Source: Oculina patagonica (lineage: Eukaryota). From it: 64,000 nt of DNA. How positions within the stretch are numbered: the first letter of the stretch is position 1; every line of letters begins with the position of its first letter. Shown piece by piece: positions 1-64,000 of the stretch. The notes under the pieces were generated by a model. The model made no database searches. It was not told where the DNA came from and was given only the letters and a program-made list of their open reading frames with translations. The DNA is taken from positions 32,736,001 to 32,800,000 of the forward strand of contig NC_135765.1 in the NCBI RefSeq assembly GCF_052425735.1, given 5' to 3'. A program made the translations under genes and the position numbers.

Positions 1-967
1 ATTCCGTGCTGAAAATGACTTCTGACAGCCTCCGTCATTAGGTTTACACAGAAGGACTGAGAGCAGAAGACAATATATAATCTTTGTTCAAATTTGTTTG
101 CTTGTGTAGGGGGTAAATACATGCAGAATTTTTTTTATTAAAACTGCAGTATTATCGGTTGGTTATGCATTATTATGAAATGTCAATTTTGGTCTTTAGT
201 TACCGCACGTATTTCGTTGAGGTATAACAAAAAGGATTATCTTCCCTCCCCAGTGAGATGATTAATTTTGCGTACCTCCCCACTGGAAAAAACAAAACAT
301 AAACTGCAACGCATGTCTAAAGAATTTATTTCTGGGACCGTTCTCAAATCTGCTGTATAAATTAATCACGTGCCGCCGAGCAAATTCGTCTTATTGCTTT
401 GCACCGTAATTAAATGTGATGAAAAAGTCGAAGAACTGATTGCTTTTTACTGATCGGAAATTCTTAATTATACGAAATTATATGCGCTAACTAACTTGAT
501 CATTTTCTATTCCATTTAGAGATGCAATTTTAGCTCATCGCAGTTGGAATCTGAATAGCAGTTCTAGTTAAAAGTAATCCGCTAACAGTTTGATGGCTGG
601 CACTAATGCTTTACTGCAGGCTACCAACGTGAACACCATTGTTGAGTGACTTTGTTTGCATTTTCCACTTGTTAGCCCCTGTCGACTGACTTTCAAACAA
701 GGACCGTTCCTAAATTATAAATTGTTTGCGTCAACCAATGAAACATATGCTCTGCCGGATACTTTTCTAGGGGATTTGGCACGATATAAAACAGGTTAAA
801 GTTCCGCGCACGAAGTTATATAAGAAGTGAGCACTGAAGCGAATGGTTTGAAGCTGTCTTTGTTTTTTGCGTTGTAAGGAACGTTTAAAGCTCACTGGCT
901 TTGCGAGCGTAAACCAGGAAAATCGCCAACTTCGACAGCGTGAGGTAAACGAATTTTAAAATTTGTT

Positions 968-1975
968 ATGTCTTCTGAAGAGTGCCATGCGGAACTTGAG
1001 TACATATCATCTATTTTTCTCGCGGTGCTTCACTCTATATCTGGTTTTCTCTCAACTGTTGGCAATGTTGTTGTCCTTCTGGCGATTTACCAAACACCAT
1101 CCTTACATACAGTGTCAAACTACTACATCGCTTCTCTCGCGGTGGGGGATTTTCTCGTCGGAGCGGTCATCAGCCCTTTGTGGGTCGCTAAAAGCGTTCT
1201 TAACATCTGGCAAAACCAACACCCTTTGACCGTAGCTGCCGAGCTTATGTCCACGCAAACTCTGATAACGACTACTTTCAACCTAGCTGCCGTTAGCTTA
1301 GACCGATATTTAGCCATAACAGATGCGTTTTACTATATGCGTGTCATGACACTTCGCCGCTGTATCATCGCCGTTGCGCTGATCTGGGTATTTTCCTTTG
1401 CGTTTGCCTGCCTCCGTTTGATAGTCACCGAACCTGTTGACCTTCCAAAGTTGTGGATAGCCGTTGCGATCGTGGGTTACACTCTACCATTTGGTGTCAT
1501 AAGCTACAGTTACTATCACATCTACAAAGCAGCTAAAAGCCAATCGAGGAGAATCGAAGCCGAGGCTCGCGCCGTTTCGGTTGTTTCTGAAGCTGGTGGA
1601 AGCAGTGGTACTGACTCCATTAGCTCTCAAACGAAGCGAAACCGAAAAGCTGCTAACACAATTGGGGTTATAATTGGGATTTATCTTCTCCTGGCTTTTC
1701 CTAGCATGGTCATCAGTGGGATCCAACTCATAACAACAAACGAGTGCTTGAAGATTCGGATCATACGCTATTGGTTTTGGGGGGCGCTTTTCTCGTTTAG
1801 CAGTTCCGCGGTCAACCCCTGGATTTATGCGGCACGCAATCGTGACTACAGACAAGCATTTAAACGTGTCTTCAGATGCTTGTTCTCCGAAACAAGAACG
1901 ATAAATGCTGTGAGTCCGTTTCGGAATAAGACGAATAACGAAACTCAAGTCAATGAACTTCCCAGCTCTAGATAA
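968..1975 (+). CDS. Intronless rhodopsin-family (class A) GPCR, 335 aa, aminergic/adenosine-receptor-like orphan
   Basis: Seven hydrophobic segments; GN (TM1), LAVGD (TM2), SLDRY (TM3), W in TM4, NPWIY (TM7), helix 8 RNRDYRQAFKR. CCAAT at 735-739, TATATA at 817-822, AATAAA at 2194-2199. Confidence 0.93.
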   Translation: MSSEECHAELEYISSIFLAVLHSISGFLSTVGNVVVLLAIYQTPSLHTVSNYYIASLAVGDFLVGAVISPLWVAKSVLNIWQNQHPLTVAAELMSTQTLITTTFNLAAVSLDRYLAITDAFYYMRVMTLRRCIIAVALIWVFSFAFACLRLIVTEPVDLPKLWIAVAIVGYTLPFGVISYSYYHIYKAAKSQSRRIEAEARAVSVVSEAGGSSGTDSISSQTKRNRKAANTIGVIIGIYLLLAFPSMVISGIQLITTNECLKIRIIRYWFWGALFSFSSSAVNPWIYAARNRDYRQAFKRVFRCLFSETRTINAVSPFRNKTNNETQVNELPSSR

Positions 1976-3837
1976 TTCGCGGTTTTACTGTACATAATTT
2001 CGCGTAGCCTCTTAAGCAAAACATTAAGTTCTTTAGACAATCTTATAAACAACTCTAGTCAAAATAATTCCTAAAATTAATTATGGATCGTGCAGAAAGC
2101 GATGTTTTTTATTTTTACTGAATTTGTAGCGATAGTCAATGATTGTAAAAATTGTAAATAATCAAGTTGGCTGTTTAGAAGACCGATTCACTCAATAAAA
2201 TGTGTGTGTAAGTTATGTGCTAAAAGTCCATGATTTTACTAGCGCGTGCAATTTCAAATTGTTTTTGGAGTATATTGTTTTGGTTTGATCCGTCTTTTCT
2301 ACGCCTTCATCAGTGAATTGCTAAATATTTCAATTGCTGTGATTAGAGAATTTTCACATACGTATGTACGCATTTGTAGTGAATGCCCGTGTTTCCTTTA
2401 AACTGCGTTTTTCATCGGTAATTTGTGTCGTTAAAAGTATAAATGCATCGTTAACTGCTATTCAGCCTTTACATTTTTCGATTTTGTATTCATCAGGCAA
2501 ATTGTTAATGGATCGTTAGAAAGGCTCAAAGGAGGCGTACCAAATCTCTTAATGCTGTTTCGTGGATAATTTGCAAGTTCTAATTACGCTTGTGCTTTCA
2601 AGAGGGTTTCTTTTCTTTGTAGAAGATAAGGCACTCAGATCTTGTGCGTACCAATTATAAAGTTTAATTTTTCAATGTTTACCTCTCTGGCATTACATGT
2701 TTTCGTAAGAGAATTTTTTAAATAATAAAAGAAAACATCGAATTATAAGTTAAAAAAAATAAATTCGTGTACAACAGATGGCCTGCGAAATTGTTTTTTT
2801 TTGTCCAAATCTCAGCATGTCTTTTTTCTCAATATGTTAATTATATTGCGATGTCTCACCGAAGCTAAAGAGGCGCATTTACAATGAATTGTTACTTTGT
2901 TTTGTTCTTTTAGGTTTTGCAAGCTTTTCATTTATGTATAACGTGCAAAAATTTCATCATATCAAAAGTGGAGCAATATTTCAAAAGTTTAATTTTAGCG
3001 TTCAAGATCAACTTCAAAGTAACTTCATGAATTTTATTATGTTGTCCTTCGGGCGAAGTGAAGTTGATAAAAGCTTTTTTCTTCGCGAATCTTGGCATTA
3101 TCACTCTATCTCACTCCTCCGCAATTTTCCTCCGGCGAGGGAAAAACTCTCTGTCGGCCGGAACACAGTACTACATCGGCTGTAAATGTAGAAAAGATAA
3201 GTTTAATTTTAAATATTAATAAAAATTGTCCACAAAACGCAGGGATTTTTGGTCATTTTATACGCCGTGGTCTTGAAGGAAACACTATAAAATTGTCTAG
3301 ACAGTTTCGTTGAGTAATTAATTAACGTGTTCGGTATAGAAAAAGTCTCCCCGCCCAGCAGTCAAGATGGCGTATTCACCATTCAACTCGACTTATATTA
3401 TTTACATCAGACCACGTTCGTGATTCTTTGTCCTTTTATTTTCAGCAATTTATTCGGTTAAATCTTTTAGACCAGACTAACCTCTAGATCTCTGCAGGGT
3501 AAGATTCTCCCGCTGAATCAATCTTTTTGTTATTTATTCGCAACAATAAAAAATCTATCTTTGGCGACAAGTCATTCTTGATTGCATGAACAACCGAATG
3601 AATATATAAAAAAAAAGACATCAATGGAAGCCCAATGTTTCATTTTTAACGTTGAAAATCCCATTAACTAACGCCGACCATTTGTTATAGCCTGTATGCC
3701 AGGATACGTTTAAATACGTTTACATTAACGCTGGGATATTAACGATAACTGAAGATCGCGCAAATTTTTTTTTATGGTCAACAAATGCCAACATAGCCTG
3801 GAAAGGGTTAACTCTGTAATGAAAATGAATTTTTCAA

Positions 3838-4055
3838 CAATGACACGAGCATGGGACAAATTTAAAGAAAAATTCTGAGTCCCCGACAAAATCGAACCCA
3901 TGGCCTCCCAGATACCGGTTGGGCGCTCTAACCAACTGGTACGAGAGAGCTGGGCCATTTACTAGGTTGATATGTGACACGCGTCCTGCACACTGCTAGG
4001 ATCAGCAATATCGAAATCATCAAGTGTGTAGTAAATAATAAAATGGTAAATTTTA
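3838..4055 (-). mobile_element. tRNA-containing interspersed repeat (partial copy; same family as 60281-60590)
   Basis: Near-identical to 60340-60565; minus strand has degenerate A box and B box (GGTTCGATT) followed by a T-run. Confidence 0.8.
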
Positions 4056-6242
4056 AATAATGAAGATGTATTTACTCTGTATTTGAAATCCTTTAGAAAC
4101 ATTTTCTCGCCACCAGATCATGGTTTTTCGCGTAACTAAACAAAAAAACATTTGTGTCTGCAACAATATGTTTTCCTTTTCAAAAATAAGTCAGAATTTA
4201 TAACAGAAATATCACAAAGTGAACAGTGTGTTTTATCGCACTTTTATTGGCTGACTAATTTTAGCCAATTGTTCACCACCGATATTCACCTGTCGGTCAG
4301 TGGCAATTCGTTGTTTGGTATGATGATAATCATAGTTCACATCTGATCAGTATGCAATAAGAACTTTGAGCCGGGCTTTAAGGTATATTTTAATATTCTA
4401 TAAGTAATGTTTTCTTAGACTAAAAGCATTCAGAGTATTTCTCTTTTTAGCCGGTTATCTATCCATATTTTAAAGGTTATGGCGAAGATTATTTCAATCT
4501 TAGTATGTTTCTTAATCGCTACCGGTAAAGAGATAAGAAAAGCGTTTTTAATGGAATTTGACAAAAGAGGATGAATTCAATCATTTTTGCTCAAGGGTTT
4601 TGTTAATTTAATCTGAAAATAACTGGAATTGACAGCAACACGGTGAGAAAAAATGCGACAGTTGCTGATTATTTATTAAAAAGCTAATAAAATATTCTGC
4701 TCTTACCTGACGGAATAAACACCACCAAAATGAAATTACAATTTCATCTATTGGCAAAATAATATGATCTTGACCTCTTCTTGCCAGTCAAGTTTATCTC
4801 ATATGTTCATTTTAGCACATTGGGGGCGTCTTAAAGAGCCTGGCACAATATCTATAAACGCTTTGTGCTGAAACTAGTTTGATTGAGGTTGATTTATTGA
4901 GAAGCTAGTTTCTGTGTTCCCTTGAAGTGCTGTGGTCATATACCATTGTTGACAAAAAAGGTAACCCTGTAGTGCCTCGTATCCAGTCGCCTCTCTCTTT
5001 TTTGGAGAAATGGGCGCGCAAGGGAGGAAGGGAAGTCTCGTCTTTCTTCTTCCCGTGGTCCCTCGCGCTTCGCTCTCGTCACCAGTCGCTCGCGCTTTGC
5101 GCTCGCCTTTGTTATTGCAGCGCAGAAAATGCGAAGCTCCTGAGGAGGAGGCTGAACCCTGTACATGTCGATACCTTCGATAGCAAACGGTATATCCCGT
5201 TCAAATACCTACAGAAAGGATACTGCATCTCTTTTTTTATTTTTCTCTTGAATAACCCCTTAAAATAATTAATCGAATCATCCGTTCGGTGAGTCTGTTC
5301 GACCTATTTTGATAAGCCTTTCAAAATAACCTAAATGACAGTTTTCCCGACCCTTTTGTATACTCCAGCTATGAAATCCCTGCCCTTTAATGTACCTAAA
5401 GCCTGAAAAAGGAACCTTTTCAAGCGAAGCCACCCTGTATAGTCCAATATAGAGAGTATCCCATCCCCACCCCCTTGGTTCATGATTGCTAGCCCAGAGG
5501 AGCCAAACACAAATCAAATTTACATGGGCTTGCACCTCCTACATTTTATAGCCTTTGGATCCTAATTGCAAATTACCTGTAGTACTTTTGAAGCCAAGAA
5601 GCGCTTTATGGGTTGATATGTATTGTAAATCTAATATTCTCATCAAACTAAAACATATAACAAAAAAGACGACGACCTTAATTGTTTAACAGGACATTCT
5701 TGTGAAGAATTGTACGCTTTTATCATAAACGGTCAAACAAAAAGCGCAGGTTGTCATGGTAACGGTTTATGACTTGGCGAAAACGTTAATTAACACCCGA
5801 GCGACTGAAGACAATAGAGAACGAATATATGTATGTACAAAAAATTAGAGAAACAGTTAAGTTAGAAAATATTTCTGGTAGTTTTCAATTTTGTAAATCG
5901 TAACCACTACCCGTTGCCTTGCTGCAGATCATAACTGTATTTAAATTAGAGTTGAAGTTTAACTCTCGGTGACCTGCACTAGCCTTTTGAATTAACTGTT
6001 ATCCACCTGTATTGTGTATACTGAAAGTAATTAGTGTTGTAAAAAGTGAATGTTAATGAAGACTTTGATGATATTTACTTAATCCAGTTTTTTTGCATTA
6101 ATGGCACTGCATTGTAAAAGATTCTTTGGCTACAAATAAAAGACTACGTTGAAGCCAAGTTTTTTCGACTGTTTTGGTCGTCTCGAAGATTTTGTTTGCT
6201 TTAACCAGGGGAATGGTTATGAAGCTTGACCGAGTTCTTTGT

Positions 6243-6823
6243 TGAGGGTGGTGAATAGGAGTACGGAAATTTGCCGATCCGTGCTAATTTTTTGGCCAAA
6301 TCCGTTAATCGGCCACTATTTTCGTTCAAGTCTGAATCCGCATTTCTTGAAAACTTTTCATGTGTGGTATAGTTTCACTGCAACGGACAGTAGGTGGTTT
6401 TTTTATGAATGAATACTCATTAGCTAGAGCCAATTAGCTATTAAGCTAATTGGGGTCGCTAAAATAACAGTTCAAAATTGAAAGTAAAAGTACTAGTATT
6501 CCAACTTTTTTAAGAAATTTCGATTCATCATGGCTTGTTTTTGCGACCGATTTCGCAAACATGCCAACCGAGACCGACCAAAGTGATCCGAACTTCGTTT
6601 AGCATGTTTAGTATTCACGGTCCGAAATTTTATTTTATTTTATCTGATCCGAACCTACTGTCATAAATTAAGAGTCCGAAATTCGGCCCAAAATTCTCAG
6701 CTAATCCGCAATCAATTTACTATATTTTGGAAATCCGCTAATCCGCTCAATGTATCGCAAAAATCTACAATCCTTGCGCTTTTAAGGCTAAATCCGCGGG
6801 ACGCGAATCTATTCCACTCCCTC
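6243..6823. mobile_element. Non-autonomous DNA transposon (MITE), second copy inverted at 57408-57888
   Basis: Imperfect terminal inverted repeats (GAGGGTGGTGAATAGG ... CTATTCCACTCCCTC); internal ATCCG-rich blocks match the reverse complement of 57430-57880. Confidence 0.7.
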
Positions 6824-7203
6824 TTTGTTCTATCCTTTAGTTCTATTTTTTGACCAAGACCTAGCACAAAACACAATAGGTTTTTAATTCTCTCTGAGCA
6901 ACTAACCAATAGAAACGCTTCGGTTAAGAAATAATTTAATTTATGCATACAAAACAATCTTTGTATTTTTGTTTTCTCCTGTGAAGTTTGGCCGGCTCAT
7001 AACCATTCCCTTGTACCAACTATTCCGTAACAGATCCCGAATCCCGATGTTTCCGCAGGCCTTCACTGTTCTTTAGGTTTGCAGCACCGTGTTAAATTTG
7101 ACAGAAGTATTGCCCAAGCCAAAAAGCCCTGTTATCAAACACCTTTGGGTATATTGGACTGTTTGGTCATTCCTGTTTGTGATGTTAATGTTGCCGTGTC
7201 TTG

Positions 7204-7258
7204 ATTGGTTCTCTATATTTAGAACTTAAATCTTATTGGTTTAAGTTCAGGTTATAAA
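7204..7258 (+). promoter_or_regulatory. Putative Pol II promoter of the Ly6/uPAR gene
   Basis: Two inverted CCAAT boxes (ATTGG 7204-7208, 7235-7239) and TATAAA 7253-7258, about 100 bp upstream of the ATG at 7358. Confidence 0.5.
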
Positions 7259-7357
7259 CGCCCATTTCCAGATCGTTTACTCATCTGTTAAGGGCGCTGG
7301 TTTGCTGAAGTTCAGTTCGTACGCGCAAGTTACAGCGAGGTTTAAGAAGCACACAAA

Positions 7358-10086
7358 ATGAAGGGTTTTCTGCTGAGCATCTTCGTTTTCATTGCAGTTC
7401 TTGCAAGTGGTAAGTTCATTTCTTTGTTTTGTTTTTCAAATATGTACCTAAGGGTCTTTAAAAACACTACAACGCTTTTCAGTTTCGAAAGCTTCAAAAG
7501 CTGGCAATCAATTTAAGAAAAGCTTAGCTTAATGTTCGGTTTCTCAAAAACAGTCAAGCGTTTGGTGTTTATCCGAAATTAATTTCTTTTGATCTTCCGA
7601 ATGTAAGCAACACAGATTCAGTCTACATGCGAAAGCGCCTTCTAAGAACGTCCATCCGTAGAAAAACTCAAGCAAAAAGGTTCATTGTGTAGGCTGTTAT
7701 ATAACGATTTCTGTTAACCTTACTATATATTCATTATGGCTGATGATGATGTTTGAAACATTGAATTATGTTCCGGAAACTGGAAAGCGTTGTTGTGTTT
7801 ATAAAAATAACTCTGTACCTCAAAATAAGAGCGCAGTTAAGTGGAGTGAGCTCAGTGTTTTGATCGCATCATCGGTTGCTATGAAAGAATCGCGAAGGTG
7901 ATCCATAAAAAAAAATCGATCAATCGGCGAGATAAATAATATAGATGCAGTTATTTCCTTTTCTAAAACAAGTATAAAGTAGTACTGCATTAGTTTCTTG
8001 TTCGGTTGGAGTTCATAACAAGAGAAAAAAATTCAATACTTTTTGCAAAGCGGGAAAACGATCATCAAAGCGCCGCCGAGCCAGGGTTAGCAATTTGAGA
8101 GATTTCGAAAGGGGGGCAAAAGAAAAAGCTTCCGCAGACGATCTTGCTCCCCCCCCCCTCCCTCGATTTACTTAACAAACCTAATTTCATCCATTTGCGA
8201 TTTCAAACCGGGCCGGATCTTGCAAAATTTTCTTGAAAACGCTCCCACCTCGATGCGCAATTTTTTTTCCAGATTCGCTACGACAGTTAATTAGCTTTGT
8301 CAACTTCAAGATGATAATGAGCTTATTGTTTTCGGGCCAACGCACCACAACTGTTTCTATAGCAACAAGCTTTGGTCTTTCTTTTTCATTTTCTTTGCCT
8401 CGTTATTTACCACACCAGGCGTTTTAATTTATGCAAGTTCACACCTTTTCCAGCAATTTAGCCTGCGAAAAAGGCGCCCGAGTTGTTTTTGGGCGCGCAT
8501 TTAGGGAACGCCAAATGCGCGCCCAAAAACTACACAGGCGCCTTCATGGCGTCAAAAGTAGATCGATGTTTCTTTAACTTTAATATTTTTACATCTCTTC
8601 GGCATAATTGATGATTATGGACTAAATTCACTTACGAATGAAATTTGCGAACGAAAACCAAAACAGGAGAGCCTGCCAAATTTCCTGCTGCACCATCAAA
8701 TTGCCATTGGTCCATTTAACAATTCGCACGGGTTTTCAATCGACTGAAAAAAGGCGAGGTGGGAACCTTGAGTCAACTATGAAAAGTCGATAGGAACCGA
8801 AAGCGAGCCGTCTGACTGTTTTAACGTAAAACAGAAACCGATTTACTCTACAAAATGTTCAGCAAAAGCGGTTTAATTGCTTATAGTTTTGGTTTAGGTT
8901 TTCTGCAATTTTTATTGCGCGCGCTCCCAGGGCAAGCCATTTAACAATTAGACCGCCCTTGCGCGGCCAATATTAGAAATTGCGAGTTTGTCAATTAGTC
9001 GGTCACTATGTTACGCTAATACACAAAAGACGCATCTGAAGAGAGTTGACGCATTGAAAACTATTGTTTTCCTTTTGTAGTAATAACACAGAAATGGTTT
9101 CAAAGCGGCTTCGAGTCAGTCGAACGAACAATGCGGAAAATAACTGGAATAACTAACGCTTATCGCTTTGCATTGATTGAACGCAATGAAGGCTTTTCTG
9201 AACAAAAGGGATGGAATGGGCAGCCCCTTTCGCGGGCATTAGAAGCTACGAATTTCTGATCAAGTTTTTTTATCGTTTCTAAGAGAACAAATTTAATCCA
9301 ATGGTTTTGGTTCAAGGCGCTTGCGCGCGCAGTAAATAAACATGACGGTTTTAAAAGAGGGAGAGGGAGCTAAGTAGAGCTATTGGAGATATTGAAGTTG
9401 ATAGTTTGCTGGCGATTCCCTGCAATATTTAGATCTATCAGTACTGAAAACCGCTACGCAAAAACAGGCATATTTTAAAGTTTTGCTACCTTAGTAACAA
9501 GAGTTATATGATTCATTCATTAGGTTTCATTTCTCAAGGGTAATTCCATAAATAATCAATACCTCCCTTACGGAAGGAATTTTTCTTAAGATTCCCATCC
9601 TCTGGAAATTCCAGTTAAGCTTTTTCATTTCCTTAAAGTTTTTGACCTTTGAGGACCCTTCCACCCCTCACCCTCAGGAATTTACAATCCCTTCTGTGGG
9701 TGGAGTAAGGACATTTCTGGACAATGCCTCAATCTCTCTTATCCTTCATTTCAGTTTATGGCCTCAAGTGCTACACCTGCATTGGTACTGAAGAGACCTG
9801 CTCTAAGAGTGAACTGGAAAAGGACAGCAGCAAAGAGACCACCTGTCCTAGCGGCTTTGATAAATGCATGAGGACCTGGGCCAAAAAAGATTCTAACACC
9901 GCAGTCGTCCAGTCATGCAGCAATGACGCAGCTTGTACAACTACAAAGGACGCCTGTGACAATGGAGATGGAGATTGCGCAGTGGGCTGCTGTGACACTG
10001 ACCTGTGTAACGCGGGCTCCCCTGTTTCCTTCAGCGTGTTCCTGATGACCGTTTGCTCTGCCCTGGGCCTGGCACTACTGAAGTAA
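7358..10086 (+). CDS. GPI-anchored Ly6/uPAR (three-finger) protein, 127 aa; exons 7358-7409, 9755-10086
   Basis: Exon 1 encodes signal peptide MKGFLLSIFVFIAVLAS with phase-1 donor G|GTAAG; acceptor TTTCAG|TT restores V-YG-LKCYTC...CCDTDLCN, then small residues (AGS) and a hydrophobic C-terminal GPI signal. Confidence 0.9.
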
Positions 10087-13000
10087 GCGCACCAAGGAGT
10101 GAGACCCCGGGACGAGTTTGATGTCCAAGAGACTTGTTTTTTAGATGAATTGTTTAGCTCGTATAAACATTTTAAGAGGAACAAGGCAAAAGGAATGCGT
10201 GTTTTTTACTTTTTATTTTTTGAGCGTTTTTAGCTTCATGTATCTTGTTGATCTTTTCCTTTTTTTAAACAGCCGGTTATGGGTTTTAAGTAAACCTGTG
10301 TGAGACTGATGTTATTGCAACGGGGTTTTTGATATTAAAAGTGTTTTAAACCAACTTATTTGGTAGTGTAGTTCCTTAGTGAAGGATCCTTGTGGATTAC
10401 ATCCGTAGAAATCAGAAAAATCACCCTGCCACTTTTCTTGTCCCAACGAATCTGAAGTGTTTAATTTTTTGTTTTGAAAAAAGGCGCATCAATGCGAAGC
10501 CAAATATTTTTTATAAATTTCACCAAATTTACTGTGCGAGATGAAAAAAAGTTGAGCTTAGTAAGTGTAAGCTTATCTTGCCCAAATGTTTCTAAAAGTG
10601 TAATATTTTGTCTCATATATAAGGAGGACAATAGTTTTGCATATGCGTTAAAAATCTTGGTATATTTCTTTGACTTCATGTGAAAACTAACAACATGAAA
10701 TGACCAAATTCGCCGACTAATTTTATATCTCTATTTGGATTTGAGCGATGTCTTTACATATTCATGCTTTGATAGTTACATTGGAGCTATTTCGTAAGCC
10801 GATAGACACACTGAATAGATTTTAATAATTGTGGTTTAAGAAATTGGGAAGTCACTTTTTTGCTTGACTTTGTCCTCAGGCCGTACCATTTTGTAAAATG
10901 TTCGTACCACGTAAAAGACTGTTAAAGGTATTTCAGTGGAGTTTAACAACATGAACTCCTAAAAGCTTTTTGTAGATATAGAAATAATGACAATACACTT
11001 TCCCAGAAAGTTAAATTTTTAATTCCGGTAAATTTCATTTACCCTTTATTCAGAGTCCTTAAATGGGGGCGGGGGGGGGGGGGGGGGGGGTGCAGAGTGA
11101 GCCCGGGAGCTCTACAAGTTTTGCTGTGTGGTCTGGAGCCTAAAGCCGAGTGGAGCCTTTTGCTTGGAAGCGTGAATAATAATAATTAATTTATATAGCG
11201 CTAAAACTATATAAAAATTTTTAAGGTTTAAATAAATTAAAATAGTATAAATTAAAAAAAAAAAAAAGAAATAATAAAAATATTTTTAAAAAAAATAAAA
11301 AAAAAAAAAAAAAAAAATAAAAAAAAAATGAGACCTGAGAATGATTGCCACTGGCCCCCAAACCCTGTTTTTTGGTGACCCGGAGCCCTGGAGCCCGGCC
11401 TTTTTGGTCATGGAACCACATGCCCCTTTGGGACCCTGCTTATTCCTGTGTCGAGTTGCAAAACGTTCTTACGTCGCAACTTTGAAATAGCGATCTGTTT
11501 GGCCGGGCGGTGCATGGAACCGAGTCCAACTTTGGGTCTTTAAAATTTTACTTCTGTTCCAAATGAACAAAGGCCTTAATATGTATATTGTATGAAATAT
11601 AAAGTTTCATTTCACAGGCTCACAAGATGTCGATTGAAATGCAGCAATCTGCGAATTTAGTAATAAATGCCTTTCAAAATATCTAAAAAGCTTCCAAGTA
11701 GTCTTGCGAACTGAAAATAATTATACCTTGTTACCTTTTTCCACTGTTTGTTTTTGCCGACAAATAAGACACGCATTTAATAACACTTGAAATACGCATG
11801 GTGAGATCACTATGCATAGGTTTCCAAGACGCACGTATTTTTGGCAATCTGGCAATCTGTACATCTTGTGGATGTTGACCTAATTTAACTCTGATCTTGT
11901 CCCCATTCTGCCCTCGCGTGAATAAAATGCGTGTCAGCACTTCATTTTATGATTTCTTAATACAGCTTCAGATAAAAGGTTTTAGGTGGCTTAATAAGGT
12001 CGTGATTTCGCACACAATGATTATATTTAGTTTTGCGCAGAATTTCCAGATGTGGTTAGCGTTAGCTGGTCAATTTATTATCATAACAAGTTGAAATCGG
12101 TTTTAGGTGTCCGTTGCTTGTTTCTTAAAAAGCAATTTTTCGCATTGATGTCCGTGATATCAAAGTTGCATGCATGAGAAACACCTTTCTAATAAACATT
12201 CGCGAACTCTGTGATTACAACAAAATTCTATATTGTAAAAGGCTTCACGTTCGATTAAACACACCAAAATTAAAAGTACCATTGAAGTTGAGTGAATTCC
12301 ACAAATCACAGATTTTGTTGTGAGTTGCCTTCATGATCGATGATTAACAAGTTTCATCGATAAAACGACTTGATCATTTAGAATCATTTGAAACTAATAG
12401 TGCTGTTTACATGAGTTTACATGCTTAAAATTGCTATTCGTGAGCATAGAAATTTAAAGGTCATTACAATAAGAAAAGACAAATGAGATTGTGTGTGAGT
12501 TAACGGTTTGCTTTATGAGTTGTAAACGCTGCAAAACGTTATCGTTCATTTTTAAACTTTAAGTTTCTACCTAACAGAGTCATATTTTATAGAGTAGTTT
12601 CAAACTCCTGCCAGTTTTCTCAAATTTTTGTCAACTTGTTGAAGGTCCAAGCCAACACAAACTCATTAAAATTCCCAGGACCAAATCGCACCCATTTTTG
12701 TATTGTATTTTTATACAATGGCTTGTACGTCAGTTGAAACAGCGCTTGCTCAACACAAAGTATTTATTGTGTCCTATAGGCACTGTACGTGACGAAGGAC
12801 GCGTCCTTTTAGCACGAAAAAAAGAACACCTTAAATCCCAACATATATAGCATACCGAACAAACAGTCGATTAAAAATCTCAAGAATGCATTTTTGCGGA
12901 GACCCAAGAACTCGTGTGGCCATAATAGGGCGAGAAAATTTTCCACGTTCTCTCATTAAGTAATAAAAGACTCAGGGGAATCCGCAACTGGGACCATACA

Positions 13001-13208
13001 TTGTTGCTCTTAAGATTAGACAACCAATGGCGATCGAGAGATATTATTTCGAAATAGAATTCATTGATCTTTTTAAGTTGGCGTCCCTTTAAATTTATTT
13101 AGTCTCGCCTCCTTCACGCTTTGCAAGGACGCCTGGCCCGATTTCTTCTGCTCTGCACGCGAGTATTTGCTGTTAACTTCTCACGGTGTTTTCAACAAGT
13201 CTTTCAAG

Positions 13209-16200
13209 ATGTCAGACCTTCAAGAAGTCACCGGAGTCAATTTTGAGATTGTCCTTGAAAAGTTCCAGCAGGATCTCGAAGATTTGACGCGAAATCAAAA
13301 GGGAGAGGTAAACATTGTTTATATTATCTTGCATGCTTCTAAGATCCCAATTTTGTTTTGATCTAAAGAGGTGAATAAGGCATCCACGAACTCTTGAAAC
13401 TTTTGCAACTCGAAGCCTTACGATTAAATCTTTGGAAGTACATGTAACAGGTACATGTAATAGAGCAAATATAGTTATGTTGGAGGGCGGGGCTGCTTTG
13501 TAAACTTACTCTTTGGCTTCGATGTAGCTATAGCGTAATAGCTCTTATCTTTCTTAGATTTCTCGTTTTTGCTTTTACTGATAGACAGATGTTGATTGAA
13601 TTGGAATATTTTGTCTACATTTATGAAACTCGTAAAATAAACAAACTATATTTTGTACAATTTGCGAGTTAGCGATTTTTGTATTCAGATTTGCAAATAG
13701 TTTGTTTATCTTGCGCAACTTGTAAAGAATTCCAGAACGTTTTGCTCGGTTGCTAAATTAGTTTGAATTTCGCAACAAATTAAACTGAACATTATCACAA
13801 CGATCCTGGTTTCTTTGATAAAAGGAGCTGGAGTTTAGAAGTTTTGATATATGACTATTTTAAATGCAAATATGTGTGTGTTTGGATTTGCAATGAACCG
13901 AGTTCTATTTGTTTTGCGCAACTTTAGGGAATCCCAACAAAGTTTACCGGGCTGCAAAACTGTTTTGAATTTCATGTGTCGTATATTAAAGCTGTTGTTA
14001 AAACATTTAAACAGAAGACTTTTTCAACTTTTTTCGTTCTTCTGCAAGAAGTAACTGGAGTTAATTACTTTGGATATGTTTGTTGAATTGAAATTATGGA
14101 GCATTTCATAGAATCTTGATATAAGTGGAGTGAGATGTTTATATTAGACTAAAAAATTGTAAGCTCTAGCCCAAGAAGATCAGTCTAACTTTCCCCTCAA
14201 TCGTATAGACCAATACATGTTGCCGACTGAAATATGAAAGTAATGTTGAGCATTCCACATAAAGGCTTTGTTATGTTTGAACTGTGCGCATAGAAATAAA
14301 AGATAAGAAGTTAAAAACTATAAACCTATTCTAATAAGAAAGCGACCGTAGGAATTAAACAAATTTCAACCAAAAGGAAATTAAAGGGTTCTGAGAAAAA
14401 AACCCTTTTCCTAGTGAAAAATTATTACTTTTTTCCTTAAAGTAATTTGTGAATAAGTCATGCATCAAAGGACACAATATGCACATTAATGGAAAAGAAT
14501 AAATTATGCGTGAACGCTAAGTAAACATGTGAACACGAAACCTAGCGAAAGCACTGGTATTTATTCACATAATTATGTTTTCTTGCCTTTTGCTCTTTAA
14601 GCAATGAAGTTCAATTTCTTCAACAATATAGTGCTGAACAAGTACGTACTGAGGATTTAGTTTACAAACTTTCTGAACGAACATTGACTGAATAGCTTAT
14701 AAGCGTCCTTCATAATTGCTATTGAATTTGATTTCACACAATTGATTCAACAATTAACCAGAGCTCAAAGTTAGCTCGACACTGTCCTATTAGCGAACGA
14801 ATTATTAATCTTTGCGCGAAACTGTACGATTTCTCAACATCTACAACATTGTGATAATGCAATTAAAGCAGAAAACATTTTAAGCAAGAAAAGGAACTTA
14901 GAAATGCATAACTTTGTGTCATGGAATGTTGCTTTTGTCTCAAGTGACATTGTCTTTTTTTACCAGATATTCAAAGAGAAAAATGCATAGATCCAATGTA
15001 AAGTTGTTAAGCAAGTAAATATAACCTCAAAAAGCATTGCAATGCCAAACTGAACTCAAACGTTACAAGAAAAACCAAAGACGTTGAAAAGGTTATTTAA
15101 CTTTAAAAACTCTTAAGCCTAATAACCAAGTGGTGAAATCCCAAGGGCTGTACCTTTGCTTCTTAGTTCATCAATTAAATAAATAACAGGAAAAATGAGG
15201 CACACTATATTCTTAGCTTTGCCATTTATTATTGTTTTGCCTCTGAAAAAGTAAGAAATTCTTGCGACGAAATTCTACGACGTAGAAAAAGGGGGCCAGA
15301 AACGTTTGAGTTGTTTTTAAATATATAAAGTTTACCATTGCGTCCATCAAATGCTTTTTTCTAATTGCCGCAAGAAGTGTATATCAACACTAAAGCGGTG
15401 ATACGATATTCAGTAAACTTAGCCAAGGAACGCATGAATATAATGGTAGTATAAAAAAGTAACATAAATGAAACACTGCCGTTTTTAGCGGTGCTTTCTA
15501 GTTAAATGATACTAAGCAATTAATCTGTGTCAAGTCTGTTTATGTCAGAAGAAAAATATCGTGCCATACTTAGAAATCAGCTTTTCTAAATCATTCCGTC
15601 GGTATTGTTAACAATCAAACATTGCAAAGATTCTTGCCACGGTTTACTTCTGTTTTGAGAAATTCAGTCCTAGCATCTGCGATTCGGAATTTTTAAAATC
15701 ATTTTATCCAACCAGAAATTTTGTATAGGTTACTGAATGTTGATGCATGTTTGCAGAAGCAGTGGATATAATAAAGCGACATTTTACCACTTTGTCAGTT
15801 GAGGGAAATCAAAGAAACTAGATCTAGATCTTATACGGAAATGCAAACAAAAAGCTTAAATTATGAATGCTACCCCCTTAAGCTTGTAGATTAACAATAA
15901 ATGAAGCTATCGAAGGAAGAAATACTGGTTAGGTTGGAAAGTAGGGTTCAGCAATAAAGACTCTTACCCCCTCAGGAAAGATTTCTTGTGTTTAAATCGA
16001 ATTATCGCAGAGAAGATTAAAGGGACACCATCACAGGGATTTTCTGCTTTTCAGTGAAACCTTCTAAAATTGTCTGTCTAAAAACTTTTGCTTCTACACG
16101 GAATGCGCCTAGAACACATAAGGTAAATTGTTGTTAAAGGAAGAGGGGAGCCATTATTAGTTTAATTTCTAGCTGTTTTTCCAGGCTACAAGGGCAGAAC

Positions 16201-16445
16201 TTGAAAAAGTCAGCCTAGGTTTTTTAAGTTGAGGTCTAAAGTTTCTGATGGTATCACAATAATATCACTCCTTTTATATTTCAGTTCACTGCCTGGGTAA
16301 TTTTTAGCAAAACTGGATCACTATATTTGTACTAGGTTTCCATACGTGCAAACAAATTTTTAGGCCTTTGAATATTTGAAGTGAAGCTCGAGACAGTGTC
16401 CCTTTAAGGCCATATAGTTATAAAGCGTAAACACAATTCTGTTGC

Positions 16446-16518
<73 letters not shown>

Positions 16519-19500
16519 TAATTTATTAAAGTCATGACGCGGGATGAGGTTACCCTCTCTATCCGAGCCAGAGGCTCATGAAAAAGCGCATGACAATAAT
16601 TAAAATACATTATAAAAACAATGAGAACTAGTATAAGTAAAAAAAGCGTAAACACAATTCTGTTGCTCACCAAAGGCGTGTTTTTCTCTGAGTTTAAATG
16701 ATCTTTATGCTGTTTTTAAGGATGTTTTGTCAAAGATGGCGAAGAAAGATCTCATCAAAGAAGTCATCACTTTAAACGGGCAGTTCAACTCCCTGTCGGA
16801 AACCTTCAGCTGCGTTCATCTGGAGAAAGGTAAAATAGATGAAGCTTTTGATAGCTTGAGGAAGAAGATCGCAGGTCAAGGTGGAGCGAGCTGCCAGTCC
16901 CCGAACAGTTCGCTTAGTCAGTTTTCCTCGATGGAAACCGCCCTAAAACAGAGCCAGGAAAGAGAATCCGAACTGCAGCGTGAGGTTGTGAATGCTGAAA
17001 AGAAGATCTCCAACTTGGAACACCAGCTTAAGACATCTAAAGAAAAGTTGGACACGGCAGAACTGTCCATTAAGGATTCTGAGAGGCAAGTTTTATCCCT
17101 GAAGGAGGAGCTCCTGGTCTTCACCAAAAAGGAGTCAGCATTGGCGGGCAGCAACAAACAGAATGAACACTTACAGAAGGAAATCAGAGATCTGAAGGCG
17201 AGTATCAGCGCATACCGTCAGGAGATTGCAGACAAGGATGGCGATGTCAAGAGACTTCGAGCGTCCATAGCAGACAAGCAATCCATCATGGAAGGCTACG
17301 TTGCTGAGATCACCACGATGAAGGAGACCTCGAAGACTGCAGCATCGAACAGGGAATACGAGTCCTTGAAGCTTAAATTTGATGACGTTTGCAGGGAGAA
17401 GGATTCTTTGCAGCGCGAAGTCGCTCGGTTGGTGGCCAAGAAGCAAACGGAAATCCAGGACAAAGATGTGACCATTAGCCGGCTGCGTAAAGAGAGTTTT
17501 AGCTTACAGGCCGAAAATGACACCTTAAGGGGTAGAGCACTGTCGTCTACTTCTCAAGTTGAAGTGAGGGAATACGACACGCTGCAGCGCCGCTATGATA
17601 GCCTTTGGACTGAAAAAGAAATGTTGAGGAAGGAGCTGGATGAGATGAAGACAAGAACCCGCAGTTCCTCTGTGAATATTGAAAGCTATCGACAAGAGAT
17701 CAGAGAGAAGGAGATCGCCGCGGACAGGCTCCGTTCCGAGAACATCACCTTACAGGCTCAAATTGAAGCACTGACGAAGGAGGCAGCTGACTTCAGCACA
17801 AGATCTGAGTACACCATGAGGGTACAGTCCAGTTCCGTCCAGTTAGACAGCAATGAAGAATTTTACCGTCAGGAGATCAAAGAAAGAGATGCTGTTATCG
17901 ACAAGCTGCGAGCTGACACGATGACTCTGCATGCTGAAATAGACGGTCTGAAGCGTGACATGAGGTCTTACTACAGCAGGACCGAGTTTGAAGCTTTGCA
18001 GATGAAGTACGACGAGATATTGAAAGAAAGGGATTCCCTCCGCGAGCAACTGATGGAAGTCAGGTCAACGAGTGAGAGAGATGTGTCTATTCACGTTGAA
18101 AGCCGCATGGAAGGCTTCCAGCAGGAAGTGAGAGAGCGGGAAGCCTTGATTGACAAGCTGCGTTCCGACAACTTGATTACCAAGAACGAACTTGAAATAT
18201 TGAAGAGAGAAGTCAGCGGAAAGGCCTCAGTCACTGATGGTTACCTTGGGGAAATTGAACGTCTTAGGCAAGAGCTCGTAACCCTGAAGACCAGCAGCAC
18301 CGACTATGAGACCTTGAAGAGGACCTATGAAGAAGTGTGCAAAGAGAGGGACTTTGTACGTAGCCAGATCATGGAACTCAAGACCCAAAGCGAAAGCGAG
18401 ATCCAGGTTCACCTCGAAAGCTATTATCAAGCTTATAAGCAGGATGTCAGAGAAAAAGAAATTGCCATTGACAGGATGCGTTCGGAGAACACGACGCTGA
18501 GAGCTGAATTGGAGGGATTGAGAAGAGAAATGTCAACCTTCTACAAGAGAACGGAGTACGAGTCATTGAAGCTTCAATATGACGAGATGTGGAAGGAGAG
18601 GGACACACTCAGAGAGGAGCTGATAGATTTCAAGTCAAAATCTGAGCGCGATGTTCTGATTCAAGTGGAAAACAAGACTGTGATTTTCCAGAAAGAAATC
18701 AGAGAAAAAGAAATGGAGATCGCCAAGCTGCGCTCCGAGGCCATGTCCATCCAGATGCAATTTGATGGGCTCAAGCGAGAATTTGAGGGCAAGCAGCGCT
18801 ATATTGAAAGCTACCAGTCCGAGATTGAGCGACTGAAAGGAGACATCACCACACTTAAGTCAACAACGGTCACCACTACGGAATACGAGTCTTTGCGAAG
18901 AATGTACGAAGAAGTGTTGAAGGAGAGAGATTCCATCCGATTGGAGATGATTGAAATTAGATCCAACAGCGAGCGTGAAATCACTGTCCAGGTAGAAAAT
19001 CAAATCAGAATCTACCGAGACGAGATCAGAGAGAAGGAAGTCGCCATTAGCAATTTCCGTTCTGAAAGCATGAAGTACCAAGCAGAGTTTGAGAAGTTCA
19101 AGAGGGAAGCTGATAGCAAGCAGTTCATGATTGAGGGATATATGACAGAGATTGAACGCCTGAAGAACGAGATCAACGTCGTGAACAAACGGATCGTGGA
19201 GTTCGAGTCCGTGAAGAGATCTTACGAAGATGTCTGCAGGGAACGGGATTACATCCAAAGGCAGTTTACAGATTTCAAGTCAAGGAATGAGCAAGAAACA
19301 ACGTTTCAAATTCAAATCCAAACTGATGGTTTCCGACAGGAGATCAAGGAGAAAGATCTGGCCATTGAGAGATTCACGTCACAGAACAAACTTCTCATTG
19401 AAGAGATTGACGGATTGAAAAGGGAACGAAGTACTTTCTACAGTAAATCAGAGTACGATTCCTTGAGGCATCAGTATGAAGAAATGTGGAAAGAGAGAGA

Positions 19501-22500
19501 TATCCTTCGTGGACAGATTGCTGAGCTCAAGTCCAAGGGTGAAAGAGAGCTGGTTGTCCAGATTGAAAGCCGCACCGAAACCTACCGCACTGAGATAAGA
19601 GAGAAGGAGACAATCATTGGTCGCTTGCAGTCCGAGAGTTATCAGTACAAGACGGAAATAGATGGCCTTAAGAGGCAGCTGGGCAACCAAGAAGCTTATC
19701 TGATTGAAATAGAACGCCTGAAGAAGGAAGTCAACACATTGAGGTTCCCAGATATCCGTGGCAGCTCAGAGTTTATCTCCTTGCAGCGAACATACGAAGA
19801 AGTTTGCAAAGAACGAGATGGACTTCGGGGCCAAGTGGTTGAGATTAGGATGAAGGGAGAGCAGGAGCACGAAAACCAAGTTAGAATCTATCGCGAAGAG
19901 ATCAGAGAAAAAGAAGTAGAAATAAACAGGCTTCGATCAGAGGGCATGACATTCAAGGCCGAAATTGAAGGATACAAGAGAGACCTCGGAAACCAAGAAG
20001 CCTATCTGATTGAAATAGATCGTTTGAAGAAGGAAGTCAACACCTTGAGGTTCCCTGACATCCGTGGTAGCGCCGAGTATATCTCCCTACAGCGATCGTA
20101 CGAAGAGGTTTGCAAAGAACGAGATGGACTAAGAGGCCAAGTAGTTGAGATCAGGATGAAGGGAGAGCAAGAAATGACAAACCAAGTGACAATCTACCGC
20201 GAAGAGATCAGAGAAAAAGAAGTAGAAATGAACAGACTTCGTTCAGAAGGCATGACATTCAGGGCCGAAATTGAAGGATACAAGAGAGACCTCGGCAACC
20301 AAGAAGCCTATCTGATTGAAATTGAACGCTTGAAGAAGGAAGTCAACACATTGCGGTTCCCAGATATCCGTGGTAGCGCAGAGTATATCTCCTTGCAGCG
20401 ATCGTACGAAGAGGTTTGCAAAGAACGGGATGGACTAAGAGGCCAGATAGTCGAGATCAAGATGAAGGGAGAGCAAGAAATGACAAACCAAGTTACAATC
20501 TACCGCGAAGAGATCAGAGAAAAAGAAGTAGAAATGAACAGACTTCGTTCAGAGGGCATGACATTCAAGGCTGAGATTGAAGGATACAAGAGAGACCTCG
20601 GCAACCAGGAAGCTTACCTGATTGAAATAGATCGTTTAAAGAAGGAAGTCAACACCTTAAGGTTCCCTGACATCCGTGGTAGCGCAGAGTATATTTCCCT
20701 ACAGCGTACTTATGAAGAGGTTTGCAAGGAACGTGATGAACTGAGGGGCCAAGTCATAGACATCAAGATGAAGGGAGAGCAGACCCTTGAAAGCCAACTG
20801 AGAATCTACCGTGAACAGATCAGAGAGAAAGAAGTAGAAATGGAAAAAGTTCGTGTAGAGAGCATGACATTCAAGACTGAAATTGAAGGCTACAAGAGAG
20901 ACCTCGGAAACCAAGAAGCCTATCTGATTGAAATAGATCGTTTGAAGAAGGAGGTCAACACATTGAGGTTCCCAGATATTCGTGGTAGCGCAGAGTACAT
21001 CTCCTTGCAGCGATCGTACGAAGAGGTTTGCAAAGAACGAGATGGGCTAAGAGGCCAAGTAGTTGAGATCAGGATGAAGGGAGAGCAAGACCTTTCAAAC
21101 CAAGTTACAATCTACCGCGAAGAGATCAGAGAAAAAGAAGTAGAAATGAACAGACTTCGTTCAGAGGGCATGACATTCAAGGCAGAAATTGAAGGATACA
21201 AAAGAGACCTTGGCAACCAGGAAGCCTACCTGATTGAAATAGATCGTTTGAAGAAGGAAGTCAACACCCTAAGGTTCCCTGATATCCGTGGTAGCGCAGA
21301 GTTCATCTCCTTGCAGCGAACGTACGAAGAGGTTTGCAAAGAAAGGGATGGACTGAGGGGCCAAGTCATAGACATAAAGATGAAGGGAGAGCAGACCCTT
21401 GAAAGCCAAGTGAAAATGTACCGGGACGAGATCAGAGAAAAGGAAGTAGAAATGAACAGACTTCGCACAGAGATCATGTCATTCAAGGCAGAAATTGAAG
21501 GACTGAAGAGAGAGATGACGACCACTAAACAGCGAAGTGAGATCGAGATCGAACGCGTGAAGAAGGAATCGACTGTGATCAGCCCTACAATTATCCGCAG
21601 CAGTGCCGAGTTTGTCTCCTTACAGCGATCATATGAAGCGATTTGCTTAGAGAGGGACAACCTGCGTCAGCAAATGATCGAGATCAGAACAAAGAACGAG
21701 CGAGAGGTATCAGTCCAAATCGACAATCAAGTAAGAGTGTACCGCGAAGAAATGAAGGATAAGGATGCAGCTTTGGAGAGGCTTCGTTCAGAGTCTATCA
21801 CCCTTCGAGCTGAAGTCGAGACGTTGAGACGTGACCTGCGCATCGCAAAGGAGACCCCAGTTCATGACACGAAGGTGGAACAAGAACTGTTCAACTTGAG
21901 GACAAAGTATGCAAAGCTCCAAGAAGAATACGACACTATCATGCTGGCAAAAAGCAAGTTGGAAGATGAAATGGTCATCAAAGTCAACAGTGGAATGGCT
22001 GACAAACAAGATTACATCTACAAGATTGAGAAAGAGAATAGAGAGTTGAAGTCCGAGAATGAGTATTACGAGAAGACCGTGGACGAGAAGAATGCAGCTA
22101 TTGGTGAATTGCGCCTGAAGGTCACACACCTGCAGAAAAAAGTTGAAAACTTGAAGAAAGAGATCTTTGTCGCCGAAGAAGCTTACGAGAAGGCTGAGCT
22201 CCGACTGAAGGAAGTGCTTAAAGCGGATTATCAGCCAGTGACAACCTATGAGGTTCGTCGCTTCCGAACCTCAACAGTGGATTCCCCCCCTCCTGCTACC
22301 TACAGCTCCTCAACAACCAGCTACAATGTAAACAAAGTGTCCAATGATGCGGATGCTATGCATTTCAGTGCCACGTCAACCCCAATCAAGTCTGCGCTGG
22401 ATGGCGAACGCACCGAAGTTGTCCGCAAGAGCACCGTCATTACTTCAGCCCCACTCGACAGTGACCTGGCCAGGGCTGAAGGAAACTTCCAAAGCAGTGA

Positions 22501-22771
22501 GGGCTCCACTACAACTACCACCAAGACCACCCTGATTTCAGACACGGCCGTCAATGGAGTCACTGGTTCTGGTAGTGCTGAGGCCTCCTCCTACCGATCA
22601 TCGTATTACAGCGGGCCTTCCACCTACAGGACCGGTTCTGCCACAACCTACCGCACAACCACTGGGCGTTCGTCTGTTTCTGGAGGGTCTTCCTACAGAA
22701 CGTCTTCCGCCGCCGGACGTAAGTACTCATCTGGCCGCCACACAAGCTCATACACCAGGAAATTCTACTGA
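13209..22771 (+). CDS. Giant repeat-built coiled-coil protein, 2049 aa, with S/T/Y/R/G-rich tail; exons 13209-13307, 16721-22771
   Basis: Exon 1 MSDLQ...QKGE ends at GAG|GTAAAC (phase 0); acceptor TTTTTAAG|GAT is in frame with the 2014-aa ORF. Heptad-rich E/K/R/I/L sequence with ~15 copies of a Y-E-E-x-x-K-E-R-D-x-L motif. Confidence 0.88.
16021..16403. mobile_element. TTAA-flanked non-autonomous DNA transposon (Kolobok-like)
   Basis: TTAA|AGGGACAC...GTGTCCCT|TTAA; homologous copies at 43301-43636 and 54884-55261. Confidence 0.75.
16422..16669 (-). mobile_element. 5'-truncated non-LTR retroelement 3' end with (TTGA)n tail and 27-bp target-site duplication
   Basis: Perfect direct repeat AAAGCGTAAACACAATTCTGTTGCTCA at 16422-16448 and 16643-16669 flanking (ATCA)n plus ~120 bp. 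Confidence 0.75.
19685..21520 (+). repeat. Six highly similar 306-bp (102-aa) coding tandem repeats
   Basis: NQEAYL codons start at 19685, 19991, 20297, 20603, 20909, 21215 (exact 306-nt period). Confidence 0.95.
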
Positions 22772-25700
22772 ACACCATCAACAGTCTACCTGAGGGACTG
22801 ATACCACCTCTAGAAGAGAGACACTATCTAATTAAAGACTGGCATGTAGTTGTCATGCTTTTAAAGCTACCTTTCTTTTTGAAATTATCACTGCCAATTA
22901 CGTATGTACCAAATTTAACTGAAACTTAAAATGGTATGGGTCATGGTATCGTAGGCTAGGCGATTCTGTCTTAAATAGGAATCGAATGAAAATTGCGTAG
23001 GTTCACACGGTAGTAAAACAAACAAATAGACAACTAAGCAGTAAAACAAACTGAACGTTTGGAAGCTATACAGAACTAAGAATTGATAATCCAATTGGTT
23101 TGCAAAAATACGTATCTTGATTTGCATTGGAACATAATTAAACATATTTATAACTCGAAACCTGAATCGTCTCAATATCATGACCCAGTCTTAAATAATA
23201 TCGACAAGGTTTTCACTAGTGCAAAAGTGTTTTAAATCCTTAGGACCTAAGCACGACATATTTTATATCGTTTTAATTCTTTGTGAAGAGGGGTTTTGTT
23301 TGTGGGGTGGAGATTTTTCATTACAGCACTTTGATTGAATTTAATAGTGATATTTTGAAGTGCGAGTGTCAAAAGGAACAATCCCGTGTGTTTTCACAAG
23401 CGTGGATAATATTTTGTGATTGCGTTAATGGGTATTTATTCCACAATTTAAGGATAAGGCAAATTGTTAAATATTTTTTTTCACTTTGATTTTTTAGTAT
23501 CTTTTGTCTGCATTAATAGCTGCTTTCAAATTACATATTCGTTCAGTTTCTGACGTATTTAATTAAATTACTTTTTGAGGAGTTCCTATCAAAAGTTTAA
23601 AGGGCCGACACTGTCATTTGTTTAAGTAAGTTTTCGAGAAGTTCAAGGAACCTTCCATCGTCGTAAAACGGACATTATAGTTGTTTATTTTTGCGCAACA
23701 GTAGTTAGCAAATGACAGGAAGCGATGGCAAGTGTGAGGATCACAATGTATGTGGACTATGATGGAACTGTATAGCAATATATTTTAACAAGGCTCATAT
23801 TTCACATTCCTGCCATTTTGCAAACTTCTTGCGACAAGGACATCATTTTATTTGCTTTATTTTCCTTCTGACTAATTGAGGTAAACATTTTTTGTCTTAA
23901 TATCAGTGTTGGTGACAGTGTTCTTTGAGGTTTAGGTGGCTTTCATTATTTTAATATATATATGTCATAAAATCCACTTTTTCGTACGATTTTTAATAAT
24001 ATGTAATACATTTTAATGGGCGTCAGATCAGCTACAAAAGGAAAATGTTTTACCAGGGTTGAACTGGAGCTATTACTTATTTACCTACTAAGAGCATTTC
24101 TGGTAATAGCCATGATATAAAACGTTGTCATTATGAAACAGTTCTGCCATGAATCCCTTTTGTTCACTTTAACGCCATTCCATGTAGTAATTCATCAGTT
24201 TGAGCTTTGTAATAAAATAAGTGTTGTTCAATATCTATGAGTGAATATCACTTGACTTCTGTCGCGAAGGGAGAACTGAAAATTTGCCTATGATTCTAAT
24301 ATTTGCTTAATAATACATATTGTCAAAGCAATGGTTAAGAGCAGGAGTCCATTGCAGAAGTCCAGTTTACAATTACTCCTTTTGAGAGGTACAGTGTATA
24401 AGATTGATATCTGGAAATCGAAAACACAAACAAAAGTGTTTTTATCAATTTGGCTTCATACGAAAGCAGAAGCAATTTTAACCCATTAGTCTCAAGGAAG
24501 ATCAACTTAAAATACTTAATACTTAATACTTAATCAAAAGGGAAAGGTTATGAGAATTTATAAAACGATCACCAAAGGGGAATTGCTTTGATCTTTAAAA
24601 ATTCTCCCAACTATACTAAAAGAAAATGTATGGGGTCAGTCAGGAGAGTTTGTCTGTGGATATTGTGGCTTAAAGGGTTCATGCCCGGCACATTACAGGA
24701 CAGAGATAGAGCAAAGACGTGATTTTACGGATTCACGGTCAAGGCCTGGGGAAAATGAATTGAATGCCAAACGGGAAATAGCAAACTCGTCCCCATTGCC
24801 CTTTTCGTTTCTCTAAACACACAATGCTCTTCCGGTTTGGGACGACTCCAGAAACAAAGCTACTTTAAAGTCAAAATTAATTCCAGCGAGGATCGATTTA
24901 TAAAATACGATAGCTGCATGACCTAAGCGCGTGGATCCCAAGCTGTGCAATTATCCCCTCCCCCCTCTACTGAAAATTAAACAACATAAAAAAAATTCAA
25001 TAATATAACGCGCACTTCGCTGTCACGGTACTTCAATTAACAAAGTAAACACCAATATGTATGTAAATCTGTATGCTCAGATTACCGGAACATTACTGTT
25101 GATCGACGTTTTTTAAATTTCCGTTTTCCTTGTCATTTGATAAAATCACTACTTGAAATAAGAGCGAAAAACCGCTCTAAGAGCTTTAGTTTATTGATTT
25201 CACAAGGAGGTGAATCGAGCAAAGATAAATCTGATAATCATATCCAATTTGCAATGGAAAATTATCTTCGATTTGTTGGACACATGACATCTGACAAACA
25301 ATTCTGACATGTAAATTGAACAGTTTGCTGCGCAGCAAGCGAACGTGCTTACATTTAGTTCCGAAATTGCTTGAAACATGATCTAAACCCGCCATTCGAA
25401 TTTGAATATGTCTCAAATTTCGAATGATATCGGAAACGGAAACACTTTGCTTATGACAACGGACGTTCTGTCTTTTTGGTTAAACATAATAAGATTAAAG
25501 ACCTTTCTTGACCGCCAAAATAATCTAAATTAACTGGTGCCTAGCCATACTCTCGGACCCATGTTGACAGATGTCAAATTTAATAACGAACAACCTTCTA
25601 GAGATATAATGTTCACTGTCAAAAATGTCAATCTTATCTGCCAGCTGGTAAAGAATATTCCTTGAAAGGAAATCAGAACAGATGGTTTGTTTTCAATCTT

Positions 25701-25781
25701 AACGCAAAAACCCTTCAGAGGAACGACTGAAAGGCTAGAAAGACTTGACTAATTGTGCGATCTCAACACAGAACTTTACAA

Positions 25782-26813
25782 ATGGATCAAACTTGCGGCT
25801 TTAACTCTAATTCTACGTCGAATCTACTGCCTGTTAGCATTTTAAATGCTTTTCTTAGCGTCCTGACAACTCTCGGCAATTCATTGATCCTTTTAGCAAT
25901 TTACAAGACTCCTGGTCTACGAACGAACTCTAATTACTTGATTGCGTCGCTGGCCGTTGCCGATTTCTCCGTGGGTTTAATCATGAACCCGTTATACGCT
26001 GTAAAAGCAGGGATGGCCATTCGGGACAGTTCGCACCCATTGGCCGTGGTTACAGCGGTAATTACTTTGCAAACTCTCACCGCTACAACTTACAGTTTAT
26101 GTGGTGTGAGCATCGATAGATACTTAGCCATCGTGTCGGTTTTTCGGTACGAAATGTATGTGACAACCGAGAGATGTTTACGTTTAATTGCACTGATATG
26201 GATTTGCTCTTTCCTTATACCTCTACCCCGAGTGTTTGTCACGGATCAATTCAACGCGCTTCCCACATTGTGGTTGGTTTCCTATACTATTGTGTTTATC
26301 ATACCGTTATCAGCAATCTCATTTTGTTATTTTCGCATCTACAAAACGGCCAAAGCGCAAGCGCGGAGAATAGCATGTGAACATATTGTGAACCGACGTG
26401 AAGCGATCAAAATACTGAAAAACCGCAAAGCCACATGGACAGCGGCTGCCGTCATCGGAGCATGCTTTTCTTTATGGCTTCCATCTTGCATACTGTCCTT
26501 TGTCCAATCTCTGACGTCAGACGATTGTTTAAAAATCCGTATTGACTACAGCACATGGTTTTGGGTGGATACTCTGGCTTTTGCTAGCTCAGCTGTTAAT
26601 CCTTGGATTTATTTTCTGAGATCAAGAGAATTTAAACAGGCGTTGAAAAGAATCGTCCGAAGTGGCGCGTGTTGGTATTGTAATTGCCAGAGCTTGGGTC
26701 AGAGAGGTGATGACGTCACAGGTACCGAGGAAATTCAAACTAGAGAGAAAGCTAATGATAAGGAACCACAGGCCGCCATGAGATTGCAGAGCTTCTCTTC
26801 CGTGTCAGCGTAG
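25782..26813 (+). CDS. Intronless class A GPCR, 343 aa, paralog of 968-1975
   Basis: First ATG at 25782 (MDQTCG); N-glycosylation sequon NST; GN, LAVAD, SIDRY, WLP, NPWIY, RSREFKQALKR; shares NYxIASLAV, HPLxV, LPxLW, CLKIRI, WFW and SSAVNPWIY with the first GPCR. Confidence 0.93.
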   Translation: MDQTCGFNSNSTSNLLPVSILNAFLSVLTTLGNSLILLAIYKTPGLRTNSNYLIASLAVADFSVGLIMNPLYAVKAGMAIRDSSHPLAVVTAVITLQTLTATTYSLCGVSIDRYLAIVSVFRYEMYVTTERCLRLIALIWICSFLIPLPRVFVTDQFNALPTLWLVSYTIVFIIPLSAISFCYFRIYKTAKAQARRIACEHIVNRREAIKILKNRKATWTAAAVIGACFSLWLPSCILSFVQSLTSDDCLKIRIDYSTWFWVDTLAFASSAVNPWIYFLRSREFKQALKRIVRSGACWYCNCQSLGQRGDDVTGTEEIQTREKANDKEPQAAMRLQSFSSVSA

Positions 26814-28007
26814 TTGAACACCAAACACTTGACACCAGCTTCCTTTCTCTGACGGAAGCCAGAATGCAGTAGAAGAGAGGGACTGGAACAATGTCATGGG
26901 TTTTGCGCCATTCTCTTCATGTTGACGATGTTTATGTAAAATTAGTTTAAACGCCTGATTGAGTTAAAGGGGAAACGGCCAGGCGTCCTGTTCTATGGAC
27001 TCCATTTTTTTGGCTGAGACAAAGATTCCCACACACAAATGACGTGGTGGGTGGTCAGGAAGACGGGTGGTGTTTTAAATACACGGTTGCATCGGTGTCT
27101 CGCAAGAGTATGCCACCAAATCATGAGGGTCTGGACGGTTTGAGGACGGGGTTTGCGCGCCTGGGTTCAACCCCTATAAAGGGCGCGCGGAAGAGAGAGT
27201 TCAGGGACTGGCCGATAGCTAAGAATTGGTCAAAATTTTAACCGTCACCTGAGCAATGACGAATGAATTCTGCATGCAAAAAATATACTGATGGCTGAGA
27301 AATGGGCTGAAATTTTAACTGGCAGCTGAAAAATTTTTTGAACTGACAACTAAAAATTCTAGCATTTTCAACCAGACCGCAACGATACACAGGCCTGTGG
27401 GAGGGGGGGATGTTAAACTTAATGTAGTGCTGACCTACAAACAATGGCCTGCATTCAGTTTCACAGCGGTCAAACGCAAAAATGACGTCACCTCCGGTCT
27501 TCGCCGCCTCGAACTTTTCTAAGAATTTGACTCGAAAGTGGACAAACTTTTGTAAGAAATTGTTAAAGAAATAGTACGGTGAAAGAAAATTTCAAGCTGG
27601 AAAACGCAGTGGAGATGAATTATCAAATTTCCCATCCATAAGCTGCATATAAACCTTAACTTTCCAGGAACGGCGTTAACTTTTGGCTCTAAAGCGAATG
27701 CTTTCGAAAAATTTAAGACTTTGTGTGGAAAATTTTCGCGGGAATTGCACAGGAACTGCGCACGCGCGCAGCGTTTGACCGCTGTGAAGCATTCAGTACA
27801 CTGCTCAAAACCAAAGTGTGTTATCACACCTGTATATGTAGACTACAATGAACCAATGAAGCTTCCAAAAATATATATAATTGATACAATCTTGATGTGT
27901 GTTTCACACAAAAGTAATGGGCAACATTTACTAAACTTTATCTTTTTACACTTAATGAATGTAGAGCTGACCAAATGTCACGGTCCCCATCAGTTTACAA
28001 ATTTCGT

Positions 28008-28434
28008 CACAGGCAGTAGAGGAGTTCGGTTAGAACTGCTCAATAAAATACGTCTTACCTCTTTGAAATGCACTCTTGCGTATATTTTCCCCGTAATCAG
28101 TTCATTATGCGACCCAAAATGCACTCAGTTGCGGCGTTCCAATGCCCGTGCGATCGTTTGGCCGCCATTAATGTATCGACCGCTGACTGATTGGCCTGTG
28201 GTCTCTAAAGGCGGCAACGGAGCGCCACAATCAAATCAGTCAGCGGTCGATACATTTCGAACTAATGGCGGTCAAAACGATCGCACGGCCATTGGAGCAT
28301 TGGAACGCCGCAAATGAGTGCATTTTGGGTCGCATAATGATCTGATTACGGGGAAAATATACGCCACAGTACATTTCAAAGAGGTAAGACGTATTTTATT
28401 GATCAGTTCTAACCGAACTCTTCTGCTCCCTGTG
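28008..28434. mobile_element. Fold-back MITE (CACAG...CTGTG, 2-bp GT duplication; CMC/EnSpm-like)
   Basis: ~185-200 bp inverted arms with ~40 bp spacer; flanked GT|CACAGG ... CCTGTG|GT. Confidence 0.8.
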
Positions 28435-28514
28435 GTTATGTTTTCAATGTTTGTCAGCAGGCTAATTATAAATGTTATTCATTGAGGAATTATTTCAAAG
28501 TAACAAGGATCGGT

Positions 28515-31483
28515 CTATTGGTCTTGTTCTTCATCCTGACTCGGTACTGCTCTGTAGGATGATTTAGATTCGCTGCCATCTTCATTTCGACCTGACCACT
28601 GGAAACCAAAGAATAATAACATAATCAAGGCTAGGAAAGCAGCGAACAATCTGTATGCTGCTCGCATTCCTATGATTCCGATCAGCAAACCACCGAGCAT
28701 TGTTCCGCCTCCGGTACCCACACCAACGAACAGACCATTCAGGATTCCTGGAAAAAGAAAGAGGAAGTGATATAAGTTGTTTGCAATCCATGCTAGAGAT
28801 TTGTGGAGACAGCACTTTTTGATTAGTATGAGGCGAGTAGGTGTCCGGTACATGTTTTGCCAGGCTACTCCCTCCGGATTGGATGCTACTCATTTGCAGG
28901 ATATATAACCTCTTGGGCATTTTTGCTCTCAAGTTGAACCCGCCATATTTTAACTCCTGGGTAGAGAGTGGCACTATGAGAGTAAAGTATCTTGTCCAAG
29001 AACAATGACTTAGGGCTTAAACCCGAGCCTCCTGATCCAGGCCACTATTTACGAGGACCAGATCTCCAAAGTAAAAGCAATTTACTTTAATTTATGAGCG
29101 TAGATACTATTGATTTCCCCTATTAGCATCATATGGATATGTGCTACCCCATATAAAATGGTTTTTATATGATATGTTTAGGTCAAATGATTTTGGCATT
29201 TGGGTCTTAAATTTTGTAATGGTCAACTGACTGGTCCGAAATTGTGTTTGATTTTAAAGAAAACCACGAGAGCCTACTTTTAAAGTATGAAGCCTAACTG
29301 AATTTCCAGAGGGGTTAAGCCTGCGCGGGGGGAGGAGGGGGGGGGGAACTCAAACCAATAAAGCCCTGAAATAATAAAATGTATGGTATCCAGCCCACCA
29401 ATTTGCAATTAAGGGGCATGAATTATTATTTATTACTCAGTTGTCACTTAAACTTTATCCTTTCTAAATGGATGATTATCAAACAGCTTTCATTTACGCA
29501 AGCCGCTAAAATAATAAGGTACTGCTTTACCCTTAACTCGCCAATTATTTGTAGGATAAAAGGGCAACGTATAGACATGGCTTCAAAACCAAAACTGGCA
29601 AGGTAAGGTAAAGCGAAACACCAGCAAGGAAAGGCAGGGTTAAACGAATATTAACATTTCCTTGCCAATATTTCATCCCTGCCTAGCCGATTTTTACTGT
29701 AAGTATTACTGTAGTATTGAGGTTGTCATCTCAACATCATATTATATGAGGAAAAAACCTCTTTTGCGTTTATAAAACACCCGGGGGGGGGGGTGGGCAC
29801 TCAAAAAGTTTTATACGGGGAGGCTCCGCCCCGAGCTCTAACCCCTTACCCTTTTATATATCATTTTGACAGAAATTGTACCCCTTTCGTATATCTTTTA
29901 TTCAAAAAGGTACCCCTTTTATTTACCTGAAAGACATTGCATAGACTTAGAACACGACGTTCTCTTGTCATTTTCATGTAGCGCTTAATAAATTGAATCT
30001 GTTCGAAATATTTTTATTAAAGGCCCTTTTAAAAACCTAAATGACAGATTTGCATACCCTTTCGTATACCTAAACTTGTGAAATCCCTACCCTTTTATAT
30101 ACCTGAAGCCTGAAAAAGGTACCCCTTTCAGGCGGAGACTCCCCGCATTTATAGGGAGTACCCCCCGGGATAAAACAAAGAAGTATTATCACCTTGTGAT
30201 GCAGCTCCCAGACCAATAGGTGACGCAATTGAACCAACATATGCCACACACGCGGTCCAGAAGACGGCGAAAACTCCTCCAATGATAACATAAAATACAA
30301 TCGCGACCCATGGGCTCTGAGCAAAGGAGAAGCCAACGAACAGTGCTATATATAATGCAAGTCCTGCAGCGATTGTAACAGCGTAGCCAAGGCGCTCCAG
30401 GATATAGTTCGCGACGAAGAACGACAGCGCGCTGCAAACGAAGTGTAATGCTGCCGCCAGACCGACCTCGAAAGAGGTCGCTTTGAGATCGTCGAGAAAC
30501 CACGAGTTAAAATCAGACTGAAATCCATCGCTTATTCCAAGAGAAATCGCTGCAAACCAGAAGGAGATTTTTACACGAGAATTAAACAGGTCCTTGATCC
30601 CGGATAGTTTAGATTCTTTTGGTCCGTCACAGTACACGATTTTCACAAAGAAGAGGAAGACAATTGTGATCACCATAAAGGCAGCGAAGAAGTAGAATGC
30701 AATAGAATAATTTTTGTGTATCTCGCCGCAGTATTGGCGTGTGTGATGATTAATAACCAGGCCGACGATTAAACTAGTTAACACCATTCCTACAGAACCC
30801 CATAAACGTACGCGACCGTACGATTTCCTCTCATCGCCAAGAAAGTCCACAGTGCACCCATCCAAGAGTGGGTGAAGAATCGAGCCAAACAGCTCTCCAA
30901 CAATAACGAGAACAAGAAGGATGTAAAATATATCCAAAAGCTCGCCATTGTCCACTTGAATGAAATATTTTTCTTTGTTTGGAGTGCTTATGGACGCCGC
31001 TAAAACAGTTTCAACAGTAGTGTTTATGTTGATGGTTTTCTCTTGTGGATCAACCAAACTGTTCCTTTTGACAATGTGGGATTCATTGCCAACTGTAACA
31101 ACACAAACTTGGTGAGTCGGGCGAAAGACTAGAATTAACATATTCTTAATAAGCCAAGCACTTGCACCGAGAAGAAGTATGGCTTTCCTTCGTTTGTACC
31201 TGTCAGCGAGGATGCCCCAAAATGGCGCCCCTATTGCTTGGCATAGTGGACGTATTCCAACAAGAAGCCCTGTTTGAGCGGCGGATAAACCTAACTGCTT
31301 GAAATACAACGGGATGAAAGTCATCAAACAACCGAACGCGCCATAAGATGCGAAGAACAACATCTTGTAGTGAAACAACTGGACCGTACATCCAAACATT
31401 TTGAAACGTTCGAGAAAGCTTGACTTTCCGTTCTTTTCCTCAGAGCTTGTTCCTTTCTGGGCGTTTTCTTCCATTTTGGTCAC
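28515..31483 (-). CDS. Major facilitator superfamily transporter, MFSD6-like, 507 aa; exons 31483-30193, 28747-28515
   Basis: MFS motif WGILADRYKRRK, YGRVRLWGSVG, ~12 TM segments; phase-1 splice CAAG|GTGATA ... TTTTTCCAG|GA rebuilds SQGILNGLFVGVGTGGG. Confidence 0.9.
28850..29045 (-). mobile_element. Degenerate CORE/MIR-like SINE (related relics at ~54630-54810 and ~61000-61150)
   Basis: TGGGTAGAGAGTGGCACTATGAGAGTAAAGTATCTTGTCCAAGAAC...AAACCCG resembles the reverse complement of a CORE domain plus B box. Confidence 0.55.
29780..30168. mobile_element. MITE with CCCGGGGG...CCCCCGGG termini in the MFSD6-like intron (related partial copy ~5180-5475)
   Basis: Terminal inverted repeats CCCGGGGGGG..ACTC / GAGTACCCCCCGGG; internal repeated ACCCCTTT(C/T)(G/A)TATA motifs; CTAAATGACAG and AAGCCTGAAAAAGG shared with 5330-5420. 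Confidence 0.7.
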
Positions 31484-32513
31484 TGTATTTTATGTTCCCT
31501 CGCTGGCTAATCTTACTGGTGTTCTGTTATTACTTCTCAACTTCAGCTGACAGACGTGTAAATACGAGAAAATTATGTAAACGAAATATAAAAGATATGC
31601 TAATTTACCTGTCATTTATACAATCATTAGAACTTCTTTTTGAATAAATTTCAATGTGAAATATCAAATGTATATTCACGGTGCTCTGGTGGGGATTTCT
31701 TGTCTAGGAAAGTATGTTATCGTATTTAATATTAATTTAGGGTTAAGAAAGATTAAAAGACTACAGATTTATTCAATCTATAGAGCGTTGTTGGCTATGA
31801 ATTAAACAGTAAACAGTTGGTTGATAAATCAAATTCTTTATTCAGATATTCAGGTAAGAATTGGCCATTGACAAGATATGTCAGTGCTCTCTGTCCATTG
31901 GTAGATTCAACTGGTTGTATAATAAATAAGTTTGCTTATTTACCTCGTGAGAAATAGGTCAGCTGATCCATTGTTAGGCGGTTATTAAAAGCGGTGAACA
32001 GCAAATGCGAATGTGTAAACGATAAATCGATGTAGTTTTTTAGCCCTATTGGGTGGTTGTTTTGAAAATGAAACTGATCTGGGAAGCCAATCTTCGTTTT
32101 TTGCCAAAATACACCATAATGATCGAATATGACCAACGCTTAATTTTTTTAATTTTTAAATGGTCACTTAGTCACAAAGGTTACCATAGCAACGATAGTC
32201 GTTTTCTTTTGTTTTTAAACAAGCCTGATTTCTCGAAATCTAGATTGACTCTTGGTATTCATTCACTATGAAAATGGTCTACATTTTGTTAAAAATTTTA
32301 TTGCAAACATTTCACTCGGAATGTAAAAAGAATTAAATTTAGCATTTATGGTTCAGTGTACAGTAGTAAAACCTTTTAATACATTTACCGGTAAAAGTGT
32401 CACAGTTCAAAATGTTAGCAGAAAATCGCTGACAAAGCAATGGGAATACTTTAGACTTAGAGCAGAAGAAACTGAACCTTCTAACAACAATCCTCTGAAA
32501 TTACATTGACCAT

Positions 32514-32657
32514 GAACAAATGAAAAAAACAGAAAGGCTGACCGTACGGTAGAGGGATTGAACTTGTATATTTTCGTGCCTGACGAAACATTGGAAGAAA
32601 ATATACAAGTTCAATCACTCTACCGTACGGTCAGCCTTTCTGTTTTTTAAATTGTTC
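32514..32657. repeat. Near-perfect ~60-bp-arm hairpin (small MITE or hairpin RNA)
   Basis: AAAAAACAGAAAGGCTGACCGTACGGTAGAG(G)GATTGAACTTGTATATTTTC pairs with its reverse complement across a ~21-nt loop. Confidence 0.85.
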
Positions 32658-32759
32658 GTATTTATACAATTTGCTGATCAGATCCACTAGGATCCGGTTC
32701 TTTGTATAGTCCGTTGGCCCTTTCTCAAGTTAAAAGTGTACATTAATTGATCATGTTCT

Positions 32760-33718
32760 TTAGTAGTCGCCAGTTTTCCTGATGGTGACTTCAATATACT
32801 TGATACCAACTCTTTCTTTTTTGCTACTTTTATAAACCTCAAGAGTAAGACCTTTGCTAAGCAACAGTCGCTTACTGTACTTGGCCGTCTTAATGAAGCC
32901 ATGCGCAGTGACGCACGAGCCCCATGGCTTATCCAGCTTAATAATGAAGACGAACTGTTCAGGATAGGAGCTTGTACTTGGATTAGGAGCATCCTTATCA
33001 AGAGCATATCTGTCAGTCACAGTTTTCCCAGACGTGCCGTTAAAGCCATAACAGGGATAATTAGTGCGATAACTCCATTTATCAACCGTTTCAAAGCCAA
33101 TGAAGTTGGTTCCGTCCGACACTCCATATCTGATATCACTGTCGCTCGCTTGTCCGATGCTGACGTCATTTGCTACTGTTATTTCAACGGTCAGCGGAAT
33201 TCCATCTGCCAAGACACCATTGGCCACCAAGGGAACTTTTAGCAGGGCCGCATTGGCGTTTGAGCCTGCGTTGAACGTTATCTGCTCAGCGAGTGTGGAA
33301 CGATTGCTAAAGAGGTAAGACGCATGTGATTCGAGCCACAAGGGTGTCATGTAAAACTCTTTAAATGTCGCCTGTTTGTAATAAATAAAGCAGTGATGTT
33401 ATGTTCTTTTATGTGTTGTTTATCGATGGTTCTCTTAGACAATGGATCGGACCATATTCGTATTCTCGGTATTGGACTGGAACTAGCTTGCAGTGGAGGC
33501 TGATGCGGGGGAATATAATTAAAAAGAGCTTCATGTCATTTTTGAAAAGATTACCCTCCATTGCAAGCTAGTTCCAGTACAATACCGAGAAAACGAATAT
33601 GGTCTATTGAGTCATTTCTTAGCAATAATTTTATGCAAGATATCAAACTTCAGTTACAAGACGTACAAGGTTCAAGACCGCAAAGCACACTTTCGGTTTG
33701 AGTAAAGTTAATTGACAC

Positions 33719-33756
<38 letters not shown>

Positions 33757-34360
33757 TAATAAATCAATCAATCTTTATATCGAGGGTGACACGTAATAGT
33801 CTTTCAACTAATAAATTTGTGGCTTTCTTAAACATAATAATAGTTAAAAATCTAGTATAAACAATAATCTAATTAATTATATATTAATATTGATTTTATT
33901 TGAAGTCGACCAGTACTATATATAGCAATACATAGCAAATGTTTATAAAAATGGACCATTATTTTTAGGTAAAGTTTTCTACGATACAACAATTTATATT
34001 AAGCTAGTTAAGCAACAGACAATTCCACACTATTCTGCCGTGGTTTACGTTTTATACCTTATAAGGGTAGTCGCTGTACGCATGCCCTTCTCTAGATTCA
34101 TAATCCCATGTGTGCGTGTACCTATCAGCGTCGTTCAGCTCGCAAATCAAATCTTTAAACCGGAAGTTGATGCTTTTACATCGCGGATCGTCGGAACATT
34201 TGACCAAGCAGTCACCCAAACCATCTGAACTTCCACTTGAAATCACGTGAGCAGACAGGTACTTTCCTGTTATAGACCGTACTGCTTTGCTACATTGTTG
34301 AGACGCGACTGATGTAATAGATATCACAAGCAAGCACATTAATCCTACCAATTCGGTCAT
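32760..34360 (-). CDS. Secreted PAN/Apple + unassigned ~200-aa domain protein, copy A, 304 aa; exons 34360-34058, 33371-32760
   Basis: Signal peptide MTELVGLMCLLVISITSVAS; PAN pattern C-x3-C...RCKSINF...CELN; phase-0 splice AAG|GTATA ... AAACAG|GCG in frame with MTPLWLE. Confidence 0.88.
33450..33608. mobile_element. Palindromic MITE in intron of copy A
   Basis: GACCATATTCGTATTCTCGGTATTGGACTGGAACTAGCTTGCAGTGGAGG pairs with CCTCCATTGCAAGCTAGTTCCAGTACAATACCGAGAAAACGAATATGGTC. Confidence 0.75.
33720..33772. repeat. (CAAT)n microsatellite, probable retroelement tail
   Basis: About 12 imperfect CAAT units; same motif as the tail at 16449-16516. Confidence 0.8.
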
Positions 34361-37300
34361 GTCTAAGAATTACCTGACAAAAAATAGGCAAACAAATTTA
34401 ACCTTTGGATGCAGGCGCTTGTGTATTATGTTTCTGTTTCCCCACTAAAATGCTCTATCTTTATGCTTCATTTTTCCCACTAGAATGCTCAGTCTCCTCC
34501 AAAAAAGTCACTAATATAAAATTGTTTGAATAATGTTCGTTATACAGAGGCTTTTTTTTTAAATAATTCCAAATTTTTAACAGGGTATTAACACTAACAT
34601 ATATGTATTAACAAACATGTTTGCTTTTGACTTTTGAAGCCTAAAACTGCTGACTTCTCCTCAGGCTTCACTTAGCTGGTCGTAGTTTTGCATTTGACTG
34701 TTATTTTCTCTAAAACAAAGTCAATTTTCCGGAAAAATGCCACTAAAATGCTTGAATAATGCATAATGCTTTTGCCTCACTCAAATGCTTGGGTAAATGG
34801 TCTTCGAGTTTTTTTTTCACAGTTTTGAGAAGGTGATTTACTCTGCGATACGGAAACTTTCGGTAGTTGTTTATTCATTCCTCGCGGAAGTTTTAATGTA
34901 TGAATTGTGTGTCGTTGATTTTTGACGTTGCCATTACATGAAGGTTTTGCAAATATCGTCTCTCTTAACAAGGTAACTTCAGCTTTAGACATGTAAATAA
35001 GATAAGATATGTGTTTCTGAACACATTAAAGAAACTGAACAAACTTAAGACAAGCTGTAAATGTAGCTATTGTTTATCTTAGACCCACTTATATTCTTAT
35101 ATTTTTATCTTTTTATCCTTGTGCGTTTTTTTCCTATATTCCTTATCACTTGATCCTTTGATTTAAACTTATTATACAGTATGGGGTAAGGGAAGGGGGG
35201 TTGTGTTAGTTTTGTCCTTTTTATCATTCAATTTTTAATGGGTGGGATAAATTTTATATACTTTTAATAGCATATACTTTAGTGTATTTTTATTTGAAGT
35301 CCTACGTTTTATACATGAGCCTCTGGCTTGGACATTAAGGGAGATCTCGTCCCACGTATGGACATTAAAATTGTATCGTATTGTTATTGTATTACTCTTG
35401 TCACTTGTTTTAACATCGTTTCTAATTTTCAAAGTTGTTTTCTTTACCTTTTGTTTGTGGGATTTTCCTATAGATAAAAATACGTGGGCTCGTGTGTGAA
35501 TTTCTGCAGCTGCTCACCAAATTCGTATTCTTCAGGTTTTTCTGCACATCACGTTTTAATTACATTAATTTTCATTCTCTTTCGCAAAACTACCTAAATA
35601 CTGAGATCGATTCTTGATCTTTTAAACCAAGTAAAACTAAAATAAAAACACACGAGGCAGTGTACTATATACAGATGTAAACGAATTGAGTATTCTAGAC
35701 ATCACCAGACCAGATCTAGATATAACCAGGTGATAACAGGGTTATTACATTGACGGGAAGTCGGATAAATATGGTGGAAAATTAATTGTTTAATTAACGA
35801 TGACATTTTCAATTTTATATTTACGTTTAATATTTTCATTTTGCACATTATGTCAGCTTGAAATTTTAAGCTTAAAATTTTAAATAACCAGCTTCAAAAT
35901 GTCACCTCGTTGAAGTTGTGCTTCCTGGCGAACAAAGTTTTGATTTAAAGTCTCGGAACTGTTCTGTATGCTCAGCACGTGTTGCAAGAAATGGTGTGCC
36001 GTTTTGATATTTTCAGTTGTCTCATTCCTCCTTATTTGTTATTTAAGCCAAAAAGTAAAAGAAAGTACACCAATGAAATTAATTAAATGTTTTCTTTTTG
36101 ATTATTCAAAGCTAAGGCCTATATTTTTTAACATCGAAGAGAGTCAATAAGTACAACGGACATATAATTTATTAAGAGGGCAAAAGACCGTCTGCGGCTT
36201 CTATAGCGTTTCCTTTTTAGAGCTTAAAGTCGTATATGCAGTGGATTTTTGATTTCTCAAACTAAACCGAAAGTCGCTTGTTTCTCTAAGATTTGTTCTA
36301 TACTTAAGACACTAAAGTATATCAAGTCTGCAAGAGTAATATTTAAACCCCAATTTATCGTACAAAAAGGTTGAACGTAATCGACAATTGAAAATTTTGA
36401 AAAGACTGAAAAAAAAAATGAATCCCCCATTCTCCTTCCATTAAGTTGAAATCGTCCTTCGTCAAACTATTTTTCTACTTACCCTTAGCTACTGAGAGCT
36501 CGAGAGGCCATGCTTCTGCCGTCCTTATCTTAAAACTGAAGAAAAACAACTTTGCTGCCCTTATGTATATTTAAGGATAATTATTTCAAGGCTTTAAGAC
36601 GTGGTTGAATCTCATCTTAGTGACGTTTGATATTACTGTCATTATGTTTCCGTTTATAATGTTTACGAGGTGAAATTTGCTTTACACATATGGCTTTGCA
36701 TAATGTCGGTGAAGTTTGAGCGCGCAAAAAATCTATAAGGTAACGATGTAACTTTCGTTGTAGATCTTATGATGTTATTAAATTAATAGATAACTGGCTA
36801 TGATAACCTGCGATCAGGCATTCTTTTTTTCGCGGCGGAAGGAAAAAAAACGCCTGAGAACAGGTTAGCGCGCAGACGTCTCTCCAATGAGGAGGCGGTT
36901 GCACTCAGGCTATTATTAGAGCTTTTAATTACAGAGTTTGAGTGGCAGTTGAAACGGGGTTTTTCAATGGTGGTATTACAAGGAATAAATCTTCGTACGC
37001 TTCCTGGCACTTGTTTGTTGAAGTAATTGAGGAAAAGCGTTTTTTTAAGTGCCAAGTTCAAATTTAAATTTAAACTTTTATCCAAAAATGAAGGGTAAAA
37101 CCCGAAACGGTTGCAGCGGATTTGAATTCGAATTTGAACTTGGCACTTTTAAAACAACACTTTTCCTCAATTATTCACATGGTCTAACGTTACTATAACT
37201 GTGGGCTCTCTCTAATCGGAGAGATAGGAGAGCTTTCAAAATAAACGGAAAGTCTATAAAATGGTTATTTAACCCGTAAGGTTTTTCGAAATTTTGAAAA

Positions 37301-38797
37301 AAAAGATTTACTCTACAAAGCTGAAACTTAGCTGTTCATCCGTCCCTTGTTTGACATTTGACGTTGCCATGGAAACGAAACACAAAAGCACGATTTGTTT
37401 ATTTTAACATTCCACGTGCATTCTGTTTTGATTTTGCATCAGATTCCGTTATTTTGTGACTTTCTAAGGAAATGTTGAAATCCAAGATGGCGGCTCTATG
37501 ACGTCACAGCCAATTAAAATAAGGTCATCTTGTAGAGTAAGCTACGGGCTTTCTACTCAGTGCAAAATAATTTCGCTGCGCCTTAATTGAACGAAAACTT
37601 CGGGGAGGGGTTCAAGTCCCGGCGATCTTTTTACCCTTGGAAACTTTAAAGCTGTATTACAATAAGCAACTGCGCAAAATGACTTAAAATTTGTAAAAAA
37701 AAAAAGAAGTCAGTTATAATTACAGCTGTTTGCTTGACAGGTTTCCTCGCTTCTCCATTTCCTTTGACATCAAATTCGGAGGCACTAGCAGTTATTTTCA
37801 GCATTATCATATAAACATATTACTCTAGTAGAAAAATCTTTTAAAACATCGTTTTGCAAAGGACTCTGATATCGTTTTACAGGCGTACTTTAACAACATG
37901 CAAACGAGAGCGAAGAAGAACAGCAAAGTGAGACTTCCTTTTAGTTTTTATACCTTGTTTCCTCTTTCTTCTTTGAATCAATATAATTAGTCGCCGTAGA
38001 AAACAAATTGTAGATGCTAATGCGATAAAATATTATGGAATTACAGATATACATTATGCGATTTGTGGTAAATTTTTCCCGCTTTATTATGTCAATAGCA
38101 ACAAGACTCACGAATATGAAGGTCTTATTTTTAAGTATTAATAATAAAACCTACTGACATTTACGTACCTGAACTTTAGCGGCTATTTTATTAACAAAAT
38201 GTGCTGGTCGGTCAAGATCTTGTTTTGAGGAGTGTGGATCGCTCCGCGGTACGAATACATTCATTAAAGCTTGCAGCAGCTACTACCTTATATAATAAGC
38301 TATTTTCGGAATTTAACTTAAACGTTGAATGCCGACATTCTGTCAGAAAGCTGACAAAAAACCTTAATGGACTAAAAATATTAATATTAATTTTAGTTGT
38401 TCTGTCATCGGGTTAAACTAATAAGGCGTCAGCCTAAAAAAATAGTCGCGATAACGTACCAGCACCTGTAACACTGAAAAAGCGCCCTTAAGTGAGGGTG
38501 AGAGTTTTCTTTTTTAGGCAATCACGTTTTTCTGGATTTCCCTTTCACATTACTTGCAAATGAGCAAGGACGCTACGAAGATGTGTTTTGCGTTTAGGCT
38601 CCACTGCATTACCATATGTCGAGTCTTGTCAGGTGCTAGTTCTATAGTTTTAATAAAAAAAAAAATGCTTCCCCAAACCGTTTTATCTAATTTCCTTTTT
38701 ACAGTAATTGAGAAAATTCTCGCGCGTATGCGACCAAAGAGTAAAAAGAAACTGACACTTCTAACTGATCAATCCTCAATGTACAGTTGCCACCAGT

Positions 38798-40123
38798 TTA
38801 TCTAAGGGTAACCTTAATATACTTGATACCAACTCTCTCCCTATTGGTACTTTTATAAACCTCAAGAGTAAGACCTTGACTGAGCAACAGTCGCTTCGTA
38901 TATTTTGCCGTCTTGGTAAAGCCTCCGCCATGCGCAGTGAAGCACGAGCCTTGTGGTATGTCCAGCTTAAGAGTGAAGACAAACTGATCGGGGTAGAAGC
39001 TTGCACTTGAAATAGGATCTCTTTTAGCAAAAGGTTGTATGGCCGTAAGGGATGATCCAGAGGTGGCCTGTACCTCATAACAAGGGGAGTGGGTGTCATT
39101 ATTTCTTTTATCTACCGTTTCAAATCCAATAAAACTGGTTCCGTCCGACACGCCATATCTGATATCGCTGTCGTATTTTTCTCCGATGCTGACGTCATTA
39201 GCTACCGTTATTTCAACGGTCAGCGGAGTTGCATCTGTCAAGACACCAGCAGAAACCAAAGGTACTTTTAAAAGGGCAGCGTTTCCAATTGAGCCTGCTT
39301 TGAACGTTATCTGGTCAGCGGTTGTGGTGCGAGAGCTATCGATGTAAGACGCATGCGCTTCAAGCCATAAAGGAGTCATGTAGAGCTGGGTAACTGTGAC
39401 CTGTTTAAATTAAATAGAGTGTGTGATATTGTGTTATTGTATACACAGGTGATATGATATTACAGTCATTATAATATATTGATGGGCTTCTGTCGCTAGT
39501 AATACGTATCTCGCAGGACCTCGCTCAGGCCTCCTACGCAACGTTCGTTTGAATTGTCACGCAATCTTTCCTCCCCAACGAACGACTAAAATAAACCGCT
39601 GTTTCCGTAGACCAATCAAAGCGCCCTTTCAAATCCTGGAAGTGACCCTGAGTGCCAGATGACTAGAGGAAGGATTGCATGGCGAGCCAAAAAGGCGATT
39701 AAAGTAAGCCTAGAGGGCAAACCAAATTTCTATATTTGAAGACCTGACCCTCGAAGAAAATTTGTGGTTGAGAAACTAAAATTAATTGCAAGTTTGCTAG
39801 AGTGTCGATCTTACCTTAACAGCCGGGTAGTCACTGTACGCATGCTTGTCACTAGGTCCATAATCCATTGCGTGCGTGTATATATCGGCGTCGTTCAGTT
39901 CACAGAACAAATCATTAAACCGGAAGTTGATGCTTTTACATCGCGGATCGTCGGAACATTTGAACAAACAATCACCTAAACCATCTGCACTTCCGCTTAT
40001 TATCACGTGACCAGTCAAGTACATTCCTTTTATGGACCGCACAGATTTGCTGCATTTCATAGAAGCACTTGAAGTGACAGCTATGACAAGAAGCCACAGC
40101 AATCCCACCATTATGTAACTCAT
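38798..40123 (-). CDS. Secreted PAN/Apple + unassigned domain protein, copy B, 303 aa; exons 40123-39815, 39400-38798
   Basis: Signal peptide, PAN domain very close to copy A; splice AAG|GTAAG ... AAACAG|GTC in frame. Confidence 0.87.
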
Positions 40124-42213
40124 AAAGTTTATACCTGGTAGAAATTAGAAAAATATTTATTCACTATTTATACTTTGCAACTCGTTTAATATCCTGAATG
40201 GAATCAATATAATCAATACGGACCGAGTAAGTTAATTTAATAAAACTTTAATTACATTGGCTTTTTTACAACACTTCGCTGATAACAAAGCCTTATTTAT
40301 TTTATTTTTATTTTATTTATTAGATTTCCCAACATTACAAAAAATATTTACAACAAAAAAGATAAAATATATAATAATAATAAAAAAATAGTGGGAGGAT
40401 AACAGCAGGGGGAAACTGAATTCCCATGTAAAAGCTGTTATCCTAGATAAAGCTAAAAATTTACAAATAAATTTACTAATGAATAAAATTAAAAAAAAAA
40501 AAATTACGCTAATAACAATTTATCATACTAAGATAAGTTATATGTTCATATTGCTAAAACATTAAATGGCTTAACATTAGCCTTCATCTGTCTTCGGCGG
40601 CAAATATTTCCAAAACTGCTCACACATTAATACATACTTCAAACTTCTTCCGTACCCTAAACCCTGAAAAAAAAACTGTTGATGCATGGATCATAAAAAG
40701 ACTCTTTTACTTTCCATGGTTGACCATATATACAGGGACCGCAGAGCCGGGGGCTAATATTTCCGAAAAAATTAAGACTTACTAAGAGAAGAGTCTCTAA
40801 AGCGGCCCGCTCCAAGTTACTAAACAGTCTCCTCCCCCCCCCCCCCCCCCATTGGAAAAATGCCTCGCGGTCCCTGATATAGCCGAAAAAAAGCTCTCTG
40901 TTCACTGCAAAACTACAGTTTTCTGTTCCTATTAACTGACGTACGAACCAATCAGATTGACTCCCTTTTTTAATATATTCAACTTTTTCTTTGGCAATAT
41001 AATAAAACAGAGATTGGTCATTTACAGTTTGTCACGTTATTACAGTAAAGTGTTCATTATTTTTTTGTCATATTTGCTTTGTTTTATTCTTTAGTCGACT
41101 TTAGCGTTAATTTTTATTACATTTGCGGTTAGTATTTACTTTCCGCATTGATTATTATCACATTTTGAGTTCGAAATTACAAGCCTGAAAACAGCATGTC
41201 ACTCAGAGCTCCTGAGCTTGCCAAGGGTTTCAGATAAAAATGGTTTGATCTCAAGTCTGATATGGAGCAAAAAGAGAGAAAGAGAAAAATATATCAGCAT
41301 TTTAAAGCATTTAAATTATTTATCCCTTTGTCTTTGTATTGATTATGTCTCATTTTTTATAATTATTGGAAATAAAAAAGGTAAGAAAAACCTTTTTTTA
41401 TTTTACAGTAACTGTAAATTGAAATGGAACGGTGAAAAATATTCGATCTTCACTTTACAAGATTTCAGTTGTGTCATTTTATCTTGAAAGTAACGTATAA
41501 CCATACAAATGTGCTGCTTTGAATTTTATACCAAGCATAATTTTCTCCCTCATCCTTTCATAAATAAAAATTCTCAAAGTATTGAAAAATTAAGCTTCAC
41601 GTTCTATGACAACTGATCGCGACTAAAGGTAGCCTGCTGTTTTCAATTCTTGCTTCCATCAGAAAAATGGGAACATTAATTTACTCGTTCACCAAAAATA
41701 GAAACTACTTCACGGACGTGAGAAGGTAGACGAAGGGTGTTTTCGGCAGTCCGACGGGAAAAAAAACTTGATGATTAATTCATCTATTCTCTGATACTAA
41801 CTTCACTTACTTATATGCAGAAAGGCCAAGCTTTTGCCGTTAAATGCTTAATCGGGAAACTAAACAGAAACAGCTATGCTGCAGTCCTTGTTTCACATTT
41901 GCAAGTGAATTTAAGTATTTTGCGGCGACGAGACGGTGTAGCTACTTGAAGTTTCACCAGCTGGTTGAAGCTGGTATTTATGACATTGAAGTTGCAAGCG
42001 GAAACACTGAGATAGACAAATAATAATATTTTTTAATTTTATACTTTAGATTTGTTTATTTTGAATGGCTCCGTAACAATCAATCAGTGAAATTTGGGAG
42101 GGGAATCGGGTGATTGGAAGAAACATAAAGTTGCCAGCGGCGTACATTTTCCCGTTTGAATTGACGCGCGAAGATAAAACAAAAATTCAACAGGAAAAAT
42201 ACGTACAAAGCAA

Positions 42214-42800
42214 ACAATTCTTCGTTAAACGGTCAAGAGAGGGTGTGATCAGAAACGTATTTCTCCTTAAGTATAAATGACGAAACCCAATGTCAAGCAG
42301 GCCCTGGGAATATCAGGCACACACCATTCAAGCTTTTGAACACCGTTTATCCTGGATGGACGGCATTTTTAAGGGGATCGGTTGGGGGAGATCTAAAGGA
42401 AGGAGGAAGTATTTTAATACTCACACCCTCTCTTGACCGTTTAACGCAGAATTGTAAGAGCAGACTTTTATGAACGAAGGGGTTGGGGGGGGGGGGGGGG
42501 AGTTAGAGGATGTGCAAGCAATAACTACAAGAGACATCTACACTATATTCACTTCAGTCCCGCTTTTAGTATGAACGCGTCTTGCTTATCGCCAGGAACA
42601 GGAACAGGAGCGAGTGTTTTTTCTTCTTCGACGGGCGACTTTTCAATGTTGTCGTCGTTGGCAGGATCTGGATCATCGGGACCTTCGCAGTGTTTGCCCA
42701 TTGCTGCGCAATCGTGAATATCCTTCGGTGTTCCGCAACCGGGGCACTTATTTTTGCGTTTTGCTGTTTTCGAGGACATTTCGTTGAGATGAGTGGCTAG
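42214..42800 (-). mobile_element. Probable retrotransposon remnant with short Cys/His ORF (42779-42549)
   Basis: ORF MSSKTAKRKNKCPGC-x6-H-x8-C followed by acidic/Pro linker, ending abruptly; 35-bp inverted repeat 42214-42248/42421-42455; 14-mer GATGGACGGCATTT whose reverse complement recurs at ~46225. Confidence 0.4.
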
Positions 42801-43300
42801 AAGTCGGTGAAAAACGAAAAACAGCTAAACAGCTAAACGATCGAACTAAACAGCGATAAGCGAATGTACAATGTAATGCGATGCTTACACGTGTTGGCTT
42901 CATTAAACTAAATTAAGAATATTAATATCACAAAAAGTTTCTTTCGGTTATAAGCCTTTGCCAAGTTTCAACATTTCCTTGTTAACTTACTTGCATCCTC
43001 GCAAAAGATTGTGCTTCGATCAAGTAATTATAAAGTAGTAAGGCAAAGAACAATTTTCCAAGTAAAGTGCAATTAAAAATTTTTAATCAAAGTGGCTTTC
43101 TTATTATTTATCATAACATATATAAAGATGTGCTGTTATAATATTTTACAGATTGATCTGAACAATGTATAAATACACACTGGATAGAAATACAGCCACT
43201 GGATGCCTTGTGCACAGTATTTCTTCCAACTTCACGGACCGTCGAGTTTTAGTCTGTGATAACAATCAACTGAAAACATTGCCGGTACACTAGCCTTTAA

Positions 43301-43636
43301 AGGGACTCTGTCACGGGGATTTTTCTGCTTTTCGGTACATGAAATGCACCCAGTACATCAATATGAAGATATAAAGTAAATTTTTGTTAAAGGAAGAATG
43401 GAACCATTATTATTATTTAGCTGTTTTTCCACGCCACAAGGGCAGAACTTGAAAAAATCAGCCTGACTTTTTCAAGTTGAGATCTTAATGTCCTGATGGC
43501 ATCAAAAAAAATATCAATAGTTTTTAGCTTCGGTACACTGGCATACTAATTTTTCACAAAACTGAAGCACTATTCGTAGGTTTACACATATCCTTAGGCT
43601 GTTGAATTTTAAAGTGACGCTCGTGACAGTGGCCCA
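43301..43636. mobile_element. TTAA-flanked Kolobok-like non-autonomous element
   Basis: TTAA|AGGGACTCTGTCACG...CGTGACAGTGGCCCA|TTAA; internal homology to 16021-16403. Confidence 0.75.
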
Positions 43637-43684
43637 TTAAGGTGTTTTTCGTAAAGTCATCTCCAAACTTCGTTTTTTCAGATA

Positions 43685-44137
43685 CAGTAAAAACCCGCGT
43701 ATAAGAACCTAACATTTAAGAACCTGTTAGGCTAAAATTTCATTTTTAAGCACCCTTCATATAAGAACCATTTTAGGCTAAAATTCTAAAACAGGTTCTT
43801 ATTTTCAAAAAAGAAAAAATAATCTTCTCAAAAATATAGAATTAAAAAATCTTCTCAAAAAAATTTAATGGGGAATTATAGTGAAGGTTACAGTACAGGT
43901 TTGATTTTAACAGAATCAGATTAAAATAGTATAGTATTTTGCTTACCGAAGCCTCCAAGAATATTGTTATTGGACATTAAAGACCAGATCATTTAAAAAT
44001 TCTACTTTATTTCTTGGACAAAAGTTAAGAACCTAATTAAGAACCTAGTTAGCCTAATTTTACACTAAATACCATTTATATAAGAACCTGTTTAGGCTAA
44101 CTTGAAAAAACCTAGGTTCTTGTACGCGGGTTTTTTT
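43685..44137. mobile_element. Tc1/mariner-type MITE with internal TAAGAACC subrepeats
   Basis: TA|CAGTAAAAACCCGCGTATAAGAACCT ... AGGTTCTTGTACGCGGGTTTTT (right end degraded). Confidence 0.65.
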
Positions 44138-44997
44138 CAGTTACTGCTTGTAAAGTATCCCCACCCTCCACCACCCCAAAAACACCCTTGAAAAAAGTTC
44201 CACAAGTTACAGCCCACCCCAAGATTATTGCATTGCATTGTTTGCAAAAATGACTTGTGCATTGTCATGTGCAGGCTCTTTAATCTTCAGGGCCTGCCAC
44301 ATACAAACTCTCTTTAAATTACTGAATCCTTTAAGCCCTGATGTCAACATATAGGTTCTTCTTACTGGTCTCCGTACATTTCTCATTGTTCTAGTTGGGA
44401 GAATTTGATGATGTATTAACTCCCTTAAAGCCATAATGATGTCAATATACAAGTTCTCTTTACCGGACTTCATACATTTCTTATAGTACTTGTTGTGAGA
44501 ATTTGTCCTCATGTCAGCATAAAGAATCTCCGTACTGGTTTATATTCATTTCTTGAGCCCTGGTAAACAAACAAATTCTCCCTACTGGACGTCTCTATAC
44601 AATTCTTACAGTACTTAGTACTAAATGGGAGAAATTTATGATGTATCTTTATCATATCATGTAGTGCTGATCAATAGCGCTATTCTTATAACCCGCATGC
44701 CTGTATACAATTGGCCAAGTATTCTTACTGAATGAGTATTGGACACACCTTCCCACGGAAAGTTTACAAATACTAGCATAACCCACTTCTTAACGAATTA
44801 CACACAAACAGTTTCATCTTAGTGTGATCAGTCTATTGCACAGTTTACAAGAAATGTAACAAGAAATAAGAGAAAGTAGACCTTTTGAGCCGGTGATTCA
44901 GGCAAAGAAACTTAACAAATGCCGTTAAGTAACAGTGAGGTAAGTGATAAATGTCGATGATAATAGTGAGTAAGTAAAAAGAACGACCATCCGCCTT

Positions 44998-46839
44998 TTA
45001 ACCATCCGTTTTGATAATGGTGATCTTAATGTATTTAATGCCAACTCTCTCTATTGGTTGACTTTTATAAACCTCCAGAGTGAGACCCTGACTGACCAGC
45101 AGTTGTTTTGTGAACTTGGCGGTCTTGATGAATCCTCCGCCATGTGCTGCAAAACACGAGCCCCATTGCTTATCCAGCTTGATGGTGAAGACAAACTGAT
45201 CAGGGTAGAAGCTTGCAATTGCACTTGGAACAATAGTGAACCTATCAAAATACTTTATGGTACTCAGAGTTGCCCCAGACTGCGCTTCCACCCCATAATA
45301 AGGCGCCCATTCACGATAGTTTTTCTTGTCTGGCACTTCGAATCCGATGAAGTTGGTTCCGTCCGATACACCATATCTGATGTCGCTATCAGCGTTAGGC
45401 AAATGCTGACCAATGTTGACGTCATTAGCGACTGTTATTTCAACGGTCAGCGGAGTTCCATCTGCCAAGACACCAGCGGCCACCAAGGGGACTTTTACAA
45501 GGGCCGCGTCACTTATCGAGCCTGCGTTGAATGTCATCTGGTTAGTGGTTGTGTTGCGATTACTATCGATGTAAGACGCATGTGCCTCGAGCCACAAAGG
45601 CGTCATGTAAAACTCTTTAAATATCACCTGTCAATAATAAATAAAAGTTGTTCTCGCGACTATGGTCATGCCCAGTTTCCTCTATGAGACGCTGACTCGT
45701 CTCCAGTCGTATTCATATAGCATGCGGCAAAGGGAGAAACACGCGCGCGAGGTGGGGGAGCAGGGGACGATAGGAAGGAAGAAGGGAAAAAGCGCTCCCT
45801 TTGGTACCCATCTCTCCCTCCGCTGTATCTTTGCCGCGTGCTGTATGAAGACGACTGGGGACGAGTCAGTATGAGACGTGCTCCAGGGCATCATGATAGT
45901 AGTATTCGACAGATAAGCAACATTCCAACTACCACAACTCCCTGCAGGCGCGTGTCATAGAGAAAACTAGGCACTAAGGTATCTTACGATGCGTTAACAT
46001 CAGTTAAAGTAATTAAACCTGGCAGTTACCTAATTAGAAAAAAAAATCTTCTACAATTATTGTTACTGAGAGTGAACTGAAAGCTTTAGTGTTTACCCTC
46101 CGCTCCACCCCCACAACTCCACTTTTGCAGGTAAGTTGGCAAATTTTGTCACTGAAGTGTAGCCTGCTGGGTAAACAGACGGGTCGCAGATCCACTACCG
46201 ATCGACCTGAATAGTAGGGATTCGAAATGCCGTCCATCTTACTTAGCATACCGTATACTCCTGGTTTCCTTCCCTTCTTTGGTGACTCCCGTCTCTTCGT
46301 GGGTTTTTTTTTTATTTTTTAATTTCAAAATACTGCTTTAGCTAAATAAAGTTCTTTTTTTCTCTCGCTAACCGCCCTTTCCTATCCACTTTCCTTACTT
46401 TCCCCTCTTTCCACTAATTAATCTTCTAATACAACCTCGTTTCCAGGGTCTCTCTCTCCCCGCCAGACCCCGGGAACGAAGTTGCTACCTAGCTACGTTT
46501 TTAGCTTACTGATTGTGACCAGAGTGGGTAAAAAATATAACTGACACAGACCTTGACAGGGTAATCACTGTAGAGGTGGTCCTTTTTCAGCACATAATCC
46601 CAGGGGTGCGTGTGTCGATCAGCATCGTTTAGCTCACAAAGCAAGTCACCAAAATGAAAATTGATGCTTTTACAGCGCTGGTCCTTAGAGCATTGGATGT
46701 AGCACATGCCAATATTCTTCACATTTTCCGATGAAATCACGTGATCTTTGAGATAACGTCCCAATACAGTGTAAGTGGATTTGCATTGCTGGGCTGAATC
46801 GACGGCAACGAGAGAGGTCATCAAAAGTGGTAGCCACAT
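44998..46839 (-). CDS. Secreted PAN/Apple + unassigned domain protein, copy C (chimeric), 305 aa; exons 46839-46552, 45627-44998
   Basis: Start MWLPLLMTSLVAVDS after acceptor ATTTCAG; splice AAG|GTCTG ... TTGACAG|GTG in frame. Confidence 0.87.
45692..45869. mobile_element. 178-bp palindromic MITE with 9-bp target-site duplication
   Basis: TATGAGACG (45683-45691) | CTGACTCGTC...GACGAGTCAG | TATGAGACG (45870-45878). Confidence 0.85.
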
Positions 46840-47805
46840 TATTTCTGAAATGTATAAAACAGTTTTAGGAAGGTCAAATTTGTTCATTCTTTCCTTTGAA
46901 GATGGCCACCATAGTAATCTTTACATAAAATAATTTTAAGGATGTGCTTCAAGTCTATCCTAGTTTCGACTTCAAATTCCGTGATGTACCAATGGGCTTT
47001 CGGCGGTGTGCAAGTTAGCTAAATTTAGCGCTTTCGCTTGAGCGGTAAAACTGGGGTTACTGTAACGGCCAAAAACAATCAAATAACAGCAGCTTTCACA
47101 AAATAATTTAGTGCTTTAGAAAGAGCAAGAAATGTGTTATAATTTTCTTAAAGTACATTGATGGATGAAATCGCGTTCAAAATTGCCAAAAATGCCAAAA
47201 TTTCTGCTAGTTTCGACAGCGGCTGGCCACCCAAATGGCGTTTTTCGAACTTTTTTAGATTTTTTAAAAAAAAAATAAAGCGCTCCTGAACCTTTGAATT
47301 GTATTTTCGAAAATGACTTACTATAGAGGTTATTTGGGCAAAATATGAAGAAATTCGAGATTTCACAACTGACGCCGGTTCTCGATATTTACAGAAATTC
47401 TGGAAATTGACTCTTACATCAGTGTATATACTACATGATGCGTCCAGACGATATTTCAACGTAACATTCGATGGCGCAACTCGTTGCAGGTTTTTGAAGG
47501 TGATTCCAATAGGTGCAAGACTGTTGTTCGATTGTGTTAGAGTGGTTTTCGGCGTTGTGTTAAAAATCTTTCCGTAACGTACGTGCTAAGTTTCGTCCCA
47601 GCGGCAATGTTTCTTCGAAACTTGTATTGTAAAAATGGGTTAAATGTCGTCTCGTGTAAACAGTAGAACGAAAACTAATACCAGATATTCCTTGATATCA
47701 GTCTATTTTTCTTACCAGCTATAGTGGTAAGCCAGCTGTCTCTTTCACGCGTTCGGTGCAATGGTGATTCTTCAAGGTCTTACTAGAAATTTAACCATGT
47801 TATTA

Positions 47806-50235
47806 AATAATAATAATAATAATATAATAATAATATTAAATATATTTTTATAGCGCCTATCCAGGCCTGCTCTAGGCGCTTTACAAATGTTTAAAAAAAT
47901 ATATATATATATAATAAAATCAATAAAAATTTTGTTAAAATTAGCTGAATAAATCTTAAAATTAAAAATTTGCATTAAAAGTAAAAATCGCTAAGAGTAA
48001 TAAGTTTTAAAAAGAAACGTTTTGAGTTTTGATTTAAAAGAACTTAAATTGTCACACGAGCGGATAAAAACAGGCAAACTGTTCCAAAGTTCAGGCGAGG
48101 AAACAGAAAAAGCTCGAGACCCATACGATTTGAGGTGGAATTTGACAGGGTTGAGACGTGAAGAGTGTGATGATCGGAGGGTTCTTGAGGTTGGTAGTAC
48201 GTTAGCAAATCTTGAATGTAGATAGGAGATTGTTGATGGAGAGCTTTGAAGGTAAGTAGCAGAATCTTGAATTTAATGCGTTCAGAAACAGGAAGCCAGT
48301 TTAGTTCTTTCAGTTTTGGAGTGATGTGGTCGTATTTTCGGGAACAAGTGATAAGTCGAGCAGCGGCGTTCTGAACAGACTGGAGCTTTTTTAAAGCGTA
48401 CTTCGGCACATTATACAAGAGAGAGTTGCAGTGGTCGAGTTTGGACGATACAAAAGCATGGACCAAGATCTCGGTTGTTTTCGTGGATAAGTATTTCCTT
48501 ATACGGGAGATGTTGCGAAGATGATAAGAGGCAGATTTACAAATAGAACTGATATGTGGAAGCATAGTCATGGTTCTGTCAAATATCACACCGATGTTTC
48601 TGGCAAATTGAGATGGCTGAATTATATCTTGATCAAAACGGATTGGAGGTAGAGACTGCTGCGGATTGTGCTTCGAGTAAAGGTAGAGAAGTTCAGTTTT
48701 GTCCTTATTCAGTTTTAGCTTGTTAATAGACATCCACTTGTCAAGATCAGACAAACATTCCTCGATTTTTCCGATTGTATTGGTTAATTCGACATCGTTG
48801 TTTGTTGAAAAAGAGATATATAGCTGAGTATCGTCAGCGTAGAAGTGAAATTGCATTTCGTGATGTCGTAAAATGTCAGCCAGTGGTGCAGTATAAAGTA
48901 AGTACAGGATAGGCCCTAAGACCGAGCCCTGGGGGACTCCACATTTGAGCTCATGAGACTGCGATTTAGTTCCATCGATTAAGGTAAATTGTGTACGGTT
49001 GGTAAGATATGAACGAAACCATTCAAGAGCAGCGCCACAGATTGAAAACTTGGAGTTCAATCTTCCTAGTAGAATGTCGTGATCGACAGTGTCAAAAGCA
49101 GCAGATAGATCCAGTAGCAGGAGTATAACACAGTGACGATCGTCAATGTCACGCAAAATATCATTGTGTACACGTACAAGAGCAGTTTCACAGCTATGAA
49201 GTCGCTTATAGGCTGATTGTAGCGGTTCATTAAGTTGGTTGGTTTCCAGGTAGTCCTGAAGACGTACTGCAACAACTTTTTCGATCATTTTTGAAATGAC
49301 CTTGAGATTTGAGATAGGCCTATAATTACTGAGAATTTCGTGATCCAGTGATGGTTTCTTGAGTAGTGGCAATAAGACGGCAGTTTTTAGAGAAATAGGC
49401 ACATATCCAGATTCCAGGGACAAGTTTACAATCCTACATAGTGTTGGTAGAAGCATGTCAAAGTTTTCTTTTAACAAAACAGCAGGCAGAGGGTCCAGGC
49501 TACAAGACTTAGACGCAACAGTACGTGCAACCTTCGAAAGTTCAATGATTGAAGTAGGTGAAAAGGCGTTCAGCTGACAGTCAAGTGTCGATTTATCTAA
49601 GGTGCAGAAGAGATCAGACGTTACGTTAACTTCGAGTTTACTTCTAATATTGATAATTTTATTTTCGAAGAAAGTAACAAAATTATTGGCTAGTTCTGTA
49701 GCCGAGGAACAGGTCGGAAGACACTTCTCGGGCTTCCTGTGGAGAAGGCGGTCGATGGTGCGAAAAAGGGACTTGTTATTGCTTCCAGCCTCGTCGATAA
49801 GATTGGAGTAATAATCCATTTTTGATTTGAAGATAGTGTTTTTTACAACAAGGCACTGTTCGACGTAGGATTGGTAATCAGACGCAAGACCGGAACGACG
49901 CCAGCACCGTTCACGTTTGCGACAAATGGTTTTCTGCTCCCTGATTTCATTATTATACCAAGAAGCATGAGGTCTTAGGGTGATAGTCCTTGTGCGCAAG
50001 GGTGCATGTTTATCCAGAATCGAGGATAAAACAGAATCATACTGATCGCAAAGCTCCGTAATATCTGACGAAGGTGATTTGACCAAAGAAGATGAGTTGA
50101 TATCTTGGCATAGCTTATGTAGATTGACATTGCAAAGCTTTCGTGACGTAAGGACTTGTTTCAGATTAGGTGGTCTTTCAATAGCCAAGTTACAATGGAC
50201 AGCAAAGTGATCGGAGATAGCAGGGTCATGGATTG

Positions 50236-50236
<1 letters not shown>
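47806..50236 (-). mobile_element. 5'-truncated L2/CR1-group LINE: end of APE endonuclease + reverse transcriptase, one frameshift near 48189
   Basis: SDHF (endonuclease end), [34 protein letters not shown] (~48830-48841). C-terminus SRTLRS...LWNSLP...FKSKLKTFLF continues in another frame. 3' stem-loop AGCGCCTA...TAGGCGCT then (ATT)n tail. Confidence 0.93.
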
Positions 50237-50286
<50 letters not shown>

Positions 50287-50528
50287 GGAATTTCCAGTGG
50301 GATCTTCCACAAGGTGGCTCTTCTTGATCCCACTGTTTCCAGATCGAATTGGAATTTGGAAGTGTTGGTTTTGTGGAGGGAGGAAAACGGGAGAACCCGG
50401 AGAAAAACCCTCGGAGCAAGGACGAGAACCAACAACAAACTCAACCCACATATGGTTCCGGGCCAGAATCGAACCCGGGCCACATTGGTGGGAGGCGAGC
50501 GCTCTCACCACTGCGCCATTCCTGCTCA
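50237..50528 (-). mobile_element. Full-length tRNA-derived SINE with V-domain-like core and (TAT)n tail
   Basis: A box TGGCGCAGTGG, B box GGTTCGATTC, core GGGTTTTTCTCCGGGTTCTCCCGTTTTCCTCCC, ~16 TAT units. Confidence 0.88.
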
Positions 50529-50859
50529 CCTGTACTGCTTAAAAAGATACTCAAGGCTAACTTTTAAATTCAAGTCTCTATTTGTTTTCCAATCGCTCTG
50601 CAGTGAAATGAAAACAAAACAATTTCTAACTTAGGAGAAAACCGTATAAGATGCCGATGGGGCATCTAGTTTATTGACCAGACATAAACGACCTAAGCTT
50701 AACTTAATACAACTTATATACTAAAGCACGGATAACACAAAGTTTAATCAAGTAAAATTCCAAGTGATCAAAAACGGAGATGCCGTCTGATGACAACTCC
50801 TAACTGTCAAACTCCTTAAATATTTAAATTGTATCGTCTCCTGTTTCTTCAGTTTGCTG

Positions 50860-51035
50860 CTCGGAGTAGCAGGGGACGTTAAAGAACCCACACACTATTC
50901 GCAAAGAGTAGGGCACGAAGCTCCCAGTGTTGTGGTCTGGCCTTTGTGTGTAGTAAATTACAGTATGTGTACAACGCATCTGAACATATACATATGGAAA
51001 ATGCGCTATATAAATTCTTGATCATTATTATTATG
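50860..51035 (+). mobile_element. 5'-truncated Deu/Nin-domain-like SINE with L2-type tail
   Basis: GGACGTTAAAGAACCCACACACTATTCGCAAAGAGTAGGG resembles the DeuSINE/Nin core; ends GCGCTATATAAAT..(ATT)n like the L2 3' end at 47806-47890. Confidence 0.65.
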
Positions 51036-51464
51036 ATTACGTAACCAACATACCAATGAATCTACAGACCAACACACAGCTATCTAACAATAACAACGTG
51101 AAAAATTATATTTTTCTGCCGTAGTTTTGGATTTTGTCCAGACTACATTAATTAACATCTGCTGGTAACGCGGCATAGTAGTATAACTAGTTGACTTGGT
51201 TCCAATCATGCAGTTCATTCTTAGAACAAGTTAGGATTCAACGTTCAGCAATTAACCTAAACATGATAAAATAAACCTACCAGTTTTCAGCCTCGGCTTC
51301 CGAAAAACCATCCTGTTACAGACACATCACTGTTACATCAGAAGGAGATAAAACCAACGTTCGATTGGTGAACAAAACAAATCCGTGTCCACGAGTTTTA
51401 GTAAATTAAACAAACTTTCCTCGAAACAGCAGAAAAGTATTTGGAAAAGTTGATTAATCATTTA

Positions 51465-51633
51465 CAGCAAGGCGCCCAAAAGTGTGACCACTTTTAATTT
51501 ATTAACATTCTTTCGTGCAGATTTAATCCAATCAAAAGCCGTGGATAGCTTGCAGTTGACTTCTGATTGGATTAATTCTGCACGAAAGAATGTGAATAAA
51601 TTAAAAGTGGTCACACTTTTTGGCGCCTTGCTG
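51465..51633. mobile_element. TA-flanked palindromic Tc1/mariner MITE
   Basis: TA|CAGCAAGGCGCC...GGCGCCTTGCTG|TA with ~75-bp inverted arms. Confidence 0.85.
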
Positions 51634-51950
51634 TAAAACTTTCTAGAAAATGAATCTACTTGTGTTGCTTACATAAACAGAAATCAATTTCTTTCTCTCC
51701 TGCATGCTGAACAATATTTTATTCATGATCTTTTAATTTGTTTCTCATATAACTTCATAGCATGACTGCTAATTAAAATGAGAGTGTTTTGATTAAGAGC
51801 CACTGACTCAGTGGAAGTTGTTCTAATCAAACCTAGTGCCAGGCTTTTGTTTCGAGTAGAAAAGAACACAAAAGAAAAAGCAAACATAAAAGGAAACGAT
51901 AAAAGATACTTAATCAATGTGTTTTCGCGCGTGAAGATGGGAGATGTTTT

Positions 51951-51993
<43 letters not shown>

Positions 51994-53985
51994 ACAATGG
52001 CGAGCCGATAGGCGAGCCATTGTAAACGCCCATTCAGATCGGACGCGAATATTTTATTCTACTTGTGAAATGAAAACAATAAATTGAAAGCAAAGTATTG
52101 TTATGCGAATCAGTAGAGATCTGTATCAAAAGTTAATGAATACTAATTAGCTGAGCAGGAGTTTGTATCAAAAGTTAATTCTACTGTTTGATTTGTATTG
52201 GGGTTTACAGTTATGTACATGTGGTATGAATACTGTGCTAGGATTAGTTTGCTCCCTCATGAATAATTAATGAATTTTACAAACATCTTTAACGTCTTCA
52301 CTTTGTATTAAATACGTTCTTAAAATCCTAGCTACAAAAAATAGACAGTGGTTTAGGTATTGACAGGGATTAATAAATGAATTCAAGATATTTACACTGT
52401 AAAATCAAATCAACTTTTTCCCTTTTCAGTTAACGTTTCCCTTCACTGCGAAGTTAAGTTCAATTGTTGATTTTTTCCCCCTTTGTTTCATTGAAAAAAA
52501 AAATCGATCTTCTACCGTCTTCTAGTGTAGACATAGTTGCCGTGGCGACAAAATATTAACTTTCCTATGTTATGTCTTTCGAACATCTCAATTGTATTTT
52601 TTTTTTTTACATGTTTAGCTTGCGTAGCTACCATTTTCGTTGCCGCAAAACAAGGTCTAAAGGACCTGCTTAAATTAGCCTGCGAACAGGCTTTCTGGAA
52701 AACGCTCTGGAAAACGCTCGGCGCTTCGCACCTCGTCGCCGGCGCTTGGCGCCGTCCGAGCGCTCTCCGAAAATCTCCCGAAAGCCTGTACGCAGGCTAT
52801 GCTTAAATGGCCGTTCATTTTCATAGCTCCGTCATCCAGACGTTTTTGCATCTGAAATGGAATCGCCAGCTACCCAGGCTCATATACCGATATAAGCCGT
52901 AATCGTATTTTTTTATGCGGACTTTAGCCGTAATACTGGAATGCGTCTGATCAAATCGCGGCGAATCACGGTAATAATACAATATAAAGAAAAAATCTAT
53001 TTTTTTCACGTATTATGCCAAACGCCCTCTAAAGTCACACTGTACATTGCCGAGACAAAAAAAAAAAAAACTCCCACACCTCCAAGAATTTAATTTATTT
53101 GCGCAAATCAAAAGAGAATCAGTAATCATAGGATGCTTAAAGATTGATTTTAGTCTAAGATGCATGTTTTATTTCGTTCTTTATAGGCACATTTACAATA
53201 TAAAGAAGACGTCGACATCTTACATTTTAATAAACAACGTGTTTCTGATTACTGTAACCCAAGCTAAACGTCTCTAAAGAATCGAAGGCGCTTCCAGAAA
53301 ACCGAATTGCTGGAAGCATGCTAATTTGTTCCAGTGTGCAAAGTTAAAATTGAGTGTAAAATTAAAAGGTCAAATTTATAGTAAGCCGTTCAGAACATTC
53401 CCAAAGATCACCATAAGACTTACGAAAAGTGCTGAAGACCACGCGAATGTTGTAAACGTTGTCGACTATTACACAAAAAAAGCCAATGAATGCCCAAGAG
53501 TATTTGAACGTCTTTTTATTCTAGTTCAAATTGGAATAAAAAAACACTTGCAAACTTTAACGATTGACTAAGTACAATTGAAAATTACAATGGGATCATG
53601 AAAGACCCCAATATACCACAGGCAATAAGCAAAGTGCTTTCAAAATTTGTGAGAGAACTACAAGATTAAATTAACAATGCAAGGAAGTTTTCATTTGTGG
53701 TTTCATCTCAAGGTAACATTTTAGTGAAAACCCTGAAAAAATTTAAGATATATCCTTACTCAACTGTAAATATGATTAGGCTTCGATGCAAACGGAGTAT
53801 ATAAGATGATTACATAAGATAATTTAGTAATAAATACAGAACTTCGACCTAAATCCGATAGCAATTCTCGAATGCTTTAAATGGATAAATAATTGCTCGC
53901 CTGAAGGAGTGTAGTAAGTAACAATGTATGCACAAAAGTGAAGAAGAAAAACCGGCCAGTCGTCATCACCGATGAAAACTAATTT

Positions 53986-55709
53986 CTATTCATCCGTTTT
54001 CATAATGGTGACCTTAATAAGCTTGATACCAACGCGCTCATTTCTGACCCCTTTGTAAACCTCCAGTGCGAGGCCTTGGCTGATCAACAGTTGCTTACTG
54101 TACTCTACGGAATTAGTATAGCCTTTGCCATGCGCAGTGAAGCACGAGCCCCATGGCTGATCCAGCTTGATAGTGAAGACGAACTGATCTTGATAAGGGC
54201 TGTCCCTTGGAATAAGTGAAGTCATTTTGTTCAAATATTTAAAGGAAGAAAAGGTTCCTCCAGACATCGCCTGTGACCCGGTACAAGGAGCCCATTTGTT
54301 GTAGTTTTCTGGGTCAACCGCTTCAAATCCGATGAAATCTGTTCCGTCAGACAAGCCAAAGTTGGGATCGCTGTCTTCGTTTTGTCCGATGCTGGCGTCA
54401 ACAGCTACTGTTATTTCAACGGTCAGCGGAGTATTGTCTGCCAAGACACCAGCGGCTACCAAAGGAACTCTTAAAAGACGCTCGAAGTGTGTTGGGCCTG
54501 CATTAAATGTCATCTGGTCAGTTGTCGTGGACCGAGCACTATTAATGTGCGATGCATTGGCCTCCAGCCATGATGGCGTCATGACGTATTCTTTAAATGG
54601 CACCTGTCAATAACAAATATAGAGGCTCTTAGTAATGCTTCTCTTCCTGGATGAGACGCTACTCATTTGCAAGTAACCCTCCTGTATTTCACCATGTTGC
54701 CTTAGCACAAGGTACTGTGCATGAGAGAGTAATTTGTTTTTTTCAAGAGCAAAGCACAGGTACGTTCGCTAGAGATTAAGCCCGAATTTCAATCCGGAGT
54801 CCGGTGTTCGGTCCGGTGCCCACTTAGGCATATTATCAAATTGTCTCATCGGTCCAAGAGAGTGTCTTATGCATAAAAGTTAAAGGGACTATGTCACGGA
54901 TTTTACCAGATTTTGAATGACAGCCAAAATTTATATATATTTGTGTCGCAGGAAACCTAGAAATAATAGTCCATTTTTTATTAAAAACTGCTATATTAGA
55001 GCACTGAAACTGGTAACGAAAATGTTTGGCTCAGATGGAAACGGATTGCAACTTGAAAAAGTCAGGCTTACGTTTTCAAGTTGTCTCCGCGCGTCATCAA
55101 ACAATCGATATTTATAGCCGAAGTTTGATTTCTATCCGGAAATTAAGGTTATATCTTCCTATAGATGTTCAAAAATAATGTTTTTTATGGGTTTAGTTGC
55201 CTTCCACTAACTTCAGAACAGTTTAGACCAAAAATCTGCGCAATCCCCGTGACATCGCTCCTTAAATGTGTCAGAAAAAAATGTCTGATTCCACTACTAG
55301 ACACTCATTGAAAATGACATTGCGAGGCAGGTTATTATAAAAGTTTTGTGTTCCTCGGCGCAATGTACATTTAGTGCAGTTATGAAATTAGTGAATAACG
55401 GACACAAACCTTGACAGGGTAATCACTGTAGATGTGGTCCTTTTTCAGCACATAATCCCAGGGGTGCGTGTATCGATCAGCATCGTTCAGCTCACACAGC
55501 AAGTTTCCAATGAGGAAATTGATGCTTTTACAGCGCTGATCTTTGGAGCAACGGACGTAGCACATACCAATATTCTTCACATTTTCCGATGATATCACGT
55601 GATTTTTGAGAAAACGTCCCAATACAGAGTAGGTGGATTTGCCTTTTTGGCATTGTTTGGTTGAATGGACCACAACGAGCGACGACATCAGCAGTGGCAG
55701 CCAAAACAT
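53986..55709 (-). CDS. Secreted PAN/Apple + unassigned domain protein, copy D, 305 aa; exons 55709-55410, 54603-53986
   Basis: Signal MFWLPLLMSSLVVVHS; splice AAG|GTTTG ... TTGACAG|GTG in frame. Confidence 0.88.
54884..55261. mobile_element. TTAA-flanked Kolobok-like element in intron of copy D
   Basis: TTAA|AGGGACTATGTCACGG...CCGTGACATCGCTCC|TTAA; absent from the paralogous intron of copy E (~61155). Confidence 0.75.
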
Positions 55710-55797
55710 TTCTGAAACAAGTAGAAAAAGTCGTTGTGAGTCCGGCTGTGAAACTTTGATAGGAAATTTGGTGGGAAGGCGGCTCGAGTGTCAACTA

Positions 55798-56117
55798 CCG
55801 TAAAATTCCGGTTATAAGCCCTCCCGCTTATAAGCCCCCCCCCCCCCGGTTATAGGCCCATCTATCTGGAAGCAAAAAAATACATCCGGTTATAAGCCCT
55901 TCCAGATATAAGCCCCCCTCTGCCGGATGACAGCATTGAACAGAGCTAAATGTTGCTTTATTATGCGTTTTTAACGTAGAAACGTATTTCGATCAACACT
56001 CCCGTGGCTCGTTCCGAAACGTTTTTTTATTCCGCTTATAAGCCCTCCCGGATATAAGCCCCTCCGCTTTTAAGCCCACCCAAAACCCCTTACGAAGTTG
56101 TAACCGGAATTTTACGG
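55798..56117. mobile_element. TA-flanked pogo/Tc1-type MITE with TATAAGCCC subrepeats
   Basis: TA|CCGTAAAATTCCGGTTA...TAACCGGAATTTTACGG|TA; empty site at ~61690 in unit E. Confidence 0.88.
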
Positions 56118-57407
56118 TATGTCATACTGACGAGAAGCCAAAGACAGTGGGAACTGGTGTCATGTCAGGATCCACTGAAGAAGTTCGGCTACAACACGTA
56201 CAGCTGCCATTTTTAATAAAACAAAACCTTTTTTACCTTCGTTTACTTGATACTGAGCAGAAAACAGTTTCACCGAGCATAATAAAACTAAAAAATAACA
56301 GATGAAAGTAGCTAGCTAAGTTTGCTTTAACTTCTTAATGTTTTTGCAGAACTGACATAATTTTTATAAACTACAACAAGATGATCGTTATCAGCAACAA
56401 TCATTATTGAAACCTACGACTGCCATAAAATAAAATGCTCTGACTTTTCCCTGACTTTGAATAGCATATTCGAAAACTTCATCAGTGAGTGACCAATTTC
56501 TTGACTCTTCTTCGACCTTGAAAACTGTTTTTTTTTCTTTTTCTTTTTCCAGACTTGTGACAATACCGTACAATTTATCCCAAGCCTGCATCAGCACCGC
56601 AGGGCCCGATGAAATGAAAACTAAAGTACAGAATTCCTTTTTACCTACCTGATTGGAGTCTTCACTATCCAGAGGTCACTGAGAGGTATTAAGTTGAGTA
56701 ACTAAGGTGCTAACACGCTGCCTAATACTTTGCACACTTCTACAACTTTTACAATGAGTTAAATTGGGCCAAAAGAGTATTGAAAAAACGATTAAATATT
56801 AAAACTACCTATAGAGGAAAAATCGTCTTCATGGGTTTTGTTTATGTTGTATATTGTTTTGTTTTTGTTAACAGAAGTTTCGAGAATAGGTAATAAAGCT
56901 CTTCCATTTATATGAAAGCAAGATTTAATAAAAGCTTCAGTGATCGGAGTAGTTAATTTAACTCGGTGAAACGTTAACAAAGCAGTTACCGGCTAATTGT
57001 GAAACACAATGCCAAATTTTTAATTTGTTTCGAGAAGAAAAGAACACAGTGTGTCATTGAAGTTGTAAAGGTTGGTGATCAAATATTTTTTGCTTAAACC
57101 AACCCACCTTAAAAATCTTTATATCATCACCATCATAAAAATCTTTCAGTGAAGAATGCGTTTTTACAATCTATAGTGATGTTTTCATAGCCTGGGAACA
57201 GGCTCCCCACTCCCTAGTGGTGTATAGAAAAAAAGAAACCCGCTAGCGGAGCGAGCCTAGCTCGGCTTTCCGAGCTCGCCCAGCTGGCGGGATAAGGAAT
57301 GGTTTCTGTGGTTTTCAGTCCTTGAAAAGGGTATCCTTTTCGCCCCTTTTGCATTATGATCGCGGTGTGAAACTATGGGGCTGGTTTCCTTTAAGCCGTA
57401 TAATGAG

Positions 57408-57888
57408 GGGGAGGGGGGGGGGGGTTGAATAGGTTCGTGGATCGACGGATTTTGCCTTCAATAGCTCACGCGCGGATTGTGGATTTTTGTGATACACTGA
57501 GCGGATTCGCGGATTTCGAAAATACAGCGGATCGCGGATTAGCTGAGAATTTTGGCCCGGATTCCGAACATTTCATGTCAAGAAGTTCGGATCGTGGATA
57601 CTAAACGAAGCGCGGGTCACTTTGGTTGGTCTTTGTTGACGAAATTGTCGCAAAAACAAGCAATGAAACATAACTAGCTTCTTAAAAAATTGGCATATGA
57701 AGACAACTTCTATAATGGGCTCCTGCTTCTACTGTCAGTTGCAGTGAAACAATACCGCACAATTTGAACACAGTTTTCAAATAATGTGGATTCGGATTTG
57801 AACGAAAAAAGTGGCGGATTGACGGATTCGGCCAAAAAATGGCACGGATCGGTGGATTATATTAGCGTACCCCTATTCACCCGCTCCC
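57408..57888. mobile_element. MITE, inverted copy of 6243-6823
   Basis: GGGGGTTGAATAGG...CCTATTCACCC termini; internal reverse-complement match to 6270-6790. Confidence 0.7.
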
Positions 57889-57891
57889 TTT

Positions 57892-58174
57892 AGAGGGGTT
57901 TTCACTTGAGTGTCGAAAGTTAATTGCGTTTGCTTTGGTTTCGCATTGCTACGCTTAGTGATTGGTTTAAAATTCTCGCGCCACTTTCTCAGCCAATCAG
58001 AAGTAAAACCAAAACCAATCGTGACTCGCGCGCGCACGATTTCCCGCGCTTCGTGCCGGTTACATGTATTTGCTTTGAGTTTTGATTGGTTCACTGAATT
58101 GTCTGTGTTTTTTTTGATTGGCCAGAGTAATTACTTTGGTTCTGGTTTTACGACACTCAATTGAAAACTACTCT
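57892..58174. mobile_element. MITE rich in CCAAT/ATTGG motifs (PIF/Harbinger-like)
   Basis: TAGAGGGGTTTTCACTTGAGTGTCG ... CGACACTCAATTGAAAACTACTCTA terminal inverted repeats. Confidence 0.75.
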
Positions 58175-59637
58175 ATTATTATTATTGTTTTTCAATAATA
58201 GGCTCAGCAGTTACTGAGCGGAGTGGTGAAACAGATGTAAAAGATGATTTGTTTCACATATTTAGTTGCCCTGCGTAGCTGGCAGTTTCGTTGGTGCAAC
58301 ACAAGGCCCCTTGCAGCTTCGCTGCTCGTTTTCCCCTCGTTTTCCACCAATGAAAACCGCCAGGTACCCAGACCCATATACATGTATGTTTACGAACGCG
58401 GGTAAAATAACCGTTCTCATATTTCTTTTTGCGGACTCCCGACGTAATGCCTGAATGCGTTTGATCAAATCGCGATGAATCACGGTACCGTAATAAACAA
58501 AAAATATGATTTTTTACGTAAAAGAGTCTGTTTGAGTGATGCCAAACGTGTAATGAAGTAGGAAATAATTTAATCTATCTATAGTGCATGTAAAGTGCTG
58601 ACAAAAGCAGCGCCCCAACCTCTTACTGAATAAGTTTATTTGTGCGAATCAGAAACTCTTCATTTCGTGGCTTAGTCAAGCAGGTTTGCATCTTTTATTT
58701 ATTTACAAGCAAATTTACATCATAAACTTAAAATAACGTTTACGCGCCGTTACATTGAATAAAAAACGTACTTTTTACTGTAACTCAAGCTTTAGTTAAT
58801 GCTGCCAAAGAATCGAAGACAGCTTTCACATGTACTTTCAGGAAACCGGTTTGCTTGAAGTATACTAATTTATTCTAAGGTGCAAAATTAAAATTGAGTG
58901 CAAAAAAGTTCAGATTTATAAGTCGTTCAGAGCCCGTCCGAAAATCACCAGAAAACTTACCGAAACAATGCAATTGACCACGTAAGGGCTCTAAACGTTG
59001 TCAATGATTACAGAAAAATTTTTTCGAATATTACCCAAGGATTTTTGAAAGCCTTCCTTTCTAGTTCAAATTGGAATAAGACAGCACTTGTAAACTTATT
59101 ATAGAACACAATGTACCCTGGGTCCTGGGATATTTCGGCATTATATTTTATACTCACTATCACGTGATCATTTATATTTTCAGACTTATATGATTGACTG
59201 AATAAAATTGATAATTACAATGCGATCATGCAAAACCCAATACACCACAGTGCTTTCAAATTTGCAAGAGAACTAGAAGCTAGTTTACAAGTAAGAAATC
59301 ATTTGTGGTTTCATCTTTCTAGCAACTTTTCATTGCAAGTCTGTTGCAAACTTTGATGAGAACAAATATATGGTGCGACACAAGTTTGAACTATATAACT
59401 ACTAAACTTAAAACGGAGCACAATATGACTATACAAGATAATTTAGTAATAACGACAAAACGTTAAGCTCTTTCTGACAGCTGAATTCTCGAGTGCTATA
59501 AATAGATGAATTCTCGAATGCTATTAATAGATAAAAAATTGTTCGCCGGAAGGAGTTTTGTTGGTAACTACGTATTGTGTACAAAAATGAAGAAGAAAAA
59601 TTGACAAGTTGTCATCATCATCGATTAAAACTGTTGT

Positions 59638-61611
59638 CTATTCATCCGTTTTCATAATAGTGACCTTAATGAACTTGATGCCGAGTCGTTCTTCTTTTGT
59701 GCCTTTGTAAACCTCCAGTGCGAGGCCTTGGCTGACCATCAGTTGCTTGCTGTACTCTACGGAATTAGTATAGCCTCCCCCATGCGCAGTAAAGCACGAG
59801 CCCCATGGCTGATCCAGCTGGAAGGTAAAGCCAAACTGATCTGGAAAGTGGCTGTCCTTTGGAATAAGCGCAGTATGTGCGTTTATATATTCACGGGAAG
59901 CAATGGCTTCTCCAGAGGTCGCCTCCGATCCAGTACAAGGAGCCCATCTGAAATAGTTAGCTTGGTCAACCGTTTCGAATCCAATAAAATTAGTTCCGTC
60001 AGACAAGCCATAATTGGGATCGCTGTTACTCTCTTGTCCGATGCTGGCGTCAACAGCTACCGTTATCTCAACGGTCAGCGGAGTATTGTCTGCCAAGACA
60101 CCAGCGGCCACCAAAGGAACTTTTAAAAGACGCTCGAATTTTATTGAGCCTGCATTGAACGTCATCTGGTCAGTTGTCATGGACCGAGCACTACTTATGT
60201 CTGCTGCATTCGTCTCCAGCCATGATGGCGTCATGACGTATTCTCTAAATGGTACCTGTAAATGACAAATAAATAGAGGATAGTAAATAATAAAGATGGT
60301 AAATTTCAAGCTCGGTGATAAATAGTGAAGAATTTATTCAACATGACTCGAGCGTGGGACAAAGAAAAAATCTGAGTCCCCGACGGGAATCGAACCCATG
60401 GCCTCCCAGATACCGGTTGGGCGTTCTAACCAACTGAGCTACGAGAGACTCGTTGTGAGCTTAGGCCATTTGCTAGGTTGATATGTGACACGCGTCCTGC
60501 ATACTGCTAGGATCAGCAATGTCGAAATCATCAAATGTGTAGTAAATAATAAAGATGGTAAATTTCAAGCTCGGTGATAAATAGTGAAGAGAGGACAATA
60601 CATGGTTGCGCGGAAATACGAAATTTAACTTCGAGTGTTTAAATCGATATCTCACGGACTAATCACGAGGTTTTTGACGATTTTCCGAAGATTTCCGACC
60701 CTTTTTTGAAGGTTTCCGAAGATTTTTAATATGTTGTCCGAAGGTCGTACGAATGTTTCCAAACATTTTCCGAATTTTTCCGAAAAGTTGAGAAGATTTC
60801 CGAAGATTGCCGAGGAAGATCCGAAGGTGTTTCGACTCAATATCGATAAACTTTGACATGGCAAACTCGTCAGCAAACGTGTCGAAATCGATATCTTCAC
60901 ATGTGAACGATATCATATTTTTTACAGTGTAAAGATATGATTTTTCACAGCGAGAGAAATCCTAGTAATTCACTCTAGTTTATTAAAGAGACTCCTAGTA
61001 ATACTTCTCTTCCTGGATAAGACATAAGTCATTTGCAAGTTCTCCTTCAGTATTTTTCCATGTTGCATCTTACTGTGCGTGTGACGGTAAATTATCTTTC
61101 TCAAGAACAAAGCTCGGGCCGGGGTAGTTCGCTTGGGATTCATCCCGAATTTTTGATCAATGTGTCAGAAAAAATGTCTGAACTATATTTTTTCGCAACT
61201 CCCACTATCATACACTCTTAAAAAAATGACGAGGCAGTTTATTAAACATGTTGTGTTCCTTGGCGCAATGTGTAATTGGGACAGGAAAATAGTGAAAACA
61301 CAGACACAAACCTTGACAGGGTAATCAATGTAGGAATGGTCCTTTTTCAGCACATAATCCCAGGGGTGCGTGTGTCGATCAGCATCGTTCAGCTCACAAG
61401 GCAAGTCTCCAATGAGGAAATTGATGCTCTTACAGCGCTGATCCATAGAGCATTGCATGTAGCACATACCAATATTCTTCACATTTTCTGATGAAATCAC
61501 GTGACCTTTGAGATAACGTCCCCATATAGTGACGGTGGATTTGTCTTTTTGGCATTGTTTGGTTGAATGGACCACGACGAGCGACGACATAACCAGTGGC
61601 AGCCAAAACAT
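59638..61611 (-). CDS. Secreted PAN/Apple + unassigned domain protein, copy E, 305 aa; exons 61611-61312, 60255-59638
   Basis: Signal MFWLPLVMSSLVVVHS; splice AAG|GTTTG ... TTTACAG|GTA in frame. Confidence 0.88.
60281..60590 (-). mobile_element. tRNA-containing element with 51-bp terminal direct repeats (259-bp period)
   Basis: Perfect repeat 60281-60331 / 60540-60590; tRNA-like segment 60449-60376 (TAGCTCAGTTGG, GGTTCGATTCC); GAGGA duplicated on both flanks. Confidence 0.85.
60591..60985. mobile_element. Interspersed repeat with TTTCCGAAGA subrepeats, host of the tRNA-containing element
   Basis: Absent from the paralogous intron of copy D (54615-54630); multiple (T)TTCCGAA(G) motifs; begins ATAGAGGA at ~60273. 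Confidence 0.65.
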
Positions 61612-64000
61612 TTCTGAAATAAGTAAAAAAAATCGTTGTGAGGGTTGGCCGTGAAATTACTTTGATGGGTAACCCAGCTCGAGTGTAAACTATATCATAC
61701 TGACGAAAGGCTGAATACAGTCGTCGGAACAGGTGTCATGTGTGTACCGAAGAAGTCCGGGTACAAACGCAGCTGCCACTTTCCTTGACTCTTCACTGAG
61801 CAGAAAACAGTTTTCACCGACTATAATACAACTAAGGACGATCATGTGAAAGAAGCTGGCCAAGCTTGCTTAAACTTCTAATTCTTTTGCAGAATACAAA
61901 TTTTATTAGCTACAAAAAGACGACCGTTATCAACAACACCCGTTATTAAACCCAGCTCAAACCTTTAAATAAAATGCTCTGACTTGGAAACTTCCTGTCC
62001 AAATGTTAAATTGCTTGACTGTTTCGACCTTGAAAACTGTTTTTCCTGACTTTTCCAGATATCTGTGGCATTACTGTTACAAGTCACCCCAGTGATGCAT
62101 CAGCACCGTAAAAACTACGAAAACTAAGGTACAGTGTTTTCTTTATTCATTTATCTTTTAACAATCGTGAGCGCGGTCAAATGAGCTGCGAGTAAGCGAA
62201 AATTGAGAACCAAAATCTCCCTGTCAAACGAGAGGTAACCCTTGCAGTGGAATTGACCTTAATGAAAAAATAAAGAAGTCTAAATTTAAAGTGAGCGCAC
62301 CGGGGGAGAGGCACGGTCAATTTAAGATCGGTGAGTGCTGCAAATATTTATAAACCTAGATCCTATTCAAGGATAGAAAATCGAAAAAAGGATGCCATTC
62401 ATAAGGACAAGCACAACGACAAAAAGGGTAAAAAAAATATCGTTTTTATTAAATCGCTCTGCTGGTAGTTCAGAATATATCTTTTTCAATTAGCTGGACG
62501 TTTACGTACTGTAATTTTACCTATATCTGAGGATCACACCAGTATCACAATGCCAAAAGGAACGAAAAGGATACACTCCCCTTGTTAATCATTACGGAGA
62601 ACCTCAAAAACCATATCTTATCCTGCGCACATACCTATATAGCCCACATATTGGAGCCACCCCCCCCCCCCCCCCCCCCCTCCGCCCTCAAAGGATAGCG
62701 AAGGAGAGTCGATTATAGTACATGGAAATAACCAGTCAAACGGGCCTGGCGAGAGTTTAATATTTTTCTTCTAGTTCCGTCAACTTTTGTTCCCGTTTGG
62801 TTGATTATCCGAGACAAGCACTAATTTGTTAAGTCCTAAACAGGACTTAGACAGCTTCATTCTCAATTTTAGCTCGGCAATCAATTGTAACTTTATAAGA
62901 AACGTTGAAATATACATTGTAAACAAATTTCACAGCTGCTTTATTTGCCTTCTCAAAAATTTAAACCAAAGTGCAACATCTTTTTATTTTTAGTTGTCGA
63001 ATTTTCCAAATACTTTTCATATTTGGTACGCCAGAATACGCTTTCTGAAATTCTAGTGTGAGGGTTGCACTTAAGATGTTGCATGTATTTGTGTCAGACC
63101 GAAATAAGATAAGAACTTAAGAAAATTTATTTTTGTTCAGTGTATAGTTTAGTTTAGCTCCTTTTATCTAAACTGCAATCTGTCCGACCACTACAAGTTG
63201 AAGTTAAAAGCCTGCAGACGACTCACAAATTTACCTTAGTGAAATTAAATGATCCTACCTGATTTTAAAAGTCTTGACAAGTAAAAAACTGTCCATTGAT
63301 TAAAAGATGAGTAAAAGGTGTTAATGCGCTGCCCAATACTCTGCACTCTTACAATTATAAAATAAATTGAGGCAAAAAGGAGTTAAAAATGTTGAAAAAG
63401 GCGATTAAATATTAAAGCAACCTATAGAGAGAAAATCTACCACATATATTGTGTTTATGTCGTATATTGTTTTGTTTTCGCAAACAGAAGTTTTCAGCGT
63501 ACATAAATGTTCTTTCAGCTTCCTGAAACCGTGTTTGAACAAAAGCGTACGTGATAAATTCTAAAGCTCTTGCCGGCTAATTGTGAAATAATATTTCACA
63601 TTTTTAATTTGTTTCGACCACTGCCAAGAACGCAGCATGTCAATAAAGATATAATTGAAGGTGGGTGATCAAAGATTTTTTTATTTTAACTAACCCGCCT
63701 TATAAATTCATTTATCAAAACTGCATCATTCAATGAAGATGGCAGGGATCGATGTCAGGGTTGGAAACTAAAATTTTGGAGCACCCGCTATCTGGGCGAG
63801 TGACCTTCAATTTGCGCTCGCCCAGATTAATTTTCACTCGCCCAGTCTCCTTTATAAAAGAAAGGAAAATTTAGCCCCCTCCCCCCTACAAATAATAAAA
63901 TATATAACCAAAATTTTTAATCACGTTCGATACTCATCGTGTCACAGTGGTGGTCGATCGCAATACAGACTGCAATCTATTTCTTCAATGAAAATTCGCC

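Follow-up and report, generated by a model that had tools for sequence, protein, structure and literature searches.

Five tandem copies of an unannotated domain in the stony coral Oculina patagonica share a nearly invariant framework interrupted by five variable patches. Do these patches form the ligand-binding face of a recognition module, and has selection for new specificities diversified them? The copies lie on the minus strand of a 64,000-nucleotide stretch of genomic DNA (the window; positions are counted from its first letter). An initial annotation of the locus had proposed that the patches are loops of a jelly-roll with an acidic, possibly Ca2+-dependent site, and that they evolve under diversifying selection.

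RESULTS

Gene models and transcription

The five copies (A to E) of the initial annotation correspond to open reading frames at 32760-33350, 38798-39379, 44998-45627, 53986-54603, and 59638-60309. The repeats are real, alignable across about 200 residues with 56 to 70% identity to copy A, but the frames taken alone are not whole genes: each belongs to the second and final exon of a tandem two-exon gene. The product of each gene consists of a signal peptide and a PAN/Apple domain, encoded by exon 1, followed by an approximately 200-residue domain with no Pfam match, encoded by exon 2 (here called the lectin-fold domain). Donors and acceptors at the exon joins are in phase 0, and the models agree with those of NCBI.

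Gene A comprises exon 1 (34058 to 34360; 101 amino acids, supported by translation, an AAG/GT donor, and PF00024) and exon 2 (32763 to 33371; 203 amino acids, supported by the reading frame, alignment, and a CAG/G acceptor in phase 0), with a stop codon at 32760-32762; exon 2 encodes exactly residues 102-304 of NCBI model P0001. PF00024 (PAN_1) matched exon 1 of gene A with an E value of 1.5e-8 and 34.8 bits against a cutoff of 21.4, and scores for the complete product of gene A (P0001) and for the first exons of genes A, D, and E ranged from 31.8 to 37.9 bits, all above that gathering score. In gene B, exon 2 (38801 to 39400; 200 amino acids, from the reading frame and alignment) matches NCBI model P0024 and ends five residues short of its paralogs at the C terminus; exon 1 (39815 to 40111) encodes the signal peptide and PAN/Apple domain, as indicated by translation, the splice site, and the NCBI model.

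Exon 2 of gene C (45001 to 45627; 209 amino acids, from the reading frame and alignment) carries a 3-residue insertion in patch 2, and its PAN/Apple exon was placed at 46552 to 46839 by translation and the splice site. NCBI model P0025 has an additional short 5' exon for this gene and differs from the copy in the window by one residue, T for A. Because the same T is found in a duplicate copy, C' (L004), P0025 was probably annotated on that duplicate rather than on the window copy. Gene C is also a chimera, with a PAN/Apple exon resembling those of D and E and a second exon resembling those of A and B, which indicates that the paralogs recombine. Gene E has its second exon at 59641 to 60255 (205 amino acids, from the reading frame and alignment) and its first, encoding the signal peptide and PAN/Apple domain (PAN_1 E value, 1.6e-9), at 61312 to 61611, beyond the range 32760-60255 originally given for the locus.

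Splicing was observed for gene D, which consists of exon 1 (55410 to 55709; signal peptide and PAN/Apple, supported by the splice site, a PAN_1 E value of 8e-9, and contigs from run X1), a GT..AG intron of 806 nucleotides (54604 to 55409), and exon 2 (53989 to 54603; 205 amino acids, supported by the reading frame, alignment, and X1 contigs). A spliced X1 contig joins 54601 to 55408 (cut +2) and omits 806 bases with ends CT..AC, which is the predicted intron. Within the intron, read depth was zero toward both ends and reached thousands across 54810-55327; the intron holds a high-copy repeat. Three polyA RNA runs had no reads on the gene D exons.

Fold of the lectin-fold domain

An AlphaFold (AF2) model of the exon 2 domain of gene A was a 14-strand beta-sandwich (pLDDT, 95.7; pTM, 0.92). 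In VIA comparisons, the highest-scoring structures were carbohydrate-binding receptor domains of Siphoviridae baseplates, namely, those of two mycobacteriophage proteins, the TM4 gp23 C-terminal domain and the Douge baseplate protein (Z, 13.9 and 13.8), and CBM2 of the phage J-1 Dit protein (Z, 12.9), with 177 to 188 residues aligned. Peanut lectin (1ciw) followed at a Z of 12.8, with 183 residues aligned and an rmsd of 3.7, and other matches included the lectin domain of a Vibrio sialidase (Z, 12.1) and ERGIC-53 (Z, 11.7). The model matched 118 PDB representatives at a Z of 8 or more, and the 50 best of these (down to a Z of 9.4) were all beta-sandwich modules of the ConA-like kind: lectins, carbohydrate-binding modules (CBMs), GH16, PL7, GH32/43 C-terminal domains, a TSP C-terminal domain, and B30.2/SPRY. 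Foldseek searches of the PDB, AFDB clusters, and Atlas agreed with a ConA-like lectin/glucanase superfamily fold; legume lectins and galectin-8 ranked high in both the PDB and Swiss-Prot, with legume lectins first in the Swiss-Prot fold list. Of these phage, legume lectin, sialidase, ERGIC-53, and galectin matches, nearly all are sugar-binding modules. Glycoside hydrolases and lyases also use the ConA-like fold.

The modeled domain thus superposes on legume lectins as a two-sheet jelly-roll and belongs, at the level of predicted fold, to the ConA-like superfamily, which bears out the fold proposed at the outset. The beta-sandwich is common to legume lectins and animal L-type lectins (peanut lectin, ERGIC-53/VIP36) and extends over nearly the whole domain. 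The likeness stops at the fold: there is no detectable sequence similarity, identity in the structural alignments is only 5 to 12%, and the coral domain is about 30 residues shorter, is fused to PAN/Apple, and spaces its acidic motif differently. Legume lectins draw their Ca2+/Mn2+ ligands from a loop that follows the central strand (E-x-D-x-Y/F-x-N, then a further D and an H) and have a cis Ala-Asp in loop A. Their metal motif reads E-x-D-x-Y-x-N, whereas the coral domain reads E94-x-x-D97-x-x-N100-Y101 (residue numbers give the position within the lectin-fold domain), and E94 varies across the family. Nearly invariant positions among 55 diverse members are A17, D86, D97, P106, G151, G158, and E186; among 34 members, bacterial ones included, D97 is invariant and D79, the second D of a conserved D-S-D, nearly so.

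Family size and distribution

The O. patagonica genome holds at least 86 copies of the domain in tandem clusters. Because most of these frames are open and the framework omega is 0.2 to 0.4, we consider the genes to be maintained. Relatives were found in other stony corals, in a sponge, and rarely in bacteria. In family members P0031, P0057, and P0110, a short Cys-rich N terminus takes the place of PAN/Apple. A bacterial relative is a 6,153-residue RTX/cadherin/Big_9 adhesin-like protein with three copies of the domain. In proteins of this sort such modules serve to bind ligands, which we count in favor of a binding role.

Judged by sequence, the family carries no database annotation and no link to any lectin family. 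Pfam returned no family for copies A to E at an E value of 1 or below, and for 55 family members it returned only chance matches in single members to unrelated families (E values of 0.04 or more), none of them a lectin family. The legume and L-type lectin models (PF00139, PF03388) gave no match above the curated threshold, and a search of family profiles against PDB sequences yielded no meaningful match, the sole entry being beta-glycosidases at an E value of 2.3.

Five variable loops, probably at one end of the sandwich

The patch sequences occur in all five copies exactly as first described. Patch 1, which follows [N/K]AG, reads SNAN, SIGN, SISD, PTHF, and SIKF in copies A to E, respectively; in copy A it spans 33252 to 33263 (residues 37-40), in the loop between strands 3 and 4. 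Patch 2, after IG, reads QAS, EKY, QHLPNA, QNE, and QES, and in copy A (33144 to 33152; residues 74-76) it occupies the loop between strands 5 and 6, directly before the conserved D-S-D. Patch 3 directly follows the invariant D97 in the loop between strands 7 and 8 (33057 to 33080 and residues 98-105 in copy A, where it reads KWSYRTNY; the counterparts are KRNNDTHS, KKNYREWA, PENYNKWA, and QANYFRWA). Patch 4, the approximately 20 residues after SG, covers strand 9 together with the long loop leading from it to strand 10 (32967 to 33026 and residues 116-135 in copy A); its length varies, and the pLDDT of the model there is 84 to 87. Patch 5, after YK[S/G], reads SKK, TNR, QPI, VRN, and TKE and forms the hairpin of strands 13 and 14, directly before the conserved E186-R (32817 to 32825 and residues 183-185 in copy A).

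Variation is strongly clustered in these patches, as had been claimed. Among copies A to E, 33 of 44 alignment columns within the patches contain three or more different residues, versus 23 of 167 outside (Fisher P, ~1e-14), and a run-length permutation test independent of the original patch definitions gave a P value of ~5e-5. The close pairs also differ mainly there: for A-B, dN is 0.58 within the patches versus 0.13 in the framework, and for D-E it is 0.53 versus 0.07. Another 44 paralogs, located elsewhere in the genome in other clusters, vary in the same five regions.

All 12 fast loop sites fall in the five loops of one strand parity and none in the six loops of the opposite parity, which are conserved (mean beta, 0.14 to 0.71). 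The loops that carry the nearly invariant D79, D97, and E186 share the parity of those with the variable sites. This topological reasoning suggests that the patches sit at one end of the modeled sandwich. The variable sites, when assigned to the strands and loops of the model, do not scatter; the "one face" of the initial annotation is suggested by strand parity, rather than by coordinates. Long loops of 10 to 15 residues could break strand parity.

Tests for selection

A test of the M8 type, applied to 49 paralogs with the rate at silent sites held constant, gave a 2dlnL of ~171, with 6.6% of sites at an omega of ~2.7 and all called sites within or adjoining the five patches. Data simulated under a null model (omega of 1 or less) with the fitted silent-rate variation gave a mean 2dlnL of 153 and a maximum of 240 in the same test, and because the null reproduces the signal in this way, the M8-type result carries no weight. 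When silent-rate variation was modeled, 2dlnL fell to 6.81, a value reached by 8% of null simulations (bootstrap P, ~0.08), with 17% of the weight at an omega of ~1.36. Since the paralogs recombine, as the chimeric copy C illustrates, tree-based selection tests are further inflated.

Sister pairs point to a near-neutral rate. Across 17 independent pairs, patch pN/pS was 1.09 (confidence interval [CI], 0.82 to 1.44) versus 0.37 in the framework. Pairs outside the window's cluster, which provide an independent check because the patches had been defined on copies A to E, gave 1.03 versus 0.38. The patches therefore change at roughly the rate of silent sites, with an omega indistinguishable from 1, and the diversifying selection first proposed is not borne out. 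An omega of ~1 is also expected of unconstrained loops with no binding role.

Could selection for new specificities nevertheless drive the five loops, as in an immune-type repertoire arranged around a sugar site that depends on Ca2+ and corresponds to the one in legume lectins? Several observations lean this way: patch omega had a finite value in 13 sister pairs and exceeded 1 in 10 of them, three further pairs had replacement but zero silent differences in the patches, and pN/pS in patch 1 alone was 2.75. The patch mean is near 1 despite conserved positions inside the patches, which implies that some sites exceed 1, and the one nominally significant site in a per-site test of beta>alpha, site 39, lies in patch 1 (uncorrected P, 0.0076). 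However, no site survived correction for 203 tests, the pooled interval includes 1, and both the differing motif spacing and the variable E94 argue against a legume-type Ca2+ site. We therefore regard this explanation as somewhat unlikely.

We consider it unlikely that the patches are simply unconstrained surface loops drifting among redundant paralogs, with the functional site elsewhere (the conserved concave sheet or the D86 turn) or with the domain serving mainly as a scaffold. The patch omega fits this reading, as do the redundancy conferred by massive recent duplication and the occurrence within the patches of indels and of the stretch where model confidence is lowest. Neutral loops should, however, appear at both ends of the sandwich rather than in one parity only, and here invariant acidic residues share loops with the variable sites in genes that are maintained. 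That the domain is instead a ConA-like glucanase- or lyase-type enzyme (GH16, PL7, or DUF1080 3-keto-disaccharide hydrolases), with D79, D97, and E186 as catalytic residues and the variable loops shaping a substrate cleft, is very unlikely: the fold matches at a Z of 10 to 12 include GH16, PL7, GH43/GH32 accessory domains, and DUF1080 proteins, and four acidic positions hardly vary among members ranging from bacterial to coral, but the GH16-type E-x-D-x(x)-E strand motif is absent (only D97 of E94..D97 is conserved, E94 varying outside the coral subfamily), no glycoside hydrolase or lyase model matched, the best fold matches are noncatalytic binding modules, and 86 paralogs with free loops would be unusual for an enzyme.

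DISCUSSION

We consider it reasonably probable that the variable loops surround a conserved acidic pocket and make up the end at which a lectin-like recognition module, carried by secreted PAN/Apple paralogs, binds its ligand. The strands are kept constant along with four acidic residues (D79, D86, D97, and E186), while five loops, which probably leave the sandwich at one end, are free to change and would enclose the pocket. Gene duplication would then yield a repertoire of paralogs with differing loop chemistries, and PAN/Apple may act as a second module for binding or oligomerization. The ligand could be a glycan or another molecule, binding may be metal dependent, and the proteins may take part in the recognition of microbes or symbionts.

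Legume lectins offer a precedent for this arrangement in that their variable loops A to D flank a conserved acidic core and set specificity; by analogy, the loops flanking the acidic core could set specificity in the coral domain. The Siphoviridae baseplate domains can be likened to it in that each is a self-contained module that binds a ligand and is mounted on a bigger scaffold. They are viral, however, and bind bacterial cell walls; at identities of 5 to 11%, nothing beyond the fold points to common descent. Millectin C-type lectins, tachylectin-2, and FREPs are likewise secreted, multicopy, variable, putative recognition proteins, but their folds (C-type lectin, beta-propeller, and fibrinogen-like, respectively) differ from the ConA-like coral domain. 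For coral tachylectin-2, positive selection has been reported (PMC2880987), which for the family of copies A to E is not demonstrated.

The usual M7/M8-type test on tandem paralogs produced a spectacular but spurious signal here, and for families of this kind, diversifying selection should consequently be claimed only from tests that model silent-rate variation and take recombination into account.

Corals, which to our knowledge lack adaptive immunity, nonetheless have to discriminate among symbionts, food, and pathogens. Existing catalogues of coral recognition genes rest on annotated domains, and an unannotated family escapes them; lectin counts based on InterPro lectin domains (e.g., PMC10236652) would overlook this one because it has no Pfam match. 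With at least 86 copies, a lectin fold, and loops as free to change as silent sites, the family is a candidate variable binding repertoire of stony corals and, by homology, of a sponge. We speculate, as a distinctly doubtful extension, that sessile marine animals (at least one sponge as well as stony corals) have in this family a lectin-fold repertoire for recognition that has so far gone undescribed, with around a hundred paralogs arranged in tandem in each genome, loop diversity driven by microbe or symbiont selection around a conserved, acidic, metal-dependent pocket, and a module held in common with rare bacterial adhesins. If this were true, the sharing of the module would point to a possible ancient transfer between bacteria and animal hosts.

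Genes A to E encode a PAN/Apple module and a C-terminal lectin-fold domain

The window, from the stony coral Oculina patagonica, has a eukaryotic character, with sparse open reading frames (ORFs) and a GC content of 33 to 45%. All of the A to E ORFs lie on the minus strand, and self-comparison revealed a second conserved block ~0.7 to 1.3 kb upstream of each, whose translation begins with a signal peptide and continues into a cysteine-rich segment. The two exons are joined through AAG/GT donors and CAG/G acceptors in phase 0. Exon 1 matched PAN/Apple (PAN_1, 32 to 38 bits against a cutoff of 21.4); that of gene E (61312-61611, minus strand) lies just outside the range covered by the initial annotation. 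By this gene structure, the A to E ORFs correspond to the C-terminal domain, encoded by a single exon, of five secreted proteins that start with PAN.

The exon 2 product of copy A shows 100% identity to the NCBI entry “uncharacterized protein LOC144664313” (304 aa, with PF00024), and the spliced products of A and B are the same as NCBI models P0001 and P0024, respectively. A third model, P0025, differs from gene C at one residue and carries a short additional 5′ exon. Because the differing residue is that of C′, a duplicate of C, P0025 was probably annotated on C′ rather than on C. For gene D, contigs of public run X1 cover both exons, the intron flanks being uncovered, and the joint in one contig leaves out precisely the 806 bases predicted as intron, which have minus-strand GT..AG ends. 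The gene D exons recruited no reads from three polyA runs (X5 to X7), which says little, since these are single-end runs labeled “OTHER PolyA” that may sample transcript ends only.

Copy B (38798-39379) ends five residues before its paralogs and has Q where the WGSC motif has a conserved W, as well as E for a conserved G (CYE versus CYG). In its near-duplicate, B′, these two positions are R and G. Copy B may be drifting.

The window contains several other features. Between genes C and D, a 791-aa minus-strand ORF with a reverse-transcriptase domain (48044-50419; RVT_1, E value of 6e-34) is a retrotransposon insertion that lengthens the spacer. Run X1 depth rises into the thousands at 54810-55327, in the gene D intron, and at 55772-55900, upstream of D exon 1; both are high-copy repeats outside the gene proper. 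A plus-strand ORF of 209 aa (45058-45687) runs antisense to copy C exon 2 and is also open in L004, the C′ locus; it mirrors a real gene and is not independently supported. Immediately downstream of gene A, an open frame of 444 aa on the minus strand (30149-31483) encodes a major-facilitator transporter (MFS_1_like, E value of 1e-57). A direct-repeat array, in a stretch with strong GC and AT skew, occupies 19648-21793 (offsets in multiples of ~306 bases, 77 to 87% identity). A 240-base repeat, probably a dispersed element, occurs at 3827-4056 and, 56 kb away and 85% identical, at 60330-60568, in the gene E intron just upstream of exon 2.

Variation is concentrated in five patches that evolve at about the neutral rate

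The residue strings quoted for five hypervariable patches in the initial annotation were all found in A to E as claimed. At least three different residues occurred in 33 of the 44 patch columns versus 23 of the 167 columns elsewhere (Fisher p ~1e-14), and a run-length permutation test blind to the patch boundaries also detected clustering (p ~5e-5). The close pairs A/B and D/E differ mainly in the patches: dN was 0.58 in patches versus 0.13 in the framework for A-B and 0.53 versus 0.07 for D-E. The same regions are variable in 44 further paralogs from other clusters of the genome.

The initial annotation went on to attribute this variation to diversifying selection, which our tests do not demonstrate. 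Among 17 phylogenetically independent sister pairs, a comparison that needs no tree, pN/pS was 1.09 in patches (bootstrap range, 0.82 to 1.44) versus 0.37 in the framework; for pairs outside the window's own cluster, the values were 1.03 versus 0.38. The patches thus change at close to the neutral rate, which is three to five times the relative rate seen in the framework. These ratios are consistent with a rival reading in which the loops are neutral and the function lies elsewhere in the protein.

A second rival combines true diversifying selection on the loops with a Ca2+ site like that of legume lectins. We examined its first part with a codon alignment and tree of 49 distinct full-length paralogs from this genome and a purpose-written site-likelihood program (GY94/F3x4). 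With a single silent-site rate, as assumed in the M7-versus-M8 comparison that had been proposed, a class with omega of about 2.7 held 6.6% of sites (2dlnL ~171), and the sites called were the 14 with the highest replacement rate. Letting silent rates vary improved the fit by a further 130, and the test for omega above 1 then gave 2dlnL of 6.81, with 17% weight at omega of about 1.36. We simulated 48 data sets from the fitted null, in which omega does not exceed 1, and 8% of them reached 6.81. On the same null data, the M8-like statistic averaged 153 and went as high as 240, so a signal as strong as ~171 is what this test yields here without positive selection, and we rejected it as evidence for selection.

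Site by site, 88 of 203 codons were under purifying selection, and only site 39 (numbered, as are all residues here, within the lectin-fold domain) was nominally positive (p = 0.0076), a result lost on correction. Copy C (44998-46839) is a mosaic: its PAN exon is D/E-like (~85% identical to the D and E PAN exons), while its lectin exon is A/B-like (73% identity to A and B versus 69% to D and E at the DNA level). The paralogs therefore recombine, which makes tree-based selection tests less trustworthy. Some of the sites may be under diversifying selection, which these data do not demonstrate.

The domain has an L-type lectin-like fold with variable loops predicted at one end

Neither the five copies nor 55 family members matched a Pfam family in this domain, and searching the PDB with profiles from alignments of 5 and 55 rows returned nothing useful. 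Diverse relatives were gathered, and 55 were aligned before AlphaFold2 modeling, which gave a confident model of 14 strands (pLDDT, 95.7; pTM, 0.92). Exhaustive structural comparison of the model gave as its best matches mycobacteriophage receptor-binding domains (Z of 13.9 and 13.8), CBM2 of phage J-1 (12.9), peanut lectin (12.8; 183 residues aligned, rmsd of 3.7), the galactocerebrosidase lectin domain (12.3), the sialic-acid-binding domain of Vibrio sialidase (12.1), and ERGIC-53 (11.7). Foldseek searches of the PDB, AlphaFold clusters, Swiss-Prot, and the ESM Atlas were concordant, with legume lectins and ERGIC-53 at the top of the Swiss-Prot list. The jelly-roll of the ConA/L-type lectin kind that had been proposed from motif spacing is thus correct at the level of fold; by sequence, the domain does not belong to the legume-lectin family. 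B30.2/SPRY, a first guess from the layout, was rejected (Z of only 9.4, under the lectin matches).

An ESM Atlas feature search gave weak leads only (PelX_N, DUF6645, and 3keto-disac_hyd), which are consistent with the fold class and do not prove kinship. Of the rivals, a glucanase- or lyase-type enzyme is the weakest, set beside matches headed by receptor-binding, carbohydrate-binding, and lectin domains.

The 14 fastest sites are 39, 40, 75, 76, 96, 99, 102, 103, 104, 121, 123, 126, 127, and 185. Twelve of them fall in loops, all between strands 3-4, 5-6, 7-8, 9-10, and 13-14, and none falls in the six loops of opposite parity; the remaining two, 121 and 123, alternate where strand 9 ends, adjoining the 9-10 loop. 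In an all-antiparallel sandwich, loops of the same parity exit at the same end, and the chance that five loops drawn from thirteen would all share one parity is ~0.016. To this extent, with placement judged from the strand order of the model, the proposal that the variable loops form one face is supported.

D79, D86, D97, E186, G151, and G158 are kept from bacteria to corals, together with a likely disulfide pair (PC ... GSC). D79, D97, and E186 lie within the variable-site loops, and D86 lies in a tight turn at the opposite end. Because the fast loop sites share one parity and these three residues share their loops, we infer that variable loops surround a core of conserved acidic residues at one end of the model, an arrangement whose parity long loops could break. 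This arrangement counts against the reading in which the loops are neutral and the function lies elsewhere. With regard to a legume-lectin-like Ca2+ site, legume lectins have the motif E-x-D-x-Y-x-N, whereas the spacing here is E-x-x-D-x-x-N-Y, and E94 varies within the family.

The family is large in Oculina patagonica and patchily distributed

We found at least 86 matches in the genome, most of them open frame and always single exon, in tandem clusters on five or more chromosome-scale contigs. One contig has about 30 copies within 0.5 Mb, and another has a divergent cluster. Some members have a short Cys-rich N terminus in place of PAN. A second A-E array (L002 to L006) lies 72.7 kb beyond the window's copies, at contig positions 32841926-32869019. 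Its D and E domain exons are identical to those in the window, and its C, A, and B domain exons differ by 2, 6, and 20 bases, respectively; all eight patch differences in A/A′ and B/B′ are replacements, and none is silent. This array is either a segmental duplication of very recent origin or a haplotype left uncollapsed.

Named relatives come from Acropora, Montipora, Porites, and the sponge Dysidea avara (P0302), together with a few bacteria. Bacterial relative P0265 is a 235-aa stand-alone protein on a gene-dense contig (locus L053) assigned to the betaproteobacteria via a neighboring gene. P0189, from a Logan contig, is an adhesin-like protein of 6153 aa with three domain copies and RTX, cadherin-like, Big_9, HYR, and PKD domains. 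None of 404 sampled betaproteobacterial genomes (3 + 401) yielded the domain, a genome-contig scan with P0265 detected no relative, and a profile search with distant members returned 8 proteins only. Bacterial members are rare in what was searched, and no direction of transfer can be inferred. The range (corals, a sponge, and rare bacteria) is patchy.

Proposed role

Neither the fold nor the concept of a variable lectin-like repertoire is new. In the literature searched (PAN in corals, ConA-like or L-type lectins in cnidarians, and the Oculina genome), we found no description of this family; the family itself is unannotated, and its PAN fusion, copy number, and patchy range appear to be undescribed.

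We postulate that the A to E products are secreted and bind their targets through two modules. In the lectin-fold domain, five loops that differ chemically among paralogs would encircle a pocket of conserved acidic residues, in which a metal may be held, and gene duplication would supply the diversity. The PAN/Apple module may provide a second contact or oligomerization surface. A plausible role for these putative binding proteins would be the recognition of microbial or symbiont surface glycans.
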